64,000 nt of DNA from Candidatus Stahliibacteriota bacterium (GTDB lineage Bacteria > Hydrothermota > Tepidihabitantia > B3-TA06). This document shows, one piece after another, positions 1 to 64,000 of this stretch. How positions within the stretch are numbered: position 1 is the first letter of the stretch; each line of letters begins with the position of its first letter. The notes under the pieces were generated by a model. It was not told the origin of the DNA and made no database searches. It worked only from the letters and a program-made list of their open reading frames with translations. The stretch spans positions 42,264 to 106,263 of the forward strand of contig SOJW01000035.1 of assembly GCA_004375895.1 (NCBI GenBank), written 5' to 3'. Both the position numbers and the translations under genes were made by a program.

Positions 1-24
1 AAAACCGAGCAAGGTGAAGAAGTA

Positions 25-924
25 GTGAACTTCCCTAAACGCCCGACGGCTGAACACTCCCAAACTCCCAGAGCTGGCATTGAATCCAAGATGACGCCTG
101 CTAAGTGTCCCAAAATCAATTACGTTCGTCCCCCTGTGCCGCACATACCTACCCAGACGGCAAGGGTGGTAGTGTCACATGAGTTCGATATCCTGGTGGG
201 ATACGGCTATGCGAACAGGGAAGATTTCTTTGAGGTAAGATTGGGGATATGGCACGAGATAATGGAATTGGCGATACTCGCTTTGACTATGGAAGCGCTT
301 TACTGGCCGCTGGATCTTTATCACTCCTGTTACATTAATGACATACCAAATAGCTTCGCTAATGCCGCTGTTGCTTATGTTCAGCAGTGGTTGTGTGGTA
401 GTGAAGGTAGGAAGAAATTCCTTTACTGGAAGGGCGATCCGCCCTTTGAGGCGTTTGAATCCCAGTCACGCTCGCACGAAAAGGAGGCTGAGCGGCTGGC
501 TTCCAACGCCTCCTCTTTGGATAAGGGAGGGAGCCATCTGCAGGCTAACTCACAATGGAAGGAGTGTGCGGAAGCCTGGGAGAGGGCGGCAAAAGCTTGG
601 GACGCCTCCACACATCCAGATGCCAGGTCTAAAGCCAAAGATGCCCGGGAAGAGATGAGAGTGGCTGCTAAGAAGGCAGGACACTGGGAGGTTAATCCTT
701 CTTCAGGTAAAGAGATAACCATTAAGTACCGGGATTGGTTCGGGGATTTTGAGGCAGAGATCCTGGATACAACCGGGAGGAGGATTGATAAGTTTACCCG
801 TTCAATTGAACAAGGCGAGATTTGCTGGGGTGCTGAGGGCCGCATAAAAGCCGGCACTTATTTCGTTAAGGTGAAGCTTTTAGGTGACGAGTTCGAGACG
901 GAGAAGATAGCTATTCTGGGGTAG
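25..924 (+). CDS. Hypothetical protein, cassette family A (Trp-rich W-x-x-A-x-x-AW repeats); paralog of 1968..3053
   Basis: Long ORF with a GTG start at 25 after an in-frame TAG. Shares the motifs LWHEIME..L.ALxxEALY and FLYW(K/E)GDPPF(E/D)xFE plus repeated WxExAxAW segments with ORF 1968..3053. No signal peptide. No homolog recognised. Confidence 0.5.
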   Translation: MNFPKRPTAEHSQTPRAGIESKMTPAKCPKINYVRPPVPHIPTQTARVVVSHEFDILVGYGYANREDFFEVRLGIWHEIMELAILALTMEALYWPLDLYHSCYINDIPNSFANAAVAYVQQWLCGSEGRKKFLYWKGDPPFEAFESQSRSHEKEAERLASNASSLDKGGSHLQANSQWKECAEAWERAAKAWDASTHPDARSKAKDAREEMRVAAKKAGHWEVNPSSGKEITIKYRDWFGDFEAEILDTTGRRIDKFTRSIEQGEICWGAEGRIKAGTYFVKVKLLGDEFETEKIAILG

Positions 925-983
925 TGATTATTTTTCTTTTGTAGCGCGAGCCTCAGCGTGCCCACTTCGGGTATCGGGTTCGC

Positions 984-1011
984 TTGACAACCCTCCCGCG
1001 CTCCCTACAAT
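984..1011 (+). promoter_or_regulatory. Consensus sigma70 promoter (TTGACA-16-TACAAT) upstream of the family B1 gene
   Basis: TTGACA at 984-989 and TACAAT at 1006-1011, followed by RBS gaagga and ATG at 1029. The same -10/RBS/ATG block is repeated at 6331-6362. Confidence 0.6.
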
Positions 1012-1028
1012 AATTTACAGAAGGAGTG

Positions 1029-1781
1029 ATGAAGAACGTGTTTAAACAGATAACGATCCTGTGCCTTATCGTCCTTGCGGGGTCAGTCATCTTCTGCAAG
1101 AAGAAGGCGGAGGAAGAGCCTGAGCCGCACTGGCTGCGGGTATACCACGACGGTGAGTTCAAGTGGAAGATCGATGTTTCGGAGTGGGAGGTTAGAGAGG
1201 ATGTAGTTCCTCTAGGGGTTTTTTTTTATCCGTGGCAAGGGGAGGATTCCATTAACTGGACTGAGTACGATCCCCACGGACACCCTCTTTGGCCGGGACC
1301 TTACCTGGCAGTAAACGATAAGGTAGTAGGTGTAAATCTGGGATTTATTCCTCTTTCTTACCCAGAGATTGTGGACTCAGAGAAGATAATTACTGCTACG
1401 TTCGATGAGTATTTTGTGGGGTCCGAGTTTGACCCTGCTGTACTTAAGAAGTTACCCAACCTGATCGGCCTATACTGGTGTGTTGGTTCAAGAGAAGACT
1501 TGGAAAGGATTGGAACTATACCCTCACACCTGAGAATCTATCTTTTTTGTTACCATGATATAACTGGAGCCGATCTCAAGGGGTTAAGTAAGTTCTCCAA
1601 TATCCGGTCGTTGCGGATAGAGGACGGTTCGTTGAGTTATCGTGATCTCAGATACCTTTGCAGGTTTAAAGGGCTACGCTGGTTTGAATTTATCACCCGG
1701 GTACATCAGGAGGAACGGATCAAATGTCTGAGTAAGCTCAAAAAGCTGAGATATTGGTACGTGGGACCGATAATTATTTAG
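1029..1781 (+). CDS. Secreted/membrane protein, cassette family B (N-terminal signal/TM segment, FFYPW(Q/H)GEDSI motif, C-terminal leucine-rich repeats)
   Basis: ORF with an N-terminal hydrophobic segment (ITILCLIVLAGSVIFC). Shares motifs with 3967..5016 and 5171..6247. C-terminal LRR-like periodicity (LRSLRIEDGSLSYRDLRYLCRFKGLRW). ATG at 1029 preferred over GTG at 1026. Confidence 0.55.
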   Translation: MKNVFKQITILCLIVLAGSVIFCKKKAEEEPEPHWLRVYHDGEFKWKIDVSEWEVREDVVPLGVFFYPWQGEDSINWTEYDPHGHPLWPGPYLAVNDKVVGVNLGFIPLSYPEIVDSEKIITATFDEYFVGSEFDPAVLKKLPNLIGLYWCVGSREDLERIGTIPSHLRIYLFCYHDITGADLKGLSKFSNIRSLRIEDGSLSYRDLRYLCRFKGLRWFEFITRVHQEERIKCLSKLKKLRYWYVGPIII

Positions 1782-1967
1782 AAACCCCTTCTTTGAGCAA
1801 TAGAAACTTAAAGCACTTCTTCAGGCTTCTATTGACTTCTTCATCTACGTCTTTACGCTAAAAGAGATTATCTTCGGTTAAACTTTCCCAAAGGAGGTTG
1901 AGATGAAGGTCGAGATTAAACACAGGAGCAAGCGAGGGTTTCCCATCACTGAGAAGGAGGTGTTCCT

Positions 1968-3053
1968 ATGTCTAACATAGACCCGGGAAAGACCGTAGCA
2001 TTGGAGGAGCAGCTGCGACTGATCACTGACCCTAACAACGAGAGATTAGGCTCCAAGAAGTTTAAATTCTTCTTCGAGTTCGGCTGGAGACCTAATGAGA
2101 TCGAACTTGCAAAAGAAGCGGAGAAGGAGGAAAAGAGATACCAGTACGTGAATTCCAAAGGATATTTTACCTATGAGGATACAGGTCGTGTAGACAAGTT
2201 TACAGGCTATACGCAGCACATCTATCAGGCCAAGGTGAATCTCACCGTGCCCCAGGCTGCGGCCCTGTTGGGTCATTACGGGATTGATCTCGTGGTGCGC
2301 TCACAGTACACATACAAGGGAAAGGATTTCCCCAGGGAAGCGGAAAAGGGAGAGGAGACACGCGGGGGTGCCATAACTACCTTGCCCGCTTTGCCTGAAC
2401 CCGAGAGCCTGGGGCACATGCAGGGGACAGCGACGATTATGTTCTCCCATCACTTTGACATCCGACCTGAATACCTGCCCGGCAAGGTTGCCCTGAAAGA
2501 GGAGTTCGTGGCGGTGCGAAAGAGGCTCTGGCACGAGATAATGGAGACCACCTTGATCGCCCTGGTCGCCGAAGCGCTTTATATGCCTCGCCAGCTTCAC
2601 AGTGATTATAAACGTAAGAAGTTGGACAATTTTGCCAACGAGAGCGTAAAGGAGGTGCAACGGGGATTGAGGGACAGCCTGTTTCTTTACTGGGAGGGCG
2701 ATCCGCCGTTTGATGGGTTTGAGGTTGGGCCGATGTCCAAGGAAAATGAGCTGGAGCAAAGGGAGAATCACCTTCACGGCCTCAAGTCGTTCTATATCCC
2801 TGAAAAGATAGCGCGAATGTGGGAGGACATAGCCAAGGAATGGGAAGTAGTAGCCCAAGCCTGGCTCTATACCAAATCTCCCCATCGGATTAAGAAGGCT
2901 ACTACGGCCTGGGAGAAAGCTGCTAATGCCTGGTACGCGGCTGAAGGGGAGTGGCGCAGGTCAACCCATGCTGATAAAGATAAGTTGGCTGATGCTTCTC
3001 AAAAGCGAGGCCAGGAAGCGGAACGCAAAGCCAAAGATATGGTGGGAAGGTAG
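1968..3053 (+). CDS. Hypothetical protein, cassette family A (full-length paralog of 25..924)
   Basis: RBS ggagg then ATG at 1968. Shares RLWHEIMETTLIALVAEALY and LFLYWEGDPPFDGFE with ORF 25..924. Trp-rich C-terminal repeats (WEDIAKEWEVVAQAW, AWEKAANAW). Confidence 0.55.
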   Translation: MSNIDPGKTVALEEQLRLITDPNNERLGSKKFKFFFEFGWRPNEIELAKEAEKEEKRYQYVNSKGYFTYEDTGRVDKFTGYTQHIYQAKVNLTVPQAAALLGHYGIDLVVRSQYTYKGKDFPREAEKGEETRGGAITTLPALPEPESLGHMQGTATIMFSHHFDIRPEYLPGKVALKEEFVAVRKRLWHEIMETTLIALVAEALYMPRQLHSDYKRKKLDNFANESVKEVQRGLRDSLFLYWEGDPPFDGFEVGPMSKENELEQRENHLHGLKSFYIPEKIARMWEDIAKEWEVVAQAWLYTKSPHRIKKATTAWEKAANAWYAAEGEWRRSTHADKDKLADASQKRGQEAERKAKDMVGR

Positions 3054-3130
3054 TCTACTTCTCGGCAAGCAACCTGTCCACCAGATCGTCCGGCGATACA
3101 CCCCCTCGGCGGCTTGACAACCCTACTCCC
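3054..3130 (+). repeat. ~75-bp 3'-flank repeat carrying a -35 box (copy 1); copy 2 at 6251..6324
   Basis: Near-identical block ...ctcggcggcttgacaaccctactcc... found directly after the stops of family A2 (3053) and family B3 (6247). Confidence 0.7.
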
Positions 3131-3234
3131 ATTGGCCGGGCAAATGTGCAATCCAGATCTGGACTTGCTCCGCCGGTCAACCGGGAAGACTGGTCAAGAG
3201 CATAAGTGAGCCTCACTCGGCAGGGGTTATCACA

Positions 3235-3909
3235 TTGGGAGTGGAGAGTAAGCTCGCTCCCGGTAGCTATATGCCCAAACCCTGGCTCGAGGCTTACGCA
3301 AGGGAAGAGGACAGAGAGAAAGCCAATGGAGTGGTGCCCCAACCCATGAGGTTCACCATAGGAAAGCCCAAATGGAGCGTTAAGATAGACGAGGTCGCTT
3401 TCAACCCCCAGGTGGTCATAGATTTCAAAAGTTTCTTCAAGGGATTTGAGGCCAAAATCTACTACAAACAAAGGCTTGTGGATACCCTGACCTCCACTAC
3501 CCCATCAGGGCAGTTTACCTGGGGCGATGGCAAAAAGCACGCAGAATATGAAATAAAGGTGAACGTCAACGGGGTATGGCAGAGTAAGAGCATCGGACGG
3601 TTCTCCGTAAAACCTCCCTACTGGAAGGTGTGGTACGAGAATGCCGGAAGCCTAGGTAAAACCATAGATATAGAATACGGGGATTGGCGACCTAAAGAAG
3701 TTGGATGCCCTGTAACCATAACGGATCCCAGAGGCAGGAAGTACCTTTTTAATGATCATAAGGAATATGGTTGGTATAAGTTCGATCTTAGGGATAAGCC
3801 TTTGGGGAGATATAGGCTAGAAGTCGATACCGATTATCCGGAGAGCGCCATTAAAAAAAGCGTAGAGGTGGAGGTAGGCAGCGAGCTTGACAGCAAGAGA
3901 ATACTTTAG
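3235..3909 (+). CDS. Hypothetical protein, predicted beta-rich, unique to the island
   Basis: Long ORF with good coding-like composition. Start uncertain: TTG at 3235, GTG at 3241, or first ATG at 3271. No recognisable domain. Confidence 0.4.
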   Translation: MGVESKLAPGSYMPKPWLEAYAREEDREKANGVVPQPMRFTIGKPKWSVKIDEVAFNPQVVIDFKSFFKGFEAKIYYKQRLVDTLTSTTPSGQFTWGDGKKHAEYEIKVNVNGVWQSKSIGRFSVKPPYWKVWYENAGSLGKTIDIEYGDWRPKEVGCPVTITDPRGRKYLFNDHKEYGWYKFDLRDKPLGRYRLEVDTDYPESAIKKSVEVEVGSELDSKRIL

Positions 3910-3966
3910 GGAGGCAAGTTGACATAGAAGGGGAATCTCCTATACTTTCTTATGTAAGGAGGATTT

Positions 3967-5016
3967 ATGGATTCTAACATCGATTTCAAAACAAAAATAA
4001 TTAACGCTATGTTTTTACTCCTCATCCTGAGTCTTACCTTCTGCAGAAGAGGTCTGGGTGAAGGTTATGAATCATTTCGTCTCCCTCACTTTTATTCTCG
4101 AGATCTCCCTGCAAGAGAGATACTACCACTCCTATGGAAAAATGCCTATCTGCCGGACGCGGTGCCTGAAGATGTGGTTGAAAAGGGCAAAAAACTGATC
4201 GTCACCCACCGGGGAGAACCGTATCTGGTTTATGATGTCTCCGGGTGGGAACCGGGCGAGGATGTGGTGGGATTTTATCTGCCGAAGGATTACACCTCTC
4301 CTATAGATGTGGATTCCTATTTATGCGAACAACTTGGGGTAGATGAGTTGCCCTTCCCCATCGAGGAGGAAGAGGAGAGAGCTCCCTTGTTGTTTTTCTA
4401 TCCCTGGCATGGTGAAGATAGTATTGACTATAAGGTAGACCCGGAACCTTTAACCGTAAACGGCAAGATCGTAGGGGGTGTTCTTTCTTCCATAGAATTC
4501 ATGTATTTTCTTGAGGACGAGGGAATCGACATCGAACAGATCGATTTCCGTACCCAAGGAATACTCTGTCTCACGACACAGGCGTTCGAACCTGAGTATA
4601 CCATTAGAAGACTGAGGCGATTCCCTGATCTGGAGGTAGTATTCATGTATCTGGATCGCATCAGTTATGCGTATAGCGACTGCTTTGTCTGGAATGAGAC
4701 CTTATATTACAAGGAGAAATGCTGGCTTTCCAAGTGGCTCTATTTCAGGAACCTTAAGCGAGTGACCGAGATTGCCAACCTTTATCTTTACCTCGCCGAC
4801 ATTGCCGATGACGAACTTAGGCTCTTAAGTGACTTCACCAAGCTTAAGGGGTTGTGGATAAAAAGCGACAGCCTCACCGACGTCGGGCTTGCGCACCTAA
4901 AAAAACTCTCCGGATTGAGGACGCTTTATCTTTATGGAACAGAGGTAAGCGAGGAGGGGATGGTCGAGTTAGGGGAAGTCTTGCCCAGATGTGATATCAT
5001 GCGGAGGGGTCGTTAG
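3967..5016 (+). CDS. Secreted/membrane protein, cassette family B (paralog B2)
   Basis: RBS aaggagg then ATG. N-terminal hydrophobic segment LLLILSLTFC, motif LLFFYPWHGEDSIDYKV. C-terminal LRR (LKGLWIKSDSLTDVGLAHLKKLSGLRTLYLYGTEVSEEG) about 90% identical to B3. Confidence 0.55.
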   Translation: MDSNIDFKTKIINAMFLLLILSLTFCRRGLGEGYESFRLPHFYSRDLPAREILPLLWKNAYLPDAVPEDVVEKGKKLIVTHRGEPYLVYDVSGWEPGEDVVGFYLPKDYTSPIDVDSYLCEQLGVDELPFPIEEEEERAPLLFFYPWHGEDSIDYKVDPEPLTVNGKIVGGVLSSIEFMYFLEDEGIDIEQIDFRTQGILCLTTQAFEPEYTIRRLRRFPDLEVVFMYLDRISYAYSDCFVWNETLYYKEKCWLSKWLYFRNLKRVTEIANLYLYLADIADDELRLLSDFTKLKGLWIKSDSLTDVGLAHLKKLSGLRTLYLYGTEVSEEGMVELGEVLPRCDIMRRGR

Positions 5017-5026
5017 GACCCTTTAC

Positions 5027-5160
5027 AATAAAAAAGGAAAACAGACTTTCTACCCACGCAGGTGAGAAGTGTGGTAAGGCACATCAGGCCGATACACCAC
5101 TCCCCTAACAGTGCAGATCACCAATAACACCACTTGACGTCTGGGAAAAATATACTTATA
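5027..5160 (+). repeat. Duplicate of the tRNA-Cys upstream/promoter segment (homologous to 6408..6540)
   Basis: Shared block agactttctacccacgcagg...ggtaaggcacatcaggcc...ccactcccc...ttgacg, ending in a -35/-10 that drives the leaderless B3 start at 5171. Confidence 0.6.
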
Positions 5161-5170
5161 CTTCTTGGTT

Positions 5171-6247
5171 ATGAGGCGAAAGAAGAAACTTAAAATTATT
5201 TTCCTGACAATAGGCAGCACCTTGCTTCTTTTAATTTTATCCGTCCTGTTTTCCTACTATTATCTAGTTAGTGATTGGGGTGATAAGAATCGCATTCTGC
5301 CTCCGTTTTATTTTTGGGGTCCATACGCATGGGAGGGGCCATTTGGGCTATTTGTATATGATTATCTTCCGCACCTTTTGAAAGATGCTTATCTCCCGGA
5401 GGAGGTGCCTGAAGATGTGGAAGAAAAATTAGTGGTTCTCCGCGATGGAGAACCGGAAGTAGTTTATGATGTATCCAGGTGGGAACCGGGCGAGCACGTG
5501 ATGCGGTTTTATGCAAGGAGAAGGGAATATGACACCCTGGTGATGACTTCTTTTGATACGGGGGACACGATCCTATATGAGATACGCAAGCTATTCCCCC
5601 AGGAGCAGACTGAATCTGCCACATTGTTTCTTTACCCCTGGCACGGGGAAGATACCATCTCCTATCAGGTTTCGTCTTGGAGTTTGCGGATAAACGGCAA
5701 GCAGGCAGGGGTCCTTTTTCGCCCCATAGAATCAATGTCGTTTCTTCCTGAGGAAAAGATCGAACTTGAATATATCGACGCCCCTACCCAAGGGATAGTC
5801 ACTATTACAATAGAAGATTTTGAACCACCTTTTACAATAAGAAGACTGGAGCGCTTCCCTGACCTGGAGGTAATATTCATGACCCTGTACTTTGAAGATT
5901 ATGCTTACGAGTATTACCGCCGCTTGGCCCCTGAATTGATACGCTACAAAGAGAGGTGCTGGCTTTCCAAGTGGCTCTACTTCAGGGGCCTAAAGCAAGT
6001 GACCGAGATAGCCGATCTTTATCTTTACATCGAGGGAGTGCGCGATGCTGAACTCTGGTTCTTACGTAACTTCACCAAGCTTAAGGGGTTGTGGATCGAA
6101 AGCGACAGCCTCACCGACGCCGGGCTTGCGCACCTAAAAAAACTCTCCGGATTGAGTACGCTTTATCTTTATGGAACAGAGGTAAGCGAGGAGGGGGTAG
6201 CCGAGTTACGGGAAGCCTTGCCGGAGTGTAAGATTACGTTCAGATAA
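5171..6247 (+). CDS. Membrane-anchored protein, cassette family B (paralog B3)
   Basis: ATG at 5171 lies 9 nt after a TTATAC -10 box, so the transcript is leaderless. Has an N-terminal TM helix, LFLYPWHGEDTISYQV, and a C-terminal LRR shared with B2. Confidence 0.55.
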   Translation: MRRKKKLKIIFLTIGSTLLLLILSVLFSYYYLVSDWGDKNRILPPFYFWGPYAWEGPFGLFVYDYLPHLLKDAYLPEEVPEDVEEKLVVLRDGEPEVVYDVSRWEPGEHVMRFYARRREYDTLVMTSFDTGDTILYEIRKLFPQEQTESATLFLYPWHGEDTISYQVSSWSLRINGKQAGVLFRPIESMSFLPEEKIELEYIDAPTQGIVTITIEDFEPPFTIRRLERFPDLEVIFMTLYFEDYAYEYYRRLAPELIRYKERCWLSKWLYFRGLKQVTEIADLYLYIEGVRDAELWFLRNFTKLKGLWIESDSLTDAGLAHLKKLSGLSTLYLYGTEVSEEGVAELREALPECKITFR

Positions 6248-6250
6248 AGG

Positions 6251-6336
6251 ATTTACTTCTCTTCAAGCAGCCTGTCTACAGCTCGTCGGCTGACACGCCC
6301 TCGGCGGCTTGACAACCCTACTCCTATACCTACAAT
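6251..6336 (+). repeat. 3'-flank repeat copy 2 fused to a TTGACA-16-TACAAT promoter
   Basis: Homologous to 3054..3130. TTGACA at 6309-6314 and TACAAT at 6331-6336, followed by RBS+ATG at 6357 of a degenerate family B N-terminus. Confidence 0.65.
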
Positions 6337-6356
6337 AGTTTACAGAAGGAACGGCG

Positions 6357-6410
6357 ATGAAGAGGATCATTAAAGCGGCAGCGATCGTCATGCTTCCTTT
6401 TTGCTCCTTA
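6357..6410 (+). pseudogene. Remnant 5' end of a family B cassette gene (signal-peptide-like MKRIIKAAAIVMLPFCSL) that loses coding character and runs over tRNA-Cys
   Basis: The promoter/RBS/ATG-AAG context is identical to B1 (1006-1034). ORF 6357..6740 overlaps the tRNA and the downstream composition is non-coding. Confidence 0.45.
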
Positions 6411-6510
6411 TCTAAGGAAAAGGAAAGAGACTTTCTACCCACGCAGGCGGGGAAGTCCGGTAAAGCACGTCAGGCCAGTAAGCCACTCCCCCAAGACGGA
6501 GTGATTCGAC

Positions 6511-6539
6511 TTGACAATCCAGTTCTCCTAGATATATTT
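6511..6539 (+). promoter_or_regulatory. tRNA-Cys promoter (TTGACA-17-TATATT)
   Basis: The -35 is at 6511-6516 and the -10 at 6534-6539. The mature tRNA 5' end at 6547 lies about 8 nt downstream. Confidence 0.6.
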
Positions 6540-6546
6540 AGCTTAA

Positions 6547-6618
6547 GGCGGCATAGCCAAGTGGTAAGGCGGCGGTCTGCAAAACCGCTATTCCTCGGTT
6601 CAAGTCCGGGTGCCGCCT
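6547..6618 (+). tRNA. tRNA-Cys (anticodon GCA)
   Basis: Hand-folded cloverleaf. Acceptor GGCGGCA/TGCCGCC, anticodon stem GCGGT/ACCGC, loop CTGCAAA giving anticodon GCA. T-loop TTCAAGT, 72 nt, CCA not encoded. Confidence 0.85.
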
Positions 6619-6623
6619 TAAAG

Positions 6624-6655
6624 CCCCACCCTCGCAGCTTGCTGCGAGGGTGGGG
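6624..6655 (+). terminator. Stem-loop directly after tRNA-Cys (CCCCACCCTCGCAGC-TTGC-TGCGAGGGTGGGG)
   Basis: Perfect 14-bp stem seen in the sequence. It lacks a U-tract, so it could be a processing or termination structure. Confidence 0.5.
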
Positions 6656-7032
6656 ACCCCGATCGGGATGGTCAACACATCGTTACCAGGTAAAGGGGTT
6701 GAGATCGTCAAGTAGGAGGACAGGGAAGTTGATGAAGTAGAACAGACACTCTTGTCTGTTCAAAAACCAAAAATCTCCCTACTTCCCACCAATACCGAAA
6801 TCTTTTCGTATTCCCAGAACCAATTTTCATTACTATACTTTACTAGAGCTGTGAAATCTGTCAAGTCTTCCAACTATATACCCTCTTCTGTTGACGATAC
6901 TACACTGAACTAATAAATCACCTTGATTAAACGATAATGGCGCTCTTACCTCTCCCCTCTGGTAACCATCTCCCCGCGCACGCACTTAATACGCTTGACG
7001 CAGGCCGCATTATCCACTATAATCAGTGCTTG

Positions 7033-7299
7033 ATGTCTGTTGTTGCTGTCTATCGTCCTATGGACGAACTAACTGCCCGTGCGTTACTTGCAGCACTGGA
7101 GGTCAAGGGTATACGCGCGGAGCTGCGGCAGTTTCACAACCCCTGGGAGATTCCCTGGCTTGAAGGGAACCCATGGGGCGAGATACTGGTACTGGAAGAG
7201 TACGCCGGACGGGCCCGAAAGGTAATTGAGGATTTTCTCGCGAACGCAGACGGGGATACAGCCTCTCCGAATGAAGACGAAACGGCATCCGACGAGTAA
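7033..7299 (+). CDS. DUF2007-like small protein (putative signal-transducing protein family)
   Basis: MSVVAVYRPMDELTARALLAALEVKGIRAEL matches the DUF2007 pattern. A TTGACG-17-TATAAT promoter (6995-7023) places the transcription start ~3 nt before the ATG, so the transcript is leaderless. Confidence 0.5.
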   Translation: MSVVAVYRPMDELTARALLAALEVKGIRAELRQFHNPWEIPWLEGNPWGEILVLEEYAGRARKVIEDFLANADGDTASPNEDETASDE

Positions 7300-7375
7300 T
7301 GGGAATCCCGAACAGGGCGTAAAGGCGAAGCCCAAAAAATCAAAGTGTCACTGAAGGAGACAATCAGGAGGCTTT

Positions 7376-10135
<2,760 letters not shown>

Positions 10136-10238
10136 AAGCAAGATAGGCCTCAACCAGCCCGAGGACGCCCCCCCCAAAGTAGTGAAATCCGCATTAGGCA
10201 ACCCTAAGGCACTCCTGCAACCTCCGCAATCCATGATC

Positions 10239-10266
10239 TTGACTGCCAGATCATTCTAAGTATGAT
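10239..10266 (+). promoter_or_regulatory. TTGACT-16-TATGAT promoter; leaderless start of the gene at 10272
   Basis: The ATG begins 6 nt after the -10 box. Confidence 0.5.
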
Positions 10267-10271
10267 GAGGT

Positions 10272-11054
10272 ATGAGGCTTCGCAAAGGAGTAATACTGGC
10301 CGGTGGCATGGGCGCAAGGCTGGCTCCCCTGACTCAGGTGACGAATAAGCATCTCCTTCCTGTCTACGATAGACCGATGGTAACCTATCCGATCGAGAAG
10401 ATGGTCCAGGCCGGTATCGAGGAGATACTTTTAGTCACCGGCGGTGAGTTCGCAGGCGATTTCCTGAGACTACTGGGCAACGGGAAATCGTTAGGGATAA
10501 AAAGACTCCACTACACCTATCAGGAGGGGCACGGAGGGATAGCGGCAGCGCTTTCGCTGGCCGAGGACTTCGCGGACAGCGAGCCGATTCTCGTAATCCT
10601 GGGCGACAACATCTTCAACGCTTCGATTTTACCTTTCGTGAAGAAGTACAACTCCCAAGGTACCGGTGCCATGATCCTCTTAAAAGAGGTCGCCGACGCG
10701 CACCGCTTCGGCGCGGCTACTGTGGAAGGTGATAGGATAGTAAAAATCACGGAGAAGCCAGCCAAGCCCGAGTCGAATCTGGCCGTGACCGGCATCTACT
10801 TCTACGACTCACGTGTGTTTGAGATAATCAAGGGCCTTTCGCCGTCGGCCCGCAACGAGCTTGAAATCACCGACGTGAACAACATCTACATCTCGTGTGA
10901 CCAGATGCGCTGGGAAAAGCTTACCGGCTGGTGGAGTGACGCAGGGACGTTTGAATCTCTTTACCGGGCAACGGAGTTGGTGCGTAAATCCCGGCTTTCT
11001 GCGAAAGGAGAGAAGGGGAGGAGGACGGAAGGAGAACGGGAGGAGGGCGCGTGA
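10272..11054 (+). CDS. Sugar-phosphate nucleotidyltransferase (short RmlA/glucose-1-phosphate thymidylyltransferase-like)
   Basis: GVILAGGMGARLAPLT...KHLLPV at the N-terminus and the LGDNIF motif. Has a low-complexity Glu/Arg-rich C-terminal tail. Confidence 0.8.
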   Translation: MRLRKGVILAGGMGARLAPLTQVTNKHLLPVYDRPMVTYPIEKMVQAGIEEILLVTGGEFAGDFLRLLGNGKSLGIKRLHYTYQEGHGGIAAALSLAEDFADSEPILVILGDNIFNASILPFVKKYNSQGTGAMILLKEVADAHRFGAATVEGDRIVKITEKPAKPESNLAVTGIYFYDSRVFEIIKGLSPSARNELEITDVNNIYISCDQMRWEKLTGWWSDAGTFESLYRATELVRKSRLSAKGEKGRRTEGEREEGA

Positions 11055-13531
11055 CGCTGGTTCTTATAGACGGGCACTCCATCGCCTACCGGTCATACTT
11101 TGCTTACATCAAGAAACCACTCCGAGATTCGTCTGGCCGTAACACCTCCGCAATCTTCGGTTTCCTTCAGGCCATGGATAAGATTGCCGAGCATTATCCG
11201 ACAGATCACATGGTCATAACCTTCGACGCAGGCAGGCGAGTGTTCCGCCACGATAAGTTCGAAGATTATAAGAAAGACAGACCCCAGATGCCGGACGATC
11301 TGGTATGGCAGGTGCCCATGATCACGAGGGTAGCAAAACTGCAGGGTCTGCCGGTGCTCCTCAAGGAAGGCTACGAGGCTGACGACATCATGGCCACCAT
11401 TACAGATAAGCTTGCCAAGAACTTCTCCAAGGTGGTAATCGTTTCAGGCGACAAGGATCTCTATCAGCTGGTGTGCGGCAAGGTGGTGATCTATGACCCT
11501 TACAAGGACGAGGAGTTTGACCCTGAAAAGGTGAAGGGAAAGATGGGCGTTGGGCCTGAACGCATCACCGATCTTTTGGCCCTTATGGGCGATTCAGTAG
11601 ACGGGGTGCCAGGTGTTCCGGGCATCGGCCCCAAGCGGGCAAAGGACTTGCTGGAAAAGTATGGTGATCTGGCAACCGCACTCCAAAAGGAAGAAAAGCT
11701 TGCCGAGCATCGGGAGGTTGCAGAGCTCTCCTACGAGCTTGTTCAGCTGCATCGCGACGTGCCGATTGAAGTTGACGAGGACTCACTCAAGCGCACCGAA
11801 CCGAACGACGCTGGACTTCAGGATATGTATAACGAGCTTGGGTTTACGTCAAGGTTGTCCAGGATGAAGGTAAGGGATAAGACAGCAAAGCTGGAGATCA
11901 CCAAGGGTGAATTTAAACCCAAAAAGGGCGACCCCATATCCTTTATATTCGAGGAGAACTCCGGACAGCGCGATATGTTCGATGAAAGTGAGGAGGAGTG
12001 TTACGGGTGGACGAGAATCCTGGCCTCAGACGGGTTCACGGTGGCGGAGATCACCGAAGATCAAGCGCGTAAACTATTTTCTGAGGAGTGCTACCCCAAG
12101 ATACTGTGGGCGGCAAAGCCCCTGCTGCGCGCCGGGTTCCAGATCAAGGGCAAGCTTTACGACATCCACCTCATGGCGTTTATCGAAAACTCAGATTTGA
12201 GCTTAAGGACCCTGGAACGTGTCTTGGTGCACACTGCAGGCAGACCCATCTCCTCCCCTGCTGACACTGCGAACCTGATGCACGAAGCCGCAGAGCATTA
12301 TCAAAAGGAACTTGAGAACGTGGGGGCATGGGATGTGTACGAGAAGATGGAGGTCCCGCTCATCCCGGTACTTACTAAAATGGAGCAGCGCGGGGTGAGG
12401 CTGGATACCTCATACTTCGGAAAATTAACCGATGGCTGGGAAGGCGAGTTGAAGAAGTTAGAGGAAGAAATCCATGCGATAGCAGAGCAAAAGTTCACCA
12501 TAGGCTCGCCCAAGCAGCTTGCAGAGGTGCTTTTTACCGAGCTTGGCCTTCGTCCCCGCAAACGGACCAAGACCGGCTACTCCACCGCCGCAGGTGTTCT
12601 TGAAGAGATGGCTGACGAGCATCCCATCATACCCAAGGTACTCCAGTGGCGCGCCTTCTCCAAGCTCTTATCGACCTATCTCAGACCTCTGGTTACCCTG
12701 GTGGATAAGGATTCAAGGATACATACGACCTTCGACCAGACCGGTGCGGCCACCGGCAGGTTATCGACCAAGGACCCCAACCTTCAGAACATCCCTATCA
12801 GGGGTGAGCGCGGCCCACAGGTACGTGCAGGGTTTATCGCAAGCCCGGGCTACAAACTCTTATCAGCCGACTACTCACAGATCGAGCTCCGGGTGCTCGC
12901 CCACGTTGCAGAAGATGAAGCGTTGGCCAAGGTATTCCACGACGGTCGGGACGTGCATACCGAGACCTCGATGCGTATCTTCGGGTTGAAGGAAGCTGAC
13001 GTCACCCGCGACCACCGGCGCATGGCCAAGGCGATCAATTACGGGATAATCTACGGCATGGGTCCCTATGGTTTCGCGCGCCGCATGGGTGTGACCACCG
13101 AAGAGGCCTCGCTCTTCATCGAACGCTACCTCGCTTCATTCCCCCAGGTGTCGGCTTGGCGGGAGCAGATTCTTGTGGACGCAAGGGAAAACGGATACGT
13201 ATCCACGATAGCAGGAAGAGTCCGCCGACTCCCGGTTATCTCAGACCGTATGGACATAGCCGAGCGCGCAGCTCTCAACGCACCTATACAGGGGTCTGCT
13301 GCGGATATAATAAAAAAGGCGATGATTACGGTGGAGAAGAATCTCGAAAAGGCGGGGATAGAGCCGGGCATGCTTCTTCAGATCCACGACGAGTTGTTGT
13401 TCGAGGTGAAAGAAAGCGAGGTGGAAAAGGCGAAGAAGATCGTCAAGAAGGACATGGAGTCGGCCTACAAGCTCTCGGTACCGCTTGAGGTGGAGATAGG
13501 GGTAGGTGATAACTGGGCGCAGGCGCATTAG
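11051..13531 (+). CDS. polA: DNA polymerase I (5'-3' exonuclease plus polymerase domains, Taq-like length)
   Basis: 826 aa. N-terminal 5'-nuclease LIDGHSIAYRSYFA. Polymerase motifs RRMAKAINYGIIYGM and QIHDELLFE. GTG start overlaps the upstream stop. Confidence 0.95.
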   Translation: MTLVLIDGHSIAYRSYFAYIKKPLRDSSGRNTSAIFGFLQAMDKIAEHYPTDHMVITFDAGRRVFRHDKFEDYKKDRPQMPDDLVWQVPMITRVAKLQGLPVLLKEGYEADDIMATITDKLAKNFSKVVIVSGDKDLYQLVCGKVVIYDPYKDEEFDPEKVKGKMGVGPERITDLLALMGDSVDGVPGVPGIGPKRAKDLLEKYGDLATALQKEEKLAEHREVAELSYELVQLHRDVPIEVDEDSLKRTEPNDAGLQDMYNELGFTSRLSRMKVRDKTAKLEITKGEFKPKKGDPISFIFEENSGQRDMFDESEEECYGWTRILASDGFTVAEITEDQARKLFSEECYPKILWAAKPLLRAGFQIKGKLYDIHLMAFIENSDLSLRTLERVLVHTAGRPISSPADTANLMHEAAEHYQKELENVGAWDVYEKMEVPLIPVLTKMEQRGVRLDTSYFGKLTDGWEGELKKLEEEIHAIAEQKFTIGSPKQLAEVLFTELGLRPRKRTKTGYSTAAGVLEEMADEHPIIPKVLQWRAFSKLLSTYLRPLVTLVDKDSRIHTTFDQTGAATGRLSTKDPNLQNIPIRGERGPQVRAGFIASPGYKLLSADYSQIELRVLAHVAEDEALAKVFHDGRDVHTETSMRIFGLKEADVTRDHRRMAKAINYGIIYGMGPYGFARRMGVTTEEASLFIERYLASFPQVSAWREQILVDARENGYVSTIAGRVRRLPVISDRMDIAERAALNAPIQGSAADIIKKAMITVEKNLEKAGIEPGMLLQIHDELLFEVKESEVEKAKKIVKKDMESAYKLSVPLEVEIGVGDNWAQAH

Positions 13532-13584
13532 GGGGAGAATTGAACCACAGATTACACCGATTTCACGGATTAAGGTTTGATTAT

Positions 13585-13633
13585 GGAGTGCAACGAGCGC
13601 CTCGTTGCCGCAACAACACGGTTGTTGCACTCC
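13585..13633 (+). repeat. Structured repeat family 'GGAGTG-2 hairpins-CACTCC', copy 1
   Basis: GGAGTG-[CAACGAG cgc CTCGTTG]-ccg-[CAACAAC acg GTTGTTG]-CACTCC. Other copies at 31400, 33157 and 41192. Confidence 0.7.
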
Positions 13634-13659
13634 AAAGTCACGAGGGTAGAAAAAAATGA

Positions 13660-13750
13660 AACACGGAGATCACAGAGAACACGGAGAAAACCATATGAAT
13701 AATTATAATAATCCCCTCCTCTGTGTTCTCCGTGTGCTCTGTGGTTTTAA
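13660..13750 (+). repeat. Long imperfect inverted repeat (~25-bp arms, ~35-nt AT-rich loop) downstream of polA
   Basis: cacggagatcacagagaacacggag ... ctcctctgtgttctccgtgtgctctgtgg. Confidence 0.5.
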
Positions 13751-13756
13751 TACCCT

Positions 13757-14167
13757 ATGACCTGGACACCGCCTAAGACACCCTATCTCACGGTTGACTG
13801 CATCATCAGATACAAGCAAGGGATTGTGCTGATCCAGCGTAGGCATCCGCCCGAAGGCTGGGCCCTGCCCGGAGGATTCTGCGAGATCGGCGAGACGGTC
13901 GAGGACGCGGTGCGCCGGGAGGTGCGCGAGGAGACCGGGCTGGAGCTTGAGAACTTAAAGCAGTTCCGCGTCTACTCCGACCCAGCCCGCGACCCCCGCT
14001 TCCACACCGCCTCAGTGGTCTTTGCCGCCGACGGCATTGGTGTGTTACGGGGCGGAAGCGACGCAAAGGTTGCGAGAGTGTTTAAGTTGGATGAGCTGCC
14101 GGAAGAGATTTGTTTTGACCATCGAGAGATTATACAAGACTACATTGTCAATCTTTCATCTACGTGA
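13757..14167 (+). CDS. NUDIX hydrolase
   Basis: Nudix box GGFCEIGETVEDAVRREVREETGL. Confidence 0.8.
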   Translation: MTWTPPKTPYLTVDCIIRYKQGIVLIQRRHPPEGWALPGGFCEIGETVEDAVRREVREETGLELENLKQFRVYSDPARDPRFHTASVVFAADGIGVLRGGSDAKVARVFKLDELPEEICFDHREIIQDYIVNLSST

Positions 14168-14647
14168 GTCCTCCCTACCATAAGTTTTCGGGCTGACCTA
14201 AAGGTCAGCCCCTACAGGGGATTGCGCTACCCCTCCCCCTTCATCCCCCTCCACAAAGGGAGGGGGAAAACTCCCAGTAACGACACTGACACCTTTTACC
14301 CCTCCATCTCGATGGGGGAGGTTGGGAGGAGGTGAAGCCTCTTTCCACTCCACCTACCCCCTACCCTATGGGGCGCAGTAAAATTGGCGCCCCAAGGGGC
14401 ACGCTGTCCACCAAGGAGGGGGAATAATACACTCCTTCAGAGCCCTCCTTCAATAAGGGGACAATGTAGCGCAGGCTCAGCGTGCCCCTGTCGGGTGCTC
14501 CAGCCTGCGCTGATATATTATTAAACAGGCTAGAGAGCCTGTTCTACATTTTACATTCGCTGTAAGCGAAAAGGAGCATTAGAATCAGTTGACAGACCCC
14601 ATCTTATCCGTATCCTCATAAGCAAAAACAAACCATAAGGAGGAGAA

Positions 14648-14971
14648 TTGGCCATAACCATGGACGACTTCAAAAAGATTGACCTGCGTGTAGCTAAGAT
14701 TACCGAGGCCGAGAGGATTGAAGGAACCGATAAGCTCTTAAAGCTCAAGGTAACGCTCGGGGTCGAGGAGCGCCAGCTTGTGGCAGGAATAGCCCAGCAT
14801 TACTCTCCTGAAGAATTGGTGGGCAAGCAGCTTATCGTGGTTACGAACCTTGAGCCAGCGTTGATAAAAGGCGTGGAGTCTCAGGGTATGCTTCTGGCAA
14901 CGGTAAGCCAGGGCAGGGTGATCCTGGCAACCATGGACGCCGAAACAGAGCCCGGCTCCAAGATACTTTAG
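14648..14971 (+). CDS. tRNA-binding protein (CsaA/Trbp111, EMAP-II-like OB fold)
   Basis: DLRVAKITEAERIEGTDKLLKLKVTLG...LVGKQLIVVTNLEPALIKGVESQGMLLA. Confidence 0.8.
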   Translation: MAITMDDFKKIDLRVAKITEAERIEGTDKLLKLKVTLGVEERQLVAGIAQHYSPEELVGKQLIVVTNLEPALIKGVESQGMLLATVSQGRVILATMDAETEPGSKIL

Positions 14972-14972
14972 G

Positions 14973-15842
14973 ATGTTCGACACCCATACCCACCTTTGTC
15001 ATAAATCCTTCCGTAAGGATCGTGAGGAGGCGTTTGATAGGGCACTGGAAGCGGGCGTGAATCTCATGCTTGAGATTAGCTGGGACGTTCGCTCAAGCGA
15101 GGCAGCCATCCGGTTTGCCGAGGATCACGAAGGCGTGTGGGTGGCGGTAGGTTATCATCCACACGAGTCTCGTAACACCCGTACCCCTTCGGGGCATTCT
15201 CATAATTATTCGGAGCTTACGCTCCGCTCACAAGGAAATAACACCCGCCCCCCTTCGGGGGATTCTCATAATCAGCTTGAATCACAAGGAAATAACACAC
15301 CCAATTATCTGCAAAGGCTTGAAGAGTTAAGTAAACATCAAAAGGTCAAGGCGATAGGCGAGATCGGTCTTGACTACTACAGGGATCTATCGCCGCGGGA
15401 TGTACAGAAGCGGGTGTTTGCAGAGCAGATCGAGCTTGCCGATGAACTCAAGCTACCCATGGTGATCCACTGTCGTGACGCGATGGATGATGTTCTGCCG
15501 ATCGTTGCCGAGCAAGGTTACTACCGGGGCGTTTTTCACTCGATTTCTGCAGACTCGGAGCAGGCACAGAAGATTGTGGGGCTGGGATTCTATCTTGGCA
15601 TCAACGGGACGCTGACCTATGATAGCAAGAGGACCAAAAGCTGGTTGCCTCGGGTTCCGAAAGAGCGGTTGCTTATCGAGACCGACTGCCCCTACCTTGC
15701 GCCTGTCCCCTATCGTCGCGAGCGCAACGAACCCGCGTACGTAAGATACGTGGCCGAGGCGGTAGCCGGTGTCCTAGAGACATCGGTTGAAGAGATCGGA
15801 GATCTAACCGAGAAGAACGGGAAGGAGCTCTTCCTTGGCTAG
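14973..15842 (+). CDS. tatD: TatD-family metal-dependent hydrolase carrying a ~120-bp in-frame repeat-element insertion
   Basis: MFDTHTHLCH and GEIGLDYY motifs. A foreign 40-aa segment RNTRTPSGHSHNYSELTLRSQGNNTRPPSGDSHNQLESQGNNT sits at 15171-15305 and is encoded by the GTTACGG/hairpin element. Confidence 0.85.
   Translation: MFDTHTHLCHKSFRKDREEAFDRALEAGVNLMLEISWDVRSSEAAIRFAEDHEGVWVAVGYHPHESRNTRTPSGHSHNYSELTLRSQGNNTRPPSGDSHNQLESQGNNTPNYLQRLEELSKHQKVKAIGEIGLDYYRDLSPRDVQKRVFAEQIELADELKLPMVIHCRDAMDDVLPIVAEQGYYRGVFHSISADSEQAQKIVGLGFYLGINGTLTYDSKRTKSWLPRVPKERLLIETDCPYLAPVPYRRERNEPAYVRYVAEAVAGVLETSVEEIGDLTEKNGKELFLG
15171..15305 (+). repeat. GTTACGG/hairpin element inserted in frame in tatD, as two tandem units of 66 and 54 bp
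   Basis: Unit: AACACCCG..CCCCTTCGGGG(UUCG-type hairpin)CATTCTCATAAT..CGGAGCTTACGCTCCG..CACAAGGAAAT. About 95% identical to the reverse complement of 63851-63935. Confidence 0.8.
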
Positions 15843-16674
15843 AACCCGGATTGTTCACGTTCATCCGAAAAAGAGACTGGGACAGCACTTTCTGCGCAGA
15901 AAAGAGATAGCGCAGAGGATAGTGGACGCGCTTGAGGTGACCGAGAAAGACACGGTGGTAGAGGTCGGCGCTGGGACAGGCGAACTTACCCGGTTGATTA
16001 TAAAGCAAGCAGGTAAGGTGGTTGCGGTTGAGGTTGACGAGACCTGTTTCCCGACACTCCAGGTTCTTGCCGATCTCAATCACAATCTTGAGTTGTTTTT
16101 AGACGATGTGAGGAAATTGGATCTGTCTCATTATGCGTGTGTTACGGGTGTTACGGGTGGGTGTGTTACGGGTGTTACGGGTAAGGGTGTTACGGGTGTC
16201 CTCGGCAATCTCCCCTATCACCTCTCGGCAGAGATACTGTTCTGGCTGCTGGGACAGAGAAAGTATTGGCAGAGAGCGGTTCTTACGGTGCAGGCGGAGT
16301 TCGCGGCTCGCCTGGCAGCTGAGGTTGGCTCTCACGACTACTCGGCACTCTCGGTTATCGCCCAGACCTTTATCACTACCGAAAAGCTTTTCGACATCCC
16401 TGCCGAAGCCTTCGTACCGCCCCCCAAGGTGAAATCAACTACTATAAGAATACAGCCTATCGATAAAGTTGAGATCCCCCTATCTGAGGAGGACTTCATC
16501 AAGTTTGTCCGCTCGTGCTTTGCCCATCGCCGCAAGAGGCTTGCCAACAACCTCAAGATGATGGGTATACCCACTCCAGACAAGCTTTTAGAAGAACTGG
16601 GGCACTCGCCAACCGTCCGCCCCCAGGAACTCTCATCCCATGACTACATTCGGTTTATTAACGCTGCTCGTTAG
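15835..16674 (+). CDS. rsmA: 16S rRNA (adenine1518/1519-N6)-dimethyltransferase RsmA/KsgA with an in-frame 9-bp tandem-repeat insertion
   Basis: LGQHFLRRKEIAQRIVDAL, VVEVGAGTGELT, and GNLPY carrying an inserted CVTGVTGGCVTGVTGKGVTGV segment. Confidence 0.85.
   Translation: MARTRIVHVHPKKRLGQHFLRRKEIAQRIVDALEVTEKDTVVEVGAGTGELTRLIIKQAGKVVAVEVDETCFPTLQVLADLNHNLELFLDDVRKLDLSHYACVTGVTGGCVTGVTGKGVTGVLGNLPYHLSAEILFWLLGQRKYWQRAVLTVQAEFAARLAAEVGSHDYSALSVIAQTFITTEKLFDIPAEAFVPPPKVKSTTIRIQPIDKVEIPLSEEDFIKFVRSCFAHRRKRLANNLKMMGIPTPDKLLEELGHSPTVRPQELSSHDYIRFINAAR
16135..16200 (+). repeat. (GTGTTACGG)n, ~6 tandem 9-bp repeats in frame within rsmA
   Basis: gtgttacgggtgttacgggtgggtgtgttacgggtgttacgggtaagggtgttacggg. 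Confidence 0.85.
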
Positions 16675-18427
16675 CGCGTTCGGCTCGGACACGGTTATCG
16701 TCTACTCGTCCGGGTATAACAACATGCTGCAACGCGGGGTATGGAACAGCGTTTACTTTGAGCGTAAACTGGGAAAAGAACTCTCCTTAACCCTGAATGA
16801 GTGGTATTCAATAAGCTGGGACTCTCTATCCAAGGACCTTCGTCGCAGCGCGTATAACACCGTAGGTGTAATCTACAACCCTGCCCAGTGGCTCGCGATC
16901 AAAAGCGGACTCACCGGCTCTCGTTCACTGACGGAAGAAGCCGACGGCAGCCAGGGCTACACCCGGTACTCCTCCGAAGGTTTCATAAGAACCACAACGT
17001 CAACAGACCTCCTCTACTCCGATTATGAACTAAGATACGGCAAGGAACGTTCCGCCATCTCAGGGCCCGAAGCGGGATGGTCTATTGACGAGATAAAAAA
17101 GGACGCAGCCACCATAAAAATCCGTACAGATCCATGTACCCTGAGTATCTACCATCATCTGGATCGCCACACCACCTGGTCAGATGGCGGTGACACCCTG
17201 CAAGTAACGCTCGCACGTATCCCTTTCCTTAAAGGCTACCTCTTAAGCGGAACCGAGTTCGGCCGCCGCCGCACCAAAGGCTACTCAGACTACGAGGGAC
17301 TTGGGGCTAAGTTCTGGGTGAAGGATACGCTGAGAATTACCCCACATGTAGGGCTCTCTATCGGCGCTTCCTACATGCTGGATACGCTTACAAACAACCT
17401 GTGGAAGGATCTAACATACAGCGAGGAGGAGCGCAACCTGAGCGCACGCGTAAGTTATGCCCCATTCAAACGGACAAACCTCCAGATTGAGCTGAGAAAC
17501 GAACAAAACTTTCACGACCAGGTTGACGACTACTACGATGAAGAATCCTTTAAGCACTCCTTCACCGGCAGTATCTCGCACAACTTCTACAGACGTCCAG
17601 CGCAAGCGCGGAATATATGGGGCATGGCTGTCAACTTCATCTCACCCGGATCGATCCTCTTCTCTCACAGCTTATCACTTGAGCGCATCTTTACACCCGA
17701 CTCGGCCAACGCCCTTGATCGGGATAACTTCAAAGAGCGACTTAGCCTTTCAGCAACACTGAGGCCAGGGGAAAACCTCTCCACATACTTTACTCTGAGT
17801 CATTACATCCAGCGCACACACTACACGGACACAATCAACACAAGTTATGCCGGGAGTTCAAACGAACGCAGATCCAGCAACGCCACGTGGAATCTTAACC
17901 TTGAGGTTCCCCGCTACCTGGCTATATCAAACTCGGCAAACCTCTACTTTGATTGGACAAGATACTATAACGACTCCACCCTGAACAGGGCCGACAGAAC
18001 CTGGAAGGAGCAAATCTCTGTGAGCGTGTTCCCGCAAGCTGCGCTAGAGCCGGGTGTAAATTTGGGCTGGGAGCGTTACGAAAACTGGCGAGTGATCTCA
18101 GGCGCATTGGTGCGTAGGGGTCTTAAGGATGTATTTGAGCAACGTTACAGCATCTCTTTTGTCCAGAAACGCAAAGAGGAGGCGCCGAGATGGTGGTCGC
18201 AACCGTATTGGGAGCGGGAGTGGTTAAGAATCACAGGATTTGCAGGGATAAGGATGGAAATAACACCTGCCGAACCCCAGGGGTTGTGGCAAGAAAGCCG
18301 GTTTGCAGGGATAGAAATCTCGGCTTGTCCATGGCCCTATCTTTCATTAAACGGCAGGATAAAATTTACAAGGAGCAACTATGAAGTGCCTTTTGAGGCT
18401 TCTTGCTTCCTCAGCAGTTCTTTCTAG
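16640..18427 (+). CDS. Hypothetical outer-membrane beta-barrel protein
   Basis: Short signal peptide, abundant alternating aromatic/polar beta-strand pattern, C-terminal ...SSSF with terminal Phe. Start uncertain because it overlaps the rsmA end. Confidence 0.5.
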   Translation: MTTFGLLTLLVSAFGSDTVIVYSSGYNNMLQRGVWNSVYFERKLGKELSLTLNEWYSISWDSLSKDLRRSAYNTVGVIYNPAQWLAIKSGLTGSRSLTEEADGSQGYTRYSSEGFIRTTTSTDLLYSDYELRYGKERSAISGPEAGWSIDEIKKDAATIKIRTDPCTLSIYHHLDRHTTWSDGGDTLQVTLARIPFLKGYLLSGTEFGRRRTKGYSDYEGLGAKFWVKDTLRITPHVGLSIGASYMLDTLTNNLWKDLTYSEEERNLSARVSYAPFKRTNLQIELRNEQNFHDQVDDYYDEESFKHSFTGSISHNFYRRPAQARNIWGMAVNFISPGSILFSHSLSLERIFTPDSANALDRDNFKERLSLSATLRPGENLSTYFTLSHYIQRTHYTDTINTSYAGSSNERRSSNATWNLNLEVPRYLAISNSANLYFDWTRYYNDSTLNRADRTWKEQISVSVFPQAALEPGVNLGWERYENWRVISGALVRRGLKDVFEQRYSISFVQKRKEEAPRWWSQPYWEREWLRITGFAGIRMEITPAEPQGLWQESRFAGIEISACPWPYLSLNGRIKFTRSNYEVPFEASCFLSSSF

Positions 18428-18992
18428 TTTGCTGGCAGGATGCAACCTCTTTAATCCCGAAGAGTACGCTGAAGATCTCAACCCCGTGGACTCCATGGCC
18501 GTCTTCCGCAATCTAGTTGACGCCCACAACACACTTGACTACGAGGCGTTCCTTTTATGCCTGGACCCAGCCACCTTCCGCTTCGTTCCGAAAGACACTA
18601 CCCAGGGCACATACTATAAACCGTGGGGCTATGCGGATGAGGACACGTTGACCTCCACCATGTTCAAGGAATTCAAAACCGAACGTCAGATCCCTCCTCT
18701 CCTCCTTCAGGTAGACACGACCTACTTCTCAGCCACAGACACCCTCGCCTACCTGTGTGCAAACTACCTCCTGATTACGCCTCTGAAGGAGTATGACACC
18801 CTTGGCGGAGGATTAGAGTTGGAGATTCTAAAGCGTGGAAACTACTGGTACATATCAACCTGGAAGGACGTAGCAGGCGAAACCCTATTTGTGGAGCACG
18901 AGACAGAAGAAGGCGAGACTACAATAGATACAATCCCCCCGAAGATAACCGAGCATGACTGGAGCGACCTTAAGGTTTACTTCCGCATGTAG
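18381..18992 (+). CDS. Hypothetical lipoprotein
   Basis: Signal peptide with lipobox LLAGC. Confidence 0.5.
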   Translation: MKCLLRLLASSAVLSSLLAGCNLFNPEEYAEDLNPVDSMAVFRNLVDAHNTLDYEAFLLCLDPATFRFVPKDTTQGTYYKPWGYADEDTLTSTMFKEFKTERQIPPLLLQVDTTYFSATDTLAYLCANYLLITPLKEYDTLGGGLELEILKRGNYWYISTWKDVAGETLFVEHETEEGETTIDTIPPKITEHDWSDLKVYFRM

Positions 18993-19013
18993 GTCGGCAG
19001 GTAGTTGTAGAAG

Positions 19014-19391
19014 TTATTGCTCCAAGACAGATGCAATTTCTCTTGCCGCCCTGCGCATATCAAGGAGGATCAATCCAAGATTGGCACCGTGATGGGTTAT
19101 GGCTACAAGAAGCGAGGATGCTCCAGACCGCATGATTAATATGTATCCTTTTGGTGCCCTGATATGCACCTCGGTAGGTTCCCCCTTGTCGAACTCCTCG
19201 GCGGTGCGGCAGGTCACCGTAGCAGCCGCCGCACATATCGCAGAGAGACGCTCCTCGTCAAGATTGGCGGCAAGCGAAGAAGCGATAACCAAACCCTCGT
19301 TTGTAGCTACTGCAGTGCCCTGGATGTCCGTATCCATCGTCCTTAATCTTTCAAGCATCTCGTGTATCTTCTCTGCCCGCGATTGGTTCAT
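19014..19391 (-). CDS. Roadblock/LC7 (MglB-like) domain protein
   Basis: GTAVATNEGLVIASS...SLLVAITHHGANLGLI pattern typical of the Roadblock/LC7 fold. No MglA-like GTPase adjacent. Confidence 0.65.
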   Translation of the reverse strand: MNQSRAEKIHEMLERLRTMDTDIQGTAVATNEGLVIASSLAANLDEERLSAICAAAATVTCRTAEEFDKGEPTEVHIRAPKGYILIMRSGASSLLVAITHHGANLGLILLDMRRAAREIASVLEQ

Positions 19392-19635
19392 CGCTTCCTC
19401 CTTTAGAACATTTAATTATTACACAAAATCAGGCCTGTGTCAAGGGGTGAGTTTTATGCTCCTTTCGTCGGAGGACGACGCTTGCGACCCGACAGGGTAA
19501 AGATCGCAGAGCAAAAAATGCAGGGGCCACTCATGCCTCGTCCATACTGATTCCGGATCCCCGCTTGTGCCCCGGTCGGGTGTCAGGTTCGCTTGACTCA
19601 GGCGAGTCTAAAGACTCGCGCTACATGTAGAGGTG

Positions 19636-20055
19636 TTACAAAGAGAGGAAGACTATCGCTGCAATGGCGGCTGCGATGCCAACGATGCGCTTCCAGGTTA
19701 AAGGTTCATTGAAGAAGATGATGGAGAATACGACGATCACAAGCACGTACTGGGAGGTGAGGGGGACGACGACGTTTAGAGATCCGCCCTTCTGAATCGC
19801 CCGGTTGAAGGCAAGTGCGGCAACCAAGGCGCCGATCCCGGCAAGGGCCGCGAAGAGCACGTAGCGGTCGAAGCGCCAGGTGAAAGGGCCGATACCCAGA
19901 GCCAACGCCAGGGGAAGGGCGGATATTGAGCCCACAAGCAGCGCCGCACGCCAGTCAAGCTGCTTCAGGGCAAACTTTAGGAGTATCCCCCACGCTCCCC
20001 AGCCCAGTATCGCTATCACTGATAGCACCCGCCAGTCAGAAAAAAGCTGCTTCAT
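19636..20055 (-). CDS. Small EamA/DMT-superfamily membrane protein (4 TM)
   Basis: Four hydrophobic helices and a length of 139 aa. Hairpin GCGAGTC-TAAA-GACTCGC at 19602-19619 lies just downstream. Confidence 0.6.
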   Translation of the reverse strand: MKQLFSDWRVLSVIAILGWGAWGILLKFALKQLDWRAALLVGSISALPLALALGIGPFTWRFDRYVLFAALAGIGALVAALAFNRAIQKGGSLNVVVPLTSQYVLVIVVFSIIFFNEPLTWKRIVGIAAAIAAIVFLSL

Positions 20056-20161
20056 AGGAAATTCTACGGCTTATTTGTCTCCCCGTCAACTCGAAAACAG
20101 TTGGCCTAAGGGGTTGACAAATTGTCATTAATGCCTTATATTTGGACAGCAAAGGAGGTAG

Positions 20162-20296
20162 TATGGCTAGAACGCGTTACTTTTTCTTCGAGGCGCTGAG
20201 GCGGATGGGTAACTCCCTCTTCAGCTTCTTCTCGCGCTGTGAAGACCGCGGCGTTCTGGCTCGAAGGGGGCAAGAAGCTCACCCAAAAGCGTTTTG
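20162..20296 (+). CDS. Small ORF (44 aa) with a strong promoter and RBS; function unknown
   Basis: TTGACA (20114)-16-TTATAT, then aaggagg, then ATG at 20162. Peptide MARTRYFFFEALRRMGNSLFSFFSRCEDRGVLARRGQEAHPKAF. Not in the supplied ORF track (<60 aa). Confidence 0.3.
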
Positions 20297-20454
20297 AAGT
20301 TAAACATAGGCTGCCTTATGCCTATCCGGGGTTTTGCGTACTTGACAGGCGCTAAAATCAACCTACTATAAATAAAATGACCTAGAGCAGTTTTTACAAG
20401 ACGGTCTTTGGCTCAGGTAAACGCCTGTTGTCCGGCAAAACAAGGAGTTCTATC

Positions 20455-21777
20455 ATGGGTAGGAAGTCTTTGTTTGTTCTACTGGCGGCAGCGATGCTTG
20501 CAGTCATCCCTCAGATAATCCATGCAGGCTGGATGCGTACCTACGGTGGCGATGAAGCAGATAGGGGTTATTACGTACAAGAACTAAACGACGGTTCGTT
20601 CGTCGTATTGGGAGAGACGAAATCCTTGGGTGCCGGTGAGACCGATCTTTGGTTGCTCAAGCTCTATATAGATGGTGATACAGCATGGACGCGGATCTAC
20701 GGCGGAGAATCATGGGATCACGGGAGTCGGCTTGAGGTAACCGATGATGAAGGTTATCTGATATTTGGAGGAACTCGATCCTTTGGAGATGGCTCGTGGG
20801 TACTCAAAACGGATAGTATGGGTGATACCTTGTGGACACAGGTTTTAAGTGAAGCAGGTTATACTGAGCAAACCCCGGATGGTGGATATTTGGTAATAGG
20901 TCGAAACGGATTTTACAGACTAGATAGCGCTGGTGAGGTCATTTATTCAAAAGACTACGATGAATACTTCGGAACCTCAGTTATTGCTTGTTCAGGTCCC
21001 ACGAGTGATGGATGTTATATTATTGCAGCTTCAGGTGGTTACTCTGGTAAATGTTTAGCTAAGATCGACGATACAGGTGAGGTCGTTTGGCAGTCTTCTC
21101 AATTCCATCCCCGGCTGAATTTTATCAATTATTTACACGAAGGACACCAGGGTTACGTGTTCGTCGGACCTACCTGGGGACCGGAACTTCCAGATTCTGT
21201 ACAACATTTTGATCTTCGGGCGGCGGAGGTTGATACGGTTTATGGATACGATATATGGTCTATCGAGTATGGATCATCGCCAGCCTGGGAAGATGGATAT
21301 TGTATTAAGCCCACCGCAGACGGAGGATACATAATTGCCGGTGACCACTGGACACTCCTGAAGCTTGACGGCCAAGGGTATGATATTTGGGCACACGAAT
21401 ATGGTGGTGTGCCCCGCTATGTTGAACAGACCTCAGACGGGGGTTACATAGTTGTAGGTGAAAAGGGCGGAGATTTGTTTATTGTTAAGACCGATTCCTT
21501 GGGGAATCTGGGAATCAAAGAGGAAACGGTCATTAATCCACCATTGAGTTTCGAGGTGGTTGCTTCAATCGGTCCGCAAATCGTATTAAGCTACGAGAAC
21601 TACCCTCAGGGCTTTCATGCTTCCATCTTCGACGCAACGGGCCGCAAGGTTGATGAGATAAAATCCCCAGCTCAAAACGGGGTTTTGAGGTGGGGAGAAA
21701 ATCACAGCCTTGGTGTTTACTTCATTGTGCTTACTGACAAAGAGGTGTCAGTCCAGAAGGTTATCCTGATTAAATAA
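20455..21777 (+). CDS. Secreted beta-propeller-like repeat protein with a T9SS C-terminal sorting domain
   Basis: Signal peptide after M10 (RBS aaggag). Eight or more ~45-aa repeats (DGG(Y/C)x(I/V)xG.T.S.G.GxxDxWLLKxDxxGDTxW). C-terminal FHASIFDATGRKVDEIK...GVYFIVLTDKEVSVQKVILIK resembles a T9SS type-A sorting domain. Confidence 0.7.
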   Translation: MGRKSLFVLLAAAMLAVIPQIIHAGWMRTYGGDEADRGYYVQELNDGSFVVLGETKSLGAGETDLWLLKLYIDGDTAWTRIYGGESWDHGSRLEVTDDEGYLIFGGTRSFGDGSWVLKTDSMGDTLWTQVLSEAGYTEQTPDGGYLVIGRNGFYRLDSAGEVIYSKDYDEYFGTSVIACSGPTSDGCYIIAASGGYSGKCLAKIDDTGEVVWQSSQFHPRLNFINYLHEGHQGYVFVGPTWGPELPDSVQHFDLRAAEVDTVYGYDIWSIEYGSSPAWEDGYCIKPTADGGYIIAGDHWTLLKLDGQGYDIWAHEYGGVPRYVEQTSDGGYIVVGEKGGDLFIVKTDSLGNLGIKEETVINPPLSFEVVASIGPQIVLSYENYPQGFHASIFDATGRKVDEIKSPAQNGVLRWGENHSLGVYFIVLTDKEVSVQKVILIK

Positions 21778-21840
21778 TCCCCTTCCCCTAACCCCTCCCA
21801 CCAGGGGAGGGGAATTAGTTAAGCGGCCTTCGGCCGCTCC

Positions 21841-21878
21841 GGGGTCCCAGCGAAGTCACGAAGTGACTTCGTGGGGTG
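21841..21878 (+). repeat. Conserved-stem hairpin family GGGGTCCC..N11..GTGGGGTG, copy 1
   Basis: ggggtcccagcgaagtcacgaagtgacttcgtggggtg. Other copies at 22447 (inverted), 33353 and 43749. Confidence 0.65.
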
Positions 21879-22182
21879 AACACACGAAAAATCGGACTGA
21901 TTCAACAGCTTGTCATATTGCTAGATTAAGTGAGTGGCGGGATATCCACCGACATGGTGGTACAGGGATTTGAGCCTGTAGGAGCGACGCATGCGTCGCC
22001 CCTACGTCTATGCCGTATTCTTGGAGTATCTCGGCAGGATCTCGACGTGGTTCAGCGTAGGGGCCGACGTTCGCGGCCTTTGGCCACGCGCTTCGGGCTT
22101 GAGACTTGCCACTATCTGCATATACTGAACTCCGTTTCTTTGTTTCATGGGTGCATTCTCCCCGATGGGGCAATGAGTTGTC

Positions 22183-22210
22183 TTGACATTAGGTGGTAGT
22201 TTCTTATAAT
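22183..22210 (+). promoter_or_regulatory. tRNA-Gln promoter TTGACA-16-TATAAT
   Basis: Perfect consensus hexamers about 15 nt upstream of the tRNA. Confidence 0.65.
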
Positions 22211-22225
22211 CTTAACTAAACCTTT

Positions 22226-22296
22226 TGGGGGATCGTCTAATGGCAGGACGGCTGACTCTGGATCAGTTAATCGGGGTTCGAGTCCCTGTCCCCCAG
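22226..22296 (+). tRNA. tRNA-Gln (anticodon CUG)
   Basis: Acceptor TGGGGGA/TCCCCCA, anticodon stem GCTGA/TCAGT with loop CTCTGGA giving CUG. T-loop TTCGAGT, discriminator G. D-stem is short. Confidence 0.8.
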
Positions 22297-22304
22297 GTTT
22301 TATG

Positions 22305-22334
22305 CCCCACAGTTAAGACTGTGGGGTTTCCTTT
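22305..22334 (+). terminator. Rho-independent terminator after tRNA-Gln
   Basis: CCCCACAG-ttaaga-CTGTGGGG followed by TTTCCTTTT. Confidence 0.7.
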
Positions 22335-22384
22335 TCCGTAGTACTTTCCCGATTAGCTGATCCAGTTTAATATAAAAAGTTAAT

Positions 22385-22447
22385 CGGAGGCTCGACCGTA
22401 AGGAGAGCGACCGAAGAGAGCTCCCATCCCTGTCCCCCAGGTTTTAC
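22385..22447 (+). repeat. Degenerate partial tRNA-Gln duplicate (3' half, including an exact 20-bp copy of the 3' end)
   Basis: gttaatcgg...ccctgtcccccaggtttta repeats tRNA positions ~40-71. Confidence 0.55.
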
Positions 22448-22655
22448 CCCACGAAGGTACTGCGTCCCTTCGTGGGGACCCCGAATAAATGCTCCTTTTG
22501 CCCGTAGGGCAAAGGAGCATGGGCAGGAAAGAGGACGGTCGTGTACCCGACTGGGACTAGGCATTCTTTTGAGGGCCGCGGTAGAATTACCTGATTTTTA
22601 ATGCCTATCCCCATTAGAACTTTACATTTTAGCTTGTCTTTCTGTTATATGGTTA

Positions 22656-22695
22656 ATAAAAAAGAAAAGACGATGGTGCTACCATCGCCTTTTCG
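22656..22695. terminator. Bidirectional terminator-like hairpin in an AT-rich spacer
   Basis: aaaaaagaaaa-GACGATGGT-gct-ACCATCGCC-ttttcg. Confidence 0.5.
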
Positions 22696-22984
22696 CCGAT
22701 CTAAGTCCCAAACGATCTACTGCACAATATTGTAGGGGAAAAGCACTCCGCTGAACTCGTAGGAGCCTTCTTCATTTTTTCTCCTTATTGAGGGTTTAAT
22801 CCTATTTCCTTCTTGAGTCCTGGATTGTCAAGCCATTCGGCGTGAGCGGACTCTTTGAGAGCGCGCGGGAATCCCTGTAAGTGACGTCAGATCAATAGAT
22901 AATCACAAAATTTGTGCCGATATACTGGTTTAGTTTCCCCTCCTCCTCGCAAGAGAAAGGCCTAAGCTTGATTGTGCTTGAACG

Positions 22985-24565
22985 CTACCAGTTACGCAAA
23001 GCGATCAGCCGCAGCTCCGAGAGCTCAAGTTCATCCCTTGGCAGCGGCAACGACTCCAGCATCGCGCGTGCATCGTCGGTTCCAAGCAATACCAGAAGCT
23101 GCAACCGCTCCTGGGTCAAATCGCCGTTCCACCCTGAAAGCGACTCCTTCTTTGCGGTAAGTATCTGGGCCACTTCAAGCATCTCAGGGGAAGGATTTTC
23201 CTTGTTAAGTCCAGCAAGAGTTGCTTCAGGATCAGCCCCGAGCTTTGCCGCCACCACATAACCCCAGCGTCTCACATCCGGATGTGCGTCCGCAAACCGG
23301 CGCCGGATCAAAGGGAGTGCTTTGGACACACCGATCAGACCCAATGCCTGCACCCCGGCCAACCGAATGCTCCAGAACTTGTGGGCAAGTACGCCTCTCA
23401 GAGCATCTATGGATGAGACGTCGCGCAGCCATCCGATTGAGGTAACCGCTTCTTGCTGCACCTCCCATGAGACGTCGTTGAGTCGCGAGCGCAGTGCGGA
23501 AGCCGCAGTAGGATCGCCGATAGCCCCAAGGGCAAACGCAACCTGCTCCCTCACCGGTGGTTCCGGGTCGGACATTAACTCGATCAGAGGCTCTAGCGCC
23601 TTCCTGCTTCCCAGAAGCCCAAGGGCGTGTGCCGCAGCCATCACGCAAAGATCGTTCTCATCCTCAAGCCCTGAGATCAGCACGTCCTCAGACTGGATAT
23701 CTCCAATACGGCCGAGTGCCTCGGAAACTGCTTGCCTTACCTCAGGTTTTTTGTCTGAGGCCTTGGTCACAAGCGGCTTCAACGCGCGTTTATCTTTAAG
23801 CATTCCCAACGACAACGCCGCCTTGGCACGAACGGCCCACCGGGAATCATCCAAGAGCTTTAACAAGGTCTCTACAGCGGTGGTGTCGCCTATTCGACCG
23901 AGTGCCTGTGCTATGAGGTGGCGGTCAGGAACGGCAGGGTCAGTCGCGGCTTGGGCGAGAACCCCGGTGGCCCTGTGGTCGGCGATCTTCGCCAGTGCAG
24001 CGAGTGTCCTGTTGCGTTCTGAGCCTGAAAGCGAAGCAACGCGCTTAAGGAAGATAGGAACCGCCTCCTTTGATTCGAGCTTACCCAAAGCCTCGGTCGC
24101 GTTCTCGCGGACGCGGCGGTCGACATCCTCAAGGGCCTTCAGTAACGCGCCAATCGCCCGCGCGTCTGCAATCTCCCCCAGCGCCCAGGCGGCGTTGGTT
24201 CGTACCGGTGCCGCACGATCAGAGAGCGCATCAATCAGAGGCGTCAGCGCCGAGGTGTCCCCCAACAGCCCCAATGACCATGCAGTCTCGTACCGCACCC
24301 CAATAGAGGGTGACTTTAGCGCAGCGATAAGGGCAGGTATGGCTCCAGGGTCATCCAGATACCCAAGGGCTTCGGCAGCAAACATACGCGTCTGCTCGGA
24401 AGGGCATCCCAGCGCCTTGCGCATAAGCGTGATAGTTCCATCATGATCCACCTCGGCAAGAGAGTCTATGTAGTCGCGACGATCTTCTATGGAACGAAAC
24501 GCCATTGCATCAAGCGCTCCGCAGTCAAGCGGAGCACTGAAAAGTAGAAACCAAACAAACATCAC
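22985..24565 (-). CDS. Secreted HEAT-repeat (PBS-lyase-type) protein
   Basis: Signal peptide, then more than 12 tandem HEAT-like repeats (VR..AA.ALG.IGD..A...L..AL.D.). Confidence 0.75.
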   Translation of the reverse strand: MMFVWFLLFSAPLDCGALDAMAFRSIEDRRDYIDSLAEVDHDGTITLMRKALGCPSEQTRMFAAEALGYLDDPGAIPALIAALKSPSIGVRYETAWSLGLLGDTSALTPLIDALSDRAAPVRTNAAWALGEIADARAIGALLKALEDVDRRVRENATEALGKLESKEAVPIFLKRVASLSGSERNRTLAALAKIADHRATGVLAQAATDPAVPDRHLIAQALGRIGDTTAVETLLKLLDDSRWAVRAKAALSLGMLKDKRALKPLVTKASDKKPEVRQAVSEALGRIGDIQSEDVLISGLEDENDLCVMAAAHALGLLGSRKALEPLIELMSDPEPPVREQVAFALGAIGDPTAASALRSRLNDVSWEVQQEAVTSIGWLRDVSSIDALRGVLAHKFWSIRLAGVQALGLIGVSKALPLIRRRFADAHPDVRRWGYVVAAKLGADPEATLAGLNKENPSPEMLEVAQILTAKKESLSGWNGDLTQERLQLLVLLGTDDARAMLESLPLPRDELELSELRLIALRNW

Positions 24566-24900
24566 ACTCCTCCTATTGCCTTTAATCCAGATACATATTT
24601 TACACGCTCATGCGGATTTGTCAACTGGACAGGTCTGTGCGCCAAGGGATAGTTACCAGGGTAAGCAGAGGATGGTGAGGGTTCTTAAGAGAGATTTGAT
24701 CCCCCAGCAAGCGTGATAAACATAATTTATTAAGGGAGATTCGCCGACTATTCACCCCGATCTTTCCTCCGAAGGAGAAAAGGGGAGCTTCCTTCTACTC
24801 TTTACATGATTGACTTACTCCCTTGCTTCCTTATAATCCCATTTGTGGAAGCAGCACAACCCGAGCACCTGAACTTTCCCTCCCCCGGAAGGGGTAAAGC

Positions 24901-25533
24901 ATGAAACGCCTCCTGGACATCATGGTTTCGTTTATCGGACTCTGGCTTCTCGCACTTATTACCCCTTTTGTAGCGCTTGCCATAACGCTTGACTCCAAGG
25001 GTCCGATTTTCTACCGTGGTGTCCGGGTGGGTAGGAACGGAAAGCTATTCAAGATCTTCAAGTTCCGCACCATGATAGACGGTGCCGATCGCTGTGGCCC
25101 CAAGCTCACCTATCGCAACGACCCTCGAATCACTGGTATAGGAGCAATCCTGCGCCGCCTTAAGATAGACGAACTGCCTCAGCTCATCAACGTATTCCTG
25201 GGGCAGATGAGTACGGTAGGCCCGAGGCCGGAAGACCCGCAGTACGTCTCTCACTACACCAAGGGTCAACGCGCGATTCTCTCGGTCAAGCCAGGGATAA
25301 CCGGACCGGCACAGATACACTACGTGGACATCGAAAGCCACATGGACCCTTCGAAGTTCGACGAACAGTACATCGACGAGATTATCCCAGAGAAGTTCCG
25401 GTTCAATATACTGTACATACAAAACCGCTCGCTGTCGCTTGATCTAAAGATCCTCTGGCGCACGTTCCTCTCGCTATTCCGCAGCGAGATCAATAGGGTA
25501 AGAAACAACAACAAAAACCACCCCAGCGACTAA
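24901..25533 (+). CDS. Sugar transferase (polyprenyl-phosphate glycosylphosphotransferase, WbaP/EpsL C-terminal domain type)
   Basis: N-terminal TM segment plus GKLFKIFKFRTM...DELPQLINVFLGQMSTVGPRPE. Confidence 0.85.
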   Translation: MKRLLDIMVSFIGLWLLALITPFVALAITLDSKGPIFYRGVRVGRNGKLFKIFKFRTMIDGADRCGPKLTYRNDPRITGIGAILRRLKIDELPQLINVFLGQMSTVGPRPEDPQYVSHYTKGQRAILSVKPGITGPAQIHYVDIESHMDPSKFDEQYIDEIIPEKFRFNILYIQNRSLSLDLKILWRTFLSLFRSEINRVRNNNKNHPSD

Positions 25534-25673
25534 CACTCCCCAACAATCAAACTAATCGCCCTCTAGACCCTGCCCAACTCCCAAGCCACCTTTATTCGGA
25601 GAACTAAGATCAATCCGAAGACCTTGATCCGGATCGATCTTGATTCATCCCGCAGTATCTTCAACCGAGATCG

Positions 25674-26110
25674 TCACCTGTCGGCGGGCTCGATCCGGTA
25701 GCTGGTTTCGATATCTACAGTTTGCCTTAGCATGGCCGAGACCGAACAGTAGCGCTCCTGTGAAAGCTCAATCGCGCGTTCCAACTTGGCTGGCTCCACA
25801 TCACCCTTGACAATACAGATCATTCTGATCCTGGTGTAGACCTTGGGGTGCTCAGGCGAACGCTCTCCCTCGAGTTCGATGCGGAAGTCCTCTACAGGCT
25901 GGTCCATCTTTTTAAGGATGGATAGGACGTCCATCGCGGTGCACCCGCCTAAGGACATCAACAAAAGCTCCGTAGGAGAGGGAGCACCCTCGTTGCCGCC
26001 GACGCTTGCTTTAGTGTCTATCACCGTCCAATGACCTGAGTTTGCCTTAGCGGCAACAGTCAGCCCTTTAAGTCGTTCAACAACCACACGGGTTTTGGCA
26101 ACTTCGGCCA

Positions 26111-26111
<1 letters not shown>
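25674..26111 (-). CDS. OsmC/Ohr-family peroxiredoxin-like protein
   Basis: GGNEGAPSPTELLLMSLGGCTAMDV. Start overlaps the ahcY stop (TAATG). Confidence 0.8.
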
Positions 26112-28554
<2,443 letters not shown>

Positions 28555-28766
28555 CTACGTCCTCCTTTCGTATGAGGATTCAAAATATTTGACCAAAAGT
28601 ATACCTCTGGGAGCTCGCAAGTCAACGGGGAACAGTCTGTGGATTGGGAAATCCGGGGTGAATTTTGCCCCCCTTCCCTTTATCCCCTACCCGACGGGGG
28701 AGTGGAATATATGTGGTAAGCTCCGACTTGACACCCACCAACCTAGCCATATTATCTGAGGAAACT

Positions 28767-29270
28767 ATGGAAACGAGTAAATATCAGAAATACATCAACC
28801 GCGCCCTGCGGCTGGGGGCAAAGGAAGCAAAGATCATCCCGGCGGACACCATCGTCACCGCCCAATGGGTCAGGGAGAAGTGTCAGTTTGGATGCGGAGG
28901 CTACGGCAGGAGCCTGACCTGTCCGCCCAACTCACCTACACCGGAACAAACCAGCCAGATGCTCACCCATTACAAACATGCCCTCCTGATCCACGGAGAT
29001 ATGAATACCCCTATAAACAAAATCGTTGTCAGGCTGGAAAAGAAGATATTCCTGGACGGATACGAGAAGGCATTCGGGATGGGCGGCGGCCCCTGTTCCC
29101 TCTGTGAGGAGTGCGTGGAGCAGTGCCGTTATCCGGACCAAGCAAGACCCTCCATGGAGGCTTGCGGGATTGACGTTTACTCCACCGTACGCGCCCACGG
29201 CCTTCCCATCGAAGTGCTGAAGAACGAAAACTGCAAACCCAACTATTACGGACTGGTACTGATCGAGTGA
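28767..29270 (+). CDS. DUF2284-like predicted metal-binding protein (Cys-rich)
   Basis: CQFGCGGYGRSLTCPP ... CSLCEECVEQC. Start placed at METSK, the internal Met. Confidence 0.55.
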   Translation: METSKYQKYINRALRLGAKEAKIIPADTIVTAQWVREKCQFGCGGYGRSLTCPPNSPTPEQTSQMLTHYKHALLIHGDMNTPINKIVVRLEKKIFLDGYEKAFGMGGGPCSLCEECVEQCRYPDQARPSMEACGIDVYSTVRAHGLPIEVLKNENCKPNYYGLVLIE

Positions 29271-29296
29271 CAGCGGTCACTACATAAGCAGCCGTA

Positions 29297-30091
29297 ATGG
29301 GCATCTCTATCTATCAGGTAGATTCATTCACCCAAGATGCGTTCAAGGGCAACCCTGCAGGGGTATGTATATTGGACGCCCCTGCCGATGAGACATGGAT
29401 GCAGATGGTTGCGCGGGAGATGAATCTTTCCGAGACGGCCTTTCTTTATAAGACCGACGACGGTTTCAACCTTCGCTGGTTCACCCACGTGCTTGAGGTG
29501 GACCTGTGTGGTCACGCCACACTGGCCAGTGCCCATGTTTTATTTGAGGAAGGATATCTTAAGCCTCACGAGCAGGCGCGGTTTTACACCAAGAGCGGAT
29601 TGTTAAAGGCAGAACGAAAGGGGGAATGGATCGAGCTTGATTTCCCTGCCGAGCCCGAGACGTCAGCGGACGCCTCTCCTGAGCTTGTCGAAGCGCTTGG
29701 AGTTAAACCTTTATACGTGGGGAAGAACCGGTTCGCCTACCTGGTCCAGGTGGATTCGGAAGAAAAGGTAAGGATGATGAAACCTGACTTTGCGTTGCTT
29801 GCCAAGATTCCAGGATTGGGGGTGATAGTAACCACTCCTTCCGGTTCTCTGGAGTTCGACTTCATCTCCCGATTCTTTGCCCCTGGCGCAGGGATAGATG
29901 AGGACCCGGTAACCGGCTCGGCCCACTGCTGCCTTGGTCCTTTCTGGGGCGAGCGGATGGGTAAAACCGAGCTGGTAGGCTATCAGGCTTCAACTCGCGG
30001 AGGGGTGGTCAGGGTTCGCCTGGCAGGTGATAGGGTCTTTCTAGGTGGCAAGGCTGTTACAGTATTTCGGGGTGAGCTTCTCTCTGTTTAG
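29297..30091 (+). CDS. PhzF-family isomerase-like protein
   Basis: IYQVDSFTQDAFKGNPAGVC...SETAFL...DLCGHATLASAHVL. Confidence 0.85.
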   Translation: MGISIYQVDSFTQDAFKGNPAGVCILDAPADETWMQMVAREMNLSETAFLYKTDDGFNLRWFTHVLEVDLCGHATLASAHVLFEEGYLKPHEQARFYTKSGLLKAERKGEWIELDFPAEPETSADASPELVEALGVKPLYVGKNRFAYLVQVDSEEKVRMMKPDFALLAKIPGLGVIVTTPSGSLEFDFISRFFAPGAGIDEDPVTGSAHCCLGPFWGERMGKTELVGYQASTRGGVVRVRLAGDRVFLGGKAVTVFRGELLSV

Positions 30092-30104
30092 AGCAAGGCC
30101 TGTC

Positions 30105-30560
30105 CTAAAACTCCTTCTGCATCTTACGCATGACCGTGCGATAGCCCAGGGATTCGTAAAGCTCAAGTCCCCTCCTGTTATCCTCGGCAACGGCAAGCTG
30201 GATGACGCTCATTCCCTTGGAACGTGACCAGTCCTCGACGGCATCGATGAGCGCCCTGGCTATCCCTTTCTTCCGCCATAAGGGATCAACGCCCAGAAGG
30301 TCGAAGCTCGCATAAGGACCTTTAACGCAGTCGTCCGAGGAGTGCTCGATCTCGGCATAGGCGAAGCCGACGATTTGAGATCGAGCCTCAGCAACTATCA
30401 AGGCCGCGTCTTCGCTGTGGAGCGCACCCAGAAAGAAACGTTCCCAGAACCCAACCGATCCGGACTCCCCAGACTCTCGGAGTGGATTGACCTGGACGCA
30501 GAGTCTGGCTGCGGCCTGGGTATCTGATTCAGCGGCGGGGCGGATGATCCAGCGACTCAT
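30105..30560 (-). CDS. GNAT-family N-acetyltransferase
   Basis: WRKKGIARALIDAVEDWSRSKGMSVIQLAVAEDNRRGLELYESLGY. Confidence 0.7.
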   Translation of the reverse strand: MSRWIIRPAAESDTQAAARLCVQVNPLRESGESGSVGFWERFFLGALHSEDAALIVAEARSQIVGFAYAEIEHSSDDCVKGPYASFDLLGVDPLWRKKGIARALIDAVEDWSRSKGMSVIQLAVAEDNRRGLELYESLGYRTVMRKMQKEF

Positions 30561-31107
30561 TCTTCCATTTCTGCCAAAAACGCCATATCTCAGGCCGTTC
30601 CAGGAGCCGGGAAAGCTCCTTTATACGCGGATCAAGGTAGTCGAAATCAAGCCTTGATCCTTGCCTTGAAAGAATGGCTCTCACGTCGTCTGCATCCCTC
30701 TGTCTTTCTGATACTATCTTGGTGATAATAAGGTCTTCAGGCCTCGCAAACCTAACAGGCGTACCATGAATCTCAACGTCCACCGCTCGTTCGATGGCTT
30801 CCTTCTCAAAAGGCAGACTGCCGAAGATAAGATCTATACGTACGCCGCCTCTGGCCTGCATGGGTAAAACCGAAGTCTTTTTAACAAAATCTGCTGGATC
30901 AGAAATCAAAGGACTGCAGAGGTTACCCAGAAGCGAGACAATACGCGGCACCTGGGATACTGGAACCCGGATAGTTACGTCTATGTCCAGGGTAGCGCGC
31001 GGCTCACCCCACACCGCGTTGGCTATGCCGCCTATAATCATGTAAGGGATGCCACTCTCTTGCAGGAGTTGAGCGAGCCTGACCAGCGTTTCCTCAAGAG
31101 AACTCAT
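30529..31107 (-). CDS. Nucleotidyltransferase-fold protein (DUF2204/MNT-like small NTase)
   Basis: GIPYMIIGGIANAVWGEPRATLDIDVTI (GS/GG...D.D signature). Start overlaps the stop of the upstream small gene. Confidence 0.55.
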   Translation of the reverse strand: MSSLEETLVRLAQLLQESGIPYMIIGGIANAVWGEPRATLDIDVTIRVPVSQVPRIVSLLGNLCSPLISDPADFVKKTSVLPMQARGGVRIDLIFGSLPFEKEAIERAVDVEIHGTPVRFARPEDLIITKIVSERQRDADDVRAILSRQGSRLDFDYLDPRIKELSRLLERPEIWRFWQKWKNESLDHPPRR

Positions 31108-31355
31108 TATCTCGAACCTTTAAGAACCGCGAGTGCTGTGCGCATAGCGATGATACCCTTGAGTTTGGAGTCGAAGTCCCTTTTACGAGCCTGGAGCGGT
31201 ATAAGGTCGTAAAGCGCTCCGATAGCGGCCAACGCCTGGGCAGGAGACATTTCCACGGGATGTTCTGTCTCCCATTCGGCGAAGCGTTTTAGTCCAGCGG
31301 CCCGCTCAAGCAAACGGCGCTTGTATTCCTTTGCGTCGAGGTTAGATACGGCCAT
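31107..31355 (-). CDS. Small hypothetical protein (82 aa) translationally coupled to the nucleotidyltransferase
   Basis: Upstream partner in an apparent two-gene module. No HEPN Rx4-6H motif. Confidence 0.4.
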   Translation of the reverse strand: MAVSNLDAKEYKRRLLERAAGLKRFAEWETEHPVEMSPAQALAAIGALYDLIPLQARKRDFDSKLKGIIAMRTALAVLKGSR

Positions 31356-31399
31356 AGACTAACTATGCGGGGATTCAGCCGCTTGTCAAGCAGATTTAT

Positions 31400-31450
31400 G
31401 GAGTGCAATGACCGTGTCATTGCGAAACTGCAACAAGACGCTTGTTGTGA
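31400..31450 (+). repeat. Structured repeat family copy 2 (3' end degenerate)
   Basis: GGAGTG-[CAATGAC cgt GTCATTG]-cgaaactg-[CAACAAG acg CTTGTTG]. Lacks the closing CACTCC. Confidence 0.6.
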
Positions 31451-31651
31451 TCTGAAAAGGTCGAACCCGCAGGGTTCGCAATTGTTGAACGGACTAGAGA
31501 AAACGCGCAGACACGAGTGTCTTCGCTACATGCGTTGTTTATGAAAAGTCCCAGTCTGTGCAAACGGCCGTCCGAGGTCGTCTTACACCCCCTCTTTTAT
31601 TCTCCCCCATCAAGGGGGAGAAAATTAGATGCGAAGTTTCTTATGCGGTGC

Positions 31652-33031
31652 TTATGACAAATCAAACAGATATAGCTTTTCTTCGGTCATCTCACGGATA
31701 GCGTATGCCGGACCCTCGCGGCCTAACCCGGAGCCCTTCATCCCGCCGTAGGGCATAAGGTCAACCCGGAAGGTAGGAATCTCGTTGACCAGCACCCCGC
31801 CGGCGTCTATACCGTCGCAGGCGCGAAACGCCCTCTTTAGGTCGCGGGTGAAGACAGCACCCTGCAGCCCGTAGCAGGTGGCGTTGACCCGCTCGATTGC
31901 ATCCTCGAGGTCCTTGACTGGGTTGACGACAACCACCGGAGCAAAGGCTTCCATCTTGATGAGCTTGGCGTCCTCAGGGACTTTGGCGAGTATCCAAGGA
32001 CCGAGAACCGACCCCTCGCGCTTGCCTTCCAGTACGACTTCAGAGCCTCGAGATTTGGCCTCATCTATCCATGAAAGGATTCGATCGACCTCTTTTTTTT
32101 CGATCATGGGACCTAGTTCTGTCGACTCATCCAAAGGATCACCGGTCTTCAAAGTAGATACCTCGGACACCAGAAGGTCGAGGAATGGCTGGTAGACTTC
32201 CTCTTCCACGTAGACTCTTTGGGTTGAGATGCATACCTGGCCGGCAAGGGAGTAGCCACCGATGCGTATACGCTTGGCTGCGCGCTCGAGGTCACCATCT
32301 TCAAGGATCACCACCGCGGAGTTTGAGCCTAGCTCTAATGCGATCTTCTTGAGACCAACGTGACGGGTGATCTCCTCTCCTACCGCCTTGGAGCCGGTAA
32401 AGGTCACCATGCGGGGAACAGGTGAAGTGACTAATGCGTTGCCCACGGTTGAGCCTGGGCCGATCACCACCTGCAAAGCTTCTTTTGGGACTCCAGCTTC
32501 ATGGAGAGCTTCGACTAGCTTGATGCCGGAGAGCGGGGTAACCGATGCAGGCTTTAGCAGCGCGCTGCACCCGGCGGCCAATGCTGGACCCAGCTTGTGG
32601 GCGACGAGGTTTAAGGGAAAGTTGAAGGGCGTGATCGCTGCCACCACCCCGCACGGGACCCTGCGGTAGAAACCCTGCTTATTGGGATGATTGGCTGAAG
32701 AGAATGGAACCTCCTCGCCTGCCAGTTTCATCGCTTCGATTGCAGAGAGCCGGAGGGTATTAACGCATCTTGCCGCCTCCCCGGAGGCCTCACGCCACGT
32801 CTTGCCTACCTCGAGAACTAAGGTGCGGGCAAACTCCTCGGATCGCTCTTTTACGATGTCTGCAGCTTTGTTGAGTATCTCGGCCCGGCGCTGTTGAGTG
32901 ATGTCCCGCATCTTTACCAGGCCGCTTTGTGTTAAGGAGAGTTTTGCAGCGACAGAAGATTCACTATCCTGCTCCAGCTCGGCGATTACGGAATTGTTAT
33001 ATGGGTTAAATACCTTTAACTTCTCAGGCAT
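31652..33031 (-). CDS. NAD(P)-dependent aldehyde dehydrogenase
   Basis: ELGSNSAVVILEDGD and catalytic AGQVCISTQRVYV. Confidence 0.9.
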   Translation of the reverse strand: MPEKLKVFNPYNNSVIAELEQDSESSVAAKLSLTQSGLVKMRDITQQRRAEILNKAADIVKERSEEFARTLVLEVGKTWREASGEAARCVNTLRLSAIEAMKLAGEEVPFSSANHPNKQGFYRRVPCGVVAAITPFNFPLNLVAHKLGPALAAGCSALLKPASVTPLSGIKLVEALHEAGVPKEALQVVIGPGSTVGNALVTSPVPRMVTFTGSKAVGEEITRHVGLKKIALELGSNSAVVILEDGDLERAAKRIRIGGYSLAGQVCISTQRVYVEEEVYQPFLDLLVSEVSTLKTGDPLDESTELGPMIEKKEVDRILSWIDEAKSRGSEVVLEGKREGSVLGPWILAKVPEDAKLIKMEAFAPVVVVNPVKDLEDAIERVNATCYGLQGAVFTRDLKRAFRACDGIDAGGVLVNEIPTFRVDLMPYGGMKGSGLGREGPAYAIREMTEEKLYLFDLS

Positions 33032-33156
33032 GATTCTCCTCCTAAATCATTTCTGAAGAGTATATAGTCGCTCTCATAGGTGTCAAGAAGAAATCACCCC
33101 CACCCTACCCTCCCCCGTTAAGGGGAAGGATACACCTTTTTCCCCTCCTCGGGTTT

Positions 33157-33205
33157 GGAGTGCAACAACCGCGTTGTTGCAGCAACGAGACGCTCGTTGC
33201 ACTCC
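33157..33205 (+). repeat. Structured repeat family copy 3
   Basis: GGAGTG-[CAACAAC cgc GTTGTTG]-cag-[CAACGAG acg CTCGTTG]-CACTCC. Confidence 0.7.
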
Positions 33206-33305
33206 ATATTCTCATCTCAAAGCATAAAATAATATAGACCAGTCTGAGACTGGTCTATAATCTCTTTTCTCCGATCTTTTGCCGTTTGCGGCAAAGGGAG
33301 GATAT

Positions 33306-33390
33306 AGGGGGCCCCCAAGGTTTTACGAGGTAAAATCTTGGGGTGTAAATTCGGGGTCCCCGCGAGGGTATGAAGTAACCTCGTGGGGTG
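33306..33390 (+). repeat. Two tandem conserved-stem hairpins (GGGGGCCCCCAAGG..CTTGGGGTG and GGGGTCCCCGCGAGG..CCTCGTGGGGTG) abutting the gcvH stop
   Basis: Both have 11-nt loops. Matches the family at 21841, 22447 and 43749. Confidence 0.65.
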
Positions 33391-33810
33391 TTATTTCGCG
33401 TGCTTGGCGATCTCCGTCTTGAGCCAGGTGGCAGCCGCTTCGCCGTGCATCAGAGCGTCAACCTCAGCGGGATCGGCTGGTTTCATGGTAAATATCCAGC
33501 CCGCCCCGTAGGGGTCGGAGTTCACAAGGCTGGGATCGTCCTCCAGCTCGGAGTTCGTCTCAACAATCTCTCCGGCCACAGGTGCGTAGATCTTGCCCAT
33601 CCACTTGCCGGTCTCGTATGAGCCAATCACTTCATCTGCCTGGGCCTCAGAGGAGGTCTCAGGCAGTTCGATGAAGGAGAGCTCACCGGAAAGCTTCTGG
33701 CTGAAGTCGTTGAGGCCAACACGGATAACGTCGCCTTCCTTACGAACCCACATGTGTTCCTTGTGATAGTATAGTTCGTCGGGAAGATTGTATCCTTCTA
33801 TCTCCGCCAT
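33391..33810 (-). CDS. gcvH: Glycine-cleavage H-like lipoyl-carrier protein, stand-alone (LbpA-like candidate)
   Basis: HMWVRKEGDVIRVGL...ETGKWMGKIYAPVAGEIVETN, with the lipoyl-Lys in ETGKW. No gcvT or gcvP nearby. Confidence 0.85.
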   Translation of the reverse strand: MAEIEGYNLPDELYYHKEHMWVRKEGDVIRVGLNDFSQKLSGELSFIELPETSSEAQADEVIGSYETGKWMGKIYAPVAGEIVETNSELEDDPSLVNSDPYGAGWIFTMKPADPAEVDALMHGEAAATWLKTEIAKHAK

Positions 33811-33834
33811 CTTGCCTCCTTAAAGATTGCGATC

Positions 33835-34128
33835 TTACGATATGATGTGCTTTGCTTCTTCGATGAGTGATGTTAACCCATCGTAGTTGACTGTTTTTCC
33901 CTCCGGCGCGGTAAGGCCGCGAGCCGCCAGATCCTCAGCAAGAAACCGGACGGTAACGCCGGCCGATTCCATCTCGGAGAGTTTCCGAGAGAGTTCTTTC
34001 GGCCCCTGCACTGCAAGCACCGCATCCTGGGCAAAGCAGATGGTGTCGCCTCGCTTGGCCAGACGGGCAGCCAGCTGCCACGCCGTGCGCTCAAAGGTAG
34101 AGCGGGTTACGAGATAAAGATTCTCCAT
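33835..34128 (-). CDS. DsrH/TusB-like sulfur-relay protein
   Basis: 97 aa. Position and size match the third gene of a dsrEFH/tusDCB triad. Confidence 0.6.
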   Translation of the reverse strand: MENLYLVTRSTFERTAWQLAARLAKRGDTICFAQDAVLAVQGPKELSRKLSEMESAGVTVRFLAEDLAARGLTAPEGKTVNYDGLTSLIEEAKHIIS

Positions 34129-34136
34129 GCCTCCGC

Positions 34137-34496
34137 CTAATTAAAGGTTATCACGTGGTCGACCGAGGAGATCAACCTACGCAGTTTTTCATCATCTAAG
34201 ACCTCGGCCTCGATACAAGCATCAGGAGAAATACCGTGATCGGCCAGGGACGGGTGGTGAAGGTAAAGCTTTGCCCCGAGCCCTGGTAATTGCGCGTATA
34301 AGTCTACGAGATTATTCATATCGAGTACTTCCGGACTTTGGTTTTTGAGGGCAACCATCACTCCGTCGTCTACAAGGACAACGTGCGTTTGGATTCCCAT
34401 ACTCACGAGACCAATCAATGCGCGGAAACCCTCGCCAGCTGTGGCCATCCCGTAAGGAGCCGAACGGATGAGGACGGCTACCTTCTTTGCTTCCAT
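34137..34496 (-). CDS. DsrF/TusC-like sulfur-relay protein
   Basis: VAVLIRSAPYGMATAGEGFRALIGL, DsrE/DsrF-like fold. Start at the internal Met. Confidence 0.65.
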   Translation of the reverse strand: MEAKKVAVLIRSAPYGMATAGEGFRALIGLVSMGIQTHVVLVDDGVMVALKNQSPEVLDMNNLVDLYAQLPGLGAKLYLHHPSLADHGISPDACIEAEVLDDEKLRRLISSVDHVITFN

Positions 34497-34498
34497 GA

Positions 34499-34849
34499 CT
34501 AGAATCCAAAGGAGAGAAAACGGTCGCACTCCTTGACGTAGTTGGAGAACACGACCATACCCGCAAGTTTTGTGCCTTCAATGATGTCGGTCCTCTTCAA
34601 ACCTCGGAACTTTGCACACGTGCCGCACGCCTTTATCTTTGCACCTTTCTGAGCAAGTTCAGCCATCATCTCGGCAAGGTTACGTTCCTGGGGAGACTGT
34701 ATTTCTTTGTCAAGATTGAAGACCCCGTCTTCGTAGAGAAACATCCTTACCTCGTGCCCCCTGGCCAAAAATCGACTGGCCAGTTGGTAGCAGGTGTCTA
34801 CGTTCTGAGACGTGTAAGGGCCTGTTCGCAGAAGAAAACCGACAGTCAT
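34499..34849 (-). CDS. DsrE/TusD-like sulfur-relay protein
   Basis: FLLRTGPYTSQNVDTCYQLASRFLARGHEVRMFLYEDGV...CGTC. Confidence 0.7.
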   Translation of the reverse strand: MTVGFLLRTGPYTSQNVDTCYQLASRFLARGHEVRMFLYEDGVFNLDKEIQSPQERNLAEMMAELAQKGAKIKACGTCAKFRGLKRTDIIEGTKLAGMVVFSNYVKECDRFLSFGF

Positions 34850-34873
34850 CTATCCATCAGGGTTGAAAGTCCT

Positions 34874-35104
34874 TTAGACCTTTCGACGGATGTAGAATTT
34901 TAATGTATCACCCTCTTCCTCCATACCCAGAAACTCGTTCCCTGTCTGATCGCACCATGCGGGGAAGTCCTCGCGCGCCCCTTCATCGTCGGACAGAACC
35001 TCAAGAACCTCGCTCATATCAACCTCTTTTATCTTCTGGGCGGTCTTGAGCACAGGTATGGGGCAAAGCATCCCTCGCGCGTCAAATGTGTGGTCTTTAT
35101 CCAT
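34874..35104 (-). CDS. tusA: TusA-family sulfurtransferase
   Basis: DARGMLCPIPVLK, the CPxP motif. Confidence 0.8.
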   Translation of the reverse strand: MDKDHTFDARGMLCPIPVLKTAQKIKEVDMSEVLEVLSDDEGAREDFPAWCDQTGNEFLGMEEEGDTLKFYIRRKV

Positions 35105-35130
35105 TTCTGTTCTCCCTCCTACAAACAGAT

Positions 35131-35526
35131 CTAGGTTGCCTCTTTGGGGGGATCGAACTCATCCAAAGCCTGCATCAGGTATCCTATGTATTCAAAAACC
35201 GGCCCGCCGCCCATGGCAAGTGCGATGTTGGCCGCATCCAGGATCTCGGCGCGCGTACACCCCACCTGGACGCAGATCTGGGTATGCAGGTTGATGCAGG
35301 GGCGGCAGTGCTGGACCAGAACTATCGCCAGTTGCATCAGCTCCTTGTACTTCGTGGGTACCGTGCTTTCTTCCTTGGTCTTGCGCCAGAACTGCATGAA
35401 TGCGGCAGCTGCATCACTCGCCTCTCTTCTGTATCTTGCCTGAGCCTTGTTGATCTGGCTCTGTTCTGATTCTTTGGAAAGGTGTGTGTTACGGGTGTGG
35501 GTGTTACTGGGGGTCACGACGGCCAC
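35131..35526 (-). CDS. Carboxymuconolactone-decarboxylase/AhpD-like protein; N-terminus encoded by the GTTACGG repeat
   Basis: CMD-like core ...LVQHCRPCINLH. N-terminal VTPSNTHTRNTH is encoded by the repeat at 35481-35515, so the true start is uncertain. Confidence 0.55.
   Translation of the reverse strand: MAVVTPSNTHTRNTHLSKESEQSQINKAQARYRREASDAAAAFMQFWRKTKEESTVPTKYKELMQLAIVLVQHCRPCINLHTQICVQVGCTRAEILDAANIALAMGGGPVFEYIGYLMQALDEFDPPKEAT
35481..35515 (-). repeat. GTTACGG-type repeat within the 5' end of the AhpD-like ORF
   Basis: ggtgtgtgttacgggtgtgggtgttactggg on the plus strand. Read on the coding strand it gives T-R-N-T codons, as in tatD and the glycosyltransferase. Confidence 0.7.
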
Positions 35527-35750
35527 TCCTCGGCCTTGGCCCGGAGAAGATCACGCAGATTGTCAAGCGAGGAAAGGAGTTCTTCGTCTAAGATATCTGC
35601 ATCTATCTTATCGGGATCGAAGAGCTTGCCGTCAATCTGAAAGGTCATAAGCTCAGGAATCATCTCGGCACCCCTCACCCCTTCCCGTACCAGGAAGAGA
35701 GCGTGCCCTAATGGGATGTCGTCTTCGAACTCAGCCGGCAGGTTTTTCAC
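35514..35750 (-). CDS. Small acidic hypothetical protein
   Basis: 78-aa ORF inside the operon between hdrB and the AhpD-like gene. Confidence 0.35.
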   Translation of the reverse strand: MKNLPAEFEDDIPLGHALFLVREGVRGAEMIPELMTFQIDGKLFDPDKIDADILDEELLSSLDNLRDLLRAKAEEWPS

Positions 35751-36636
35751 TTACAGCTCCGATCCGCTCAAGGATCTTGGTGGGTTTAACACGGTTGATC
35801 TTGAAGCCCAGCTCGTCAGGGGTGTAGCCAAGAGCCAGTCCCAGAAGCTGGGTATAGTAAATGCAGGGCATCGCGAACTTCTGCTCAAGCTCCTTCTCAA
35901 TCTTTTTCTGGTTCTGCTCGTACATCACGTTGCAGAACGGACAGATAAGTATCATCGCCTCGGAGCCTGAATCCTTGATGCTAGCCAGTTTCTTGCCCGC
36001 CATGGCGTAAGCCACGTCCACCCGAATACCGAGTATGGCACCGCCGCAGCAGAGTTCCCGCTCCGAGTATGGATTGCTACGAGCGCCGGTGGCGTTGATT
36101 AAATCGTCGTAGACGTGGGGATTTTCGGGATCATCGAAATTCTCGAACGCCTCGGATGGTTTGAAGAAGTGGCATCCGGGGTGGGCGGCTACTGGTAAGG
36201 ACTGAAGATCGACCTTGACCTCTTGTTTGATGCGCTCGATCCCGATGTCCTCATATAGTACCCGGGCGAAGTGGCGGACGTTTACTGTACCCTTGTATTC
36301 CAGGTCTTCCTTTTTGAGGATCTCATTGACCTGGGCCAGCTTCTTGACATCGTGCTTCAGCTGGTGATTGGCTTCCACCTGTGTGCCTGTGCACGCGGTG
36401 CATAAAGTGACCATGTCCAGCCCCTGCTTCTCGGCCAGGGCCAGATTGCGGGCGGCCATGACTAAGGAAGAGCGCTGATCCACGGATTTGATAGGGAAGC
36501 CGCAGCAGGTAAAGGAGGGGATGTCAACGAGCTCGATACCGAAGTGCTTGGCGATAAGTCGGGCGGAGAGCTCGTAGTTCTGCGCGCGAACAGGAACGGT
36601 GCAGCCCAGATAGAGGGCGAACTTCTTTTTACTCAT
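35731..36636 (-). CDS. hdrB: Heterodisulfide reductase subunit B-like (two CCG domains)
   Basis: KKFALYLGCTVP...CCGFPIKSV, plus a second Cys-rich CCG-type domain (CPFCNVMY). Confidence 0.85.
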   Translation of the reverse strand: MSKKKFALYLGCTVPVRAQNYELSARLIAKHFGIELVDIPSFTCCGFPIKSVDQRSSLVMAARNLALAEKQGLDMVTLCTACTGTQVEANHQLKHDVKKLAQVNEILKKEDLEYKGTVNVRHFARVLYEDIGIERIKQEVKVDLQSLPVAAHPGCHFFKPSEAFENFDDPENPHVYDDLINATGARSNPYSERELCCGGAILGIRVDVAYAMAGKKLASIKDSGSEAMILICPFCNVMYEQNQKKIEKELEQKFAMPCIYYTQLLGLALGYTPDELGFKINRVKPTKILERIGAVSEKPAG

Positions 36637-37255
36637 CTTTGCTTCCCTCAGGTTTAGTTGTAGCTCCTGCGTCGGCATCGGTGGATGCACTGCCAGCCTC
36701 TTTTGCTTCGCTGGAGTATAGGTACAGACCGGTGGCCTTGAAGATGGTCTTTATGGGATCGGGTGATTCGGTAAGTTCGGGCAGTTCTATCTTGGCCCGC
36801 TTCTTGTTGACGAACGCATCCGCTTCATACAGTCTGCCGTGTCCTTGAATTAAATCTATCTGTGCGGTGAACGCGGGATGGATGTAGCCGTTCTTCACGG
36901 CAAGGTTCTTCAAAGCGTTCATCATCTCGGTGATACGCACGTCCTGTGGACAGCGCTCGTGGCAGGCATAGCAGGTCGAGCAGAGCCAGACGAACTCGGA
37001 TGCCAGGACCTGTTCCTTCATACCCAGCAACGCCATGTGGATAATGCGTCGGGGGTTGAAGGTCTCCTCGATTGAGCGGACCGGACAGGATGCGGTGCAG
37101 GTTCCGCACGCATAGCACCGGGTGATGAACTCCCCCGAAGGCTCGGCCTGAATCTCGTATTTGAAGTTGGGGTCTAATTCATCAAATTTGATCACTTTCG
37201 GTTCCTTGGCCTTGGTGACCTCATCAACCGCTTCCGCGTCTTGGTTTTCGTTCAT
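36629..37255 (-). CDS. hdrC: Heterodisulfide reductase subunit C-like (2x[4Fe-4S] ferredoxin)
   Basis: CYACGTCTASCPV and CSTCYACHERCPQ. Confidence 0.8.
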   Translation of the reverse strand: MNENQDAEAVDEVTKAKEPKVIKFDELDPNFKYEIQAEPSGEFITRCYACGTCTASCPVRSIEETFNPRRIIHMALLGMKEQVLASEFVWLCSTCYACHERCPQDVRITEMMNALKNLAVKNGYIHPAFTAQIDLIQGHGRLYEADAFVNKKRAKIELPELTESPDPIKTIFKATGLYLYSSEAKEAGSASTDADAGATTKPEGSKDE

Positions 37256-37289
37256 GACCTTATCTTCTTCCAAAATTTCTCCACAATCT

Positions 37290-38162
37290 CTAATACTCGT
37301 GGGGCAGGCCTTCGAGTTGGTCGAGGGAAAATACCGGCCCATCTTTACAGACATAATAAGGACCAATGTTGCAGCGGCCGCACTTGCCTATCCCGCACTT
37401 CATCCGGCGCTCAAGAGATGTGTAGATCTGATCGGGTTTGAACCCCAGCTTGGTTACCACCGGCAGGGTGTAGCGGATCATTGCAGGCGGCCCGCACATG
37501 AGAAGAAACGCGTTATCGGGGGATGGAGCGATTTGTTGAGTGACTGTCGGAACGAATCCGACCAGACCGCCCCACCCCTGGGACTCGGTGTCCACGGTCA
37601 GGTGGATGGGCAGATCGTCGCGCTTGGACCACTCGGCAAGCTCGTCTTTATAGAGCAGCATCCCCGGGGTGCGCGCACCGTAGATAACGGTAACGTCGGC
37701 GTAGTCTGCGCGATGCCCGTCAAGAAGCCAGCGGATGACCGACCGCAGGGTGGTGAACGCGAACCCGCCGGAGACGATCACCAGGTTATGCCCCTTGTAC
37801 TTCTCAAGGGGATACCAGTTGCCCAACGGCCCGCGCATGCCGATCGGAGTGCCGACTTCAAGCTGGTGCATGGTGTTTGTGACCAAACCAGCGCGATTTA
37901 CGGTGAAGCGCACGTAGTCTTGCTCGGTGGGTGCCGACGCGATACCGAAAGGCGCTTCACCCTTGCCTAAGATAGAAACCTCGCAGAACTGACCGGGCAG
38001 AAACTGGAAAGATTCCTTGTCTTCGGGGTCTACGAACTCCAGGTCAAACGTCTTAAGCATCCCGTCCTCGGACTCCACACGTATATCTTTGATTCGCATG
38101 GGCACAGGCAGGTAAGGATTCGAGCGCTTGAAGAAAAGCTTCACCGCAGGAGATTGTTCCAT
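37290..38162 (-). CDS. FAD/NAD(P)H-binding oxidoreductase with a C-terminal [2Fe-2S] cluster (PyrK/AsrB/HydG-like)
   Basis: FLPGQFCEVSILG..PFGIAS (FAD), GGFAFTTL (NAD), CGIGKCGRCNIG. Confidence 0.8.
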   Translation of the reverse strand: MEQSPAVKLFFKRSNPYLPVPMRIKDIRVESEDGMLKTFDLEFVDPEDKESFQFLPGQFCEVSILGKGEAPFGIASAPTEQDYVRFTVNRAGLVTNTMHQLEVGTPIGMRGPLGNWYPLEKYKGHNLVIVSGGFAFTTLRSVIRWLLDGHRADYADVTVIYGARTPGMLLYKDELAEWSKRDDLPIHLTVDTESQGWGGLVGFVPTVTQQIAPSPDNAFLLMCGPPAMIRYTLPVVTKLGFKPDQIYTSLERRMKCGIGKCGRCNIGPYYVCKDGPVFSLDQLEGLPHEY

Positions 38163-38373
38163 TAGGGCTGATTATAGGAAAATGAGCATAGATGTCAATG
38201 AGGAAGAGTCCTTAAGTCAGGTTTGAGTCCTACTCGTCAGGTTTGAATGCAATTCGGCGCATTTTTTGCGCGAAATTTGACGGTTTTGGGGGAATGGAAG
38301 GCCGGATAATGTTTCGGAAACACATATTGACAATAGAATATACTTCCTTACACTATTCTTAGAAGGAGGTTTT

Positions 38374-39021
38374 ATGCAAAAGAAAATACACCTCATCACC
38401 CTCTCACTTATCCTTATCGGAGGGATATGGATGACCCGCTGCGTATCCCCTTACTACGGCACGGCAAGGATAGAGCCGGGATGGCAGCTTGATACCGGTC
38501 TAGGACTGCATACCACCCTGATTCCGGTGCTTGACGGTGGTGACCCCGTTTATGGTGTCGGCATACGCTGCGACGGTGAAATAGGTTACGGTTTGGATAA
38601 GTACGTAAAACCCTACGCGAGAGCTGCGCTGGGCCTTAACACAGCCTACATAGGATACGCGGACATTGGTTTAGGCCTTCAAGTGGCTCTGCCGGTATGG
38701 ATATTCACCCCTGCGGTAAAACTTGAGATCAACTCCACTTGGATACAGCCCACCTTTTCCCCGGTCGTTCTATTAGGAATTGGCAAAAGTGAGTGGGTTA
38801 CCCTTGGGGCTAAAACCTATTTTTTCCCCTTCGCTGATTCGAACTACCCCAGATTTCTGGACGTATTTACCACCGTCCACATCTCTCCCCGCTGGTCAAT
38901 ATTCGCTGGTGCCGAGATTAACTCCTTCATTGATACCTTCGAAGACGGCAACGGCTACCCCTTCTTCACGGTGGGGGCTGGTTACAAGTTCCCGCCCTTC
39001 CGAGGCAAAACAAGGATTTGA
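38374..39021 (+). CDS. Hypothetical small outer-membrane protein
   Basis: Signal peptide and beta-strand pattern. Confidence 0.45.
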   Translation: MQKKIHLITLSLILIGGIWMTRCVSPYYGTARIEPGWQLDTGLGLHTTLIPVLDGGDPVYGVGIRCDGEIGYGLDKYVKPYARAALGLNTAYIGYADIGLGLQVALPVWIFTPAVKLEINSTWIQPTFSPVVLLGIGKSEWVTLGAKTYFFPFADSNYPRFLDVFTTVHISPRWSIFAGAEINSFIDTFEDGNGYPFFTVGAGYKFPPFRGKTRI

Positions 39022-39159
39022 GGATTTGAGCAAGGTAGTGGCGACTCAGGGCCTGCCCCTTGAGATGTTGTACATCTCATAGGGTATGAGTCGCCACTAC
39101 AGATTCCGCGTAATCTGCGGTTTTCATTGCTCCTTTTGGGCGTAGCTCAAAAGGAGCAT

Positions 39160-39738
39160 CTACCAAACGTACCGCAAGCCTATGCCTACTCCGGGCGAGG
39201 CGAAGAAGTAGGGTTCATTGTAGTAATCCCTGCCATAGTAAGACCGCGAAGGCCGTGAATAGAAGCCAGCCTGAAGCTCTGGGGTAACGGAAAGCCACCT
39301 GTCCTTGCCCATCTTGAAGAGGAGCCAGTCAGCTCCCACAATAAAGGCGGTGGAAAGACCCCATTTTGTCTCCAGTGACCACCAGTCCCAGTAATCTTCA
39401 TACTCATAGTCATCCCAGTCTTCAAACCACCCTTTAACATACCATGCGCCCACCCCCGCACCCAGATAAATCCTGAATCGGTTATCCGGGTTCACGATCT
39501 TAAGGATGCGCAGCGCACCGGCCATGTGGTAGGTGGAAGAGCCGGTCTGAGGGTTATCAAACCTTCCGCGGGCCACGATCTCAAAACCAAAGCCCTTCTC
39601 TGAAAGAAGCCGATAGGCAAGGCCTTGTCCAAGGAAGTCGGCCTGCATGCCGATACCCTGTTCAGCAAGGAGGGGCGTGCCAAAGCCGCCAAGCAGCAAA
39701 GAAACCACCATCCCCTTGAGTGCAAGGGTTCTGAACAT
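39160..39738 (-). CDS. Small outer-membrane beta-barrel protein (OmpA-like 8-strand barrel type)
   Basis: Signal peptide, ends ...GLRYVW. Confidence 0.55.
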   Translation of the reverse strand: MFRTLALKGMVVSLLLGGFGTPLLAEQGIGMQADFLGQGLAYRLLSEKGFGFEIVARGRFDNPQTGSSTYHMAGALRILKIVNPDNRFRIYLGAGVGAWYVKGWFEDWDDYEYEDYWDWWSLETKWGLSTAFIVGADWLLFKMGKDRWLSVTPELQAGFYSRPSRSYYGRDYYNEPYFFASPGVGIGLRYVW

Positions 39739-39746
39739 CTCCCCAC

Positions 39747-40307
39747 CTACCAGTTATAGCTTATCCCGAAACCAATATCAGGGAACCAGAAGCGAGTTTC
39801 TGCTTCCTCGAAGGTCCCGTAGGCACTGGAACTCATATCGCGTCTGTAAAGGAATCCGGATTCGAGCTCGATCCGGAACCTGTCAAGACCTTGATCCTTG
39901 TCTTTGACAAGGATCTGCATAAGGATCTGCAAAGGAGCTATACCGGCTCCCACGTAGATACGTCCACCCAATCCAATATAGCTGCTGGATCCGTAGATCT
40001 CGCCCGTGCTGCCGAAACCCAGCCCGACGTAGGGTGAAAACCACTCGTCCTGTGAGAACATCACCCCGCCCCTGAGGCCGGCGCTGTAGAATATATCCTG
40101 ACCGCCTTCATCGTAGGTAAACACCCCGATACCGTGAGGGGCCACGAACAAAGCAGCCTGCTCCTTTAGCGGGACAAACAGGCGGAACTCAAGCCCGCCC
40201 GAGACCGGATCAACCCTGCCGCCGAATCCGAAACGATAGGATGCCGCGGCAACCGCAGGGATAAGCAATGTGCACACAACGAGTGCAATGGTTATTCTTT
40301 TCAACAT
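39747..40307 (-). CDS. Small outer-membrane beta-barrel protein (paralog-like)
   Basis: Signal peptide MLKRITIALVVCTLLIPAVAAA, ends ...GISYNW. Confidence 0.55.
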   Translation of the reverse strand: MLKRITIALVVCTLLIPAVAAASYRFGFGGRVDPVSGGLEFRLFVPLKEQAALFVAPHGIGVFTYDEGGQDIFYSAGLRGGVMFSQDEWFSPYVGLGFGSTGEIYGSSSYIGLGGRIYVGAGIAPLQILMQILVKDKDQGLDRFRIELESGFLYRRDMSSSAYGTFEEAETRFWFPDIGFGISYNW

Positions 40308-40441
40308 GCACGCCTCCTTTTCAATAAGGTAACTATAAGGCTGAACCTGGAAGTTGTCAATACCCCCATCCCGCGCAACCACCAGAGGGGAATCAAAGCA
40401 AGGAGTCTACAAGAAAATACGTCGTGTTTCTTTGGGGTAAA

Positions 40442-41146
40442 TTAAAACCTGAACGCAGTGGAAAGCCCGAACTCCGGATAGAACACTACCCCGTTGGAGG
40501 TCGAACCGAAAAGGATGTTCCAATCCAACCCGGTTCCAAAAAGCCAGCTGAAGCCTTCGGTGTGCACCGCCGCAACTGCGAATCCGAAGTTTAATCTCAT
40601 CCCCATACGGTGCTCCTTCACGTAGTCAATAGCCATCCTGTAGTCGTTGACCAGTATCTTGATGTCCTCAAGCGTGAGGGTATTTATGTACTCCTCGACC
40701 TTAGCCTGGGTTGCCGCCGGGATGAACCAGTTGTTTGTAAACTGGAATCCAAGCGGGAAAAGCACCCTGTCGTTGGCCGCTGAAAAGGATTTCTGCAACC
40801 CCCACGCCCACTGCACGTGCACGTAGGGAATATCCTGAGTGGCGTCGATATCCAAAGGATAGTAAGGGATGTTCTCGATGTGTCCTTTTGCGGTGTAGTT
40901 CTTGTAGTGGACGTTTAGATCTACTGCAAATCCAATGGAGCGCTCGTCCTCAAGCGAAAGTCCGATGTGGAAGAATCCCGGCGGTGGGATGCCTGGCCTT
41001 GAGACCTCCACATGACACCCGGAGTTGGGGTTGGTATAGTCCGCGGAATCAGCACCGATATTGTAAAGCCCTGCGCTGTATCCCAGATCCAGCCCGAACT
41101 GCCAGGGGGCGGAAATAAGAACTAACGATACAATCAAAGCATTCAT
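40442..41146 (-). CDS. Outer-membrane beta-barrel protein
   Basis: Signal peptide, ends ...STAFRF. Confidence 0.5.
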   Translation of the reverse strand: MNALIVSLVLISAPWQFGLDLGYSAGLYNIGADSADYTNPNSGCHVEVSRPGIPPPGFFHIGLSLEDERSIGFAVDLNVHYKNYTAKGHIENIPYYPLDIDATQDIPYVHVQWAWGLQKSFSAANDRVLFPLGFQFTNNWFIPAATQAKVEEYINTLTLEDIKILVNDYRMAIDYVKEHRMGMRLNFGFAVAAVHTEGFSWLFGTGLDWNILFGSTSNGVVFYPEFGLSTAFRF

Positions 41147-41191
41147 AATCGCTCCCTCCGTGTTTGGGAGAGATTATACGGTGAATTATTT

Positions 41192-41240
41192 GGAGTGCAA
41201 CAACCGTGTTGTTGCCGCAATGACATGGTCATTGCACTCC
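41192..41240 (+). repeat. Structured repeat family copy 4
   Basis: GGAGTG-[CAACAAC cgt GTTGTTG]-ccg-[CAATGAC atg GTCATTG]-CACTCC. Confidence 0.7.
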
Positions 41241-41321
41241 ATACAACCTACGAAATCCGCGTTAATCTGCGGACGCCTATGGCGAGAACGACTGCTAAGG
41301 AGTTCTCATCTGTGGTTTATA

Positions 41322-42722
41322 TCACCATTTACCGGTCGTCAGATACTCGTGCATAGAGCGGGCGGCTTTGCGGCCTGCGCCCATGGCTAATATCACGGTG
41401 GCCGCACCGGTCACGATGTCCCCGCCGGCCCACACAGCCTTCTTGGTGGTCTTGCCGGTCTCTGCATCGGCCACGATGTAGCCCCACTTGTTAGTCTCAA
41501 GACCGGGGGTGGATGAGGGAACCAGGGGGTTGGCCCCATTGCCGATCGCCACCACCACCGTGTCCACGTCCATCTTGTACTCCGAGCCTTCGATTGGTAC
41601 CGGCCTGCGGCGGCCGGATGCGTCCGGTTCACCCAGCTCCATCTTTAAAAGCTCAACCTGCTTCACGCGCCCGGCCTCGTTGCCTATGTAGCGCACAGGG
41701 TTGACCAGGAAGTTGAATATGACCCCTTCGTCCTCGGCGTTCTCAATCTCTTCGTCACGGGCGGGCATCTCCTTGCGGCTACGGCGGTAGATGATGTGGG
41801 CCTCCTTGGCTCCTAACCGCAGGCTGGAGCGAACCGCGTCCATGGCCACGTTCCCGCCTCCTATTACTATCACACGCTCACCCACCCGGATTGGGGTGTC
41901 GTACTCAGGGAACAGATAGGCCTTCATCAGGTTGATGCGGGTAAGGTACTCGTTCGCCGAGTAGACCCCGACCAGGTTCTCGCCCGGTATGTTCATGAAC
42001 CATGGAAGCCCTGCACCCAGACCAAGGAAGCAAGCCTCGTATCCCATCTCGAAGAGCTCGTCCACCGTAGCGGTACGGCCGACCACGAAGTCAAGCTTGA
42101 GTTCCACGCCTATCTTTTCTAGTATTTCGCACTCGCGCGCCACGATCGCCTTGGGCAGACGGAACTCGGGGATGCCGTAAACCAAAACGCCGCCAGGTTT
42201 GTGCAGCGCTTCGAATAACGTTACCTTGTGTCCCAGCCTGGCCAGGTCCGCTGCCACGGTGAGTCCGCCCGGACCTGAACCGACCACCGCGACCTTGTGA
42301 CCTGTTGGCGGTGCGACCTCTGGCACAGCCATCTTGCCCTCTCTTATCTCCCAGTCGGCAACGAAGCGCTCCAACCGCCCTATTGCGACCGGCTCAAAGC
42401 GTTTAGAGAGAACACAAACTATCTCGCACTGCTCCTCCTGGGGGCAGACACGTCCGCAAACACCGGGCAGAAGGTTGGTCTCGCGTATCTTGGCCAGAGC
42501 GCTCTCGAAATCTCCTTCTGCTACGAGCTCGATGAATACGGGAATATCTATCTCCACCGGGCAGCCCTCTATACAGAAGGGCTTCTTGCACTGGATGCAG
42601 CGCTCGGCCTCCTTTTGGGCAAGTTCGGCGCTAAAGCCTAATGCCACTTCGTTGAAGTTGCGGATACGCTCTTTTGGTCTCTGCTTGGGCATCGCCTGTC
42701 GGGGTATCTTGGTATCAGGCAT
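41322..42722 (-). CDS. NADPH-dependent glutamate-synthase beta-chain-like oxidoreductase (NfnB/SudA)
   Basis: Two N-terminal Cys clusters (CIQCKKPFCIEGCP; CGRVCPQEEQCE). FAD and NAD Rossmann motifs VAVVGSGPGG, VIGGGNVAMD. Confidence 0.9.
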   Translation of the reverse strand: MPDTKIPRQAMPKQRPKERIRNFNEVALGFSAELAQKEAERCIQCKKPFCIEGCPVEIDIPVFIELVAEGDFESALAKIRETNLLPGVCGRVCPQEEQCEIVCVLSKRFEPVAIGRLERFVADWEIREGKMAVPEVAPPTGHKVAVVGSGPGGLTVAADLARLGHKVTLFEALHKPGGVLVYGIPEFRLPKAIVARECEILEKIGVELKLDFVVGRTATVDELFEMGYEACFLGLGAGLPWFMNIPGENLVGVYSANEYLTRINLMKAYLFPEYDTPIRVGERVIVIGGGNVAMDAVRSSLRLGAKEAHIIYRRSRKEMPARDEEIENAEDEGVIFNFLVNPVRYIGNEAGRVKQVELLKMELGEPDASGRRRPVPIEGSEYKMDVDTVVVAIGNGANPLVPSSTPGLETNKWGYIVADAETGKTTKKAVWAGGDIVTGAATVILAMGAGRKAARSMHEYLTTGKW

Positions 42723-43560
42723 CTTGTGCCCCTACCGCGGCCTGGTAGCGTTCGAGCGAGATCTTTTCTTCTTCCTTGAAGGAGGCCAGACGTTTTAAGA
42801 GCAGATCGAAGTTCACCTTGTGGCCGTCGAACTCCGGTCCGTGCACGCAGGCGTAGCGGGTCTCACCGCCGACCTCTACCCGGCAAACCCCACACATGCC
42901 GGTGGCATCTATCATGATTGAGTTGAGCGAGACCATCGTCTTTATGTTATAGTGGCGGGTCAAATCGCACACCGCCTTCATCATGATGGCAGGGCCTACA
43001 GCGATGATCTCGGCGATGGGACGACCTTTTTCCAGGTGATCTTTGAGTTCTGTGGTTACGAACCCTTCGCGGCCGTAGGTGCCGTCGTCGGTGGTGACGT
43101 AGACCTCGTCTGCAAAGGAGCGGAACTCCTCTTCCAGGATCACGATGTCCTTGGAGCGATAACCGAGAATGGCGATCACCTTGTTGCCCGCTTCCTTGTG
43201 CTTGCGGGCGATGGGCAGGACTTCGGCTGAGCCTACGCCGCCAGCGATGGCGAACACCTCGCCGTCAAGTTTTTCGATGGGTGTAGGATTACCAAGTGGC
43301 CCAATCACGTCGGCTATCTCGTCACCGGCATTCATTCGCCCCATCTGGAATGTAGTCTTACCCAGCTCCTGCACGTAGACGGTGATGGTTCCCGCTTGCG
43401 CGTCCGCGTCAGCGATAGTGATGGGGATGCGCTCACCCTTCTCATGCAACCGAAAGACAACGAACTGACCGGGCTGCCGCTTTTGGGCAATGATGGAAGC
43501 CTCGATTACAAAGCGATTTACCTCGGGATTTACGCGTTGGCGCTCAACGATACGGAACAT
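42715..43560 (-). CDS. Ferredoxin-NADP+ reductase-like small subunit (NfnA/SudB, PyrK family)
   Basis: FAD/NAD-binding fold and C-terminal CGVCRVEVGGETRYAC [2Fe-2S]. Translationally overlaps the NfnB-like gene. Confidence 0.85.
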   Translation of the reverse strand: MFRIVERQRVNPEVNRFVIEASIIAQKRQPGQFVVFRLHEKGERIPITIADADAQAGTITVYVQELGKTTFQMGRMNAGDEIADVIGPLGNPTPIEKLDGEVFAIAGGVGSAEVLPIARKHKEAGNKVIAILGYRSKDIVILEEEFRSFADEVYVTTDDGTYGREGFVTTELKDHLEKGRPIAEIIAVGPAIMMKAVCDLTRHYNIKTMVSLNSIMIDATGMCGVCRVEVGGETRYACVHGPEFDGHKVNFDLLLKRLASFKEEEKISLERYQAAVGAQDA

Positions 43561-43675
43561 CCAGCCTCCTTGGGGGGTTCAATTTCAAAGTTCGTGATTA
43601 TACGGGTTTGGGAAGGTGTGTCAATCAGTATGCACCCCACGAACCCGTCAGCCTTACATCGCACTCGTCACAAAA

Positions 43676-43745
43676 AAGGTGGTCAAAAGTTGGACAAAAG
43701 GTGGTCAAAAGCTACCCAAAAGTTGGACAAAAGTGGGACAGGATT
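43676..43745 (+). repeat. Iteron-like array of ~6 tandem 11-12-bp repeats (GGTGGTCAAAAG / TTGGACAAAAG)
   Basis: ggtggtcaaaagttggacaaaaggtggtcaaaagctacccaaaagttggacaaaagtgggacagg, in the divergent intergenic region. Confidence 0.6.
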
Positions 43746-43748
43746 TAA

Positions 43749-43787
43749 GGGGGTCCCCGCGGAATTGCAAAGCAATTTCGTGGGGTG
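43749..43787 (+). repeat. Conserved-stem hairpin family copy
   Basis: gggggtccccgcggaattgcaaagcaatttcgtggggtg. Confidence 0.65.
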
Positions 43788-43862
43788 TCAGTTCGTCAGG
43801 TTTCAATGGTGTTCTTCAGAAAGGGAGCTTACACTGGTTGGTAAATTCACAAAGGAGAGAAG

Positions 43863-44714
43863 ATGGGTACTAACATAAACGGATATGACGGTCATTTCAC
43901 GGGGACAAGCAAATATGGGAAATGTGTTTATAACGATCACATCACCAGAGCCCGGGCATGGCTGGCTATGAGGCTAGTTGGAGCATCCCCCAACCCCAGC
44001 GACCCTTGTCCTGTTGACGAGAGGGATGTGAAGACAGATTTCCCCCTCTCATACAAAGGGCAACCAAACCCCGACGACTGGACCAATCCGACAAAAACGG
44101 AAAACGGCAAAAAGGTAGTTGTCTATCCTCTGAAGCACCTTAACTCAAGCTTCAGGGAATGGGAAAATCATCTATGTATATCGAGTGGGGACTACCGCAT
44201 CACAAACGAAACAAATGATCTGAAGTTTGCCACAGCAAACGGAATGATTCGCAGCCCGAAGATTTACATCTCCGGGTACTGTGCGGCACTTGCCGTTATA
44301 CGTGCAGGGATCATGCACGAGGTATACGAGATGCGTGTAGGGAGCAAGTACGCATATTATAATCTGCGTTTCCAGGGTGGGAGTGCTCCATGTCATACGA
44401 ACGCGGGGGATCGCGAAAAAAAGGTTACTACTTTTGAGGATCCTTCCGAGACCATGATGCGCAAATCGAACACTGAACTCTGCAGATACGAACTGGAAGT
44501 AATCTGCGACAAGATTAAGGAACAGGAAGGCAGGGAAGACTGGTTTTACAGGAAGTGTACGGCTATCGCCGAGGAGATAAGGAACACCAATCACAAGTAC
44601 ATACCTGGGTATTGTGAGATATACGTTCGGCAAGCTTATCAGAATCCTCGTCAATCTCAAATAGGCAAGTTCTTCGAGGAGGCAAAGAGGAGGAGGATAC
44701 GGTTTTCGCATTGA
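43863..44714 (+). CDS. Hypothetical Cys-rich protein
   Basis: 283-aa ORF. Visibly lower GC than its neighbours. No signal peptide or recognisable domain. Confidence 0.45.
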   Translation: MGTNINGYDGHFTGTSKYGKCVYNDHITRARAWLAMRLVGASPNPSDPCPVDERDVKTDFPLSYKGQPNPDDWTNPTKTENGKKVVVYPLKHLNSSFREWENHLCISSGDYRITNETNDLKFATANGMIRSPKIYISGYCAALAVIRAGIMHEVYEMRVGSKYAYYNLRFQGGSAPCHTNAGDREKKVTTFEDPSETMMRKSNTELCRYELEVICDKIKEQEGREDWFYRKCTAIAEEIRNTNHKYIPGYCEIYVRQAYQNPRQSQIGKFFEEAKRRRIRFSH

Positions 44715-44744
44715 CAAAGGTTTACTTTCGACTATTATCTACGT

Positions 44745-46304
44745 ATGCGAGAGGGTAGAGCATGCGCCTTGAGTTTTATCTTAATCTGTCTTGCAAGTTG
44801 CGGTCGTTCCTCCAAGCAAGAGACCAGCCTGCCGCTTGTGCTTTCCATCTCTGTGGACGGCGGGTTCAACGAATACTTCGACCTCACTGATAGTCTGCTT
44901 TATGGTGTTCGATTGGTTCAAACGGACAACGAAGAGTTTGGACTTATGCTTCGCCGGTTCTCACTGGCAGATTCAGGCATCTGCGACACACAGGTTTTTC
45001 CTTGTCCCTGCAAGGACTCCTCGGACTGGTTTTTCTATCCCGGCTTGCGGTTTGAGGTCAAATTATACGCCTCGGATCGCTACTTTGAACGCCTGCCGCA
45101 TCGAGGCTGGAAGCTTTTCCCCGTACCGCTGGGGGATACCTCAAATATGCTTTATCGGGGTGAAGTAATATCGTTCGTTCAGGATTATGTCTCTCAAGAA
45201 TCCTTCCAGAGCACTTTGCGCAGACGTTGGGAACATTTCTATATAATAGACATACACTCTGCGATCCCCCGAACAGTCGCCTGCGTCGAAGGAGAGGTTG
45301 TGGACGTTGCCGACCCATACCTTCTTTTACTATCAGGTTACGGTTACACCAATCAGTGTAACCGGGAAGTGGAGCCTACCCCAAGATACGTTCAAGGTTG
45401 CGAACTTATCCTTATAGATATGCGAGACATGCACGAGCTAGGACGTTTACCGGTAACGCTTGAAAACGACGCATGGGAGATATGGTATAGAGCCTGCTTG
45501 ACCCCTGACCATAAGCTGCTTTACACGGAGATGGTTGAGTGGCCTGAAGGCTGGCGTTATTTCCCAGGGATCGATAAGTTGGTTTCCGAAGAAGAGGTCT
45601 GGACTTCTGCCTGGTATAGATTCTTGGACGATTTTCCAGTGTTGCGATACTACATCCTGGAGCAGAGATCCGTGTTCATCTGGGACATTGACTCTGCAGA
45701 CGTATCCCGCAGCGAACTTCTTCTCCCTCTCGATGCGTTTAGCCCTTCTACCGGAAGATGTCTTGATAATGAGGGCAGGACTATATTCATCTCTCACCTG
45801 CAAGGCTGGGGATTTCACATATTCGAATACAAACCATCGTTCGTTCAGGTCCCAGCGATCTCTGATCTTTCCAGCACCCCTGAGGAACTCGGCTGGTGCA
45901 GAAAATTTGTACCCCCACTTTACAGAAGATTGTATTGGATGCTCTCGCCTGAAAGACGATGGCTGGCGGTGAGTACTGGCAGGGACGAGATAGTCCTTCT
46001 GCCAGCGTGTGAGCTTGCCGATCCCGAACTTAAAAGAAAGAAATTCCCAAAGATAAAATCGAATACGGTTGTGTATATAGATTTCGCACCCGGCGAGGAT
46101 TGGGTTCTTACAGGGAACCGTCCAGGTGCCGTTCCCCTTCTTTACGCCTGCGGTCAAGACAACCCTCCAATCTCTCTGCTTTCATCAAATGAGATAGACT
46201 TCCAGGAGGCCTTTTTCTCGCCCGACGGAAAGCATGTAGGTTACATCTGCCGTTTAGAAGGCGAGAACTACTATCGCCTTCAGGTACGCCGCCTCCCCCC
46301 GTAA
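44745..46304 (+). CDS. Hypothetical lipoprotein (519 aa)
   Basis: Lipobox ICLASC. Stop codon TAA lies inside a CCCCCCGTAACAC repeat. Confidence 0.5.
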   Translation: MREGRACALSFILICLASCGRSSKQETSLPLVLSISVDGGFNEYFDLTDSLLYGVRLVQTDNEEFGLMLRRFSLADSGICDTQVFPCPCKDSSDWFFYPGLRFEVKLYASDRYFERLPHRGWKLFPVPLGDTSNMLYRGEVISFVQDYVSQESFQSTLRRRWEHFYIIDIHSAIPRTVACVEGEVVDVADPYLLLLSGYGYTNQCNREVEPTPRYVQGCELILIDMRDMHELGRLPVTLENDAWEIWYRACLTPDHKLLYTEMVEWPEGWRYFPGIDKLVSEEEVWTSAWYRFLDDFPVLRYYILEQRSVFIWDIDSADVSRSELLLPLDAFSPSTGRCLDNEGRTIFISHLQGWGFHIFEYKPSFVQVPAISDLSSTPEELGWCRKFVPPLYRRLYWMLSPERRWLAVSTGRDEIVLLPACELADPELKRKKFPKIKSNTVVYIDFAPGEDWVLTGNRPGAVPLLYACGQDNPPISLLSSNEIDFQEAFFSPDGKHVGYICRLEGENYYRLQVRRLPP

Positions 46305-46491
46305 CACACACTCTTTGAGTCTTCGAGGGTGTAAGAACCTTGACTCTATGCTCCTCGTCGAATACAATCAAGGTAGAAATAACCACGGATTGCACAGATT
46401 TCACTGATTCAAGGATTCTAAATAAATCTGAGTAATCTGTGTAATCTGCGGTTTCACTTGACTAGTGCTTTATCGTCTACTACAATAGGGT

Positions 46492-47481
46492 ATGCGAATA
46501 GGAATCATCGGAGCCACCGGGCTGGTTGGGCGAACGACCTTGAAGATACTTGAAGAGAGGGGGTTTCCGGCATCGGAGCTTATCCTGTTTGCATCACAGC
46601 GCAGTGCGGGCGAGAAGATTCCCTTCAAGGGGAGCCAGGTGGAGGTGATGCCCATCAGTGATAACTGGGACCTTCTGGCCGATATATTCTTCTGCTCGGT
46701 TGCAGACGATGTGGCACAGGAACTGCTGAAGGACTACAAGGGCGAGGCATGGATCATAGATAAGTCCAAGGTGTTCCGGCTCGATCCAAAAGTTCCGCTG
46801 GTGGTACCCGAGGTAAACTGGGACGCGGTTGAGCGCTTGGACTCAAAGATCGTCGCCAACCCCAACTGCACCACCATCCCCTTCGTCATGGCCATGGCCG
46901 CTATCCGCAAGACGGCAAGACCTGAAAGGACGGTTGTTACATCACTTCAGTCCGCGTCCGGCGCGGGCAAGGCGGCGCTCGAAGAGCTGCGTCTGCAGCG
47001 AGAATATGTGACCGCAGGAGAGAAGATGCCTGAAGACGCAAGAGAGGTCTTCGGACCTACCCTTGCTGCCAACCTTATACCGCAGATCGGATCGTTTGAT
47101 AAGGCAGGCGAGGCATCCGAGGAGCGCAAGCTGAGAGATGAGTCGAGGAAAATCTTAGGAGACGAAACGTTATCTATCCATGCTACCTGTGTGCGGGTAC
47201 CGGTCGAGGTGGGACACTCACTTTCGGTGACATGCGTGTTCCAAGAGGAAGTGGGTTTGAAGGCAATCAAGAAGTCTATAGAGTCGTTCCCAGGCATCAA
47301 GATGATGGAAGGAGACGAGCTTATCACCCCCCTAGATGTTGCCGGAAAAGACGAGGTGTTCTGCGCAAGACTTCGGCACGATCCGATGGATAAGAAGGTT
47401 ATCCACCTCTGGCTCGTCACCGATAACCTTCGCAAGGGGGCTGCGCTGAACGCCGTGCAGATAGCCGAAAGTCTTATCTAG
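46492..47481 (+). CDS. asd: Aspartate-semialdehyde dehydrogenase
   Basis: MRIGIIGATGLVGR..., catalytic Cys in NPNCTTI. Confidence 0.9.
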   Translation: MRIGIIGATGLVGRTTLKILEERGFPASELILFASQRSAGEKIPFKGSQVEVMPISDNWDLLADIFFCSVADDVAQELLKDYKGEAWIIDKSKVFRLDPKVPLVVPEVNWDAVERLDSKIVANPNCTTIPFVMAMAAIRKTARPERTVVTSLQSASGAGKAALEELRLQREYVTAGEKMPEDAREVFGPTLAANLIPQIGSFDKAGEASEERKLRDESRKILGDETLSIHATCVRVPVEVGHSLSVTCVFQEEVGLKAIKKSIESFPGIKMMEGDELITPLDVAGKDEVFCARLRHDPMDKKVIHLWLVTDNLRKGAALNAVQIAESLI

Positions 47482-47563
47482 CCATCCAACCATTACCAAT
47501 TTACCCGTTATACAGCGTTTGCCCTATTGACACCTTTCTTTTCTTACGGTATATTTTTTATCC

Positions 47564-48526
47564 ATGTGGCTCGAGCGTGTCAAAAAAGCCCTTTCGGGGC
47601 GGATTTCCATTCTTATTGATGCCGGAAACCGCAACAAGGTAAGACGAATTGCCGCGCCCAGGTGGCTTTGCGCAACGATTTCTCTCCTCGTGATCTCGCT
47701 CGTAGTCGGTTTAGGTACTTATGGCCTGAAAAGTACGTTCTTCCACAACAAATTAAGCCGCCTGGAACGAGAAAATCAAGAGGTCCTGCGGCGATTTGCG
47801 GGTCTTGAAAAATCCACTGACTCTTTGACAACATTACTGGCTTACATGGACCGGCACGACATCCAACTCCGCATCCGGAAAGGTTTGGAAGTATTACCTG
47901 CAGATGTCCGCGAACTCGGTGTCGGTGGCTCTGTAATGAAAGGTCCTGAGATCACAGCCTTGCGTGAGATGAATAGCCCGTACTACTCTGACGTCAACAG
48001 AATCTCCGAAGAGATTGATGCACTACAGCGCAAAGCGAACTACCAAGCTGAAAGCTTTTCAGAGGTAGAAACCAAGCTCTTAAAGGACACCGAGATGTGG
48101 GATCACACCCCTTCGATCGTTCCCACCAGAGGTCGGTTCAGCGGCAAGTTCGGCTACCGCCGCGACCCGATCCTTGGCATCCGTAAGATGCACTGCGGGG
48201 TGGACATAACCAACAAGATTGAAACCCCTGTGATTGCTGCAGCAGACGGCGTGGTCTCGTTTGCCGGACGTCTTGCCGGATACGGCAACATGGTGAAGAT
48301 AAACCATGGTTACGAGATCCAGACGATCTACGCTCATCTCTCCGAGATCTATGTCGAGGTCGGTCAGGAGATCAAAAGATACGAAATAATTGCAGCCATA
48401 GGCAACACCGGCAGAACCGTAGGCCCGCACCTGCACTACGAGGTACGCGTGGCGGGCAAAACAGTCAACCCCGAAGGCTACTTCCTTGACGCCGAAGAAA
48501 ACCTGATCCAATACCCTATGCCTTAG
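47564..48526 (+). CDS. M23-family (LytM) peptidase with an N-terminal TM segment and coiled coil
   Basis: HCGVDI...AAADGVV...GNTGRTVGPHLHYEVR. Confidence 0.85.
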   Translation: MWLERVKKALSGRISILIDAGNRNKVRRIAAPRWLCATISLLVISLVVGLGTYGLKSTFFHNKLSRLERENQEVLRRFAGLEKSTDSLTTLLAYMDRHDIQLRIRKGLEVLPADVRELGVGGSVMKGPEITALREMNSPYYSDVNRISEEIDALQRKANYQAESFSEVETKLLKDTEMWDHTPSIVPTRGRFSGKFGYRRDPILGIRKMHCGVDITNKIETPVIAAADGVVSFAGRLAGYGNMVKINHGYEIQTIYAHLSEIYVEVGQEIKRYEIIAAIGNTGRTVGPHLHYEVRVAGKTVNPEGYFLDAEENLIQYPMP

Positions 48527-48530
48527 AGTT

Positions 48531-48575
48531 CCCCCCGTAACACCACAACACCGCAACACCGTAACACCGATTCCC
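48531..48575 (+). repeat. CCCCCCGTAACAC-(CACAACAC CGCAACAC CGTAACAC) 8-bp tandem repeats directly after the peptidase stop
   Basis: tag agtt ccccccgtaacaccacaacaccgcaacaccgtaacacc. Confidence 0.75.
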
Positions 48576-48753
48576 GTGTAAACGACTACTTTTTGCCGAC
48601 CGCAGAAAGTGAATAACTCAAATTGTGAAAAATCGGCAACCGACTAAATTCTATCAAAACGATAGCCTTTTGTGAATCCTTGATTGTGAAGGGTCTGTGA
48701 AATAGACTATTTAGCTCTTGACAACATACTCGGTTTGCTATATACTTATTGTG

Positions 48754-49707
48754 ATGTTCAAGCGTGTCATCTCCTGGCTGTTCAAGCGTATCAACTTCTT
48801 AATTGATGGGGGACCACGCGGTAAAGTAACGCGGCTGGCAATACCACGATGGGGATTATTGTCGGTTGCGGTCGCTTTCAGCCTCCTTATAGGCTTCGCA
48901 GGCCTCTTCATAACCTCTCGTGCCACGGAACAAATCGACTACGATAAACTGACCCGTCTTGAAGAAAACAATAAGCTCCTCGAGATTCAGTACCAACAGC
49001 TCAATGAACAGATCGATTCACTCAAGACCCTGCTTGTCCTACTTGGTAAGCACGACCTCCAACTTCGCGTCCAAGCCAATATGAGGGTCCTGCCGGAGGA
49101 TGTTCGCGAACTCGGCGTGGGCGGAGAAAAGAAAAAGGATAGGGAGCTGCTGGCATTAGAGCAGATAAAAAGCAAACAATATCAGGATGTAACCGAGATA
49201 TCCAACACCGTTGACGAACTCCTGCGCAAGGCAAAATATCAGAAGGAAAGCTTTGCAAATATCGGGGAGAAACTCAAGAAAAACAAGAATCTTCGAGATC
49301 ACACCCCATCGATTCGGCCTTGCAACGGCTGGCAGTGTAGTGGATTCGGTTACCGTATAGATCCCTTTACCAAGCGCCCAAGGATGCACAACGGCGTTGA
49401 CATCTCGAACGCTCCGGGAACACCTATCGTGGCGACCGCCGATGGGGTGATTTCATATATAGGTGCGCGTTCCGGTTACGGCCTGTGCATCAAGCTGGAT
49501 CACGGTAACGAGATCGAAACGTTCTATGCTCACGTGGGAGGTATATATGTAAAGCCGGGTGAGGAGGTATTACGCGGCCAGGTGATAGCAGTCATGGGAG
49601 CAACCGGACGCACAACAGGCACCCATCTGCACTACGAGGTAAGGGTAGGGGGTAAAGCGGTTAACCCGCTCAACTACATCATCGACGAAAGCGAATTCAG
49701 TTTCTAA
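48754..49707 (+). CDS. M23-family peptidase, tandem paralog
   Basis: HNGVDI...ATADGVI...GATGRTTGTHLHYEVR. A TTGACA-17-TATACT promoter at 48718-48746 makes the ATG at 48754 near-leaderless, so the start is uncertain. Confidence 0.75.
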   Translation: MFKRVISWLFKRINFLIDGGPRGKVTRLAIPRWGLLSVAVAFSLLIGFAGLFITSRATEQIDYDKLTRLEENNKLLEIQYQQLNEQIDSLKTLLVLLGKHDLQLRVQANMRVLPEDVRELGVGGEKKKDRELLALEQIKSKQYQDVTEISNTVDELLRKAKYQKESFANIGEKLKKNKNLRDHTPSIRPCNGWQCSGFGYRIDPFTKRPRMHNGVDISNAPGTPIVATADGVISYIGARSGYGLCIKLDHGNEIETFYAHVGGIYVKPGEEVLRGQVIAVMGATGRTTGTHLHYEVRVGGKAVNPLNYIIDESEFSF

Positions 49708-49711
49708 TCCG

Positions 49712-50347
49712 GTGCCTCGCTCAAAATCTTCCCTAAACACTGGAACACCCAAAAAGAAGGCAAGGAAAAGGGACGGACCTGCTTTGCAGGATCCAAAAGA
49801 ATCCCTAAACGAACGCCCAGCAAAAAAGTGGCAATGGGCATCCTGGAGGCAGTGGGTAAGAGCAGCGATTGCGATGGCCGCTGTTTTGCTACTGGATCAG
49901 ATCTCCAAGGTGCTTATCGTAGCCAACCTCGATCTTAATGAGTGGGTGACGTGGATCGATCCCGTGTTGAAGGTAACCCACGCCCACAACTACCGCGGGA
50001 TATTCAGCCTCTCCTTCGGCCCTCAGTGGCTTTACATAATCCTGCCGATGGTTGCGGTTGGATTTGTTATCTACCTTCTGCTTCGTCCGCAGCCTAAGTT
50101 TGTTACGGTACTTCTGGGACTGATCCTTGGCGGAGGCTTCGGCAACTTCATAGACCGAGTAAGACTGGGGTACGTGATTGACTGGATAAGCATGGGGGTT
50201 CGCACCTGGCGCTGGGCTACCTACAACATAGCCGACAGTTCCATAGTCATAGCTGTGATAATCCTCTTGATCACGGAGTTCTTCTTCACGAGACCCAAGA
50301 AGAAAGACGAACCCGAAGAAGCCGACCTCGAAGCAGAAAAGCCCTGA
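49712..50347 (+). CDS. lspA: Lipoprotein signal peptidase II, with an unusually long basic N-terminal extension or a mis-called start
   Basis: FGNFIDRVRLGYVIDWIS...YNIADSSIV. The true start may lie near 49874 or be a non-ATG codon. Confidence 0.75.
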   Translation: MPRSKSSLNTGTPKKKARKRDGPALQDPKESLNERPAKKWQWASWRQWVRAAIAMAAVLLLDQISKVLIVANLDLNEWVTWIDPVLKVTHAHNYRGIFSLSFGPQWLYIILPMVAVGFVIYLLLRPQPKFVTVLLGLILGGGFGNFIDRVRLGYVIDWISMGVRTWRWATYNIADSSIVIAVIILLITEFFFTRPKKKDEPEEADLEAEKP

Positions 50348-50898
50348 GACCCCTACCTCATCAACACAACCTTAACGGTGTGACCTTCTTCACCACCTCA
50401 AACCTGATCAAGTAAACCCCGGTCGAAACCCGCTCCCCTACATCGTCGGAGCCGTCCGCCGTTCCAAGCAGCTCCCAGTTTTTGCCTCTCCCGTGCAGTG
50501 CGGAATGATGGAAGCCTTATCTAAAGCAACGAGTTATGTCCGAGACACATCCACGTTCGACTTAACAGTTGTTCTTTGTCACCAATATCCTGAAGAACCA
50601 ACTCAGATTACCGCAGTTGCCCGCATCTATTTAGAGGTTCCTGTTCTTATGACCACAGAAAAATGTCCATGGTCAACACATCGTTGCCAAGCAAGAGGGG
50701 ATTGAGATCGTCGAGAAGGAGGGGGGGATGAAGCTTTCATCAATGTGAGTGTAACCCCGGTAACCATCTCCCCGCGCACGACCCCCCCCTTGACATTCAT
50801 GGATTCCCGCCTTATTATCCTCCAGATAGAGCCCTACGAGGTTTGTCTCGGAAATTTGGGAAGTTAGAAAAAAACAAACCGAATAGGAGCTTTTGCTC

Positions 50899-50926
50899 TT
50901 GACAAACTTTTGTCTGGCTCTATAAT
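50899..50926 (+). promoter_or_regulatory. TTGACA-16-TATAAT promoter for the lipoprotein gene
   Basis: Perfect hexamers, with RBS aaaggagg before the ATG at 50959. Confidence 0.65.
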
Positions 50927-50958
50927 ACTCGCACATGATTAAATTAAAGGAGGTGCAA

Positions 50959-51249
50959 ATGCACAAGCGACTTATCGTACTGGGTGTGCTGGTCGTCTTC
51001 GGACTTGGCTTGCTTGCGGGTTGCGGAGCCTCCAAGCAGTTAATCGCTGAGATGGAAGCCGCGTGTCAAGCAGCGGACGATGCCGAAGCCAGGCTTGCCA
51101 GCCTTGAGTCGCAGCTCCAAACTCTTCAGTCTGATAAAGCCGAAAAAGAGGCCCGCATCCAGGAACTAGAAGAAACGATCGCCGAGCTTGAGAGCGCTAA
51201 GCCATCCCGTGGTGAAGGCGGCAAGCCCGCGCGAGCCACAGTAAAGTAG
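50959..51249 (+). CDS. Small coiled-coil lipoprotein (Lpp-like architecture)
   Basis: Lipobox LLAGC followed by heptad-rich LASLESQLQTLQSDKAEKEARIQELEETIAELE. Confidence 0.55.
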   Translation: MHKRLIVLGVLVVFGLGLLAGCGASKQLIAEMEAACQAADDAEARLASLESQLQTLQSDKAEKEARIQELEETIAELESAKPSRGEGGKPARATVK

Positions 51250-51257
51250 GAGGACCC

Positions 51258-51845
51258 ATGGCGAAGAAGATTCTCATTCTATTGACAGTGGGTCTGGTTC
51301 TGTTCGCGGGTGTGGCCTATGGCGCCAGGATGAAGAAAAAGGACGCGGAAACGCAGCTAGAGACCTGCAACATCCGTGAGGCGGCTGCTGAAGAAGGAAT
51401 CGGCAACATTGATCCTAAAGTAAACGCCTTAAAGGACGAGGTGGCTGCTCTGGACACCAAGATTGCCGAGCTTGAAGCGCGTCTTGCCGAGCTCGAGGCA
51501 GAGCCTCGCTACTGGGGCCGTTACACCGTTAAGTCCGGTGACTATCTCTACAAGATCGCTGCAGATGAATACGTCTACCATGACGGCTCCAAGTGGCCGG
51601 CAATCTACGAGGCAAACAACGACATCATCTCCGATCCGAATCTGATCTATCCGGGCTGGGTACTCTTTATACCCGGCGTCAACGAATGGAAAGTGAAGTC
51701 GGGTAACTGGCTGTGGAAGATCGCCAACTCTGTAGCGGTATACGGAGACGGCTCCAAGTGGCCGGCAATCTACGAGGCAAACAAAGATCAGATTAATGAT
51801 CCGGACCTGATCTATCCGAACCAAGTCTTTGTTATTCCGCGTTAA
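51258..51845 (+). CDS. Protein with an N-terminal TM segment, a coiled coil and two LysM-like domains
   Basis: Two copies of YTVKSGDYLYKIA...YPGWVLFIP / WKVKSGNWLWKIA...YPNQVFVIP. Confidence 0.7.
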   Translation: MAKKILILLTVGLVLFAGVAYGARMKKKDAETQLETCNIREAAAEEGIGNIDPKVNALKDEVAALDTKIAELEARLAELEAEPRYWGRYTVKSGDYLYKIAADEYVYHDGSKWPAIYEANNDIISDPNLIYPGWVLFIPGVNEWKVKSGNWLWKIANSVAVYGDGSKWPAIYEANKDQINDPDLIYPNQVFVIPR

Positions 51846-51909
51846 GCGCAACATGATTGTTGAGGGGAAGACGAATTAGTCTTCCCCTCTTCCCATCTTC
51901 CATTGACCC

Positions 51910-52848
51910 ATGTCACGACGTATCCTGAAGATAAAGGACGTTGACCCACTCCTTTTAACCGGGGTGGGTGAAGAGAATCTGCGTGTCCTGCGAGGAAACT
52001 TTGATGTCCAGATTGTGGCAAGGGGCACAAAACTTGCTCTTGAGGGTAGGGATGCTGAGGTAGATAAAGTCAGCAACCTGATAGAACGTCTCTGTGGGAT
52101 GATAAGGTCGGGAAGACTTATTACCCCAGAGATCGTGCTTACCGAGACAGAAGGGTTGCGAGGAGTACGCAAACTCCAGGATCAGGAAGAGGGCGTGACC
52201 TACACCCCGCGTAAGGTTATCCGTCCCCAGTCCGAACATCAGGCAAGATACATAAAAAGCATAGATGAAAACTCGATAACCTTCAGCATCGGGCCGGCAG
52301 GAACGGGCAAGACCTATCTCGCGGTTGCCAAGGCGGTCGAGGCGCTCACAAACGACCAGATCGACCGTATCATCCTCACCCGACCCGCGGTTGAGGCTGG
52401 GGAGTCACTGGGGTTCCTGCCAGGGGACTTGAAGGAGAAGGTGGACCCCTACCTGCGTCCGCTGTATGATGCGCTCTCCGACATGATCCCTGCCGAGCGC
52501 ATGAGACGCTTTTTGGATAATCAGGTTATCGAGATAGCCCCGCTTGCTTTCATGAGAGGCAGAACACTTTCGGACGCCTACATCATCCTTGACGAGGCCC
52601 AGAACACCACCCCCATACAGATGAAGATGTTCCTCACGCGCCTTGGCTGGAACTCACATGCAATCATAACCGGTGATGTTACTCAGATCGATCTGGAGCA
52701 TTCCGAGCAGTCAGGGCTGCTTGATGCGAGGAAGTTACTCCAGGAGATCGAAGGGGTAGTATTCGTTCACTTCGATTCCACGGATGTGGTTCGCCCGCCT
52801 CTGGTATCGGCAATAATCGAGGCCTATGATAAGAAAAAACCTTCGTAG
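51910..52848 (+). CDS. phoH: PhoH-family ATPase
   Basis: Walker A GPAGTGKTYLAVA and Walker B ILDEAQN. Confidence 0.9.
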   Translation: MSRRILKIKDVDPLLLTGVGEENLRVLRGNFDVQIVARGTKLALEGRDAEVDKVSNLIERLCGMIRSGRLITPEIVLTETEGLRGVRKLQDQEEGVTYTPRKVIRPQSEHQARYIKSIDENSITFSIGPAGTGKTYLAVAKAVEALTNDQIDRIILTRPAVEAGESLGFLPGDLKEKVDPYLRPLYDALSDMIPAERMRRFLDNQVIEIAPLAFMRGRTLSDAYIILDEAQNTTPIQMKMFLTRLGWNSHAIITGDVTQIDLEHSEQSGLLDARKLLQEIEGVVFVHFDSTDVVRPPLVSAIIEAYDKKKPS

Positions 52849-54934
52849 GCTGTTTCTCGCCGCATCGGCTATAGCGGTGCTTGCGACCCTAAACCTGGCG
52901 CCGCTTCTCTCACCGCCTCCTAAAATGGAGTATGCCGATGGTGATGTGGTAGAGAAGGATCTCTACGCTCCAATCTCCTTTCCCCTTCCAAAGGACTCAA
53001 CCCGTCTCGTGGCCGAGCAAGACAGTGCCGCAGCAGGGATTCTACCTATCCTTGCTCTGAAGGAGGAAGTCGAGACCAAGTGGCGGCAGACCTTGCGAGA
53101 CCTGCGCACCTCTGACTCGATAGCCAGTGAACTCCATTTAGAGAAACGCGAACTGCTCAGCTCGAAACTGCTTGCCTCCGCAGACAGCGTCGTAGAGGTG
53201 ATTAGCTCCCAAGGCTACTTCCGAGAGAAAGAAGACCTTGCCGCACGCAAGGTAGTCGTCCTTATGGGAGAGGTGGAGATAGGGGAATCTTTAGACAACA
53301 TACTGGGCTTCTGGGACGCTGACACACTGATTGAGAACTCAGCCCGACGCCACTTCACCGCAGATAAACAAAGGGCAGCCCTACTAACAGATATACTCAG
53401 ACGGATCGTTCTGCCCAACCCGAATCTGGTGTATGACAGCGAGGAAACCGAGGCAAGATGCGAAGCTGCACGGAACCGCGTAAGCCCGTATGAGGGATTC
53501 GTTGAACGGGGAGAGTTGATAGTCGAGGCCAACAGCCGTATCGACCCCCTGACCCTTAAGAAAATCGCTGCCCTTAACGCGGAGATAGAGGGCAACTGGA
53601 GATTGAAAATCCAGCTCTTCATCCGCCAGAATCTTCTCTTCATATTAATCCTTTTGGGCCTGGGATTATGTCTTTACCTCTTAAGACGTGAGCCCGAGGT
53701 TCGTGAGTTCCTTTATGTGACAACGTTACTGGTGCTTGGGCTTGCCGCAAGCCTTATCCTGCGACGCTTCTCCATCTGGTGGTTCGTTCCAACCGGCTTT
53801 GTGGCACTAGCCGTCGCCATGTTTCTTGGGCCCCTTGAAGGAATTCTCCTGGCAGGTATCACCTCCATTCTGATATACCTTCCCTGGCAGACTGAGCCGG
53901 AGTATCTTCTTTACGCGCTCCTTTCAGGCTCAGGCGCCCTGCTTGCTTTGCCTTTAATGCATCGCCGCATAGGGTTCGTTGCATCCTTCGGTTTCATACT
54001 CGGTGGAGGAATCATTGCGCGGGGAATCTTCATCCTGACCAAGGTCAACTTCTCGCTTCGTGAACTACCCGTATTGGGATTGGAGGCGGGTATAAATTCT
54101 GCAATCAACTTCGCATTCCTTGCAGCCGCGTTCTTTGCCGCAGAACGTCTATTTGGCTTCACCTCAACCCTTACCCTTGCGGAGCTTGCCGACCTCAACA
54201 AACCGCTGCTCAAGGAACTCTCCCTCAAGGCAACCGGAACATATCACCACAGCGTACTTGTGGGCAGCCTTGCCGAACGCGCCGCCCGGGTAATTGGAGC
54301 CAATCCGGCCCTGGTCCTTGCAAGCGGCTACTATCATGACATAGGCAAGACGGCCAAACCCCAGTACTTTATAGAAAACCAACTGGACGAAGAAAACCCT
54401 CATGATGGGCTCAAGCCTCGTATGTCCGCCTTGATCCTCGCAAACCACGTCAAAAAAGGTCTGGTGATGGCAGGACGTTACCGGCTGCCGCGTCTCATCC
54501 GCGATATAGTGGCCCAGCATCACGGAACCACACGGATGGAGTATTTTTATCGCAAGCATCTTGAGACCAAGGATGCAGAATCCGTACCAGAGGAGGTCTT
54601 CCGTTACCCCGGGCCAAAACCTCAAACCAAGGAGGCGGCGTTGGTGATGCTTGCAGACTCGGTTGAGGCGGCTGTACGCGCCCATGGATTTACAGACCGT
54701 GATGACCTGGAAAGATTCATAAAGGAGATAATAAACGACAAGGTCGCGGACGGTCAGCTGGATGAGTGCCACTTCACCACATCAGACATCCACGAGGTAC
54801 GTAAGGTCTTCACCTCGACCCTTATTGGAATCTTTCACCCAAGAATCCGTTATGAGAAAAAGAATAACGCTACTAGCCCCAGGAAGAATTCAAAGAAAAG
54901 CAGCCCTGCGAAGACTCGTAAAAAGCGTTCTTGA
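52826..54934 (+). CDS. 7TM-receptor with intracellular HD-hydrolase domain (YqfF-like)
   Basis: Extracellular N-terminal domain, seven TM helices, and an HD domain (HHSVLVGSLA...YYHDIGK). Confidence 0.85.
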   Translation: MIRKNLRRLFLAASAIAVLATLNLAPLLSPPPKMEYADGDVVEKDLYAPISFPLPKDSTRLVAEQDSAAAGILPILALKEEVETKWRQTLRDLRTSDSIASELHLEKRELLSSKLLASADSVVEVISSQGYFREKEDLAARKVVVLMGEVEIGESLDNILGFWDADTLIENSARRHFTADKQRAALLTDILRRIVLPNPNLVYDSEETEARCEAARNRVSPYEGFVERGELIVEANSRIDPLTLKKIAALNAEIEGNWRLKIQLFIRQNLLFILILLGLGLCLYLLRREPEVREFLYVTTLLVLGLAASLILRRFSIWWFVPTGFVALAVAMFLGPLEGILLAGITSILIYLPWQTEPEYLLYALLSGSGALLALPLMHRRIGFVASFGFILGGGIIARGIFILTKVNFSLRELPVLGLEAGINSAINFAFLAAAFFAAERLFGFTSTLTLAELADLNKPLLKELSLKATGTYHHSVLVGSLAERAARVIGANPALVLASGYYHDIGKTAKPQYFIENQLDEENPHDGLKPRMSALILANHVKKGLVMAGRYRLPRLIRDIVAQHHGTTRMEYFYRKHLETKDAESVPEEVFRYPGPKPQTKEAALVMLADSVEAAVRAHGFTDRDDLERFIKEIINDKVADGQLDECHFTTSDIHEVRKVFTSTLIGIFHPRIRYEKKNNATSPRKNSKKSSPAKTRKKRS

Positions 54935-55232
54935 CGCCCAGGGCTGCAACAAGCGGGTTAATATCGTGTTAACGGACGACGAAACGCTTAGAGATTTAAA
55001 TGAACGCTTCAAGGGGCGCAAAGGACCCACCGACGTCCTGGCATTTGACTTTGAGGAGCCGGATTTCCTTGGAGAGGTCTACGTGTCCCTCGATCGCGCC
55101 CGCGAACAAGCTCTAGACTACGGTGTAAGCGAGGAAGAAGAGATAGAAAGGCTCGTACTTCACGGCCTGCTGCATCTTTTGGGATACCCCCACACACAGA
55201 TGGAACCAATAATGAAGCGGTACCTGGGATGA
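54852..55232 (+). CDS. ybeY: rRNA maturation endoribonuclease YbeY
   Basis: H-x3-H-x5-H: HGLLHLLGYPH. Start placed at the internal Met. The ORF overlaps the tail of the HD-domain gene. Confidence 0.8.
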   Translation: MRKRITLLAPGRIQRKAALRRLVKSVLDAQGCNKRVNIVLTDDETLRDLNERFKGRKGPTDVLAFDFEEPDFLGEVYVSLDRAREQALDYGVSEEEEIERLVLHGLLHLLGYPHTQMEPIMKRYLG

Positions 55233-55241
55233 TTATCTAAG

Positions 55242-56471
55242 ATGATCCCGATTCTTACGACCATCCTTATCCTGCTTGTAGCAAGCGCCTTCTTCTCAAG
55301 TGCGGAGACCGCATACTTCTCCATCTCGCCGCTGCGCAGCGCACAGCTGGGACAGGCAGGGCTCGTGCGCTGGCTGCTCTCATCACGCGACCGGCTTCTG
55401 GGAACAATCCTTTCAGGCAACCACATCGTCAACTTCACCGCCACCGCCCTCTGGACAACACTACTCATAATGGCATCAAAGCGTTGGGGGTGGAATGAAA
55501 CCGAGACCCTCTCTATAGGTGCGGCTTTAATGGTTGTAACGCTTCTTATCCTAGGCGAGATAACACCCAAGATTGTTGCGGTAAGACTGCCGATGAAAAT
55601 TGCCAGGCTCTATGCGCCTGTATTGATATTCTTCTGGTGGCTATTCTTCCCCCTAACCTGGGCTCTCTCCTCCCTCTCCAGATTGATCTTCCGAGGCCGC
55701 CCCAGAGAACGCCCCTTTCCCACGGACGAGGAGGTCAAAACCATGATCGAGATGGCGGTGCGTTACGGCATACTTCGCCCACAGGAGGAACAGATCATGG
55801 AGAATCTTGTGGATCTGGGCGAACGCACAGTAAGTGAGGTGATGACCCCGCGTGTAGGGATGAGTGCCCTGCCTGTCAATACAAGTCGTTACAAAGCGCT
55901 TGCCTACGTCAAACGGACACATAAATCTCGTTACCCGATCTACGAGGACACCACCGACAAGATAGTTGGGGTGCTCTACACCAAGGATCTGATTGTAGCC
56001 CCAAAGCGCACCTCCATCAGGAGGCTTCTACGCGAGCCTTACTTCGTGCCTGAAACCAAAGTCCTTTCAGAGCTTCTGGAAGAGCTGCGGCGCTCCGATC
56101 AACATATAGCCATAGTGGTGGACGAGTTCGGCGGTATCGCAGGCCTGGCGACACTTGAGGATATACTCGAGGCAATCTTCGGTGAGATTGTGGACGAGTA
56201 CGACACCGGGGTTCCCTACAAACGCCTTGGCCGCGGGAGATACCTTGTAGACGGCGATATAGACCTGGCCAAACTCAACGAGTTTTTTGACGATGCCTTC
56301 GCAGAAGCAGAGGATGAGTTCGACAGGCTCTCCGAACTCATAACACACGAGCTGGGACACATACCGAAGCGTGGGGAGAAGATGAGCTACAAGGGGATTG
56401 ATCTTACTATGCGAAGTGTGAGACGCCTGCGTATAGAAAAGGTTCTGCTGGAACAAAAGAGGACCAAGTGA
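55242..56471 (+). CDS. CNNM/CorC-HlyC family transporter (DUF21-CBS pair-CorC_HlyC)
   Basis: N-terminal DUF21 TM domain, CBS pair, C-terminal transporter-associated domain. Confidence 0.85.
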   Translation: MIPILTTILILLVASAFFSSAETAYFSISPLRSAQLGQAGLVRWLLSSRDRLLGTILSGNHIVNFTATALWTTLLIMASKRWGWNETETLSIGAALMVVTLLILGEITPKIVAVRLPMKIARLYAPVLIFFWWLFFPLTWALSSLSRLIFRGRPRERPFPTDEEVKTMIEMAVRYGILRPQEEQIMENLVDLGERTVSEVMTPRVGMSALPVNTSRYKALAYVKRTHKSRYPIYEDTTDKIVGVLYTKDLIVAPKRTSIRRLLREPYFVPETKVLSELLEELRRSDQHIAIVVDEFGGIAGLATLEDILEAIFGEIVDEYDTGVPYKRLGRGRYLVDGDIDLAKLNEFFDDAFAEAEDEFDRLSELITHELGHIPKRGEKMSYKGIDLTMRSVRRLRIEKVLLEQKRTK

Positions 56472-57394
56472 CGCTTCTTTTAGGTATACTCTTCATATTT
56501 ATCCAGGGCTTCTTTTCCGGTTCGGAAACGGCCTACGTGGTGGCGAACCCGGTGAGGGTAGCTCATCTTTCTAAGAAAACCCGCAGACAGGAAAAGGCTA
56601 TAGAGCTCTTAAACAACCCCGAACTCCTACTGGTAGCCACCCTTATAGGAACCAACATCGCGGTTGTCCTCTCAGGGTTGTTCCTCACCGCCTTCTTCGT
56701 GGATCAACTCAACGAAACCTTGGGAACGATCGTGGCTATCATCGTAGGTGTGCTGGCAGGATTGCTGCTCGGCGAGTATCTGCCCAAGAATCTGGCCCGG
56801 TTGAACGCAGAGCAAGTGGTGATAGCTACCTCTCCTTTCTATTCCGTGGCGATAGTGCTTTCAAAACCCTTCAGAAGACTCTTTCGTCGCCCTAAGAGAA
56901 AGGAGAAAAGAGGCGAACGTCTCTCCATCACACGGCTGGATATGCTCACCGCACTGAGACTCGGCGAAAAGATTGGGAGTATAGAAGAAAAAACCTCACC
57001 TCGCGTCGCCAACCTCTTCAGTGCATTCGACACCCCCCTTGGTGACGTGATGACCCCGTGGGATCGTGTGGTAACGCTGAAGACCGGCACCAAACGTGGC
57101 AATATCCTTAAGGTGATTGAGCGGGAGGGATTCACACGTTACCCTGTTTTGAATCGCCGCACCGGACGCATCAAGGGCATCCTGCACGCCAAGGACCTTC
57201 TGCGGGAAAAACCCAGATTGAGCAAGCCCTTCTTCACCACGCCGGGCGCTCGCATCACCGAACTTCTGCGCACCATGCAGAACAACCGGGCGCACATGGC
57301 GATCGTTTTAGACAGAGAGGATAAGCCTGTAGGGCTTGTCACCCTCGAGGACCTGCTTGAGGAGTTCGTTGGCGAGATCCGCAGCGAGGAATAA
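56468..57394 (+). CDS. Second DUF21-CBS membrane protein (paralog, shorter)
   Basis: GTG start overlapping the upstream TGA. DUF21 plus CBS pair. Confidence 0.75.
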   Translation: MTLLLGILFIFIQGFFSGSETAYVVANPVRVAHLSKKTRRQEKAIELLNNPELLLVATLIGTNIAVVLSGLFLTAFFVDQLNETLGTIVAIIVGVLAGLLLGEYLPKNLARLNAEQVVIATSPFYSVAIVLSKPFRRLFRRPKRKEKRGERLSITRLDMLTALRLGEKIGSIEEKTSPRVANLFSAFDTPLGDVMTPWDRVVTLKTGTKRGNILKVIEREGFTRYPVLNRRTGRIKGILHAKDLLREKPRLSKPFFTTPGARITELLRTMQNNRAHMAIVLDREDKPVGLVTLEDLLEEFVGEIRSEE

Positions 57395-57585
57395 CCTTCA
57401 CCCCACCAGGCTACTTCGTATCCTGGCGGGGACCCCGACGTAAATCCTCCTTTTTCCCTGCGGGAAAAAGATCGGAGAGGGGAGAATGTAGAGAGGTAGG
57501 GGCACGGCATACCCTATGAGCGTATGAACCGCTCAAGGGGCACGCTGTGCCGTACCCATACTTTCTATCTCCATAGGAAGTCAGG

Positions 57586-57650
57586 AATGCCCCGAAGGGG
57601 AAACGGTGTTTTACGGGTGGTGTTACGGGTACGGGTGTTACGGGGGGGGC
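57586..57650 (+). repeat. GTTACGG/hairpin element copy (GAATGCCCCGAAGGGG + GTTACGG repeats) abutting a promoter
   Basis: gaatgccccgaaggggaaacggtgttttacgggtggtgttacgggtacgggtgttacgggggggg, followed by TTGACA-16-TATGAT at 57651-57678. Confidence 0.75.
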
Positions 57651-57876
57651 TTGACATATCCCTAAATCTTCCTATGATAATTATAGAGGTCTTTATGGGT
57701 CGGATGGAACTCCTATATGCTCAATTCCAACACATAAAAGAGGACGTCACTAACGCAAAGACAGGGTGGGAGATCGGTGTAAACCCCCGACTCTTACTCT
57801 TTAAACCAAGAGCCAACCCGGCAGGATGGTTTCTGAAAAAGCCATTCCGCAGGGGAAAATAAAAAGGAGGACATAA

Positions 57877-59910
57877 ATGCTTAAAAAACTCATCCTGCTG
57901 ACGGCGGTGTTTGCGATAGCCGCCTTTGCGGTGGTTGGTCCTGTTAAGGTACCGGAAGGGGTGGAAGTCGGTTTTGCCCCTGTCCTGCCCCTGAGGGACG
58001 ATCCAATAACCCCTGTCTCATCTATCTCATCCGGCACGGCCGTGCTTTTGACCGAAGGAGAACAAGCCGGCGTCACCACCTACGATTATCAGCAGAACGG
58101 TGCGATGGGCAACCGGATTGCGGTGGATGATAGTGGATACATTCAGCTCTGCTGGATGCACTCGGAAGACGAACCTTCATCCTTCCCTCCTTCCTTCCCG
58201 AATCGTGACATCTACTACAACGTGTGGGGAGAGACTGGTGGTTTCGTCTGGCCTGACGGCCAGAAGGCATCGGGTGAGCCCCGTGCAGGTTACACTACGA
58301 TGGGCTTGCTTTCTGACGATCGGGCTGTAGTTGCGTTCCACCATACTCCGACTGCTAATGTCTCAGCCGTTGTAGTTGATGCTATCCCCCGGTTTGGTGC
58401 ATTCAGTTCACCGGTTGATGTTGATCCCATCACCGTCCCTGAGCAGCCGATCTGGCCGCATATCGTTGTGGGAGCGGACGATGTGATCCACGTTACCGCT
58501 CACATCTCTCCGGCTGATCCGGCAAACCCGCCTGACAACGTTGACTATCTCTACTACTCTCGTTCCACCGATGAAGGGCAAACCTTCTCCGAGTGGAAAG
58601 TCATCACCCAGACCGCCGGCAGCGACGCTGCCATCGCGGTATCTAAGGACGGCAGCAAGGTTGCCATAGCCTGGATGGACGCTTTCCCAATCGAAGGTAT
58701 AGACTGGAGAAGGGCTATGAGCGGTAACATAAAGTACGTGGAGTCTACGAACAGCGGTGCAAGCTGGAGCGCTCCTGTGAACGTCACGGCGGATTACTAC
58801 ACTCAGGAGCCGGTACCCAACAGCAGTGAGGAAGGCATGTGGTGGGGTGCCTGGTACCGTGATCTTGATTGTGCCTACGACGCAGCCGGCAATCTCCACA
58901 TCGGTTGGGGAGAAGGGTTGATGGCCTACGAAGTGCACGGCGAGCCTCCCAATGATAGCCTCTTTTTCTGGTCGATGCATAAACATTTCCTTAGAATGGT
59001 CCATTGGAGTGAGGTTACCAACAAGCGCAACATTGCTTCCGGCCCCTACAGCCAGTTCGTTCCTCTAACCGAGGAAGGTGACACCATCTGGGATATATAC
59101 GGCTTCTACTTGTGGGGAATCCGTGAAAGGATACAGAACTATTACAGTCCGGGTCTTGGCTGCTGGAATCCGCAGCTTGCCGCTATAGGCTCGGGCGACG
59201 ACATGGTCTTCACCTGGCAAGGCCAGTGGGATTCTCTTGACGTCAACGCGGGCGGAGCCATCAACGCCGACATCTATGCCGCAATCTCCACTAACGGCGG
59301 TGCAACATGGGGTGGAGTCGCAGATTGGACTGAGAGCGAGTTCGACGAAAATGGTTTCGGCTTGGTTGCCTACGCCACTAACCTTACAAACACACACAGC
59401 CCTGGTGCCAGGATCGGCGATTGTGAAAGCGAGGAGTACCACTCCGTCTACCCATGGATTGGCGAAGATAGCATCCTTCACATAACCTATGTCAAGGACC
59501 TTTTCTCTGGATCTGTCGTTCAGAAGGTTCCTACCGGTGGAATCTCAACCAGAAACCCGGTGATGTATCTGGGCAGCGAGGTGTATGTAGGCGACGGCCC
59601 GGAACCCACGCCACAACCAGAATCAACATCTGTTGCGGAAGCCCCTCGTGATGAAACCCCCCTCATCACGCTCCTCGGCCAGCACCCGGTCGCCAACTCC
59701 GTGGTCTTCAGCGTAAGCGCACCTGGTACTCATGCCTGGCTGAAGATCTACGACGTTGCCGGCAAACTGGTTGAGACGGTCTTTGAAGGCACGCTCGATG
59801 GCACCCGCATGCTTACCTGGGACGCGTCAGCGACGCCTGCCGGTGTCTACTTCTACTCATTCGTCACGCCTGCACATACCGCGAGCGGTCGAGTGGTGAT
59901 TATAAGGTAG
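57877..59910 (+). CDS. BNR/sialidase-like repeat protein with a T9SS C-terminal sorting domain
   Basis: Signal peptide. BNR motifs STDEGQTFSEW, STNSGASWSAP, STNGGATWGG. C-terminus ...AWLKIYDVAGKLVETVFEG...GVYFYSFVTPAHTASGRVVIIR. Confidence 0.7.
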   Translation: MLKKLILLTAVFAIAAFAVVGPVKVPEGVEVGFAPVLPLRDDPITPVSSISSGTAVLLTEGEQAGVTTYDYQQNGAMGNRIAVDDSGYIQLCWMHSEDEPSSFPPSFPNRDIYYNVWGETGGFVWPDGQKASGEPRAGYTTMGLLSDDRAVVAFHHTPTANVSAVVVDAIPRFGAFSSPVDVDPITVPEQPIWPHIVVGADDVIHVTAHISPADPANPPDNVDYLYYSRSTDEGQTFSEWKVITQTAGSDAAIAVSKDGSKVAIAWMDAFPIEGIDWRRAMSGNIKYVESTNSGASWSAPVNVTADYYTQEPVPNSSEEGMWWGAWYRDLDCAYDAAGNLHIGWGEGLMAYEVHGEPPNDSLFFWSMHKHFLRMVHWSEVTNKRNIASGPYSQFVPLTEEGDTIWDIYGFYLWGIRERIQNYYSPGLGCWNPQLAAIGSGDDMVFTWQGQWDSLDVNAGGAINADIYAAISTNGGATWGGVADWTESEFDENGFGLVAYATNLTNTHSPGARIGDCESEEYHSVYPWIGEDSILHITYVKDLFSGSVVQKVPTGGISTRNPVMYLGSEVYVGDGPEPTPQPESTSVAEAPRDETPLITLLGQHPVANSVVFSVSAPGTHAWLKIYDVAGKLVETVFEGTLDGTRMLTWDASATPAGVYFYSFVTPAHTASGRVVIIR

Positions 59911-59974
59911 GTGAAACGGGGTCGGATGGCGGGAAGTCCCGGGGCTCCCAGGCTCCTCCTTCTCGGGACTCCCG

Positions 59975-60018
59975 CCCCCCGTAACACCGTAACACCGTAA
60001 CACACCGCAACACACCCA
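59975..60018 (+). repeat. CCCCCCGTAACACC 8-bp tandem repeats after the gene stop and before the next promoter
   Basis: cgccccccgtaacaccgtaacaccgtaacacaccgcaacacaccc, then TTGACA at 60023. Confidence 0.75.
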
Positions 60019-60067
60019 CCCCTTGACAAGGTTCCAAAAAAGCCTACACTCTTTTAGGAGGTTGTGT

Positions 60068-61324
60068 ATGAAAAGTGTGTGGAAGATTGTCGTGATCTTG
60101 GGTGTGGTGATCCTAGCCTTATGGGGATGCCAGAGAGATGAAGATGAGACCATTGATTATCCAAGCGCTGTCACTCTGATAGCTCCCCAAGACGGTACCC
60201 ATTTCAAAGAAACACCCCCCACATTCCTCTGGAGTTCTGATTCCCTAGCTACATCCTACATACTGCGTATAGCGACAGATGAGTTCTCAACTGGCGCGGT
60301 TCTGATTAAGGACACCCTGACTGACACCATCTATAAGATGAGCGAAAACTTGTTCTCACAGATCTATCAAGGAACATACAAGTGGGCCGTGGCCCCGCTT
60401 CCAGCAGAGGATGAACTCCTCTGGAGCGAAGTCTGGTCTTTTAGCGTAGATAAATCCTATCCTCCACCACCCCCTATTCTAATCGCACCAGAGGACGGCG
60501 CGGTGTTCGATCTTGAACCGCCTGACTTCATCTGGCACAAGGACAATTCGGCATCGTCGTACGTGATCCGCGTAGTCAAGGATGCCTTCTTCACCGGGGA
60601 GAAGATTGTCGTGGATACCCTAAAGGACACTACTTACACCATGACCCAGGAGGACTTCGAGATTGCCCTTAATGCAGATTACGTCTGGTCAGTGGCTCCA
60701 CTTTACTTAGAAGGCGGCTTAACCTGGAGGGAGTTCCGAAGTTTCACCCTCGATAAGCCCATGCCTGAGCTTGACTTGGATACCACATACTTTCCCCTTG
60801 GATTAAATTACGAGTGGGCTTACGAAAGGCATCTGTGGGGGGATGACTATTCGGACCCCAACAATCCCGACCCGCCCGTATGGGATTATTACGATACTGT
60901 AACCATCACTGTTGCTGATTCCGTCCTCGGAGTGAACGGCTGGGAGTTCTATCTGGAAGGCTACCTCTTCAGAGATGTGGGTGATACCGTCTACATATTC
61001 GGTAACCGGGTGCTGGTCTTTGAAGACGAAAAGATAACCTTCAATCCACAAGCAACTGGACCTCGCGGTGCTAATGAAGGTCTTGAAATAACATACTCAC
61101 AAGACACACTTAATTTATCTGAAGCCTTCTTAGAGACATGGGAACCTATCGGCGAGTCCTACTTGAGAAAAGCTGTCTCACGAATAAAGGGTACAGGCGT
61201 GGTGGCCCAACTCTACAGATCTAGCTCTTCTGGGCACGGCTGGGAAAAGGAAAGTAATGTTGTAGATACCTTACTTTACTTCTTTAACGGGAAAGATACC
61301 GTTTGGCGCAGGGAGGGATCATGA
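60068..61324 (+). CDS. Hypothetical lipoprotein with an internal tandem ~80-aa domain duplication
   Basis: RBS aggagg. Lipobox ALWGC. Repeats TLIAPQDGTHF...TPPTFLWS...SYILRIATDEF and ILIAPEDGAVF...EPPDFIWHK...SYVIRVVKDAF. Confidence 0.5.
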   Translation: MKSVWKIVVILGVVILALWGCQRDEDETIDYPSAVTLIAPQDGTHFKETPPTFLWSSDSLATSYILRIATDEFSTGAVLIKDTLTDTIYKMSENLFSQIYQGTYKWAVAPLPAEDELLWSEVWSFSVDKSYPPPPPILIAPEDGAVFDLEPPDFIWHKDNSASSYVIRVVKDAFFTGEKIVVDTLKDTTYTMTQEDFEIALNADYVWSVAPLYLEGGLTWREFRSFTLDKPMPELDLDTTYFPLGLNYEWAYERHLWGDDYSDPNNPDPPVWDYYDTVTITVADSVLGVNGWEFYLEGYLFRDVGDTVYIFGNRVLVFEDEKITFNPQATGPRGANEGLEITYSQDTLNLSEAFLETWEPIGESYLRKAVSRIKGTGVVAQLYRSSSSGHGWEKESNVVDTLLYFFNGKDTVWRREGS

Positions 61325-62730
61325 GACGGATTCTAACGTTTAGCGGGATAGTCTTAGTAATTGCCCTGATTGACTGCCATCAGGAACCAGAGATTATAGG
61401 TACTTACCTTGCAGTTTCCTCAACCCCCCAAGGCGCGGATGTATATATAGACGACAGTCTTACTGAATATCAGACCAATTGCGTGATCCCTGACATCGAA
61501 CCCGGTGAATACAAGATTAGCCTGAAACTCTACGATTTCCCGGAGTGGTCAACGGTAGTCAAGGTGGAGGAAGGTGAAACGACTAAAGTGGCCGGAATAT
61601 TCCCAACCAACGAAGGGGCCATCAAGTGGGTATACCCTCTAGGGGATTATTACCGTGGATATCAACCCGCTATAGGACCTGACGGAACCGTATACCTTTA
61701 CAAGGGGGATCTTTTTGCCCTGAATCCTGACGGGGCGATCAAATGGACGTACTCTGCAGAAGGAGGTTCAGAATGGGCTGTAGTTGGCCCGGATGGTACA
61801 ATCTACATTGAGCAAAATGAGCATGAAACGGCTAAAATCTGCGCACTTACCTCCTCGGGTTCATTAAAGTGGGAATTCCAAATCGATTCAATCCGAGCAG
61901 TTTCCACAGCTTTTGCTATTGGCGCAGAAGGGACAATTTACTTCGCAATAGATAACTGGTTGTTAAATCCCTCCAAAAGCTGGTTGTACGCTTTGACATC
62001 AAGTGGAATCCTCAAGTGGAAAAGAGAAATCACATACGCAGGTATTCCTGTGATTGGCGCTGACGGCACTGTTTATGTAAATAGTCGCCATTATCTATAC
62101 GCCTTCGATCCAGATGGAGATTTAAAGTGGGCATACCAGGGAACCGACTGGACCTCCATTCCAGCAATCGGTTCGGACGGCACCCTGTACTTCGGAGAAG
62201 GTGACTACCTGTGCGCACTTTCCCCGAATGGCATACTTAAATGGAAACATCAAACTTCTGGAACTGTCTACTCACCTTCTATCGGTAGTGAAGGGAATAT
62301 TTATTTTGCAAGCACAATCTGGGAGTGGGAAGAAGATGAATGGGGTGAAGAATGGGCACATCCGGTTGAAGCCTATCTTTACTGTTTTTCGTCTTCCGGA
62401 AATGTGCTGTGGAAAAGTGACCTGGCTCAATGGAGTGGATCAACCCCCGCCATTGGTTCCGACGGGTCTATCTATGCAACTACATTTGAAGTAATCGGGC
62501 ATGAAGAAGTCCAAAGCCTTTACGCCTTTGACTCTGAAGGAAACTTCAAATGGAAATGCGACGGACCTTCAACAACAAGTTCACCTGCAATAGGAAACGA
62601 CGGAACTATTTACGTCTACGGTTACTCTGAATTCTACGCAATCCAAAGCTCATCCTTCGGCCTTGCCTCATCCCCCTGGCCCAAGTTTGCCCACGACAAC
62701 CAGAACACAGGACGCGCTGGCGTCCCGTAG
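61321..62730 (+). CDS. Lipoprotein with a PEGA domain and a PQQ/BamB-like beta-propeller
   Basis: ATGA overlap with the upstream stop. Lipobox LIDC. PEGA-like GTYLAVSSTPQGADVYIDD...GEYKISL. Repeated DGT(I/V)Y...(L/F)xA(L/F)(D/N)xxGxxKW blades. Confidence 0.6.
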   Translation: MRRILTFSGIVLVIALIDCHQEPEIIGTYLAVSSTPQGADVYIDDSLTEYQTNCVIPDIEPGEYKISLKLYDFPEWSTVVKVEEGETTKVAGIFPTNEGAIKWVYPLGDYYRGYQPAIGPDGTVYLYKGDLFALNPDGAIKWTYSAEGGSEWAVVGPDGTIYIEQNEHETAKICALTSSGSLKWEFQIDSIRAVSTAFAIGAEGTIYFAIDNWLLNPSKSWLYALTSSGILKWKREITYAGIPVIGADGTVYVNSRHYLYAFDPDGDLKWAYQGTDWTSIPAIGSDGTLYFGEGDYLCALSPNGILKWKHQTSGTVYSPSIGSEGNIYFASTIWEWEEDEWGEEWAHPVEAYLYCFSSSGNVLWKSDLAQWSGSTPAIGSDGSIYATTFEVIGHEEVQSLYAFDSEGNFKWKCDGPSTTSSPAIGNDGTIYVYGYSEFYAIQSSSFGLASSPWPKFAHDNQNTGRAGVP

Positions 62731-62799
62731 AGGCGCTGGCGCACAATGCAAATTTCAAATTGCAAAATGCAAAATTGATCGGGCTGGACGGATAATAAT

Positions 62800-63258
62800 T
62801 CACGGTTGGAGGTGCTTTCTTACCGACTCCTCGATACTTTCAAGTGCTCCTGTCACCTCGTGGGTCAAGGGTGAGTTGAACTCAAGGCTCTGAGCCTGGA
62901 TACCTAAAAGCTCGATCTTCAAATCAGGGTGATCAACCAAAGTCATTTTAACCCAAAAGGATAAGGGCACCCCGTGGGTGGAGATGGTGCGGATGGGAAG
63001 CTGCTCGATCTCCTCGGATGTAAAAAAGCGGACCTCGCCCGGCTGGCCGCCCCAGTCGCACGCGTCTATGAGTAAGACCCTATCGGGTTTTTCTTTATCC
63101 ACAAGACCTAAAGCGTTCTCAGGAACCTCACCCGCATCCAAAAGCAGCCAGTCTTGGGGTAAGTCCATGGATTCTTTTAATCGATCAATGGCAAGCGGCC
63201 CAACCGCGTCATCGGCACGCATCCGGTTACCTACACCAACTATCAGCACCTTAGCCAT
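62800..63258 (-). CDS. Hydrogenase maturation endopeptidase (HyaD/HycI family)
   Basis: MAKVLIVGVGNRMRADDAVGPLAIDRL. No hydrogenase structural genes in the window. Confidence 0.7.
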   Translation of the reverse strand: MAKVLIVGVGNRMRADDAVGPLAIDRLKESMDLPQDWLLLDAGEVPENALGLVDKEKPDRVLLIDACDWGGQPGEVRFFTSEEIEQLPIRTISTHGVPLSFWVKMTLVDHPDLKIELLGIQAQSLEFNSPLTHEVTGALESIEESVRKHLQP

Positions 63259-64000
63259 CCACCAACCTATCGATGATCCCGGCAAGCTGACCGGTCTCGT
63301 GACGTCGCCCGAACCGGGCTATGACCCTAGGTTTGGGTTTGTAAGGGAAACGTCCCTCAAGAAGCATACGCAGGGCGTCTGTAACCCCATCAATATCTCC
63401 CTCGGGCACTACAACGCCGGTGCCAGTCTCCCGGATAAGCTCCGCGGTCTCGTGAGAAGGATTGACCACGGCCAGCACAGGCGTGCCCGAACCTATATAC
63501 TCATAGATCTTTGCAGGGACAATAAGGTGCGAATACTCCGCATGATATGGCAGCCAGGCTAGATCGGCACGTTCTAACCGCCGCATCACCTTGCGGTGGG
63601 ACAGATGCCCCAGTCTTTCAATGAAGGTAGAGACCCCGCTACGACGGATTCGCTCCTCTTCAACCGCGCTTAGCTCCCCCATTATCTCAACGCGCAACCG
63701 AGCAGGTGTAACCCCGTCCTCATCCCTCAACCGCCTGATCGCCGCGTACAGCGTCGTCCCGCGATTGATATGATCCAGTCCGAGTATACCGGTATAGCAA
63801 ATAGTTAAGGGCCTTCGTTCACGGGTGCTAGGAGTCTTACGGGCAGGTGTGCTAAGTGTGTTATGTCCTTGTGAACGGAGCGTAAGCTCCGAATAATTAT
63901 GAGAATGCCCCAAAGGGGTACGGGTACGGGTGTTACGGGTGAAATCCGCGGCGTCGAACCCGTTGGGGATGTAGTGGATACGTGTGGCAAGCCAGGGATA
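63251..64000 (-). CDS. Glycosyltransferase family 1/4 (partial, 5' end outside the window) carrying an in-frame GTTACGG/hairpin element
   Basis: The reading frame is open to the window edge (...YIPNGFDAADF). The inserted segment TRNTRTRTPLGHSHNYSELTLRSQGHNT is followed by the GT C-terminal domain (PYHAEYSHLIVPAKIYEYIGSGTPVLAV). Confidence 0.6.
   Translation of the reverse strand, partial: YPWLATRIHYIPNGFDAADFTRNTRTRTPLGHSHNYSELTLRSQGHNTLSTPARKTPSTRERRPLTICYTGILGLDHINRGTTLYAAIRRLRDEDGVTPARLRVEIMGELSAVEEERIRRSGVSTFIERLGHLSHRKVMRRLERADLAWLPYHAEYSHLIVPAKIYEYIGSGTPVLAVVNPSHETAELIRETGTGVVVPEGDIDGVTDALRMLLEGRFPYKPKPRVIARFGRRHETGQLAGIIDRLVDG
63851..63940 (-). repeat. GTTACGG/hairpin element copy (reverse complement of the tatD copy) inside the glycosyltransferase ORF
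   Basis: About 95% identity over ~80 bp to 15171-15240. The tetraloop hairpin is altered to CCCCAAAGGGG. Confidence 0.8.

Follow-up and report, generated by a model that had tools for sequence, protein, structure and literature searches.

How does one short DNA segment come to lie, in frame, inside several unrelated housekeeping genes of the same bacterium? The question is raised by a 64,000-nt stretch of DNA (the window) from a member of candidate division WOR-3, in which tatD and a GT4 glycosyltransferase gene on the other strand carry the same insert. The original prediction described a single unit of 60-100 bp. The repeat proves instead to be composite, with a discrete 57-nt (19-codon) core embedded in runs of a 9-nt satellite, CCGTAACAC. 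The window has 18 copies of the satellite where 0.23 would be expected, and GTGTTACGGGT, allowing at most one mismatch, occurs 15 times against 0.64 expected. Variants of the satellite unit are 6, 8, 10, 11 and 12 nt long.

The core sits inside a single satellite unit at CCG(TA)^ACAC, and its orientation relative to the satellite is fixed. A search with nhmmer gave 48 core units, 37 of them distinct, at 20 loci or more; these copies were collected through an exact 20-nt pattern, which makes them a biased sample, and the source genomes are fragmented at the repeats. The junctions of the 48 units read CCGTA/core/ACAC or core/core head-to-tail, a few degenerate or truncated copies excepted. The core has two sequence subtypes (type-1 and type-2) and a 45-nt derivative (type-B). 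Head-to-tail tandems of 57-nt and of 66-nt units are present, and cores of different subtypes are found stacked side by side in one array. A circular junction would read ...GGAAATA/CCCCTTCGG....

Both hairpins that had been predicted are located in the first core of tatD: CCCC-TTCG-GGGG (hairpin 1, 15184-15194) and CGGAGC-TTAC-GCTCCG (hairpin 2, 15211-15226). Their stems are 4-6 bp long; one hairpin lies 14 nt from the core end and the other abuts the opposite end. Between the subtypes, hairpin 2 shows a compensatory change from A-U to G-C, the sole compensatory pair seen, which amounts to one event. Fold z-scores of the element are only -1.0 to -1.4. A structured RNA or ribozyme was rejected on these scores, on the single compensatory pair and on the lack of any Rfam match, whether at the gathering score or with E as high as 1. 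The core termini show no inverted repeat of 6 nt or more, the best candidate by eye being CCTT(G)...(C)AAGG.

The tatD gene (14973..15842, plus strand) was assigned by Pfam (TatD_DNase, E = 2e-74), ortholog alignment and AlphaFold2. Its product has 289 residues, against about 250 in orthologs that lack the insert, and the ORF reads through the insert as ...HPHESRNTRTPSGHSHNYSELTLRSQGNNTRPPSGDSHNQLESQGNNTPNYL.... From 5' to 3' on the plus strand, the insert consists of a satellite unit, CGTAACACC, with the half unit CGTA (15171..15183), together encoding RNT-R; the 57-nt type-1 core CCCCTTCGGGGCATTCTCATAATTATTCGGAGCTTACGCTCCGCTCACAAGGAAATA (15184..15240), which matches the L022 copy fully and the glycosyltransferase copy at 96% identity; a satellite unit at the junction, ACACC-CGCC, whose GTA is degenerate (15241..15249); a 45-nt type-B core without hairpin 2 (15250..15294); and a trailing partial satellite unit, ACACACCC (15295..15302). 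The junction and trailing units are defined by the sequence and by the series of orthologs. The prediction of two in-frame tandem units of 66 and 54 nt in tatD was correct as to length, and the ORF is uninterrupted.

Orthologs of tatD form a graded series, with zero to three units. The site is empty in L035 and holds one 9-mer in L041; in L037 and L039, two intact 9-mers and no core stand at the position of the 5' flank of core 1. In L013 and L040 a core lies inside the first 9-mer, to which the window adds the type-1 core. The 45-nt type-B core is common to L013, L040, P0002, P0003 and P0007, and is an older copy. The type-1 core at this site is strain-specific: in the closest relatives, P0003 and P0007, tatD lacks it. 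L041 and L035 differ by what looks like an 18-nt replacement that leaves the length unchanged; the initial seeding of satellite at a new site is left unaccounted for by the two-tier model set out below. The AlphaFold2 model of TatD is a confident barrel in which residues 71-109 have pLDDT below 50. They fall in the beta3-alpha3 loop, between the strand at 55-59 and the helix at 112-119. A surface loop had been proposed as the place to look for such inserts: the insert does lie in a loop, predicted to be disordered, but on the catalytic face of the barrel.

The second full copy is in the GT4 gene (63251..64000, minus strand), whose ORF runs past the end of the window and was assigned by Pfam (Glyco_trans_1_4), translation and alignment. 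Here a 57-nt type-1 core (63862..63918) is flanked by satellite units on its 5' side (63919..63940; sense-strand reading ACCCGTAACACCCGTACCCGTA) and by degenerate 3' satellite units (63851-63861), all on the minus strand. The minus-strand ORF gives ...IPNGFDAADFTRNTRTRTPLGHSHNYSELTLRSQGHNTLSTPARK..., with the element in the frame that it has in tatD. The two copies had been said to share a peptide in the same frame and orientation relative to the coding strand, and this holds: positions 15177-15244 and 63858-63925 are 96% reverse-complementary over 68 nt, and both ORFs are open.

Orthologs of the GT4 gene vary in satellite copy number, and a pair of them shows how the core comes and goes. The alleles L019 and L072, 97.7% identical over 1,284 nt, differ by exactly one 57-nt gap inside the middle 9-mer, with no more than 2 nt (TA) of repeat at the edges of the gap. 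Comparison of these alleles demonstrates, at the sequence level, a precise gain or loss of the 57-nt core in GT4. Between filled and empty alleles there is at most a TA ambiguity at the target, and a 9-bp duplication is excluded. A model of 9-bp target duplication, with the arrays growing as excision footprints, was rejected on the same comparisons, since neither L039 versus L013 nor L072 versus L019 shows an extra 9-mer accompanying the core. An IS608-like cut at TTAC, which would give a 66-nt unit, is likewise not supported, the clean indel being 57 nt.

Other genes in the window carry the satellite alone. The original prediction that rsmA and an AhpD-like gene contain the element family holds for the 9-nt satellite and fails for the core, which is absent from both. 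In rsmA (RrnaAD; 15835..16674, plus strand; Pfam E = 1e-49, ortholog alignment), Tandem Repeats Finder gives an array, GTGTTACGG, of about seven units with period 9/24 (16139..16199, plus strand). Its orientation is opposite to that in tatD, and it is read as (VTG)n, giving the peptide CVTGVTGGCVTGVTGKGVTGV. RsmA orthologs have from none to about eight satellite units; the unit count of the window array is less certain, because the contig of GCA_030588455.1 ends inside it. The CMD/AhpD-like ORF (35131-35526, minus strand; Pfam CMD) begins (V)TPSNTHTRNTHLSK, with a satellite array at its 5' end (35485..35510, minus strand) encoding SNTHTRNTH; in the L003 ortholog a long array and a full core occupy the same place. 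As had been claimed, the catalytic motifs of the host proteins are intact, and in ortholog alignments invariant catalytic columns flank the inserts on either side.

The satellite also lies at the ends of genes and between them. At 46290..46309 (plus strand), a satellite unit, CCCCCCGTAACACACAC, supplies in its CCG TAA the stop codon of ORF 44745-46304, and satellite-supplied stops of this kind occur also in L027 and L014. An intergenic array of period 8 (48531..48569, plus strand) starts 5 nt past the stop of an M23 peptidase gene (47564-48526). An intergenic remnant at 57585..57645 (minus strand) retains 16 nt from the start of the core (hairpin 1) together with a satellite array and abuts a promoter-like TTGACA at 57651, and an intergenic array with periods 8 and 10 at 59975..60016 (plus strand) abuts another at 60023. 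A general association of arrays with promoters was rejected (4 of 36 arrays against about 1.6 expected), promoters being concentrated between genes in any case.

How the element is accommodated in coding sequence can be seen from its frames. Stop codons occur in four of its six frames. One of the open frames, in the sense orientation, is hydrophilic and reads ...TRNTRTPSGHSHNYSELTLRSQGNNTRNT...; the second is hydrophobic. Insertions verified by Pfam or homology are internal in TatD, GT4, the CN_hydrolase domain of NadE, a radical-SAM/DUF2344 linker and a two-TM protein, and N-terminal in CMD, CDP-OH_P_transf and V-ATPase B. All of them use the hydrophilic, stop-free frame (frame 0); were the second open frame just as acceptable, this outcome would have a probability of about 1/128. 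Stop-containing frames are met only where the element provides the real stop codon of a gene. Other frames of the element are represented by L004 (frame 1) and by L015 and L030 (frame 2). Unit lengths inside ORFs are 9, 12, 45, 57 and 66 nt, each a multiple of three; array spacings there are 9 or 12 nt, and spacings of 8, 11 and 13 nt are found solely outside ORFs. The integrity of the ORFs suggests that the inserts are translated as peptide. This peptide is hydrophilic and contains GHSHN, is alike in character for both core subtypes, and would yield the tryptic peptide TPSGHSHNYSELTLR.

The element appears to belong to one lineage. In a scan of 185,579 species genomes, a 20-mer of the core was found in two WOR-3 genomes; one further match, in a Bacteroides genome, does not extend into the element. 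The core is present on about 21 metagenome contigs, and those with identifiable genes are orthologous to WOR-3 loci. A literature search on WOR-3 repeat elements found nothing relevant. A viral origin was rejected: the core is absent from the viral contigs of IMG/VR, and for the contigs with a doubled 9-mer a link to WOR-3 is not shown. Of 30 such viral contigs, about a third to a half are collagen-like (GVT)n coding repeats; a single phage family with iteron-like arrays accounts for about 12, and the remainder form a mixed set. In 298 kb of WOR-3 sequence there are 38 arrays, at loci that are unrelated to one another and lie both in and outside coding sequence. The segment is missing from TatD, RsmA and GT4 of outgroups and of many WOR-3 relatives, while close relatives have 0, 1 or 2 units; at the same sites the series runs from no insert in outgroups through one or two satellite units and one core to two cores.

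Type-1 cores have a mean pairwise identity of 95.5%, whereas orthologous host DNA is about 80% identical, and conservation of the core is at the nucleotide level, third codon positions included. Copies that other genomes have at unrelated loci match the tatD type-1 core exactly. In a gene for a small membrane protein (two-TM), with one to at least three units among its orthologs, type-2 and type-1 cores are adjacent. The identity of cores at unrelated loci, their excess identity over host DNA and the adjacency of subtypes all argue that the core is mobile and not merely locally duplicated.

These observations are probably best explained by a family of very small, non-autonomous selfish repeats, restricted to the WOR-3 lineage and built in two tiers, satellite and core. 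In the first tier, short tandem arrays of CCGTAACAC would gain and lose units, most simply by slippage. In the second, the 57-nt core comes and goes precisely, at most TA being duplicated, as filled and empty alleles show. The arrays would serve as landing pads, since cores of different subtypes accumulate in one array. Copies that fall in protein loops, linkers or termini would be read through as disordered peptide and tolerated, because unit lengths are multiples of three and one hydrophilic frame lacks stops. A copy in any other frame or orientation, to judge from the distribution, would be purged by selection, or would persist between genes or as a new stop codon.

Several other explanations must be weighed against this two-tier model. 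An artefact of assembly or binning is practically negligible as an explanation: one public contig ends in the rsmA array and several copies of the element lie at contig ends, but a second assembly, GCA_030588455.1, is identical to the window over 11,185 nt, both tatD units included. Moreover, orthologous copies with the same structures recur in many samples and assemblers, and ORFs are intact across all copies. Each of the three outcomes that the original prediction had named as refuting it (a segment carried by the orthologs of all relatives, mis-assembly, random frames) is contradicted by the data. It is also unlikely that no transposition is involved and that slippage, unequal crossing-over and ectopic gene conversion among arrays carry passive cores along. 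Arrays clearly expand and contract, tandems of 57 and 66 nt exist head-to-tail, and the equal-length patch between L041 and L035 resembles conversion; flanking 9-mers would provide homology for conversion between loci, which could yield a 57-nt indel between existing arrays. A precise 57-nt indel with a 2-nt (TA) repeat is, however, hard to obtain by slippage, and the first origin of arrays at new sites is left unexplained. Selection on a useful peptide, such as a flexible His-containing linker or tag spread by recombination, would fit the use of one frame in every verified ORF and the similar hydrophilic, GHSHN-containing peptides of the subtypes. It is nevertheless very improbable. The DNA is equally conserved between genes and in other frames; its conservation takes in third codon positions; presence varies among near-identical alleles of essential enzymes; the peptide is predicted to be disordered; and stops in four of six frames, together with the hydrophobic character of the other open frame, account for the frame bias.

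The element could be retained for a role in host RNA, with its hairpins (one a C(UUCG)G tetraloop) and CCGUAACAC repeats as mRNA 3'-end stabilisers, processing sites or sites for RNA-binding proteins, and with in-ORF copies as by-products. Many intergenic copies do begin a few bases past an upstream stop in the sense orientation (48531 in the window, L004/L020, L006, L021 and L027), the core is more conserved than its host genes, and hairpin 2 has its compensatory change. Such a role seems improbable all the same: U-tract terminators were not found, fold energies are unexceptional, Rfam gave no match, intergenic copies lie in both orientations to transcription (57585 versus 59975), and near-identical alleles differ in presence, which makes single copies dispensable; the high identity is equally expected of a recently active mobile element. 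There is little likelihood that the satellite is a protein-binding DNA site, an iteron or operator of a mobile replicon or of a host DNA-binding protein, to which the core is accessory. About 12 related phage contigs do have a palindrome of inverted 8/9-mer arrays directly after a replication gene (Prim-Pol + AAA_25), and the 8/9-mer lies in frame in the linker of that gene as well. On a 'viral' contig of 41.8 kb, whose sample has WOR-3 contigs too, an ORF with a (VTG)n array adjoins an rve/DDE-integrase-like ORF, as judged by eye only, and in the window two arrays stand where an UP element would, next to promoter-like sites. The phage family, however, comes from other samples with no shown link to WOR-3, and its contigs were retrieved with the doubled 9-mer (18-mer) itself, so that the match may be chance; the promoter association is not significant, and neither the multiple-of-three arrays in ORFs nor the 57-nt core is explained.

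The two-tier family has partial counterparts among known elements. According to the summary in PMC10969869, Rickettsia palindromic elements (RPE; Ogata et al. 2000, 2002) are short selfish repeats found in frame in many unrelated housekeeping genes, to which they add a conserved peptide while the host fold is kept; they also occur between genes, are confined to one lineage, are about 100-150 bp long and palindromic over their whole length, and have an unknown mobilising mechanism. The WOR-3 element likewise inserts in frame and stop-free with a conserved peptide, in one lineage, and has intergenic copies. It differs in having a 57-nt core with two short local hairpins, set in a 9-nt satellite that itself invades ORFs, in its tandem pile-up and in its WOR-3 host. 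The predicted likeness to RPE holds for behaviour, as does the view that this is a distinct family, set apart by size, palindromy, satellite and host; the element is not palindromic overall, as its fold z-scores indicate.

Elements of the HUH Y1 class show precise excision, no duplication, a fixed target oligonucleotide and subterminal hairpins (PMC5027513, PMC5934647). Y1 HUH transposases mobilise miniature derivatives of IS200/IS605 as well as REP/REPIN elements; the REPs lie outside genes and frequently come in pairs, as REPINs (PMC5027513, PMC5934647, PMC3116915, PMC8266576). The WOR-3 core shares the lack of terminal inverted repeats and of target duplication beyond at most TA, the precise presence or absence, and the fixed short target and orientation. 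It has small hairpins near its ends as well, but, unlike in IS608, one of them abuts the end and leaves no room for a guide tetranucleotide; unlike REPs and BIMEs, several copies lie inside ORFs and a satellite array, so that the element is not strictly extragenic. A crude regex search for Y1 motifs, covering about 300 kb of WOR-3 sequence, found no TnpA/RAYT and returned one spurious match only, and Pfam identified no transposase family among 26 of the roughly 65 window ORFs. By analogy, HUH/Y1-type single-strand 'peel-and-paste', as in IS200/IS605 and REP/RAYT, would be the best-fitting known chemistry for movement of the core.

MITEs with in-frame fusions (Correia, ERIC, Nezha, QMITE1 and Anabaena MITEs) have inverted repeats of at least 10 bp and target duplications, and are mostly 100-400 bp long (PMC10969869). 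The core resembles them in being small, non-autonomous, non-coding by itself, multi-copy and polymorphic for presence (in tatD and GT4), and Correia and IS630-type elements also target TA; it differs in that CCTT(G)...(C)AAGG is its best 'inverted repeat' and at most TA is duplicated. A classical MITE was rejected for want of a terminal inverted repeat of 6 nt or more. The satellite behaves like a coding VNTR in its multiple-of-three units, its strain-varying count and the resulting variation in protein length, as in (VTG)n of RsmA and (RNT)n of TatD and the glycosyltransferase. VNTRs, however, are locus-specific, whereas this satellite is found at dozens of unrelated loci and hosts a second element. 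In yeast mitochondria, the mobile GC clusters and 'byp' elements are optional inserts of tens of bases in protein-coding genes. The byps contain stops or shift the frame, and the ribosome skips them; the WOR-3 element is in frame and stop-free, so that bypass is not needed.

Few examples of bacterial selfish DNA inside protein-coding genes are well documented, and for the best known of them, RPE, no mechanism has become known since 2000. In WOR-3, unlike in the RPE case, filled and empty alleles that are 97.7% identical fix the moving unit to the base: 57 nt, inserted at CCGTA^ACAC, with no inverted repeats and no duplication beyond at most TA. With the moving unit so defined, a biochemical search for the enzyme can be designed. 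A practical effect of the repeats is that contigs assembled from metagenomes break at them and that annotated WOR-3 genes come out too long. The two tiers, a satellite landing pad and a core, make length variation in housekeeping enzymes, and since TatD, GT4 and RsmA occur naturally with 0, 1 or 2 inserts, they could serve to gauge the tolerance of catalytic folds for disordered insertion. It is possible, though doubtful, that the core ranks among the smallest known mobile elements with a specific site, that an HUH-type or new enzyme moves it in trans, and that it has co-evolved with its 9-nt landing pad so that all lengths are multiples of three. If this is true, the core-satellite pair would be adapted to life inside coding sequence, and disordered loops would be continually made and removed in essential enzymes across the whole candidate phylum.

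The original prediction held that one repeat lies in frame in four unrelated genes, tatD, rsmA, an AhpD-like gene and a glycosyltransferase (GT4) gene. All of its repeat features were found in the window by repeat identity, satellite word counts, ORF translations and Pfam, which also verified the four host families. The repeat comprises a 57-nt core and a satellite, a short tandem unit, mostly of 9 nt, around it; for the satellite word CCGTAACAC, the window has 18 occurrences where 0.23 are expected. The repeat shared by tatD and GT4 (15177-15244 and 63858-63925) is 96% reverse-complementary over 68 nt. Inside tatD (14973-15842), 135 nt are translated straight through as SRNTRTPSGHSHNYSELTLRSQGNNTRPPSGDSHNQLESQGNNTP, and the minus-strand GT4 gene translates TRNTRTRTPLGHSHNYSELTLRSQGHNT, with the element in the same frame as in tatD. 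The array in rsmA has about seven GTGTTACGG units, translated as (VTG)n, and a short array encodes TPSNTHTRNTH at the N-terminus of the CMD/AhpD-like protein. Single isolated satellite units occur at 11137-11145, inside polA (11998-12008) and inside a NUDIX gene (14042-14052); the latter two may have arisen by chance or represent seeds or relics.

Among named homologs, those nearest to TatD, RsmA and the glycosyltransferase come from candidate division WOR-3, a few being deposited as TA06. G+C content is 52.6%, and about 65 ORFs (greedy set) span about 89% of the window. Another public assembly of this organism (GCA_030588455.1) includes contig JAUUXQ010000008.1, which encodes an identical TatD protein, shows no difference from the window along 11,185 nt, and stops at window position 16157, within the rsmA satellite array. 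Several further element copies are located at contig ends. WOR-3 assemblies break at the satellite and core repeats, and assembly collapse may affect the unit counts of satellite arrays.

A degenerate 20-nt core pattern was scanned against 185,579 species (one genome each) and JGI metagenome contigs. The species genomes gave seven loci in two WOR-3 genomes and one Bacteroides site, which does not continue into the element; the metagenomes gave 25 stretches, 21 with the element and four of one unrelated sequence. An nhmmer profile recovered 48 units (37 distinct). In these, a few degenerate or truncated ones excepted, the core is exactly 57 nt within one satellite unit, at CCGTA^ACAC, and additional satellite units lie on either side. 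Type 1 reads CCCCTTCGGGGCATTCTCATAATTAYTCGGAGCTTRCGCTCCGYTCACAAGGAAATA and type 2 CCCTTGCGGGGCATCTCCATAACTCCATGGGGCTAACGCCCCTTAATCAAGGACATA; type B, present in tatD only, is 45 nt long and lacks the second hairpin. Head-to-tail cores have a period of 57 nt, or of 66 nt when one satellite unit lies between them. No terminal inverted repeats of at least 6 nt were found in the core. Its two hairpins are preserved in 94% of cells, with a compensatory change at one pair only (A-U to G-C), which marks the type-2 subfamily; predicted folding z-scores are unexceptional (-1.0 to -1.4), and an Rfam search with the element gave no match. In one core subfamily, seen in two stretches from outside the window (L030 1184-1267 and L008 3793-3895), a 12-nt satellite unit, GGTGTGTTACGG, lies between the hairpins in opposite orientation, so single satellite units can arise outside arrays. 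In another such stretch (L022 4255-4415), an imperfect duplication (about 19 nt) brackets the element together with about 50 nt. The duplicated segment covers a secreted-protein gene's ribosome-binding site and initial three codons (AGGAGNAANGATGCGTAAG), and a satellite-like GCGTAAG precedes the insertion point.

Orthologous sites record gain and loss of both components. At the TatD site, the sequence is HPHDAKDAPGNYL in outgroups and in several relatives from WOR-3; one satellite unit is present in L041 and two in L037 and L039, and in L013 and L040 the first unit contains the 45-nt core. The window has an extra type-1 core in the unit immediately upstream of the 45-nt core. This type-1 core is missing from the closest TatD relatives (P0003 and P0007), and other genomes carry identical copies of it at unrelated loci. 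RsmA has no satellite units in outgroups and some relatives, and one to about eight in others; GT4 has no repeat in distant relatives and satellite only in closer ones. Two GT4 alleles (L019 and L072) are 97.7% identical over 1,284 nt, and their sole gap is 57 nt, the core, within the middle one of three satellite units. Repeated sequence at the junctions is limited to TA, which excludes a 9-bp target duplication and makes simple slippage an unlikely cause of the gap. Orthologs of a small two-TM protein have one, two or at least three cores, a type-2 core adjoining a type-1 core; this stacking looks like repeated insertion at a hotspot, not duplication. Type-1 cores from 17 loci have a mean identity of 95.5%, part of each being fixed by the search pattern, and orthologous host DNA from the same genomes is about 80% identical.

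The core is a discrete 57-nt unit, precisely present or absent, with a fixed, asymmetric target, a fixed orientation, non-inverted termini and a duplication of TA at most; it accumulates in arrays whose satellite copy number varies. Slippage would change satellite length, and the core would be moved in trans. HUH/Y1 single-strand transposition, in which precise excision reseals the donor without duplication, hairpins are subterminal and insertion occurs 3' of a fixed short sequence (PMC5027513, PMC5934647), is the one among known chemistries whose hallmarks match the core, although the hairpin spacing of IS608 is unlike that of the core. No Y1 gene was seen in about 300 kb of sequence or in 26 window ORFs scanned with Pfam. 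Gene conversion between arrays, with the flanking 9-mers serving as homology, is a live alternative for core movement. The element shares its behaviour with the Rickettsia palindromic elements (PMC10969869), but its size, host, satellite tier and lack of overall palindromy set it apart from that family. It lacks the inverted repeats of a classical MITE and is not confined to extragenic DNA like REP/BIME; being dispersed, it is also more than a VNTR.

The core is absent from IMG/VR viral contigs. The doubled 9-mer occurs in 30 of them, about one third to one half being collagen-like (GVT)n coding repeats and those outside this group, the phage family and contig L059 being mixed; in none was a link to WOR-3 as host shown. 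About 12 of the 30 belong to one phage family (L048, L042, L050, L052-L054, L058, L061, L063, L066, L067), in which the 8/9-mers form an inverted-array palindrome, (CCGTAACAC)3-loop-(GTGTTACGG)3, immediately 3' of a Prim-Pol + AAA_25 replication gene; in-frame units also occur in the linker of this gene (VTGGVTGNVT). This arrangement (L048 3500-3560 and 4640-4790) is iteron-like. Another of the 30, the 41.8-kb 'viral' contig L059 (IMGVR_UViG_3300031586_000008), derives from a metagenome in which WOR-3 contigs are also present; it contains a GVTGVTGGPGVTG array, (VTG)n, near the C-terminus of a 306-aa ORF (2987-3907, minus strand), adjoining an ORF that resembles an rve/DDE integrase by eye only. 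Within 57300-60200, the two top sigma-70-like promoter matches (57651-57678, 11/12; 60023-60050, 10/12) start ≤7 nt from the ends of two intergenic satellite arrays, in UP element position; across all arrays the association is not significant.

The window holds other repeats as well. Six intergenic hairpin copies of about 45 nt, unrelated to the core, lie at 21841-21886, 33308-33353, 33353-33398 and 43750-43795 (plus strand) and at 22443-22486 and 57397-57440 (minus strand). Their base, GGGG(T)CCCC ... GGGGTG, is constant, and the upper stem of 9-10 bp differs in each copy yet is paired, with many compensatory changes. Possible identities are a structured RNA, a terminator-like element and a REP-like family; Rfam, searched with one copy (57300-57750), gave no match. 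Another intergenic repeat family is a palindromic double hairpin, GGAGTGC-(CAACGAG CGC CTCGTTG)-C-(GCAACAAC ACG GTTGTTGC)-ACTCC, with four copies (13581-13636, 31396-31424, 33153-33209 and 41188-41244) and compensatory changes in hairpin 1. Further intergenic tandem arrays are built of 9-mers (CACAGATTA / AATCTGAGT and AACACGGAG) and of an 11-mer repeated six times (AAAAGGTGGTC); such short arrays lie at 13546-13572, 13660-13688, 43674-43740, 46384-46409 and 46425-46448. Small satellites between genes are unusually numerous in this genome. There are also two tandem paralog pairs: hypothetical proteins with 87% identity across a shared 278 nt (3967-5016 and 5165-6247), and M23 peptidases with a satellite array in between (47564-48526 and 48718-49707).

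Read directly from the sequence, sense frames 0 and 1 of the core are both open, the first hydrophilic but the second hydrophobic, and frame 2 and all three antisense frames contain stops. All internal insertions verified by Pfam or homology are in frame 0: TatD, GT4, the CN_hydrolase domain of NadE (L033), the linker of a radical-SAM/DUF2344 protein (L024) and the two-TM protein. The N-terminal insertions in CMD (L003), CDP-alcohol phosphatidyltransferase (L021, L010) and V-ATPase B (L006) share this frame. If a gene runs into the element in a stop-containing frame, its stop codon comes from the element, as for example at window 46304, in L027 and L014, and for recO in L015. AlphaFold2 models the TatD barrel confidently and the insert (residues 71-109, pLDDT <50) as a loop that joins strand 55-59 to helix 112-119. 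Satellite spacing inside ORFs is 9 or 12 nt, and those of 8, 11 and 13 nt are confined to sequence outside ORFs. The preferred reading of the in-frame property is therefore a filter set by selection; core lengths of 45 and 57 nt, themselves multiples of three, help.

What the first reader, a model, noticed from the sequence alone, without database searches (positions are those of the whole stretch)
21841..43787. Second dispersed hairpin family with fixed flanks GGGGTCCC ... GTGGGGTG and a constant 11-nt loop
Copies lie at 21841-21878, 22447-22483 (inverted), a tandem pair at 33306-33390 that abuts the gcvH stop, and 43749-43787. The closing helix is conserved while the inner stem covaries (AAG/CTT, AGG/CCT, GAA/TTT). 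The loop is always 11 nt and the loop sequence is unrelated between copies. Three copies follow gene ends. One lies in a divergent promoter region beside an iteron-like array.
Basis: seen in the sequence. Interest (0 to 1): 0.62.

Follow-up and report, generated by a model that had tools for sequence, protein, structure and literature searches.

The report
REP-like tagged hairpin repeat family
The flagged hairpins are real copies of a 39-base palindromic repeat scattered between genes of a Stahlbacteria genome; it resembles the REP elements of E. coli but carries a different end tag and recurs in about nine bacterial phyla.

Summary
The window holds seven intact copies, one decayed copy and one tag-less relative.

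- **Structure:** covariation is strong (94-95% of cells paired against 44-56% in slid controls).
- **Strand asymmetry:** pairing is better on the GGGGT-first strand (G·T 65 against A·C 11). This holds whichever strand is mRNA sense.
- **Not terminators:** no copy has a T tail, and nothing matches Rfam.
- **Turnover:** among related genomes the copies are gained, tandemly duplicated, swapped for other subtypes at the same site, and left to decay.
- **Distribution:** the same core occurs in WOR-3/Stahlbacteria, Cloacimonadota, Clostridia, Acidobacteriota, Actinomycetota, Dormibacterota, Saccharimonadales and two proteobacterial classes, often nested in the loop of another local repeat.

Best reading: a REP-like, non-autonomous palindromic repeat whose spread passes through a single-stranded phase. 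It does not carry the GTAG or CGTC tags of described REPs. No RAYT or other transposase was found linked to it, so how it is mobilised remains inferred.

The parts
6620..6662 (-). Copy A: CGGGGTCCCC-ACCCTCGCAG-CAAG-CTGCGAGGG-TGGGGC. It lies 5 nt downstream of tRNA-Cys. The GGGGT-first ('top') strand is antisense to the tRNA.
   Evidence: covariance model 25.4 bits, E 1.3e-4, not in the training set
21839..21880 (+). Copy B. It lies 64 nt after the stop of a 449-aa secreted-type protein. The tag reads GGGGTCCCA, with one bulged G.
   Evidence: A near-identical inner stem occurs in another WOR-3 genome (L073).
22304..22327 (+). Tag-less short relative, CCCCACAG-TTAAGA-CTGTGGGGT followed by a T-rich tail, directly after tRNA-Gln. 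It behaves as an ordinary terminator-like hairpin.
   Evidence: listed as terminator-like; weak model hit of 10.3 bits
22443..22484 (-). Copy C. It follows a 20-nt duplicate of the tRNA-Gln 3' end. A partner hairpin lies at 22491-22518.
33306..33347 (+). Copy D, degenerate: the tag is GGGGGCCCCC and the closing helix has A-T in place of C-G.
   Evidence: 41.8 bits. The same copy occurs in relative L127 with an eroded tag.
33351..33392 (+). Copy E. Its 3' end is flush with the stop codon of the GcvH/LbpA-like gene (33391-33810, -), so the mRNA carries the weaker bottom strand.
40402..40441 (+). Decayed copy, GGAGTCTAC...CTTTGGGGTAAA, flush with the stop of a 234-aa gene. The ortholog in a 96%-identical relative (L124 2145-2186) is intact.
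43748..43789 (+). Copy F, in a divergent intergenic region immediately after the 11-nt periodic A-tract array.
57397..57438 (-). Copy G. It lies 5 nt after the stop of a 308-aa CNNM/CBS protein. A partner hairpin lies at 57446-57480. It is present in a 95% relative and absent in 78% and 74% relatives.
33269..33301 (+). Partner hairpin CTCC-GAT-CTTTTGCC-GTTTG-CGGCAAAG-GGAGG, just 5' of the tag. Equivalents lie at 22491-22518 and 57446-57480. It is a second repeat that travels with many copies in WOR-3 genomes.
43672..43741 (+). Array of six 11-nt units (AAAAG-nTGGnC) preceded by a conserved box at 43633-43671. This is the 'iteron-like array' of the finding. The same box-array-hairpin module recurs at other places in other WOR-3 genomes.

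Best explanation
This is a REP-like repetitive extragenic palindrome. The unit is 39 nt and non-coding: C-GGGG-T, then a hairpin with a CCCC-R closing helix, a 9-bp variable stem and a G-N-A triloop, then T-R. It multiplies and turns over in intergenic DNA and encodes nothing itself.

**Shown**
- The family and its 14-bp hairpin.
- Pairing is selected on one strand only, the GGGGT-first strand. This includes a nearly fixed G·T at the fifth pair. It holds whichever strand the neighbouring gene transcribes.
- Copies are gained, duplicated in tandem together with a 6-8 nt leader, replaced by other subtypes at the same site, and left to decay.
- Copies settle flush with stop codons, next to promoters, after tRNAs, and inside the loops of other hairpin repeats.

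**Inferred**
- Spread goes through a single-stranded form of the top strand, most likely DNA, because C-GNA-G triloops are the classic very stable DNA mini-hairpin.
- The tag plus the G·T-marked foot would be read by a trans-acting enzyme, as in REP/RAYT and IS200/IS605 systems. Alternatively, copies are written over each other by template switching between the conserved ends.
- At gene ends the copies probably act secondarily as 3' hairpins in the mRNA.
For: **Family and chance:** (4 strict matches against 0 expected; 7 model hits in 64 kb).

**Structure:** one search gives 94.0% of cells paired against 44-54% with slid partners, and 219 double-sided changes against 52 in shuffles. One search gives 95% paired on 142 distinct copies. 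One search gives top-strand DNA folds of -12 to -12.6 kcal/mol with z about -4.2 to -4.9.

**Strand asymmetry:**
- G·T/T·G 129 against A·C/C·A 12 on the top strand, or 65 against 11 without the pair fixed by the search pattern.
- the top strand is more stable in 97-100 of 122 copies.
- the ratio is 14:2 where the top strand is mRNA sense and 14:1 where it is antisense.
- orientation relative to genes is balanced in WOR-3/Stahlbacteria, 10 against 12.

**Turnover at the GcvH-like stop codon:**
- The site is empty in the 78% and 73% relatives.
- It holds one copy with a different inner stem in the 96% relative.
- It holds one new copy plus a truncated old one in the 85% relative.
- It holds three copies in the 83% relative, which keeps the window's subtype exactly.

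**Other turnover:** a decayed copy; a clean 43-nt presence/absence of leader plus 37-mer; a lineage-specific copy G; and a copy with its partner hairpin 4 nt upstream of a -35 box in one relative only.

**Nesting in other hairpins' loops, in three phyla:**

**Distribution over about nine phyla, several contigs per genome:**

**Architecture compared with the published REP definition** (tag 0-2 nt 5' of the foot, stem 7-20, loop 2-5, G+C-rich foot): PMC6006769, PMC3733652.
Against: - No transposase is linked to the family. There is no Y1/HUH gene in the window. None lies between inverted or direct pairs of copies. No gene family is enriched near copies in 112 loci.
- The only Y1_Tnp found (L066) is flanked by an unrelated 37-nt inverted repeat and lies 5 kb from a copy.
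- The tag is not GT[AG]G or CGTC.
- Copies occur singly or in direct tandem, not as the inverted doublets typical of REPINs.
- No target-site duplication or fixed target could be defined outside the GcvH-like site.
- Tag and closing helix stay intact at orthologous sites while the inner stem changes. Host-level selection could also explain that.
- Gene calls in the foreign loci were crude longest-ORF calls, so orientation counts are approximate.
Confidence: 0.55

Rival explanations
1. The hairpin is a host-selected RNA element. It would work in the transcript of the neighbouring gene as a 3'-end stabiliser or processing stop after genes and tRNAs, or as an insulator in front of promoters. On this view its spread is secondary.
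For: - In WOR-3/Stahlbacteria, six of twelve copies whose bottom strand is in the mRNA start within -1 to 5 nt of the stop codon.
- Copies follow tRNA-Cys and tRNA-Gln, and a tRNA in L068.
- Several copies end 7-10 nt before a TTGACA -35 box.
- Tag and foot are kept at orthologous sites while the inner stem differs.
- REPs close to stop codons are known to affect mRNA decay and translation (cited in PMC6006769).
Against: - Both orientations are about equally common (10 against 12).
- At A, D/E and G the mRNA carries the strand with an A·C mismatch, which folds about 4 kcal/mol worse.
- The wobble asymmetry does not depend on transcription direction.
- No copy has a T tail, while canonical T-tailed terminators lie nearby.
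- One copy has been left to decay.
- Convergent selection would not explain the same unpaired tag in about nine phyla.
Confidence: 0.2
2. The element is a structure-specific recombination site, working like an integron attC site. A recombinase would read the folded top strand (tag plus G·T-marked foot) and exchange the inner part or the adjacent DNA between sites.
For: - Folding is strand specific, with conserved ends and a free inner stem.
- Copies sit directly after stop codons.
- The inner stem at the same site was replaced in a 96% relative, while an 83% relative keeps the window's subtype.
- Inner-stem subtypes are shared between genomes at non-orthologous sites.
Against: - No integrase or recombinase lies near any copy.
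- The flanking genes are syntenic housekeeping genes, not cassettes.
- The attC core sites (GTTRRRY) are absent.
- The conserved ends are short, and replacement could equally come from template switching or re-insertion.
Confidence: 0.1
3. The element is a double-stranded protein-binding site. The 11-bp palindrome CGGGGTCCCCG next to a 31-bp palindrome would be bound by a dimeric nucleoid, gyrase-type or regulatory protein, and copy number would reflect chromosome organisation.
For: - Position is independent of orientation.
- The conserved tag is not part of the hairpin and forms a perfect palindrome with the 5' arm.
- All five exact GGGGTCCCC sites in the window lie in copies.
- Enterobacterial REP clusters are known to bind gyrase and IHF (general knowledge).
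Against: - A duplex site would not favour G·T over A·C on one strand.
- It would not show compensatory changes along 9 variable pairs.
- It would not explain gain, loss, tandem duplication and nesting in other hairpins' loops.
Confidence: 0.08

Closest known systems
GTAG-tagged REPs with their RAYT transposase (E. coli, Pseudomonas, Stenotrophomonas)
   Same: Length of 20-40 nt, extragenic, many copies, G+C-rich foot and short loop. An unpaired conserved tag lies immediately 5' of the hairpin on the strand that folds best. Mismatches are kept in the stem. Copies are often within a few bases of stop codons and are mosaic with other motifs.
   Different: The tag is CGGGGT, not GT[AG]G. No RAYT was found next to copies. 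Copies are single or in direct tandem rather than inverted doublets. The inner stem comes in many subtypes rather than one consensus per genome. The same core is shared across phyla.
CGTC-tagged REPs (Di Nocera et al. 2013, PMC3733652)
   Same: A tagged palindromic repeat superfamily with no dedicated transposase identified, found in several phyla, mostly at gene 3' ends.
   Different: The tag sequence is different. Those repeats occur mainly in Alphaproteobacteria. The present family is mainly in uncultured lineages (WOR-3, Cloacimonadota, Clostridia genomes assembled from metagenomes, Acidobacteriota, Actinomycetota).
Subterminal hairpins of IS200/IS605 elements (for example IS608)
   Same: A CCCC/GGGG-footed imperfect hairpin read on one DNA strand only, with a short guide sequence just 5' of the foot. 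Insertion goes into single-stranded DNA without target duplication. This matches the strand asymmetry and the nesting in hairpin loops seen here.
   Different: Those hairpins come in pairs at the ends of an element that carries tnpA and/or tnpB. Here a single hairpin stands alone, and no TnpA or TnpB was seen in any locus.
BIMEs (bacterial interspersed mosaic elements)
   Same: Hairpin units combined with other short conserved motifs into composite intergenic blocks. Here these are the partner hairpin, the A-tract array module and the outer GTCATTCCGAGC repeat in Clostridia.
   Different: The component motifs and the organisms are different, and units are arranged directly rather than in alternating orientation.
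Integron attC sites
   Same: Conserved ends, a free but paired centre, one recombinogenic strand marked by non-canonical positions, and a position right after stop codons.
   Different: No GTTRRRY core, no integrase and no cassette arrays. The element is much shorter (39 nt against 57-141 nt).

Membership tests
REP / RAYT (GTAG superfamily) | Short (about 20-65 nt) imperfect palindrome, extragenic, in many copies | tested here: met
   Seven intact copies in 64 kb, all intergenic. About 13 further copies in 66 kb of related genomes.
REP / RAYT (GTAG superfamily) | GT[AG]G tetranucleotide 0-2 nt 5' of the hairpin foot (PMC6006769, PMC3733652) | tested here: not met
   The bases 5' of the foot are C-GGGG-T in 93 of 98 unique copies. 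No GTAG or GTGG lies in that position on either strand.
REP / RAYT (GTAG superfamily) | Basal stem of 7-20 pairs with a G+C-rich foot, and a loop of 2-5 nt | tested here: met
   A 14-pair stem with a CCCC/GGGG foot and a 3-nt loop.
REP / RAYT (GTAG superfamily) | A RAYT (Y1 HUH transposase) gene flanked by copies of the same repeat | tested here: inconclusive
   None in the window or in about 1 Mb of loci. The one Y1_Tnp ORF (L066, Pfam E 8e-8) is flanked by a different inverted repeat. No whole host genome could be searched.
REP / RAYT (GTAG superfamily) | Frequent inverted doublets (REPIN/BIME unit) | tested here: not met
   Pairs in the window and relatives are direct tandems with 7-10 nt between copies.
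CGTC-tagged REPs | Unpaired CGTC motif at one end of the palindrome | tested here: not met
   The flank consensus is (T)TC-GGGGT at the 5' end and T-R at the 3' end.
Intrinsic (Rho-independent) terminator | G+C-rich hairpin followed within 0-2 nt by a T-rich tail | tested here: not met
   No copy is listed in the terminator scan on either strand. Nearby canonical terminators and the tag-less hairpin at 22304-22327 are listed.
IS200/IS605 element or its miniature derivative | Two subterminal hairpins bracketing tnpA and/or tnpB, or a short element bounded by a left-end and a right-end hairpin | tested here: not met
   Single hairpins. The ORFs between direct or inverted pairs are ordinary genes such as ClpX, MreB, EutBC and Rex.
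CRISPR repeat | Arrays of identical repeats separated by unique spacers of about 25-40 nt | tested here: not met
   Most copies are single. Tandem copies are 7-10 nt apart and differ in their inner stem.
Integron attC | R''/R' core sites (RYYYAAC / GTTRRRY), an integrase and cassette arrays | tested here: not met
   The core sites are absent from the consensus. No integrase appears in the annotated surroundings.
Any Rfam family | Match to a curated covariance model | tested here: not met
   Only tRNAs reach the gathering score in the window and 18 loci. The best sub-threshold match at a copy is 16 bits against a cut-off of 50.

The most novel reading that the evidence does not exclude
The GGGGT-tagged hairpin is a third, undescribed superfamily of tagged palindromic repeats, beside the GTAG and CGTC superfamilies. 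On this reading it is shared by about nine phyla, including candidate lineages (WOR-3/Stahlbacteria, Cloacimonadota, Saccharimonadales, Dormibacterota). It would be moved or overwritten by a still unidentified machinery specific to single-stranded DNA structure. That machinery would read the tag plus the G·T-marked foot and treat the inner stem as an exchangeable cassette. This would account for subtype replacement at fixed sites and for insertion into the loops of other hairpins.
Probability: 0.25. Interest if true: 0.7.

Novelty: new variant of a known kind. Interest (0 to 1): 0.5.

Why it matters
REP-type repeats are textbook objects in Proteobacteria, yet how most of them spread is unsettled. 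The CGTC class has no known transposase.

A family with a new tag has three useful properties:
- a clear single-strand signature;
- documented gain, replacement and decay among close relatives;
- the same 39-nt core in phyla as distant as Actinomycetota, Clostridia and WOR-3.

That makes it a good test case for finding the enzyme, or the replication error, that moves such elements. Profiling which genes are present only in genomes that carry the family is now feasible with the covariance model.

There is also a practical point. These hairpins sit at contig ends of genomes assembled from metagenomes, abut stop codons, and create spurious ORFs. Recognising them improves annotation of uncultured lineages.

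Tried and rejected
- **Intrinsic terminator:** rejected. No copy has a T tail on either strand.
- **Known RNA family:** nothing in Rfam at gathering or at E <= 10.
- **CRISPR-like array:** rejected on spacing.
- **Linked gene:**
  - All-against-all clustering of 2,803 ORFs from 113 sequences found only generic families: ABC ATPases, secreted proteins and response regulators.
It proved to be flanked by an unrelated inverted repeat.
  - ORFs between inverted or direct pairs of copies are housekeeping genes.
- **Phage or plasmid origin:** 6 stretches in 2.9 million viral contigs, and only chance partial matches in PLSDB and INPHARED.
- **Literature by sequence string:** GGGGTCCCC and GGGGACCCC returned nothing relevant. 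The supplements of PMC3733652 do not contain the motif.
- **Target-site duplication:** direct repeats flank the copies at the GcvH-like site. They are explained by tandem duplication of leader plus unit, and they are absent at copies A, B, C, F and G.
- **Chance matches in the genome scan:** matches in Thermus, Streptomyces, Planctomycetota, Chloroflexia, Longimicrobium and Gemmatimonadota do not score with the covariance model. I treated them as chance.
- **Similarity of the tag region to the 16S rRNA 3' end:** considered and dropped as unsupported.


Full report
**1. What is in the window**

The sequences at the reported coordinates are as described. Written with GGGGTCCCC first (the 'top' strand), the copies found by pattern and regular-expression search are:

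| Copy | Coordinates | Strand |
|---|---|---|
| A | 6620-6662 | - |
| B | 21839-21880 | + |
| C | 22443-22484 | - |
| D | 33306-33347 | + |
| E | 33351-33392 | + |
| F | 43748-43789 | + |
| G | 57397-57438 | - |

The strict pattern has 4 matches against none in 100 shuffles.

Comparison with a close relative also reveals a decayed copy at 40402-40441. Its tag reads GGAGTCTAC where the relative has GGGGTCCCC. A shorter hairpin without the tag follows tRNA-Gln at 22304-22327.

The host is a Candidatus Stahlbacteria (WOR-3 lineage) bacterium. The window's aldehyde dehydrogenase is 100% identical to a protein so named, and the same species occurs in GCA_030588455.1 and several metagenomes.

**2. 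Anatomy**

The '11-nt loop' is not a loop. In 98 unique 37-mers from the window and other genomes, positions 6-19 pair with positions 23-36. The parts are:
- four invariant C-G pairs;
- an R·T pair (G·T 64, A-T 28, G-C 5);
- a C-G pair;
- eight variable pairs, purine-rich on the 5' arm and pyrimidine-rich on the 3' arm;
- a 3-nt loop that is G-N-A closed by C-G in most copies.

On a 77-sequence alignment, 94.0% of cells form standard pairs. That compares with 76.5% in column shuffles and 44-54% when partners are slid. There are 219 double-sided changes against 52 expected. On 142 distinct model hits the figure is 95% paired, though that alignment is fitted to the model.

Outside the hairpin, C-GGGG-T on the 5' side and T-R on the 3' side are conserved in every lineage. 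Further flanks are lineage specific: TTC in WOR-3, CCC in Acidobacteriota and Defluviitaleaceae.

**3. One strand matters, and it is not defined by the host gene**

On the top strand, G·T/T·G pairs outnumber A·C/C·A pairs 129 to 12. Leaving out the pair constrained by my search pattern, the count is 65 to 11.

The top strand folds better than its complement in 97-100 of 122 copies. For E, F and G the DNA folds are about -12 against -8 to -9 kcal/mol.

Orientation relative to neighbouring genes is balanced in the WOR-3/Stahlbacteria set: 10 copies with the top strand in the mRNA, 12 with the bottom strand. In the window the top strand is antisense to both neighbours at A, D/E and G.

The wobble asymmetry is the same in both classes, 14:2 and 14:1 (gene calls there are crude). 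Transcription-linked mutation cannot produce this pattern. Nor can selection on the host mRNA. It points to a single-stranded phase of the element itself.

**4. Not a terminator, not a known RNA**

This organism uses canonical TTGACA-16-TATAAT promoters and T-tailed terminators. Several are detected in the same intergenic regions, but no copy of the family is followed by a T tail on either strand. Rfam gives only the two tRNAs.

**5. Turnover among relatives**

The gene order GcvH-like then aldehyde dehydrogenase is conserved, so the site of D/E can be followed across relatives. Percentages are amino-acid identity of the dehydrogenase to the window's protein.

| Relative | State of the site |
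|---|---|
| 78% and 73% | Empty |
| 83% (L127) | Three copies: two near-identical tandem units of the window's E subtype, then the D copy |
| 85% (L126) | A copy with a different inner stem between the stop codon and a truncated E-type copy |
| 96% (L124) | A single copy with yet another inner stem |

The distant relative keeps the E subtype exactly while the close one does not. Gradual compensatory drift cannot explain that. The inner part was replaced, either by re-insertion or by copying from another copy.

Spacers in the tandem sets repeat the last bases of the gene (AAGTAA, AAGTAG, AATTTA). The duplicated unit is therefore a 6-8 nt leader plus the 39-mer.

Other events:
- Copy G is present in a 95% relative and absent in 78% and 74% relatives.
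- A copy with its partner hairpin sits 4 nt upstream of a -35 box in one relative only.
- A clean 43-nt difference, leader GATTAC plus the 37-mer, separates two versions of the A-tract module.
- One copy is decaying.
- At another orthologous site, tag and foot are intact in two lineages while the inner stems differ.

**6. Distribution**

After filtering with the covariance model, real members, usually several contigs per genome, come from:
- WOR-3/Stahlbacteria
- Cloacimonadota
- Clostridia, in several gut-derived genomes
- a Defluviitaleaceae genome
- Acidobacteriota (Angelobacter, Korobacter, Terriglobia)
- Actinomycetota
- Dormibacterota
- Saccharimonadales
- Alphaproteobacteria, and one Zetaproteobacteria bin

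Matches in Thermus, Streptomyces and some others do not score and are chance.

Identical 37-mers occur in a Firmicutes genome and in Acidobacteriota genomes with unrelated flanks. Inner-stem subtypes are also shared between WOR-3 genomes at non-orthologous places. For example, window copy B and L073 differ by one base next to proteins only about 34% identical.

In three phyla the copies sit in the apical loop of a different, lineage-specific hairpin repeat:
- Clostridia: GTCATTCCGAGC ... GTCGAGGAATCCCC, which also exists without the insert.
- Cloacimonadota: ATCACGGC ... GCCGTGAT.
- Acidobacteriota: GACGGGCTT ... AAGCCCGTC.

Viral contigs, plasmids and phages hold essentially none.

**7. Search for a partner**

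No transposase, integrase or HUH protein is encoded in the window. No gene family is enriched beside copies. ORFs bracketed by pairs of copies are housekeeping genes.

One Y1_Tnp/RAYT-like ORF (L066, Pfam E 8e-8) lies 5 kb from a copy. It is flanked by its own, unrelated 37-nt inverted repeats. Whole host genomes could not be searched, so absence of a partner is not shown.

**8. Interpretation**

The element has the architecture of a tagged REP as defined in PMC6006769 and PMC3733652. That means an unpaired conserved tag just 5' of a G+C-footed hairpin on the folding strand, a short loop, an extragenic position, many copies, frequent contact with stop codons, and mosaic association with other motifs.

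It fails the defining tag (GT[AG]G or CGTC). It also lacks the inverted-doublet habit and a linked RAYT. I therefore file it as working like a REP, not as a member of the described superfamilies.

The propagation step is inferred from three observations: the transcription-independent strand asymmetry, the GNA triloop closed by C-G (from general knowledge, the classic hyperstable DNA mini-hairpin), and the preference for loops of other hairpins. Two mechanisms fit:
- a trans-acting enzyme acting on single-stranded DNA, of the HUH kind;
- template switching between the conserved ends at forks stalled by the hairpin.

A secondary role in mRNA 3' ends is plausible but untested.

**9. Verdict**

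The loop description is wrong. The REP-like idea is right in kind but not in family. The family appears undescribed in Rfam and in the literature I could search, and its cross-phylum core is the most notable feature. Interest is moderate.

Noticed in passing
window 43633-43830; also L021 3620-3800, L126 20300-20560, L127 about 21150-21330, L083, L087, L107: The 'iteron-like array' is six 11-nt units (AAAAG-nTGGnC, phased A-tracts). It is preceded by a conserved box (..GTCAGCCTTACATCGCACTCGTCAC) and followed by a hairpin copy and a second related box (CGTCAGGTTT..). The whole module recurs at non-orthologous places in other WOR-3/Stahlbacteria genomes, there with a hairpin copy on both sides. 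Its function is unknown; curved DNA, an origin-like site or another composite repeat are possibilities.
   Followed up: partly
window 22491-22518, 33269-33301, 57446-57480; L039, L125 2935-2975, L127 4826-4870: A second repeat family, a hairpin CTCC(GAT)CTTTTnCC-loop-GGnAAAAGGAGG, lies 5-15 nt 5' of the GGGGT tag in many copies. Its 3' arm carries a Shine-Dalgarno-like AAGGAGG. The flanking part is about 95% identical between two genomes while the adjacent GGGGT hairpin has a different inner stem.
   Followed up: partly
window 22225-22484; L103 1370-1680: The last 20 nt of tRNA-Gln (tccctgtcccccaggtttta) are duplicated about 130 nt downstream. The first copy is followed by a tag-less T-tailed hairpin, the second by copy C. 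Another WOR-3 genome has three tandem tRNA-3'-end fragments, each with a hairpin copy. This suggests repeated tandem duplication or remnants of integration at tRNA ends.
   Followed up: no
window 21780-21815, 33045-33130, 21985-22015, 57497-57560: At least two further hairpin or palindrome families crowd the same intergenic regions: a GGGGAGGGG/CCCCTCCCC type, and a TAGGGGCACGGCATGCCGTGCCCCTAC type. The second also occurs in relatives L126 and L127.
   Followed up: no
window 57600-57678; L128 11090-11225; L129 1790-1850: Four direct repeats of GGTGTTACGGG lie immediately upstream of a perfect-looking promoter (TTGACA-16-TATGAT) of a small gene. They are conserved in relatives and look like operator or activator sites.
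   Followed up: no
window 33391-43560 (- strand): The 'gcvH' next to copy E lies in a cluster TusA-DsrE-DsrE-DsrH-GcvH, downstream of CCG-domain and 4Fe-4S hdr-like genes and NfnAB-like genes. Relatives carry a separate gcvT-gcvH-gcvP set elsewhere. It is therefore probably a lipoate-binding protein of an sHdr-type sulfur-oxidation system rather than the glycine-cleavage H protein (inference from gene context).
   Followed up: no
L116 2380-3420 (Clostridia genome assembled from a metagenome): A 1-kb non-coding stretch is built almost entirely of nested repeats. The outer repeat, GTCATTCCGAGC..GTCGAGGAATCCCC, carries in its loop nothing, a GCGAAGC-type mini-hairpin, or one or two GGGGT-tagged hairpins.
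   Followed up: partly
L066 6469-7076: An Acidobacteriota RAYT-like gene (Pfam Y1_Tnp) is flanked by 37-nt inverted repeats that contain a GGGCTTTAGCCC-type hairpin. The same hairpin type encloses a GGGGT-tagged copy in L012. The two repeat systems therefore coexist and interleave in that phylum.
   Followed up: partly

Follow-up and report, generated by a model that had tools for sequence, protein, structure and literature searches.

The 64,000-nucleotide stretch of DNA analysed here (hereafter the window), from an uncultured WOR-3 (Stahlbacteria) bacterium, carries, on its minus strand at 33391-38162, a ten-gene operon that we infer to encode a soluble disulfide reductase of the Hdr type, NAD(P)H-linked and non-bifurcating, whose partner would be a dedicated lipoyl carrier, a GcvH of the KW type, on a persulfide relay. 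The operon probably passes electrons onto bound sulfur and, judged from its sequence, is better read as an undescribed trimmed relative of the Hdr systems than as a miniature of the sHdr system for sulfur oxidation. An earlier note on this DNA had guessed at an undescribed reductive or persulfide-handling module, and the evidence is consistent with that guess. All ten genes were located, in the order flxA-like flavoprotein, hdrC, hdrB, a 78-aa orphan, an AhpD-like CxxC protein, tusA, dsrE, dsrF, dsrH and gcvH, and all except the orphan were assigned to families by Pfam and NCBIfam. Each gene that the earlier note listed is present on this strand with both databases in agreement; its count of eleven is corrected to ten.

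The likely true starts of HdrC, HdrB and DsrF are at 37255, 36636 and 34496, respectively, and with these starts adjacent genes overlap by, or lie apart by, 2-34 nt, which is also seen in the relatives. A sigma-70 consensus promoter (TTGACA-16 nt-TATAAT, 12/12 matches; 38171-38198, minus strand) lies 8 nt upstream of the flxA ATG, a distance that would leave the operon mRNA with no leader or almost none. Both hexamers and the 8-nt spacing to the ATG are identical in five relatives (L001, L007, L008, L009 and L010). At the other end, an intrinsic-terminator-like hairpin with a 12-bp stem and a T-rich tail (33233-33259, minus strand) is found 130 nt past the gcvH stop, and relatives also show hairpins 3' of gcvH. 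The ten genes are thus predicted to form one transcription unit from promoter to terminator, and such a unit, with its conserved promoter directly 5' of flxA, would therefore operate without an adjacent HdrA. The gene order recurs, with the promoter conserved, in five independent WOR-3 assemblies (L001, L002, L008, L009 and L010), indicating that it is not due to chance. Downstream of the operon lies a conserved neighbour with its own promoter, a gene for an aldehyde dehydrogenase that would produce NAD(P)H. We count it for the model proposed below; it parallels the link to ethanol reported by Ramos et al. in 2015 for the Flx-Hdr of Desulfovibrio. The NfnAB/SudAB-like pair noted earlier at 41322-43560 was confirmed.

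The first gene (37290-38162) encodes a 290-aa NAD(P)H flavoprotein of FlxA-like type, with matches to Pfam NAD_binding_1, FAD_binding_6 and DHODB_Fe-S_bind. It has FAD, a site for NAD(P) and, at the C-terminus, the [2Fe-2S] motif CGIGKCGRCN...C. Its best solved relative is the gamma subunit of P. furiosus sulfhydrogenase I (9nez_C, E 9.5e-54), which binds NADPH, a point we count in favour of the model proposed below. HdrC (36629-37255; 208 aa) is a 4Fe-4S dicluster protein (TIGR03290, 114 bits) with two CxxCxxCxxxCP motifs, and its N- and C-terminal extensions are, by alignment, missing from the HdrC of HdrA-containing clusters. HdrB (35731-36636; 301 aa; TIGR03288, 275 bits) has both of its Pfam CCG domains complete, with ten of ten cysteines for two non-cubane [4Fe-4S] clusters, and these cysteines align with those of methanogen HdrB (9sfi_C, E 1e-71). 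It appears to be canonical or Flx-Hdr in type.

Neither hdrA, a second hdrBC nor dsrAB was found in the window. The operon lacks hdrA in six independent assemblies, as the earlier note had claimed for this one, and since hdrA is never adjacent in the recurring WOR-3 operons, its absence does not stem from faulty assembly. Full Flx-Hdr clusters (HdrL-MvhD-FlxB-FlxC-FlxA-HdrA-HdrC-HdrB), which occur in L005, L006 and L115, carry the same CMD-TusA-DsrE-DsrH-GcvH tail as the operon. In a rough tree the operon HdrB is sister to the HdrBs of these complete, tail-bearing clusters, and the operon is therefore better regarded as a trimmed Flx-Hdr relative. Its flavoprotein matches the FlxA of L005, which lies 5' of HdrA there, at E 1e-122; the earlier note was thus right about the presence of an NAD(P)H flavoprotein but not in seating it in HdrA's place, as it corresponds to the FlxA located 5' of HdrA in full clusters.

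The acidic, Cys-free 78-aa protein, sm78 (35514-35750), has no Pfam or NCBIfam match and an AF2 model with a pLDDT of 46. It is confined to this WOR-3 clade (8 homologues among 5.8 billion clusters in one search, and 3 clusters in a set of 1.84 billion representatives in another), and it also stands directly 5' of tusA in L118, a locus without Hdr. The AhpD/CMD-family protein (35131-35526; Pfam CMD; TIGR00778 ahpD_dom) has a CxxCxxxH motif (HCRPCINLH) that is conserved in L001, L003, L005, L008, L009, L115 and L116, and its best match among solved structures is AhpD (5dik, E 1.3e-14), in which the CxxC lines up. As examined by alignment, the TusA sulfur carrier (34874-35104; Pfam TusA, 86 bits) has the conserved Cys-Pro-x-Pro and the DsrE/TusD-type subunit (34499-34849; Pfam DsrE, 91 bits) a conserved CGTC, whose cysteine is a candidate persulfide carrier. 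The DsrF/TusC-type subunit (34137-34496; 119 aa; DsrE-family; TIGR03010) is without a conserved Cys, and the single Cys of the DsrH/TusB-type subunit (33835-34128; Pfam DsrH) is not kept among relatives.

The last gene (33391-33810; Pfam GCV_H, 132 bits; NCBIfam) encodes a lipoylatable H-protein with its predicted lipoyl-Lys within GSYETGKWMGKIYAP, 100% identical to a protein from a Candidatus Stahlbacteria MAG. It belongs to an 'ETGKW' (KW-type) clade, which is monophyletic among 90 H-proteins and separate from canonical GcvH, and whose lipoyl-Lys flanks differ sharply, by alignment, from the canonical ES(V/T)KA(A/V)SD. Neither an adjacent hdrA nor a clustering of this GcvH with canonical ones, which the earlier note had named as refuting observations, was thus seen. 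Of the 16 KW-type loci that were identified by way of GcvH, 9 have Hdr, Flx, CCG or TusA/DsrE genes as neighbours, versus 0 of the 67 canonical gcvH loci. Note that the Fisher test (p = 1.5e-8) was computed on 9/15 versus 0/68, before L034 was found by the tree to be KW-type, a change that barely alters it.

The published criterion for sHdr is a syntenic shdrC1B1AHC2B2, or shdrC1B1AHB3 plus etfAB (PMC11094781), and the hallmark of its lipoate-binding protein LbpA is two conserved Cys (PMC6067878). The gene set of the operon lacks this synteny, and its GcvH, unlike LbpA, contains zero cysteines, and hence no LbpA signature, and is 44% identical to E. coli GcvH versus 26-35% for LbpAs. The parts list of the proposed 'minimal sHdr' is thus correct, but in view of these differences and of the methanogen- and Flx-Hdr-like HdrB its family kinship with sHdr is not supported.

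In the model that we favour, still tentatively, NAD(P)H would reduce the FlxA-like subunit (FAD, [2Fe-2S]), from which electrons would pass to HdrC (two [4Fe-4S]) and on to HdrB (two non-cubane [4Fe-4S]), which would reduce the dithiolane of lipoyl-GcvH. Dihydrolipoyl-GcvH would in turn reduce the sulfane sulfur of Cys-persulfides on TusA and on the DsrE of DsrEFH, either directly or via the AhpD-like CxxC protein, and H2S would be released; the net reaction would be NAD(P)H + S(0) -> NAD(P)+ + H2S. These transfers, their direction and the order of the AhpD-like protein and GcvH are presumed. All cofactor and active-site motifs are intact, which we count for the model: the FlxA [2Fe-2S], the two HdrC ferredoxin motifs, the ten HdrB CCG cysteines, the AhpD-like CxxCxxxH, TusA CPxP, DsrE CGTC and the GcvH lipoyl-Lys. 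Lipoylation of GcvH is predicted, and no lipoate ligase gene (lplA) was found in the window. It is known that dihydrolipoamide bound to a protein can serve AhpD proteins. Precedent for such a transfer is the NADH -> Lpd -> DlaT -> AhpD -> AhpC chain of M. tuberculosis (PMC12028322). In this scheme lipoyl-GcvH would take the position that DsrC holds in Dsr organisms, after DsrEFH and before Hdr/DsrK. DsrC/TusE was found neither in the window nor at any cluster-bearing locus, and the search did detect its positive control, the DsrC immediately 3' of FlxA at the Desulfobacterota Flx-Hdr locus L017. Counting against the model, we know of no precedent for electrons passing straight from FlxA to HdrC when FlxBCD and HdrA are lacking. 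In the full Flx-Hdr lineages, the potential of the lipoyl disulfide seems too low for it to act as acceptor on the high-potential branch of bifurcation by HdrA.

Across lineages these genes combine in modular fashion, which we count for the model, and the pair that recurs is HdrB/CCG plus KW-type GcvH. The genes are arranged as HdrC-HdrB-CMD-GcvH in L116, HdrA-HdrC-HdrB-GcvH in L117 and GcvH-LplA-HdrC-HdrB-HdrA in L114; in L033, GcvH and a fumarase are followed by HdrA-HdrC-HdrB, and GcvH comes after a Flx module in L036 and after a TfrB-like CCG protein in L039. TusA/DsrE genes accompany GcvH in L118 and L083. Two loci count against the favoured model: L118 keeps sm78-TusA-DsrEFH-GcvH with no Hdr within 10 kb, and L003 has HdrCB-CMD without GcvH on a 9.6-kb contig.

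With potentials of about -270 to -320 mV, the couples of lipoamide, persulfide/sulfide and NAD(P)H are near-isopotential, so that the chain may run in either direction. In reverse, H2S would attack the lipoyl or AhpD disulfide, the sulfane sulfur would move to TusA/DsrEFH, and the dithiol would be re-oxidised by HdrCB-FlxA with NAD(P)+, so that sulfide is turned into protein persulfide for thiolation (tRNA s2U, Moco, thiamine, Fe-S); this includes a role of TusA-DsrEFH as the TusA-TusBCD of tRNA 2-thiouridine synthesis. Many anaerobes assimilate sulfide directly, and the order TusA-DsrE-DsrF-DsrH is that of E. coli tusA plus tusDCB. The NCBIfam top matches of DsrE, DsrF and DsrH are TusD, TusC and TusB, and the DsrH score (60 bits) lies above the TIGR03011 cut-off, but the TusD and TusC scores (53 and 63) fall well below their equivalog cut-offs of 89 and 94, respectively, and TusE/DsrC and MnmA are missing from the window and related loci. 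Furthermore, one would expect a housekeeping tRNA relay to be neither optional nor modular, yet the TusA/DsrEFH genes are absent in L116, L117 and L114; the extra DsrE2/DsrE3-like paralogues of L001 and L115 would be unexpected as well. We consider this reverse or biosynthetic direction unlikely.

We give little credence to an ordinary glycine-cleavage H-protein, for which FlxA-HdrCB would be a non-homologous L-protein (dihydrolipoyl dehydrogenase) while the sulfur-relay genes do a separate job. Such a role keeps some weight because GcvH clears the cut-offs that NCBIfam sets for GcvH (136.7 for a cut-off of 117; 121.6 for one of 115.85) and three relatives (L001, L002 and L010) have a bona fide gcvT (453 bits, cut-off 300) 2.5 kb downstream; in addition, the best solved relatives of this GcvH are true H-proteins, and Hdr-GcvH pairs occur without the sulfur relay in L116, L117 and L114. 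On the other hand, the separate KW-type clade, its divergent lipoyl-Lys flanks and the lack of Hdr beside canonical gcvH argue against it. gcvT adjoins 21 of the 67 canonical loci and is near none of the KW-type loci found through GcvH, the 64-kb window is without gcvT, gcvP and a glycine riboswitch, and the dsrH-gcvH junction of 10-40 nt is retained down to 58% HdrB identity.

A thiol-peroxidase or antioxidant function, in which electrons would run from NAD(P)H through FlxA-HdrCB and lipoyl-GcvH to the AhpD-like protein and then to hydroperoxides or a peroxiredoxin, would be an Lpd-free version of the mycobacterial chain, whose lipoamide-to-AhpD step fits here too. The AhpD-like CxxCxxxH protein is the steadiest companion of the HdrB clade (L003, L005, L115, L116 and the WOR-3 loci), and the lipoyl carrier GcvH-L of S. 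aureus is reported to promote oxidative-stress resistance (PMC12440151). This function is nonetheless very unlikely, as it gives no account of the four sulfur-relay genes in the same transcript, with their conserved active cysteines, and peroxiredoxin is absent from the operon and the window. It is hardly credible that an sHdr-like oxidation takes place, with TusA/DsrE sulfane sulfur going to sulfite on the lipoyl carrier via the Hdr-like module and electrons to NAD(P)+: the parts match sHdr-LbpA in kind (HdrBC-type subunits, TusA, DsrE-family, GcvH-like lipoyl protein), but, besides the differences in gene set, GcvH cysteines and HdrB type given above, sLpl/LipS maturation genes are not present, no sulfite-handling genes are nearby, and the hosts live by anaerobic fermentation.

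The host belongs to an anaerobic, fermentative phylum whose only isolate respires S(0) without psr or dsr, by a mechanism that is not known (PMC12285271, PMC12542636); we count this, too, for the favoured model. If the favoured model of NAD(P)H-driven reduction of bound sulfur is true, the operon would provide a fermentative anaerobe with a cytoplasmic electron sink or with persulfide detoxification.

The operon at window 33391-38162 consists of ten co-directional minus-strand genes, not eleven as counted in the earlier note, whose assignment of gene families was however borne out by Pfam and NCBIfam matches in order along the operon. The first gene encodes a FlxA-like flavoprotein of 290 aa with FAD_binding_6, NAD_binding_1 and PyrK-type [2Fe-2S] domains, for which the top NCBIfam matches were hydrogenase/sulfhydrogenase gamma and AsrB. 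It is followed by HdrC (start 37255; 4Fe-4S dicluster; TIGR03290, 114 bits), HdrB (start 36636; two CCG domains; TIGR03288, 275 bits), sm78 (35514-35750), an acidic and Cys-free protein of 78 aa without a Pfam or NCBIfam family match, and a CMD/AhpD-family protein (Pfam CMD; TIGR00778, 32.1 bits versus a cut-off of 27.8). Next come TusA, recognized by both Pfam and NCBIfam, two DsrE-family proteins, DsrE and DsrF (DsrF start 34496), which are TusD-like and TusC-like, respectively, DsrH/TusB, and finally GcvH (GCV_H; NF002270, 136.7 bits versus 117; TIGR00527, 121.6 versus 115.85). The internal starts of HdrC, HdrB and DsrF are those suggested by comparison with relatives, and with these revised starts the overlaps or gaps between the operon genes are 2-34 nt throughout. 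A terminator with a 12-bp stem lies 3' of gcvH, and the next gene downstream, which encodes an aldehyde dehydrogenase, has its own 11/12 promoter. In the spacer between these two genes (33260-33390), several GC-rich hairpin-forming repeats occur around GGGGACCCCG / CCCCACGAGG…CCTCGCGGGG, and comparable repeat units are present in the same spacer of the related loci L008 and L009; these may be a REP-like intergenic element. No glycine riboswitch or other regulatory RNA was detected in the window.

Upstream, a perfect consensus promoter (TTGACA-16-TATAAT; minus strand) lies 8 nt 5' of the flxA ATG (TATAAT-cagcccta-ATG; promoter and start codon within window 38160-38198). This promoter and its 8-nt distance to the ATG are kept in six assemblies (the window and the related L001, L007, L008, L009 and L010). 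The conservation of the spacing in all WOR-3 (Stahlbacteria) relatives implies that the flxA mRNA would be leaderless or nearly so, without a Shine-Dalgarno sequence for the first gene. Conservation extends to the proteins and the gene order: a protein assigned to a Candidatus Stahlbacteria (WOR-3) MAG matches GcvH at 100% identity, sequences from WOR-3 MAGs share 85-93% identity with HdrB, and the identical ten-gene order was found in five independent WOR-3 assemblies (L001, L002, L008, L009 and L010), the contig of L007 ending after hdrB. Some relatives have one or two additional DsrE2/DsrE3-like genes between tusA and dsrE. Since the conserved promoter stands directly before flxA, the operon begins at flxA and the absence of HdrA from it, as claimed in the earlier note, is real; an assembly artefact hiding hdrA was ruled out by the six concordant assemblies together with the promoter. 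Across the 64 kb, no HdrA homologue was found, the only match being an NfnB-like protein that matched weakly, as itself, and flxBCD, lplA, gcvT/P and dsrAB were also absent from the 64-kb window. No homologue of FlxB, FlxC or FlxD (MvhD) was found in the window or in WOR-3 relatives; these proteins were found in five other loci (L005, L006, L030, L115 and L036).

Three of these loci (L005, L006 and L115), whose HdrBs show ~58% identity, carry a complete Flx-Hdr cluster, which encodes a ~1480-aa HdrL/NfnB-like protein, MvhD/FlpD, the Fe-S proteins FlxB and FlxC, FlxA, HdrA (917-950 aa), HdrC and HdrB. After HdrB, these clusters have the tail of the operon, namely CMD, TusA, three or four DsrE-family genes, DsrH and GcvH. 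L030 has the Flx-Hdr part without the tail, and L003 has HdrC-HdrB-small ORF-CMD only. The window FlxA is orthologous to the FlxA that precedes HdrA in the full clusters (E 1e-122). In a rough NJ tree, the HdrA-less HdrBs of WOR-3 together with that of L003 were sister to the Flx-Hdr clade, with methanogen HdrB outside both. WOR-3 HdrC has N- and C-terminal extensions and WOR-3 FlxA an N-terminal extension, all of which are missing from the HdrA-containing versions. On these comparisons, the simplest reading is that the operon would be a Flx-Hdr relative which lost hdrA, flxBCD and hdrL, leaving flxA abutting hdrC. Among solved structures, FlxA comes nearest to the NADPH-binding gamma subunit of P. 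furiosus sulfhydrogenase I (E 9.5e-54). HdrB contains two CX31-39CCX35-36CXXC domains with the ten Cys for two non-cubane [4Fe-4S] clusters; all ten CCG cysteines align with those of methanogen HdrB 9sfi_C (E 1e-71), and the CCG cysteines also align with 8rvu_b. Because its NCBIfam score is below the equivalog cut-off of 345, we do not call it a CoB-CoM enzyme.

The operon thus shares with Flx-Hdr of Desulfovibrio and other anaerobes a FlxA-type flavoprotein, HdrC, HdrB and a protein-borne dithiol partner, but HdrA, FlxB, FlxC, FlxD (MvhD) and the large HdrL-like protein are lacking in the 64-kb window, and therefore the operon has no site for flavin-based bifurcation. Furthermore, the proposed substrate of Flx-Hdr is DsrC, whereas the operon has the AhpD-like protein, TusA, DsrEFH and a putative lipoyl GcvH instead. 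In L017, a Desulfobacterota chromosome, dsrC (18216-18524) lies directly 3' of the Flx-Hdr cluster hdrC-hdrB-hdrA…mvhD-flxB-flxC-flxA, a position that mirrors that of the relay/gcvH tail in WOR-3-type clusters.

In Dsr organisms, sulfur passes from DsrEFH to DsrC, which is the proposed substrate of Hdr/DsrK. The operon resembles the TusA -> DsrEFH -> DsrC relay (rDsr) of Allochromatium vinosum and the E. coli TusA-TusBCD-TusE relay in having TusA followed by a DsrE/F/H heterotrimer-type set. In an alignment of relatives, the CPxP cysteine of TusA and the CGTC motif of DsrE are kept, DsrF has no conserved Cys, and, as a difference from those relays, the DsrH Cys is not conserved. The operon also lacks the acceptor DsrC/TusE, in place of which a lipoyl H-protein is encoded, and a DsrAB or MnmA context. 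Neither the window nor any cluster-bearing locus gave a DsrC/TusE homologue with queries that were validated in L017, where they detected DsrC immediately 3' of flxA. The gene 3' of dsrH is always a lipoyl GcvH in these clusters. If the operon mobilised sulfur in reverse or for biosynthesis, plain Tus tRNA thiolation included, its tusA-tusDCB-like gene order and the near-isopotential chemistry would be explained; however, TusE and MnmA are missing, TusD (53 versus a cut-off of 89) and TusC (63 versus 94) score under the NCBIfam Tus equivalog level, and the relay is optional and modular, so that we consider such a function unlikely.

The window GcvH fits H-protein models above the NF002270 and TIGR00527 cut-offs, its predicted lipoyl-Lys aligns with K64 of E. 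coli GcvH, and it is 44% identical to that protein. The lipoyl-Lys stands in the context GSYETGKW(M/L)GK(I/L)Y (ETGKWMGK in the window) in a group of H-proteins termed KW-type here, versus ES(V/T)KA(A/V)SD in canonical ones. An NJ tree built from 90 distinct H-proteins grouped all 21 KW-type sequences in one clade without canonical members. The window GcvH, which lacks the ES(V/T)KA motif, lay outside the canonical group; its identity to canonical H-proteins does not exceed 44%, whereas the median inside the KW clade is 58%. Cysteines are absent from the window GcvH and from 15 of the 18 tabulated KW-type ORFs; the other three (L008, L036 and L040), which are uncurated stop-to-stop ORFs, have a single Cys each.

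A KW-GcvH alignment scan of metagenomes was dominated by the generic DPYG-GW pattern and listed mostly canonical gcvH loci, which we reused as an unbiased control set. Among the matches listed, Hdr/Flx/CCG/TusA/DsrE neighbours were present at 9 of the 16 KW-type loci found through GcvH and at none of the 67 canonical gcvH loci, 21 of which adjoin gcvT (Fisher p = 1.5e-8, computed for 9/15 versus 0/68 before L034 was recognised as KW-type, the change to the test being slight); three short KW-type contigs among these matches carry lplA instead of Hdr-type neighbours. Specifically, gcvH occurs with fumarase and hdrA-hdrC-hdrB in L033, in hdrL-mvhD-flxB-flxC-flxA-gcvH with lplA ~4 kb off in L036, with a GlcD-like flavoprotein and a TfrB-like Fer4+CCGx2 protein in L039, and in tusA-gcvH-dsrE3-like in L083. 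The arrangement is fumarase-gcvH-lplA-hdrC-hdrB-hdrA with an Fe-S protein and a TfrA-like flavoprotein in L114 (Aerophobetes), the full Flx-Hdr cluster with the tail in L115, hdrC-hdrB-CMD-gcvH in L116, hdrA-hdrC-hdrB-gcvH in L117, and sm78-tusA-dsrE-dsrF-dsrH-gcvH-aldehyde dehydrogenase without Hdr in L118 (WOR-3). LplA adjoins KW-type gcvH in L114, L034, L035 and L037. What recurs is the pairing of KW-type GcvH with HdrB or another CCG protein, the HdrB pairing being seen in two distant HdrB clades. The modules for electron input and sulfur relay, like the AhpD-like protein, can be exchanged between loci. On the Aerophobetes-like contigs L114 (8511-17537) and L033 (971-6561), KW-type gcvH stands with fumarase, lplA, hdrCBA and a TfrA-like flavoprotein whose best NCBIfam match, under the cut-off, is the thiol:fumarate reductase TfrA; the gene content of L114/L033/L039-type loci hints at a possible lipoyl-GcvH-dependent analogue of the methanogen CoM/CoB thiol:fumarate reductase.

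The HMM scores, and the fact that L001, L002 and L010 have a bona fide gcvT at a distance of 2.5 kb downstream, would agree with an ordinary glycine-cleavage H-protein for which Hdr acts as an L-protein surrogate; no gcvP was seen at the loci covered. On the other hand, the KW-type sequences form a separate clade, the context statistics differ from those of canonical loci, gcvT and gcvP are absent from the 64-kb window, and the dsrH-gcvH junction is conserved; this role is therefore quite improbable in our judgement. In relatives (L002 10231-12084), the aldehyde dehydrogenase gene is followed by DUF2284 and the bona fide gcvT, and window 29297-31355 has no gcvT at that position. Between the aldehyde dehydrogenase and DUF2284 genes, the window has PhzF-like and acetyltransferase-like genes and two small ORFs (assigned by eye), and metK and ahcY lie 3' of DUF2284. 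A gcvH beside HdrB has been described before: in Ehe hydrogenase clusters of Culexarchaeia, gcvH lies among HdrB/HdrA2B2C2 genes, and GcvH was suggested as the carrier of HdrB's disulfide (PMC9723716). Those clusters share with the operon the gcvH embedded beside HdrB, but they belong to an archaeal membrane-bound [NiFe]-hydrogenase context and have no NAD(P)H flavoprotein, AhpD-like protein or TusA/DsrEFH.

CxxCxxxH is retained by the AhpD-like protein at all loci, and among solved structures AhpD 5dik comes nearest to it. By its predicted CMD fold and this motif it is a member of the AhpD family, with putative peroxidase or lipoamide-dependent activity. Weak NCBIfam matches to YedF and to AhpD-type selenoprotein families, which would point to selenium handling, were all far under the cut-offs. 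Because protein-bound dihydrolipoamide reduces AhpD in M. tuberculosis (NADH -> Lpd -> DlaT -> AhpD -> AhpC; PMC12028322), an AhpD-fold protein beside a lipoyl carrier is biochemically coherent. Both systems combine a CxxCxxxH AhpD-fold protein, a lipoyl-domain protein and an NAD(P)H-dependent reductase. However, the mycobacterial reductase is the flavoprotein Lpd and that of the operon is an Fe-S Hdr module, AhpC is absent from the operon, and, unlike in the mycobacterial chain, the clients are likely to be the sulfur-relay proteins. An antioxidant AhpD system would leave the sulfur relay unexplained, and we regard it as very unlikely.

The small protein sm78 has 8 homologues in 5.8 billion protein clusters, all within this WOR-3 clade; a profile search found 3 clusters only among 1.84 billion representatives and no remote family, and the AlphaFold2 model from the 8-sequence alignment (pLDDT 46) was too poor for a fold search. 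A homologue in L118 (8319-8555, 65% identity) precedes tusA in a locus with neither Hdr nor AhpD, indicating that sm78 travels with the relay and not with Hdr; this weakened the idea that sm78 is an Hdr adaptor replacing HdrA. At the sm78/AhpD junction (window ~35480-35526), a repeat is reduced to '…TPSNTHTRNTH…', and in L008 (3172-3747) the frame entering the AhpD-like gene encodes an extended, degenerate series of RNTP/NTPR peptide units; the underlying short tandem DNA repeat varies in length at this junction.

The earlier note had taken the operon for a minimal sHdr-like module. The sHdr systems are defined by syntenic shdrC1B1AHC2B2 (type I) or shdrC1B1AHB3 with etfAB (type II) (PMC11094781); the operon has one hdrC and one hdrB, and no hdrA-like, hyp, second hdrCB, hdrB3 or etf gene was found in it or in the 64-kb window. 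Two cysteines, one N-terminal and one C-terminal, are strictly conserved in LbpA and absent from GcvH proteins, and the LbpAs studied share 26-35% identity with E. coli GcvH (PMC6067878). Judged by this published signature and identity, the window GcvH is nearer to true GcvH: it contains no cysteine at all and so lacks the two-Cys LbpA signature, and no LbpA was among its solved-structure matches. As for the maturation genes sLpl(AB), LipS1 and LipS2, the window has no LplA or radical-SAM homologue. Sulfurtransferases are indeed present (TusA and DsrE/F/H), but they are of the DsrEFH type rather than DsrE3B/C, and relatives add DsrE2-like paralogues. The likeness to sHdr-LbpA of Hyphomicrobium, Aquifex and Acidithiobacillus is thus that HdrB/HdrC-type proteins are linked to TusA, DsrE-family proteins and a GcvH-like lipoyl carrier, whereas sHdrA, sHdrH, the second HdrC/B or HdrB3, etfAB and sLpl/LipS are lacking and the hosts are anaerobic fermenters. 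With only the sulfurtransferases in its favour and every other family-defining test run against it, sHdr-type sulfur oxidation is highly improbable.

Our preferred reading, held with slightly less than even confidence, is that electrons flow from NAD(P)H via FlxA, HdrC and HdrB to lipoyl-GcvH and are used for the discharge of sulfane sulfur. Specifically, NAD(P)H would reduce FlxA (FAD, [2Fe-2S]), from which electrons would reach the two non-cubane HdrB clusters by way of the two [4Fe-4S] in HdrC. The lipoyl-GcvH dithiolane would then be reduced by HdrB, and dihydrolipoyl-GcvH would discharge TusA/DsrE persulfide sulfur as H2S, directly or via the AhpD-like CxxC protein. Without HdrA, no bifurcation is expected, and the unit would act as an Fe-S counterpart of dihydrolipoamide dehydrogenase linked to a persulfide reductase. 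Electrons might flow in either direction, because the lipoamide, persulfide/sulfide and NAD(P)H couples all lie near -270 to -320 mV. We know of no precedent for direct FlxA-to-HdrC transfer. In the bifurcating full Flx-Hdr versions, the lipoyl disulfide looks too low in potential for the 'high-potential' arm. The reaction could serve as an NAD(P)H sink for the fermenting host, for which the aldehyde dehydrogenase, a conserved neighbour of the operon, would supply NAD(P)H. Pyrococcus sulfhydrogenase and NAD(P)H sulfur/persulfide reductases are similar in the relation of FlxA to the gamma subunit and in the proposed net reaction, NAD(P)H + S(0) -> H2S, but the operon has no hydrogenase subunits, and the predicted site is non-cubane Fe-S/lipoyl, not flavin-CoA or Ni-Fe.

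The remaining genes of the window are housekeeping genes (PPDK, PolA, MetK, AhcY, Asd, M23 peptidases and others), and the NfnAB/SudAB-like pair of the earlier note is present at 41322-43560. Between this pair and the operon, four small genes (38374-41146; 192-234 aa) encode proteins that terminate in aromatic residues (…YVW, …YNW, …FRF) and look like candidate small outer-membrane beta-barrel proteins; in L030, an OMP_b-brl gene adjoins hdrB. At 25-6247, the plus strand carries six consecutive ORFs (224-361 aa) that lack a Pfam match and form sets of paralogues: identity is 54% between 3967-5016 and 5165-6247, to which 1026-1781 is more distantly related, and 39% between 25-924 and 1968-3053. 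Several of the six have signal-peptide-like N-termini.

All parts of the operon are known families, and its logic resembles sHdr-LbpA, Flx-Hdr/DsrC and DsrEFH-to-DsrC, but it is a member of none of them. We found no description of FlxA-HdrCB-AhpD-TusA-DsrEFH-GcvH or of the KW-type GcvH clade in a literature search whose coverage mostly excluded subscription journals, so that a prior report is possible; what came nearest were the suggestion on Culexarchaeia GcvH and a paper on 'DsrEFH type II', which describes tusA/yeeE synteny and whose main text is silent on GcvH and HdrB. Hdr complexes are widespread in non-methanogenic bacteria, and to our knowledge a disulfide substrate is known or proposed only with DsrC in sulfate reducers or LbpA of sHdr in sulfur oxidisers. 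For bacteria that lack DsrC, the operon and its relatives offer a specific candidate Hdr substrate in the form of a separate clade of presumably lipoylated H-proteins. We tentatively suggest, with more doubt than confidence, that KW-type lipoyl GcvH is the physiological HdrB/CCG substrate, a 'bacterial heterodisulfide', in DsrC-less and CoM/CoB-less anaerobes such as WOR-3 and Aerophobetes, and that the WOR-3 operon encodes a new NAD(P)H:sulfane-sulfur oxidoreductase. This enzyme would be cytoplasmic, with FlxA-HdrCB as an Fe-S 'lipoamide dehydrogenase' and the AhpD-like protein, TusA and DsrEFH as its sulfur-delivery arm. FlxA, HdrC, HdrB and GcvH form a four-protein minimal system, whose reconstitution should be far easier than that of bifurcating Flx-Hdr. 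A gcvH annotation in such genomes should not automatically be taken to mean glycine cleavage, nor hdrBC to mean CoM-CoB chemistry. WOR-3 are anaerobic fermenters, and their sole isolate, sy37, which has neither psr nor dsr, respires S(0) through a mechanism described by its authors as unknown (PMC12285271, PMC12542636). Since the predicted redox couple is joined to a TusA/DsrEFH relay and an AhpD-fold protein, the operon is a candidate for a new route by which WOR-3 would reduce sulfur or detoxify persulfide in the cytoplasm, and, if this is true, the KW-GcvH/Hdr operon could account for S(0) reduction in the WOR-3 phylum.
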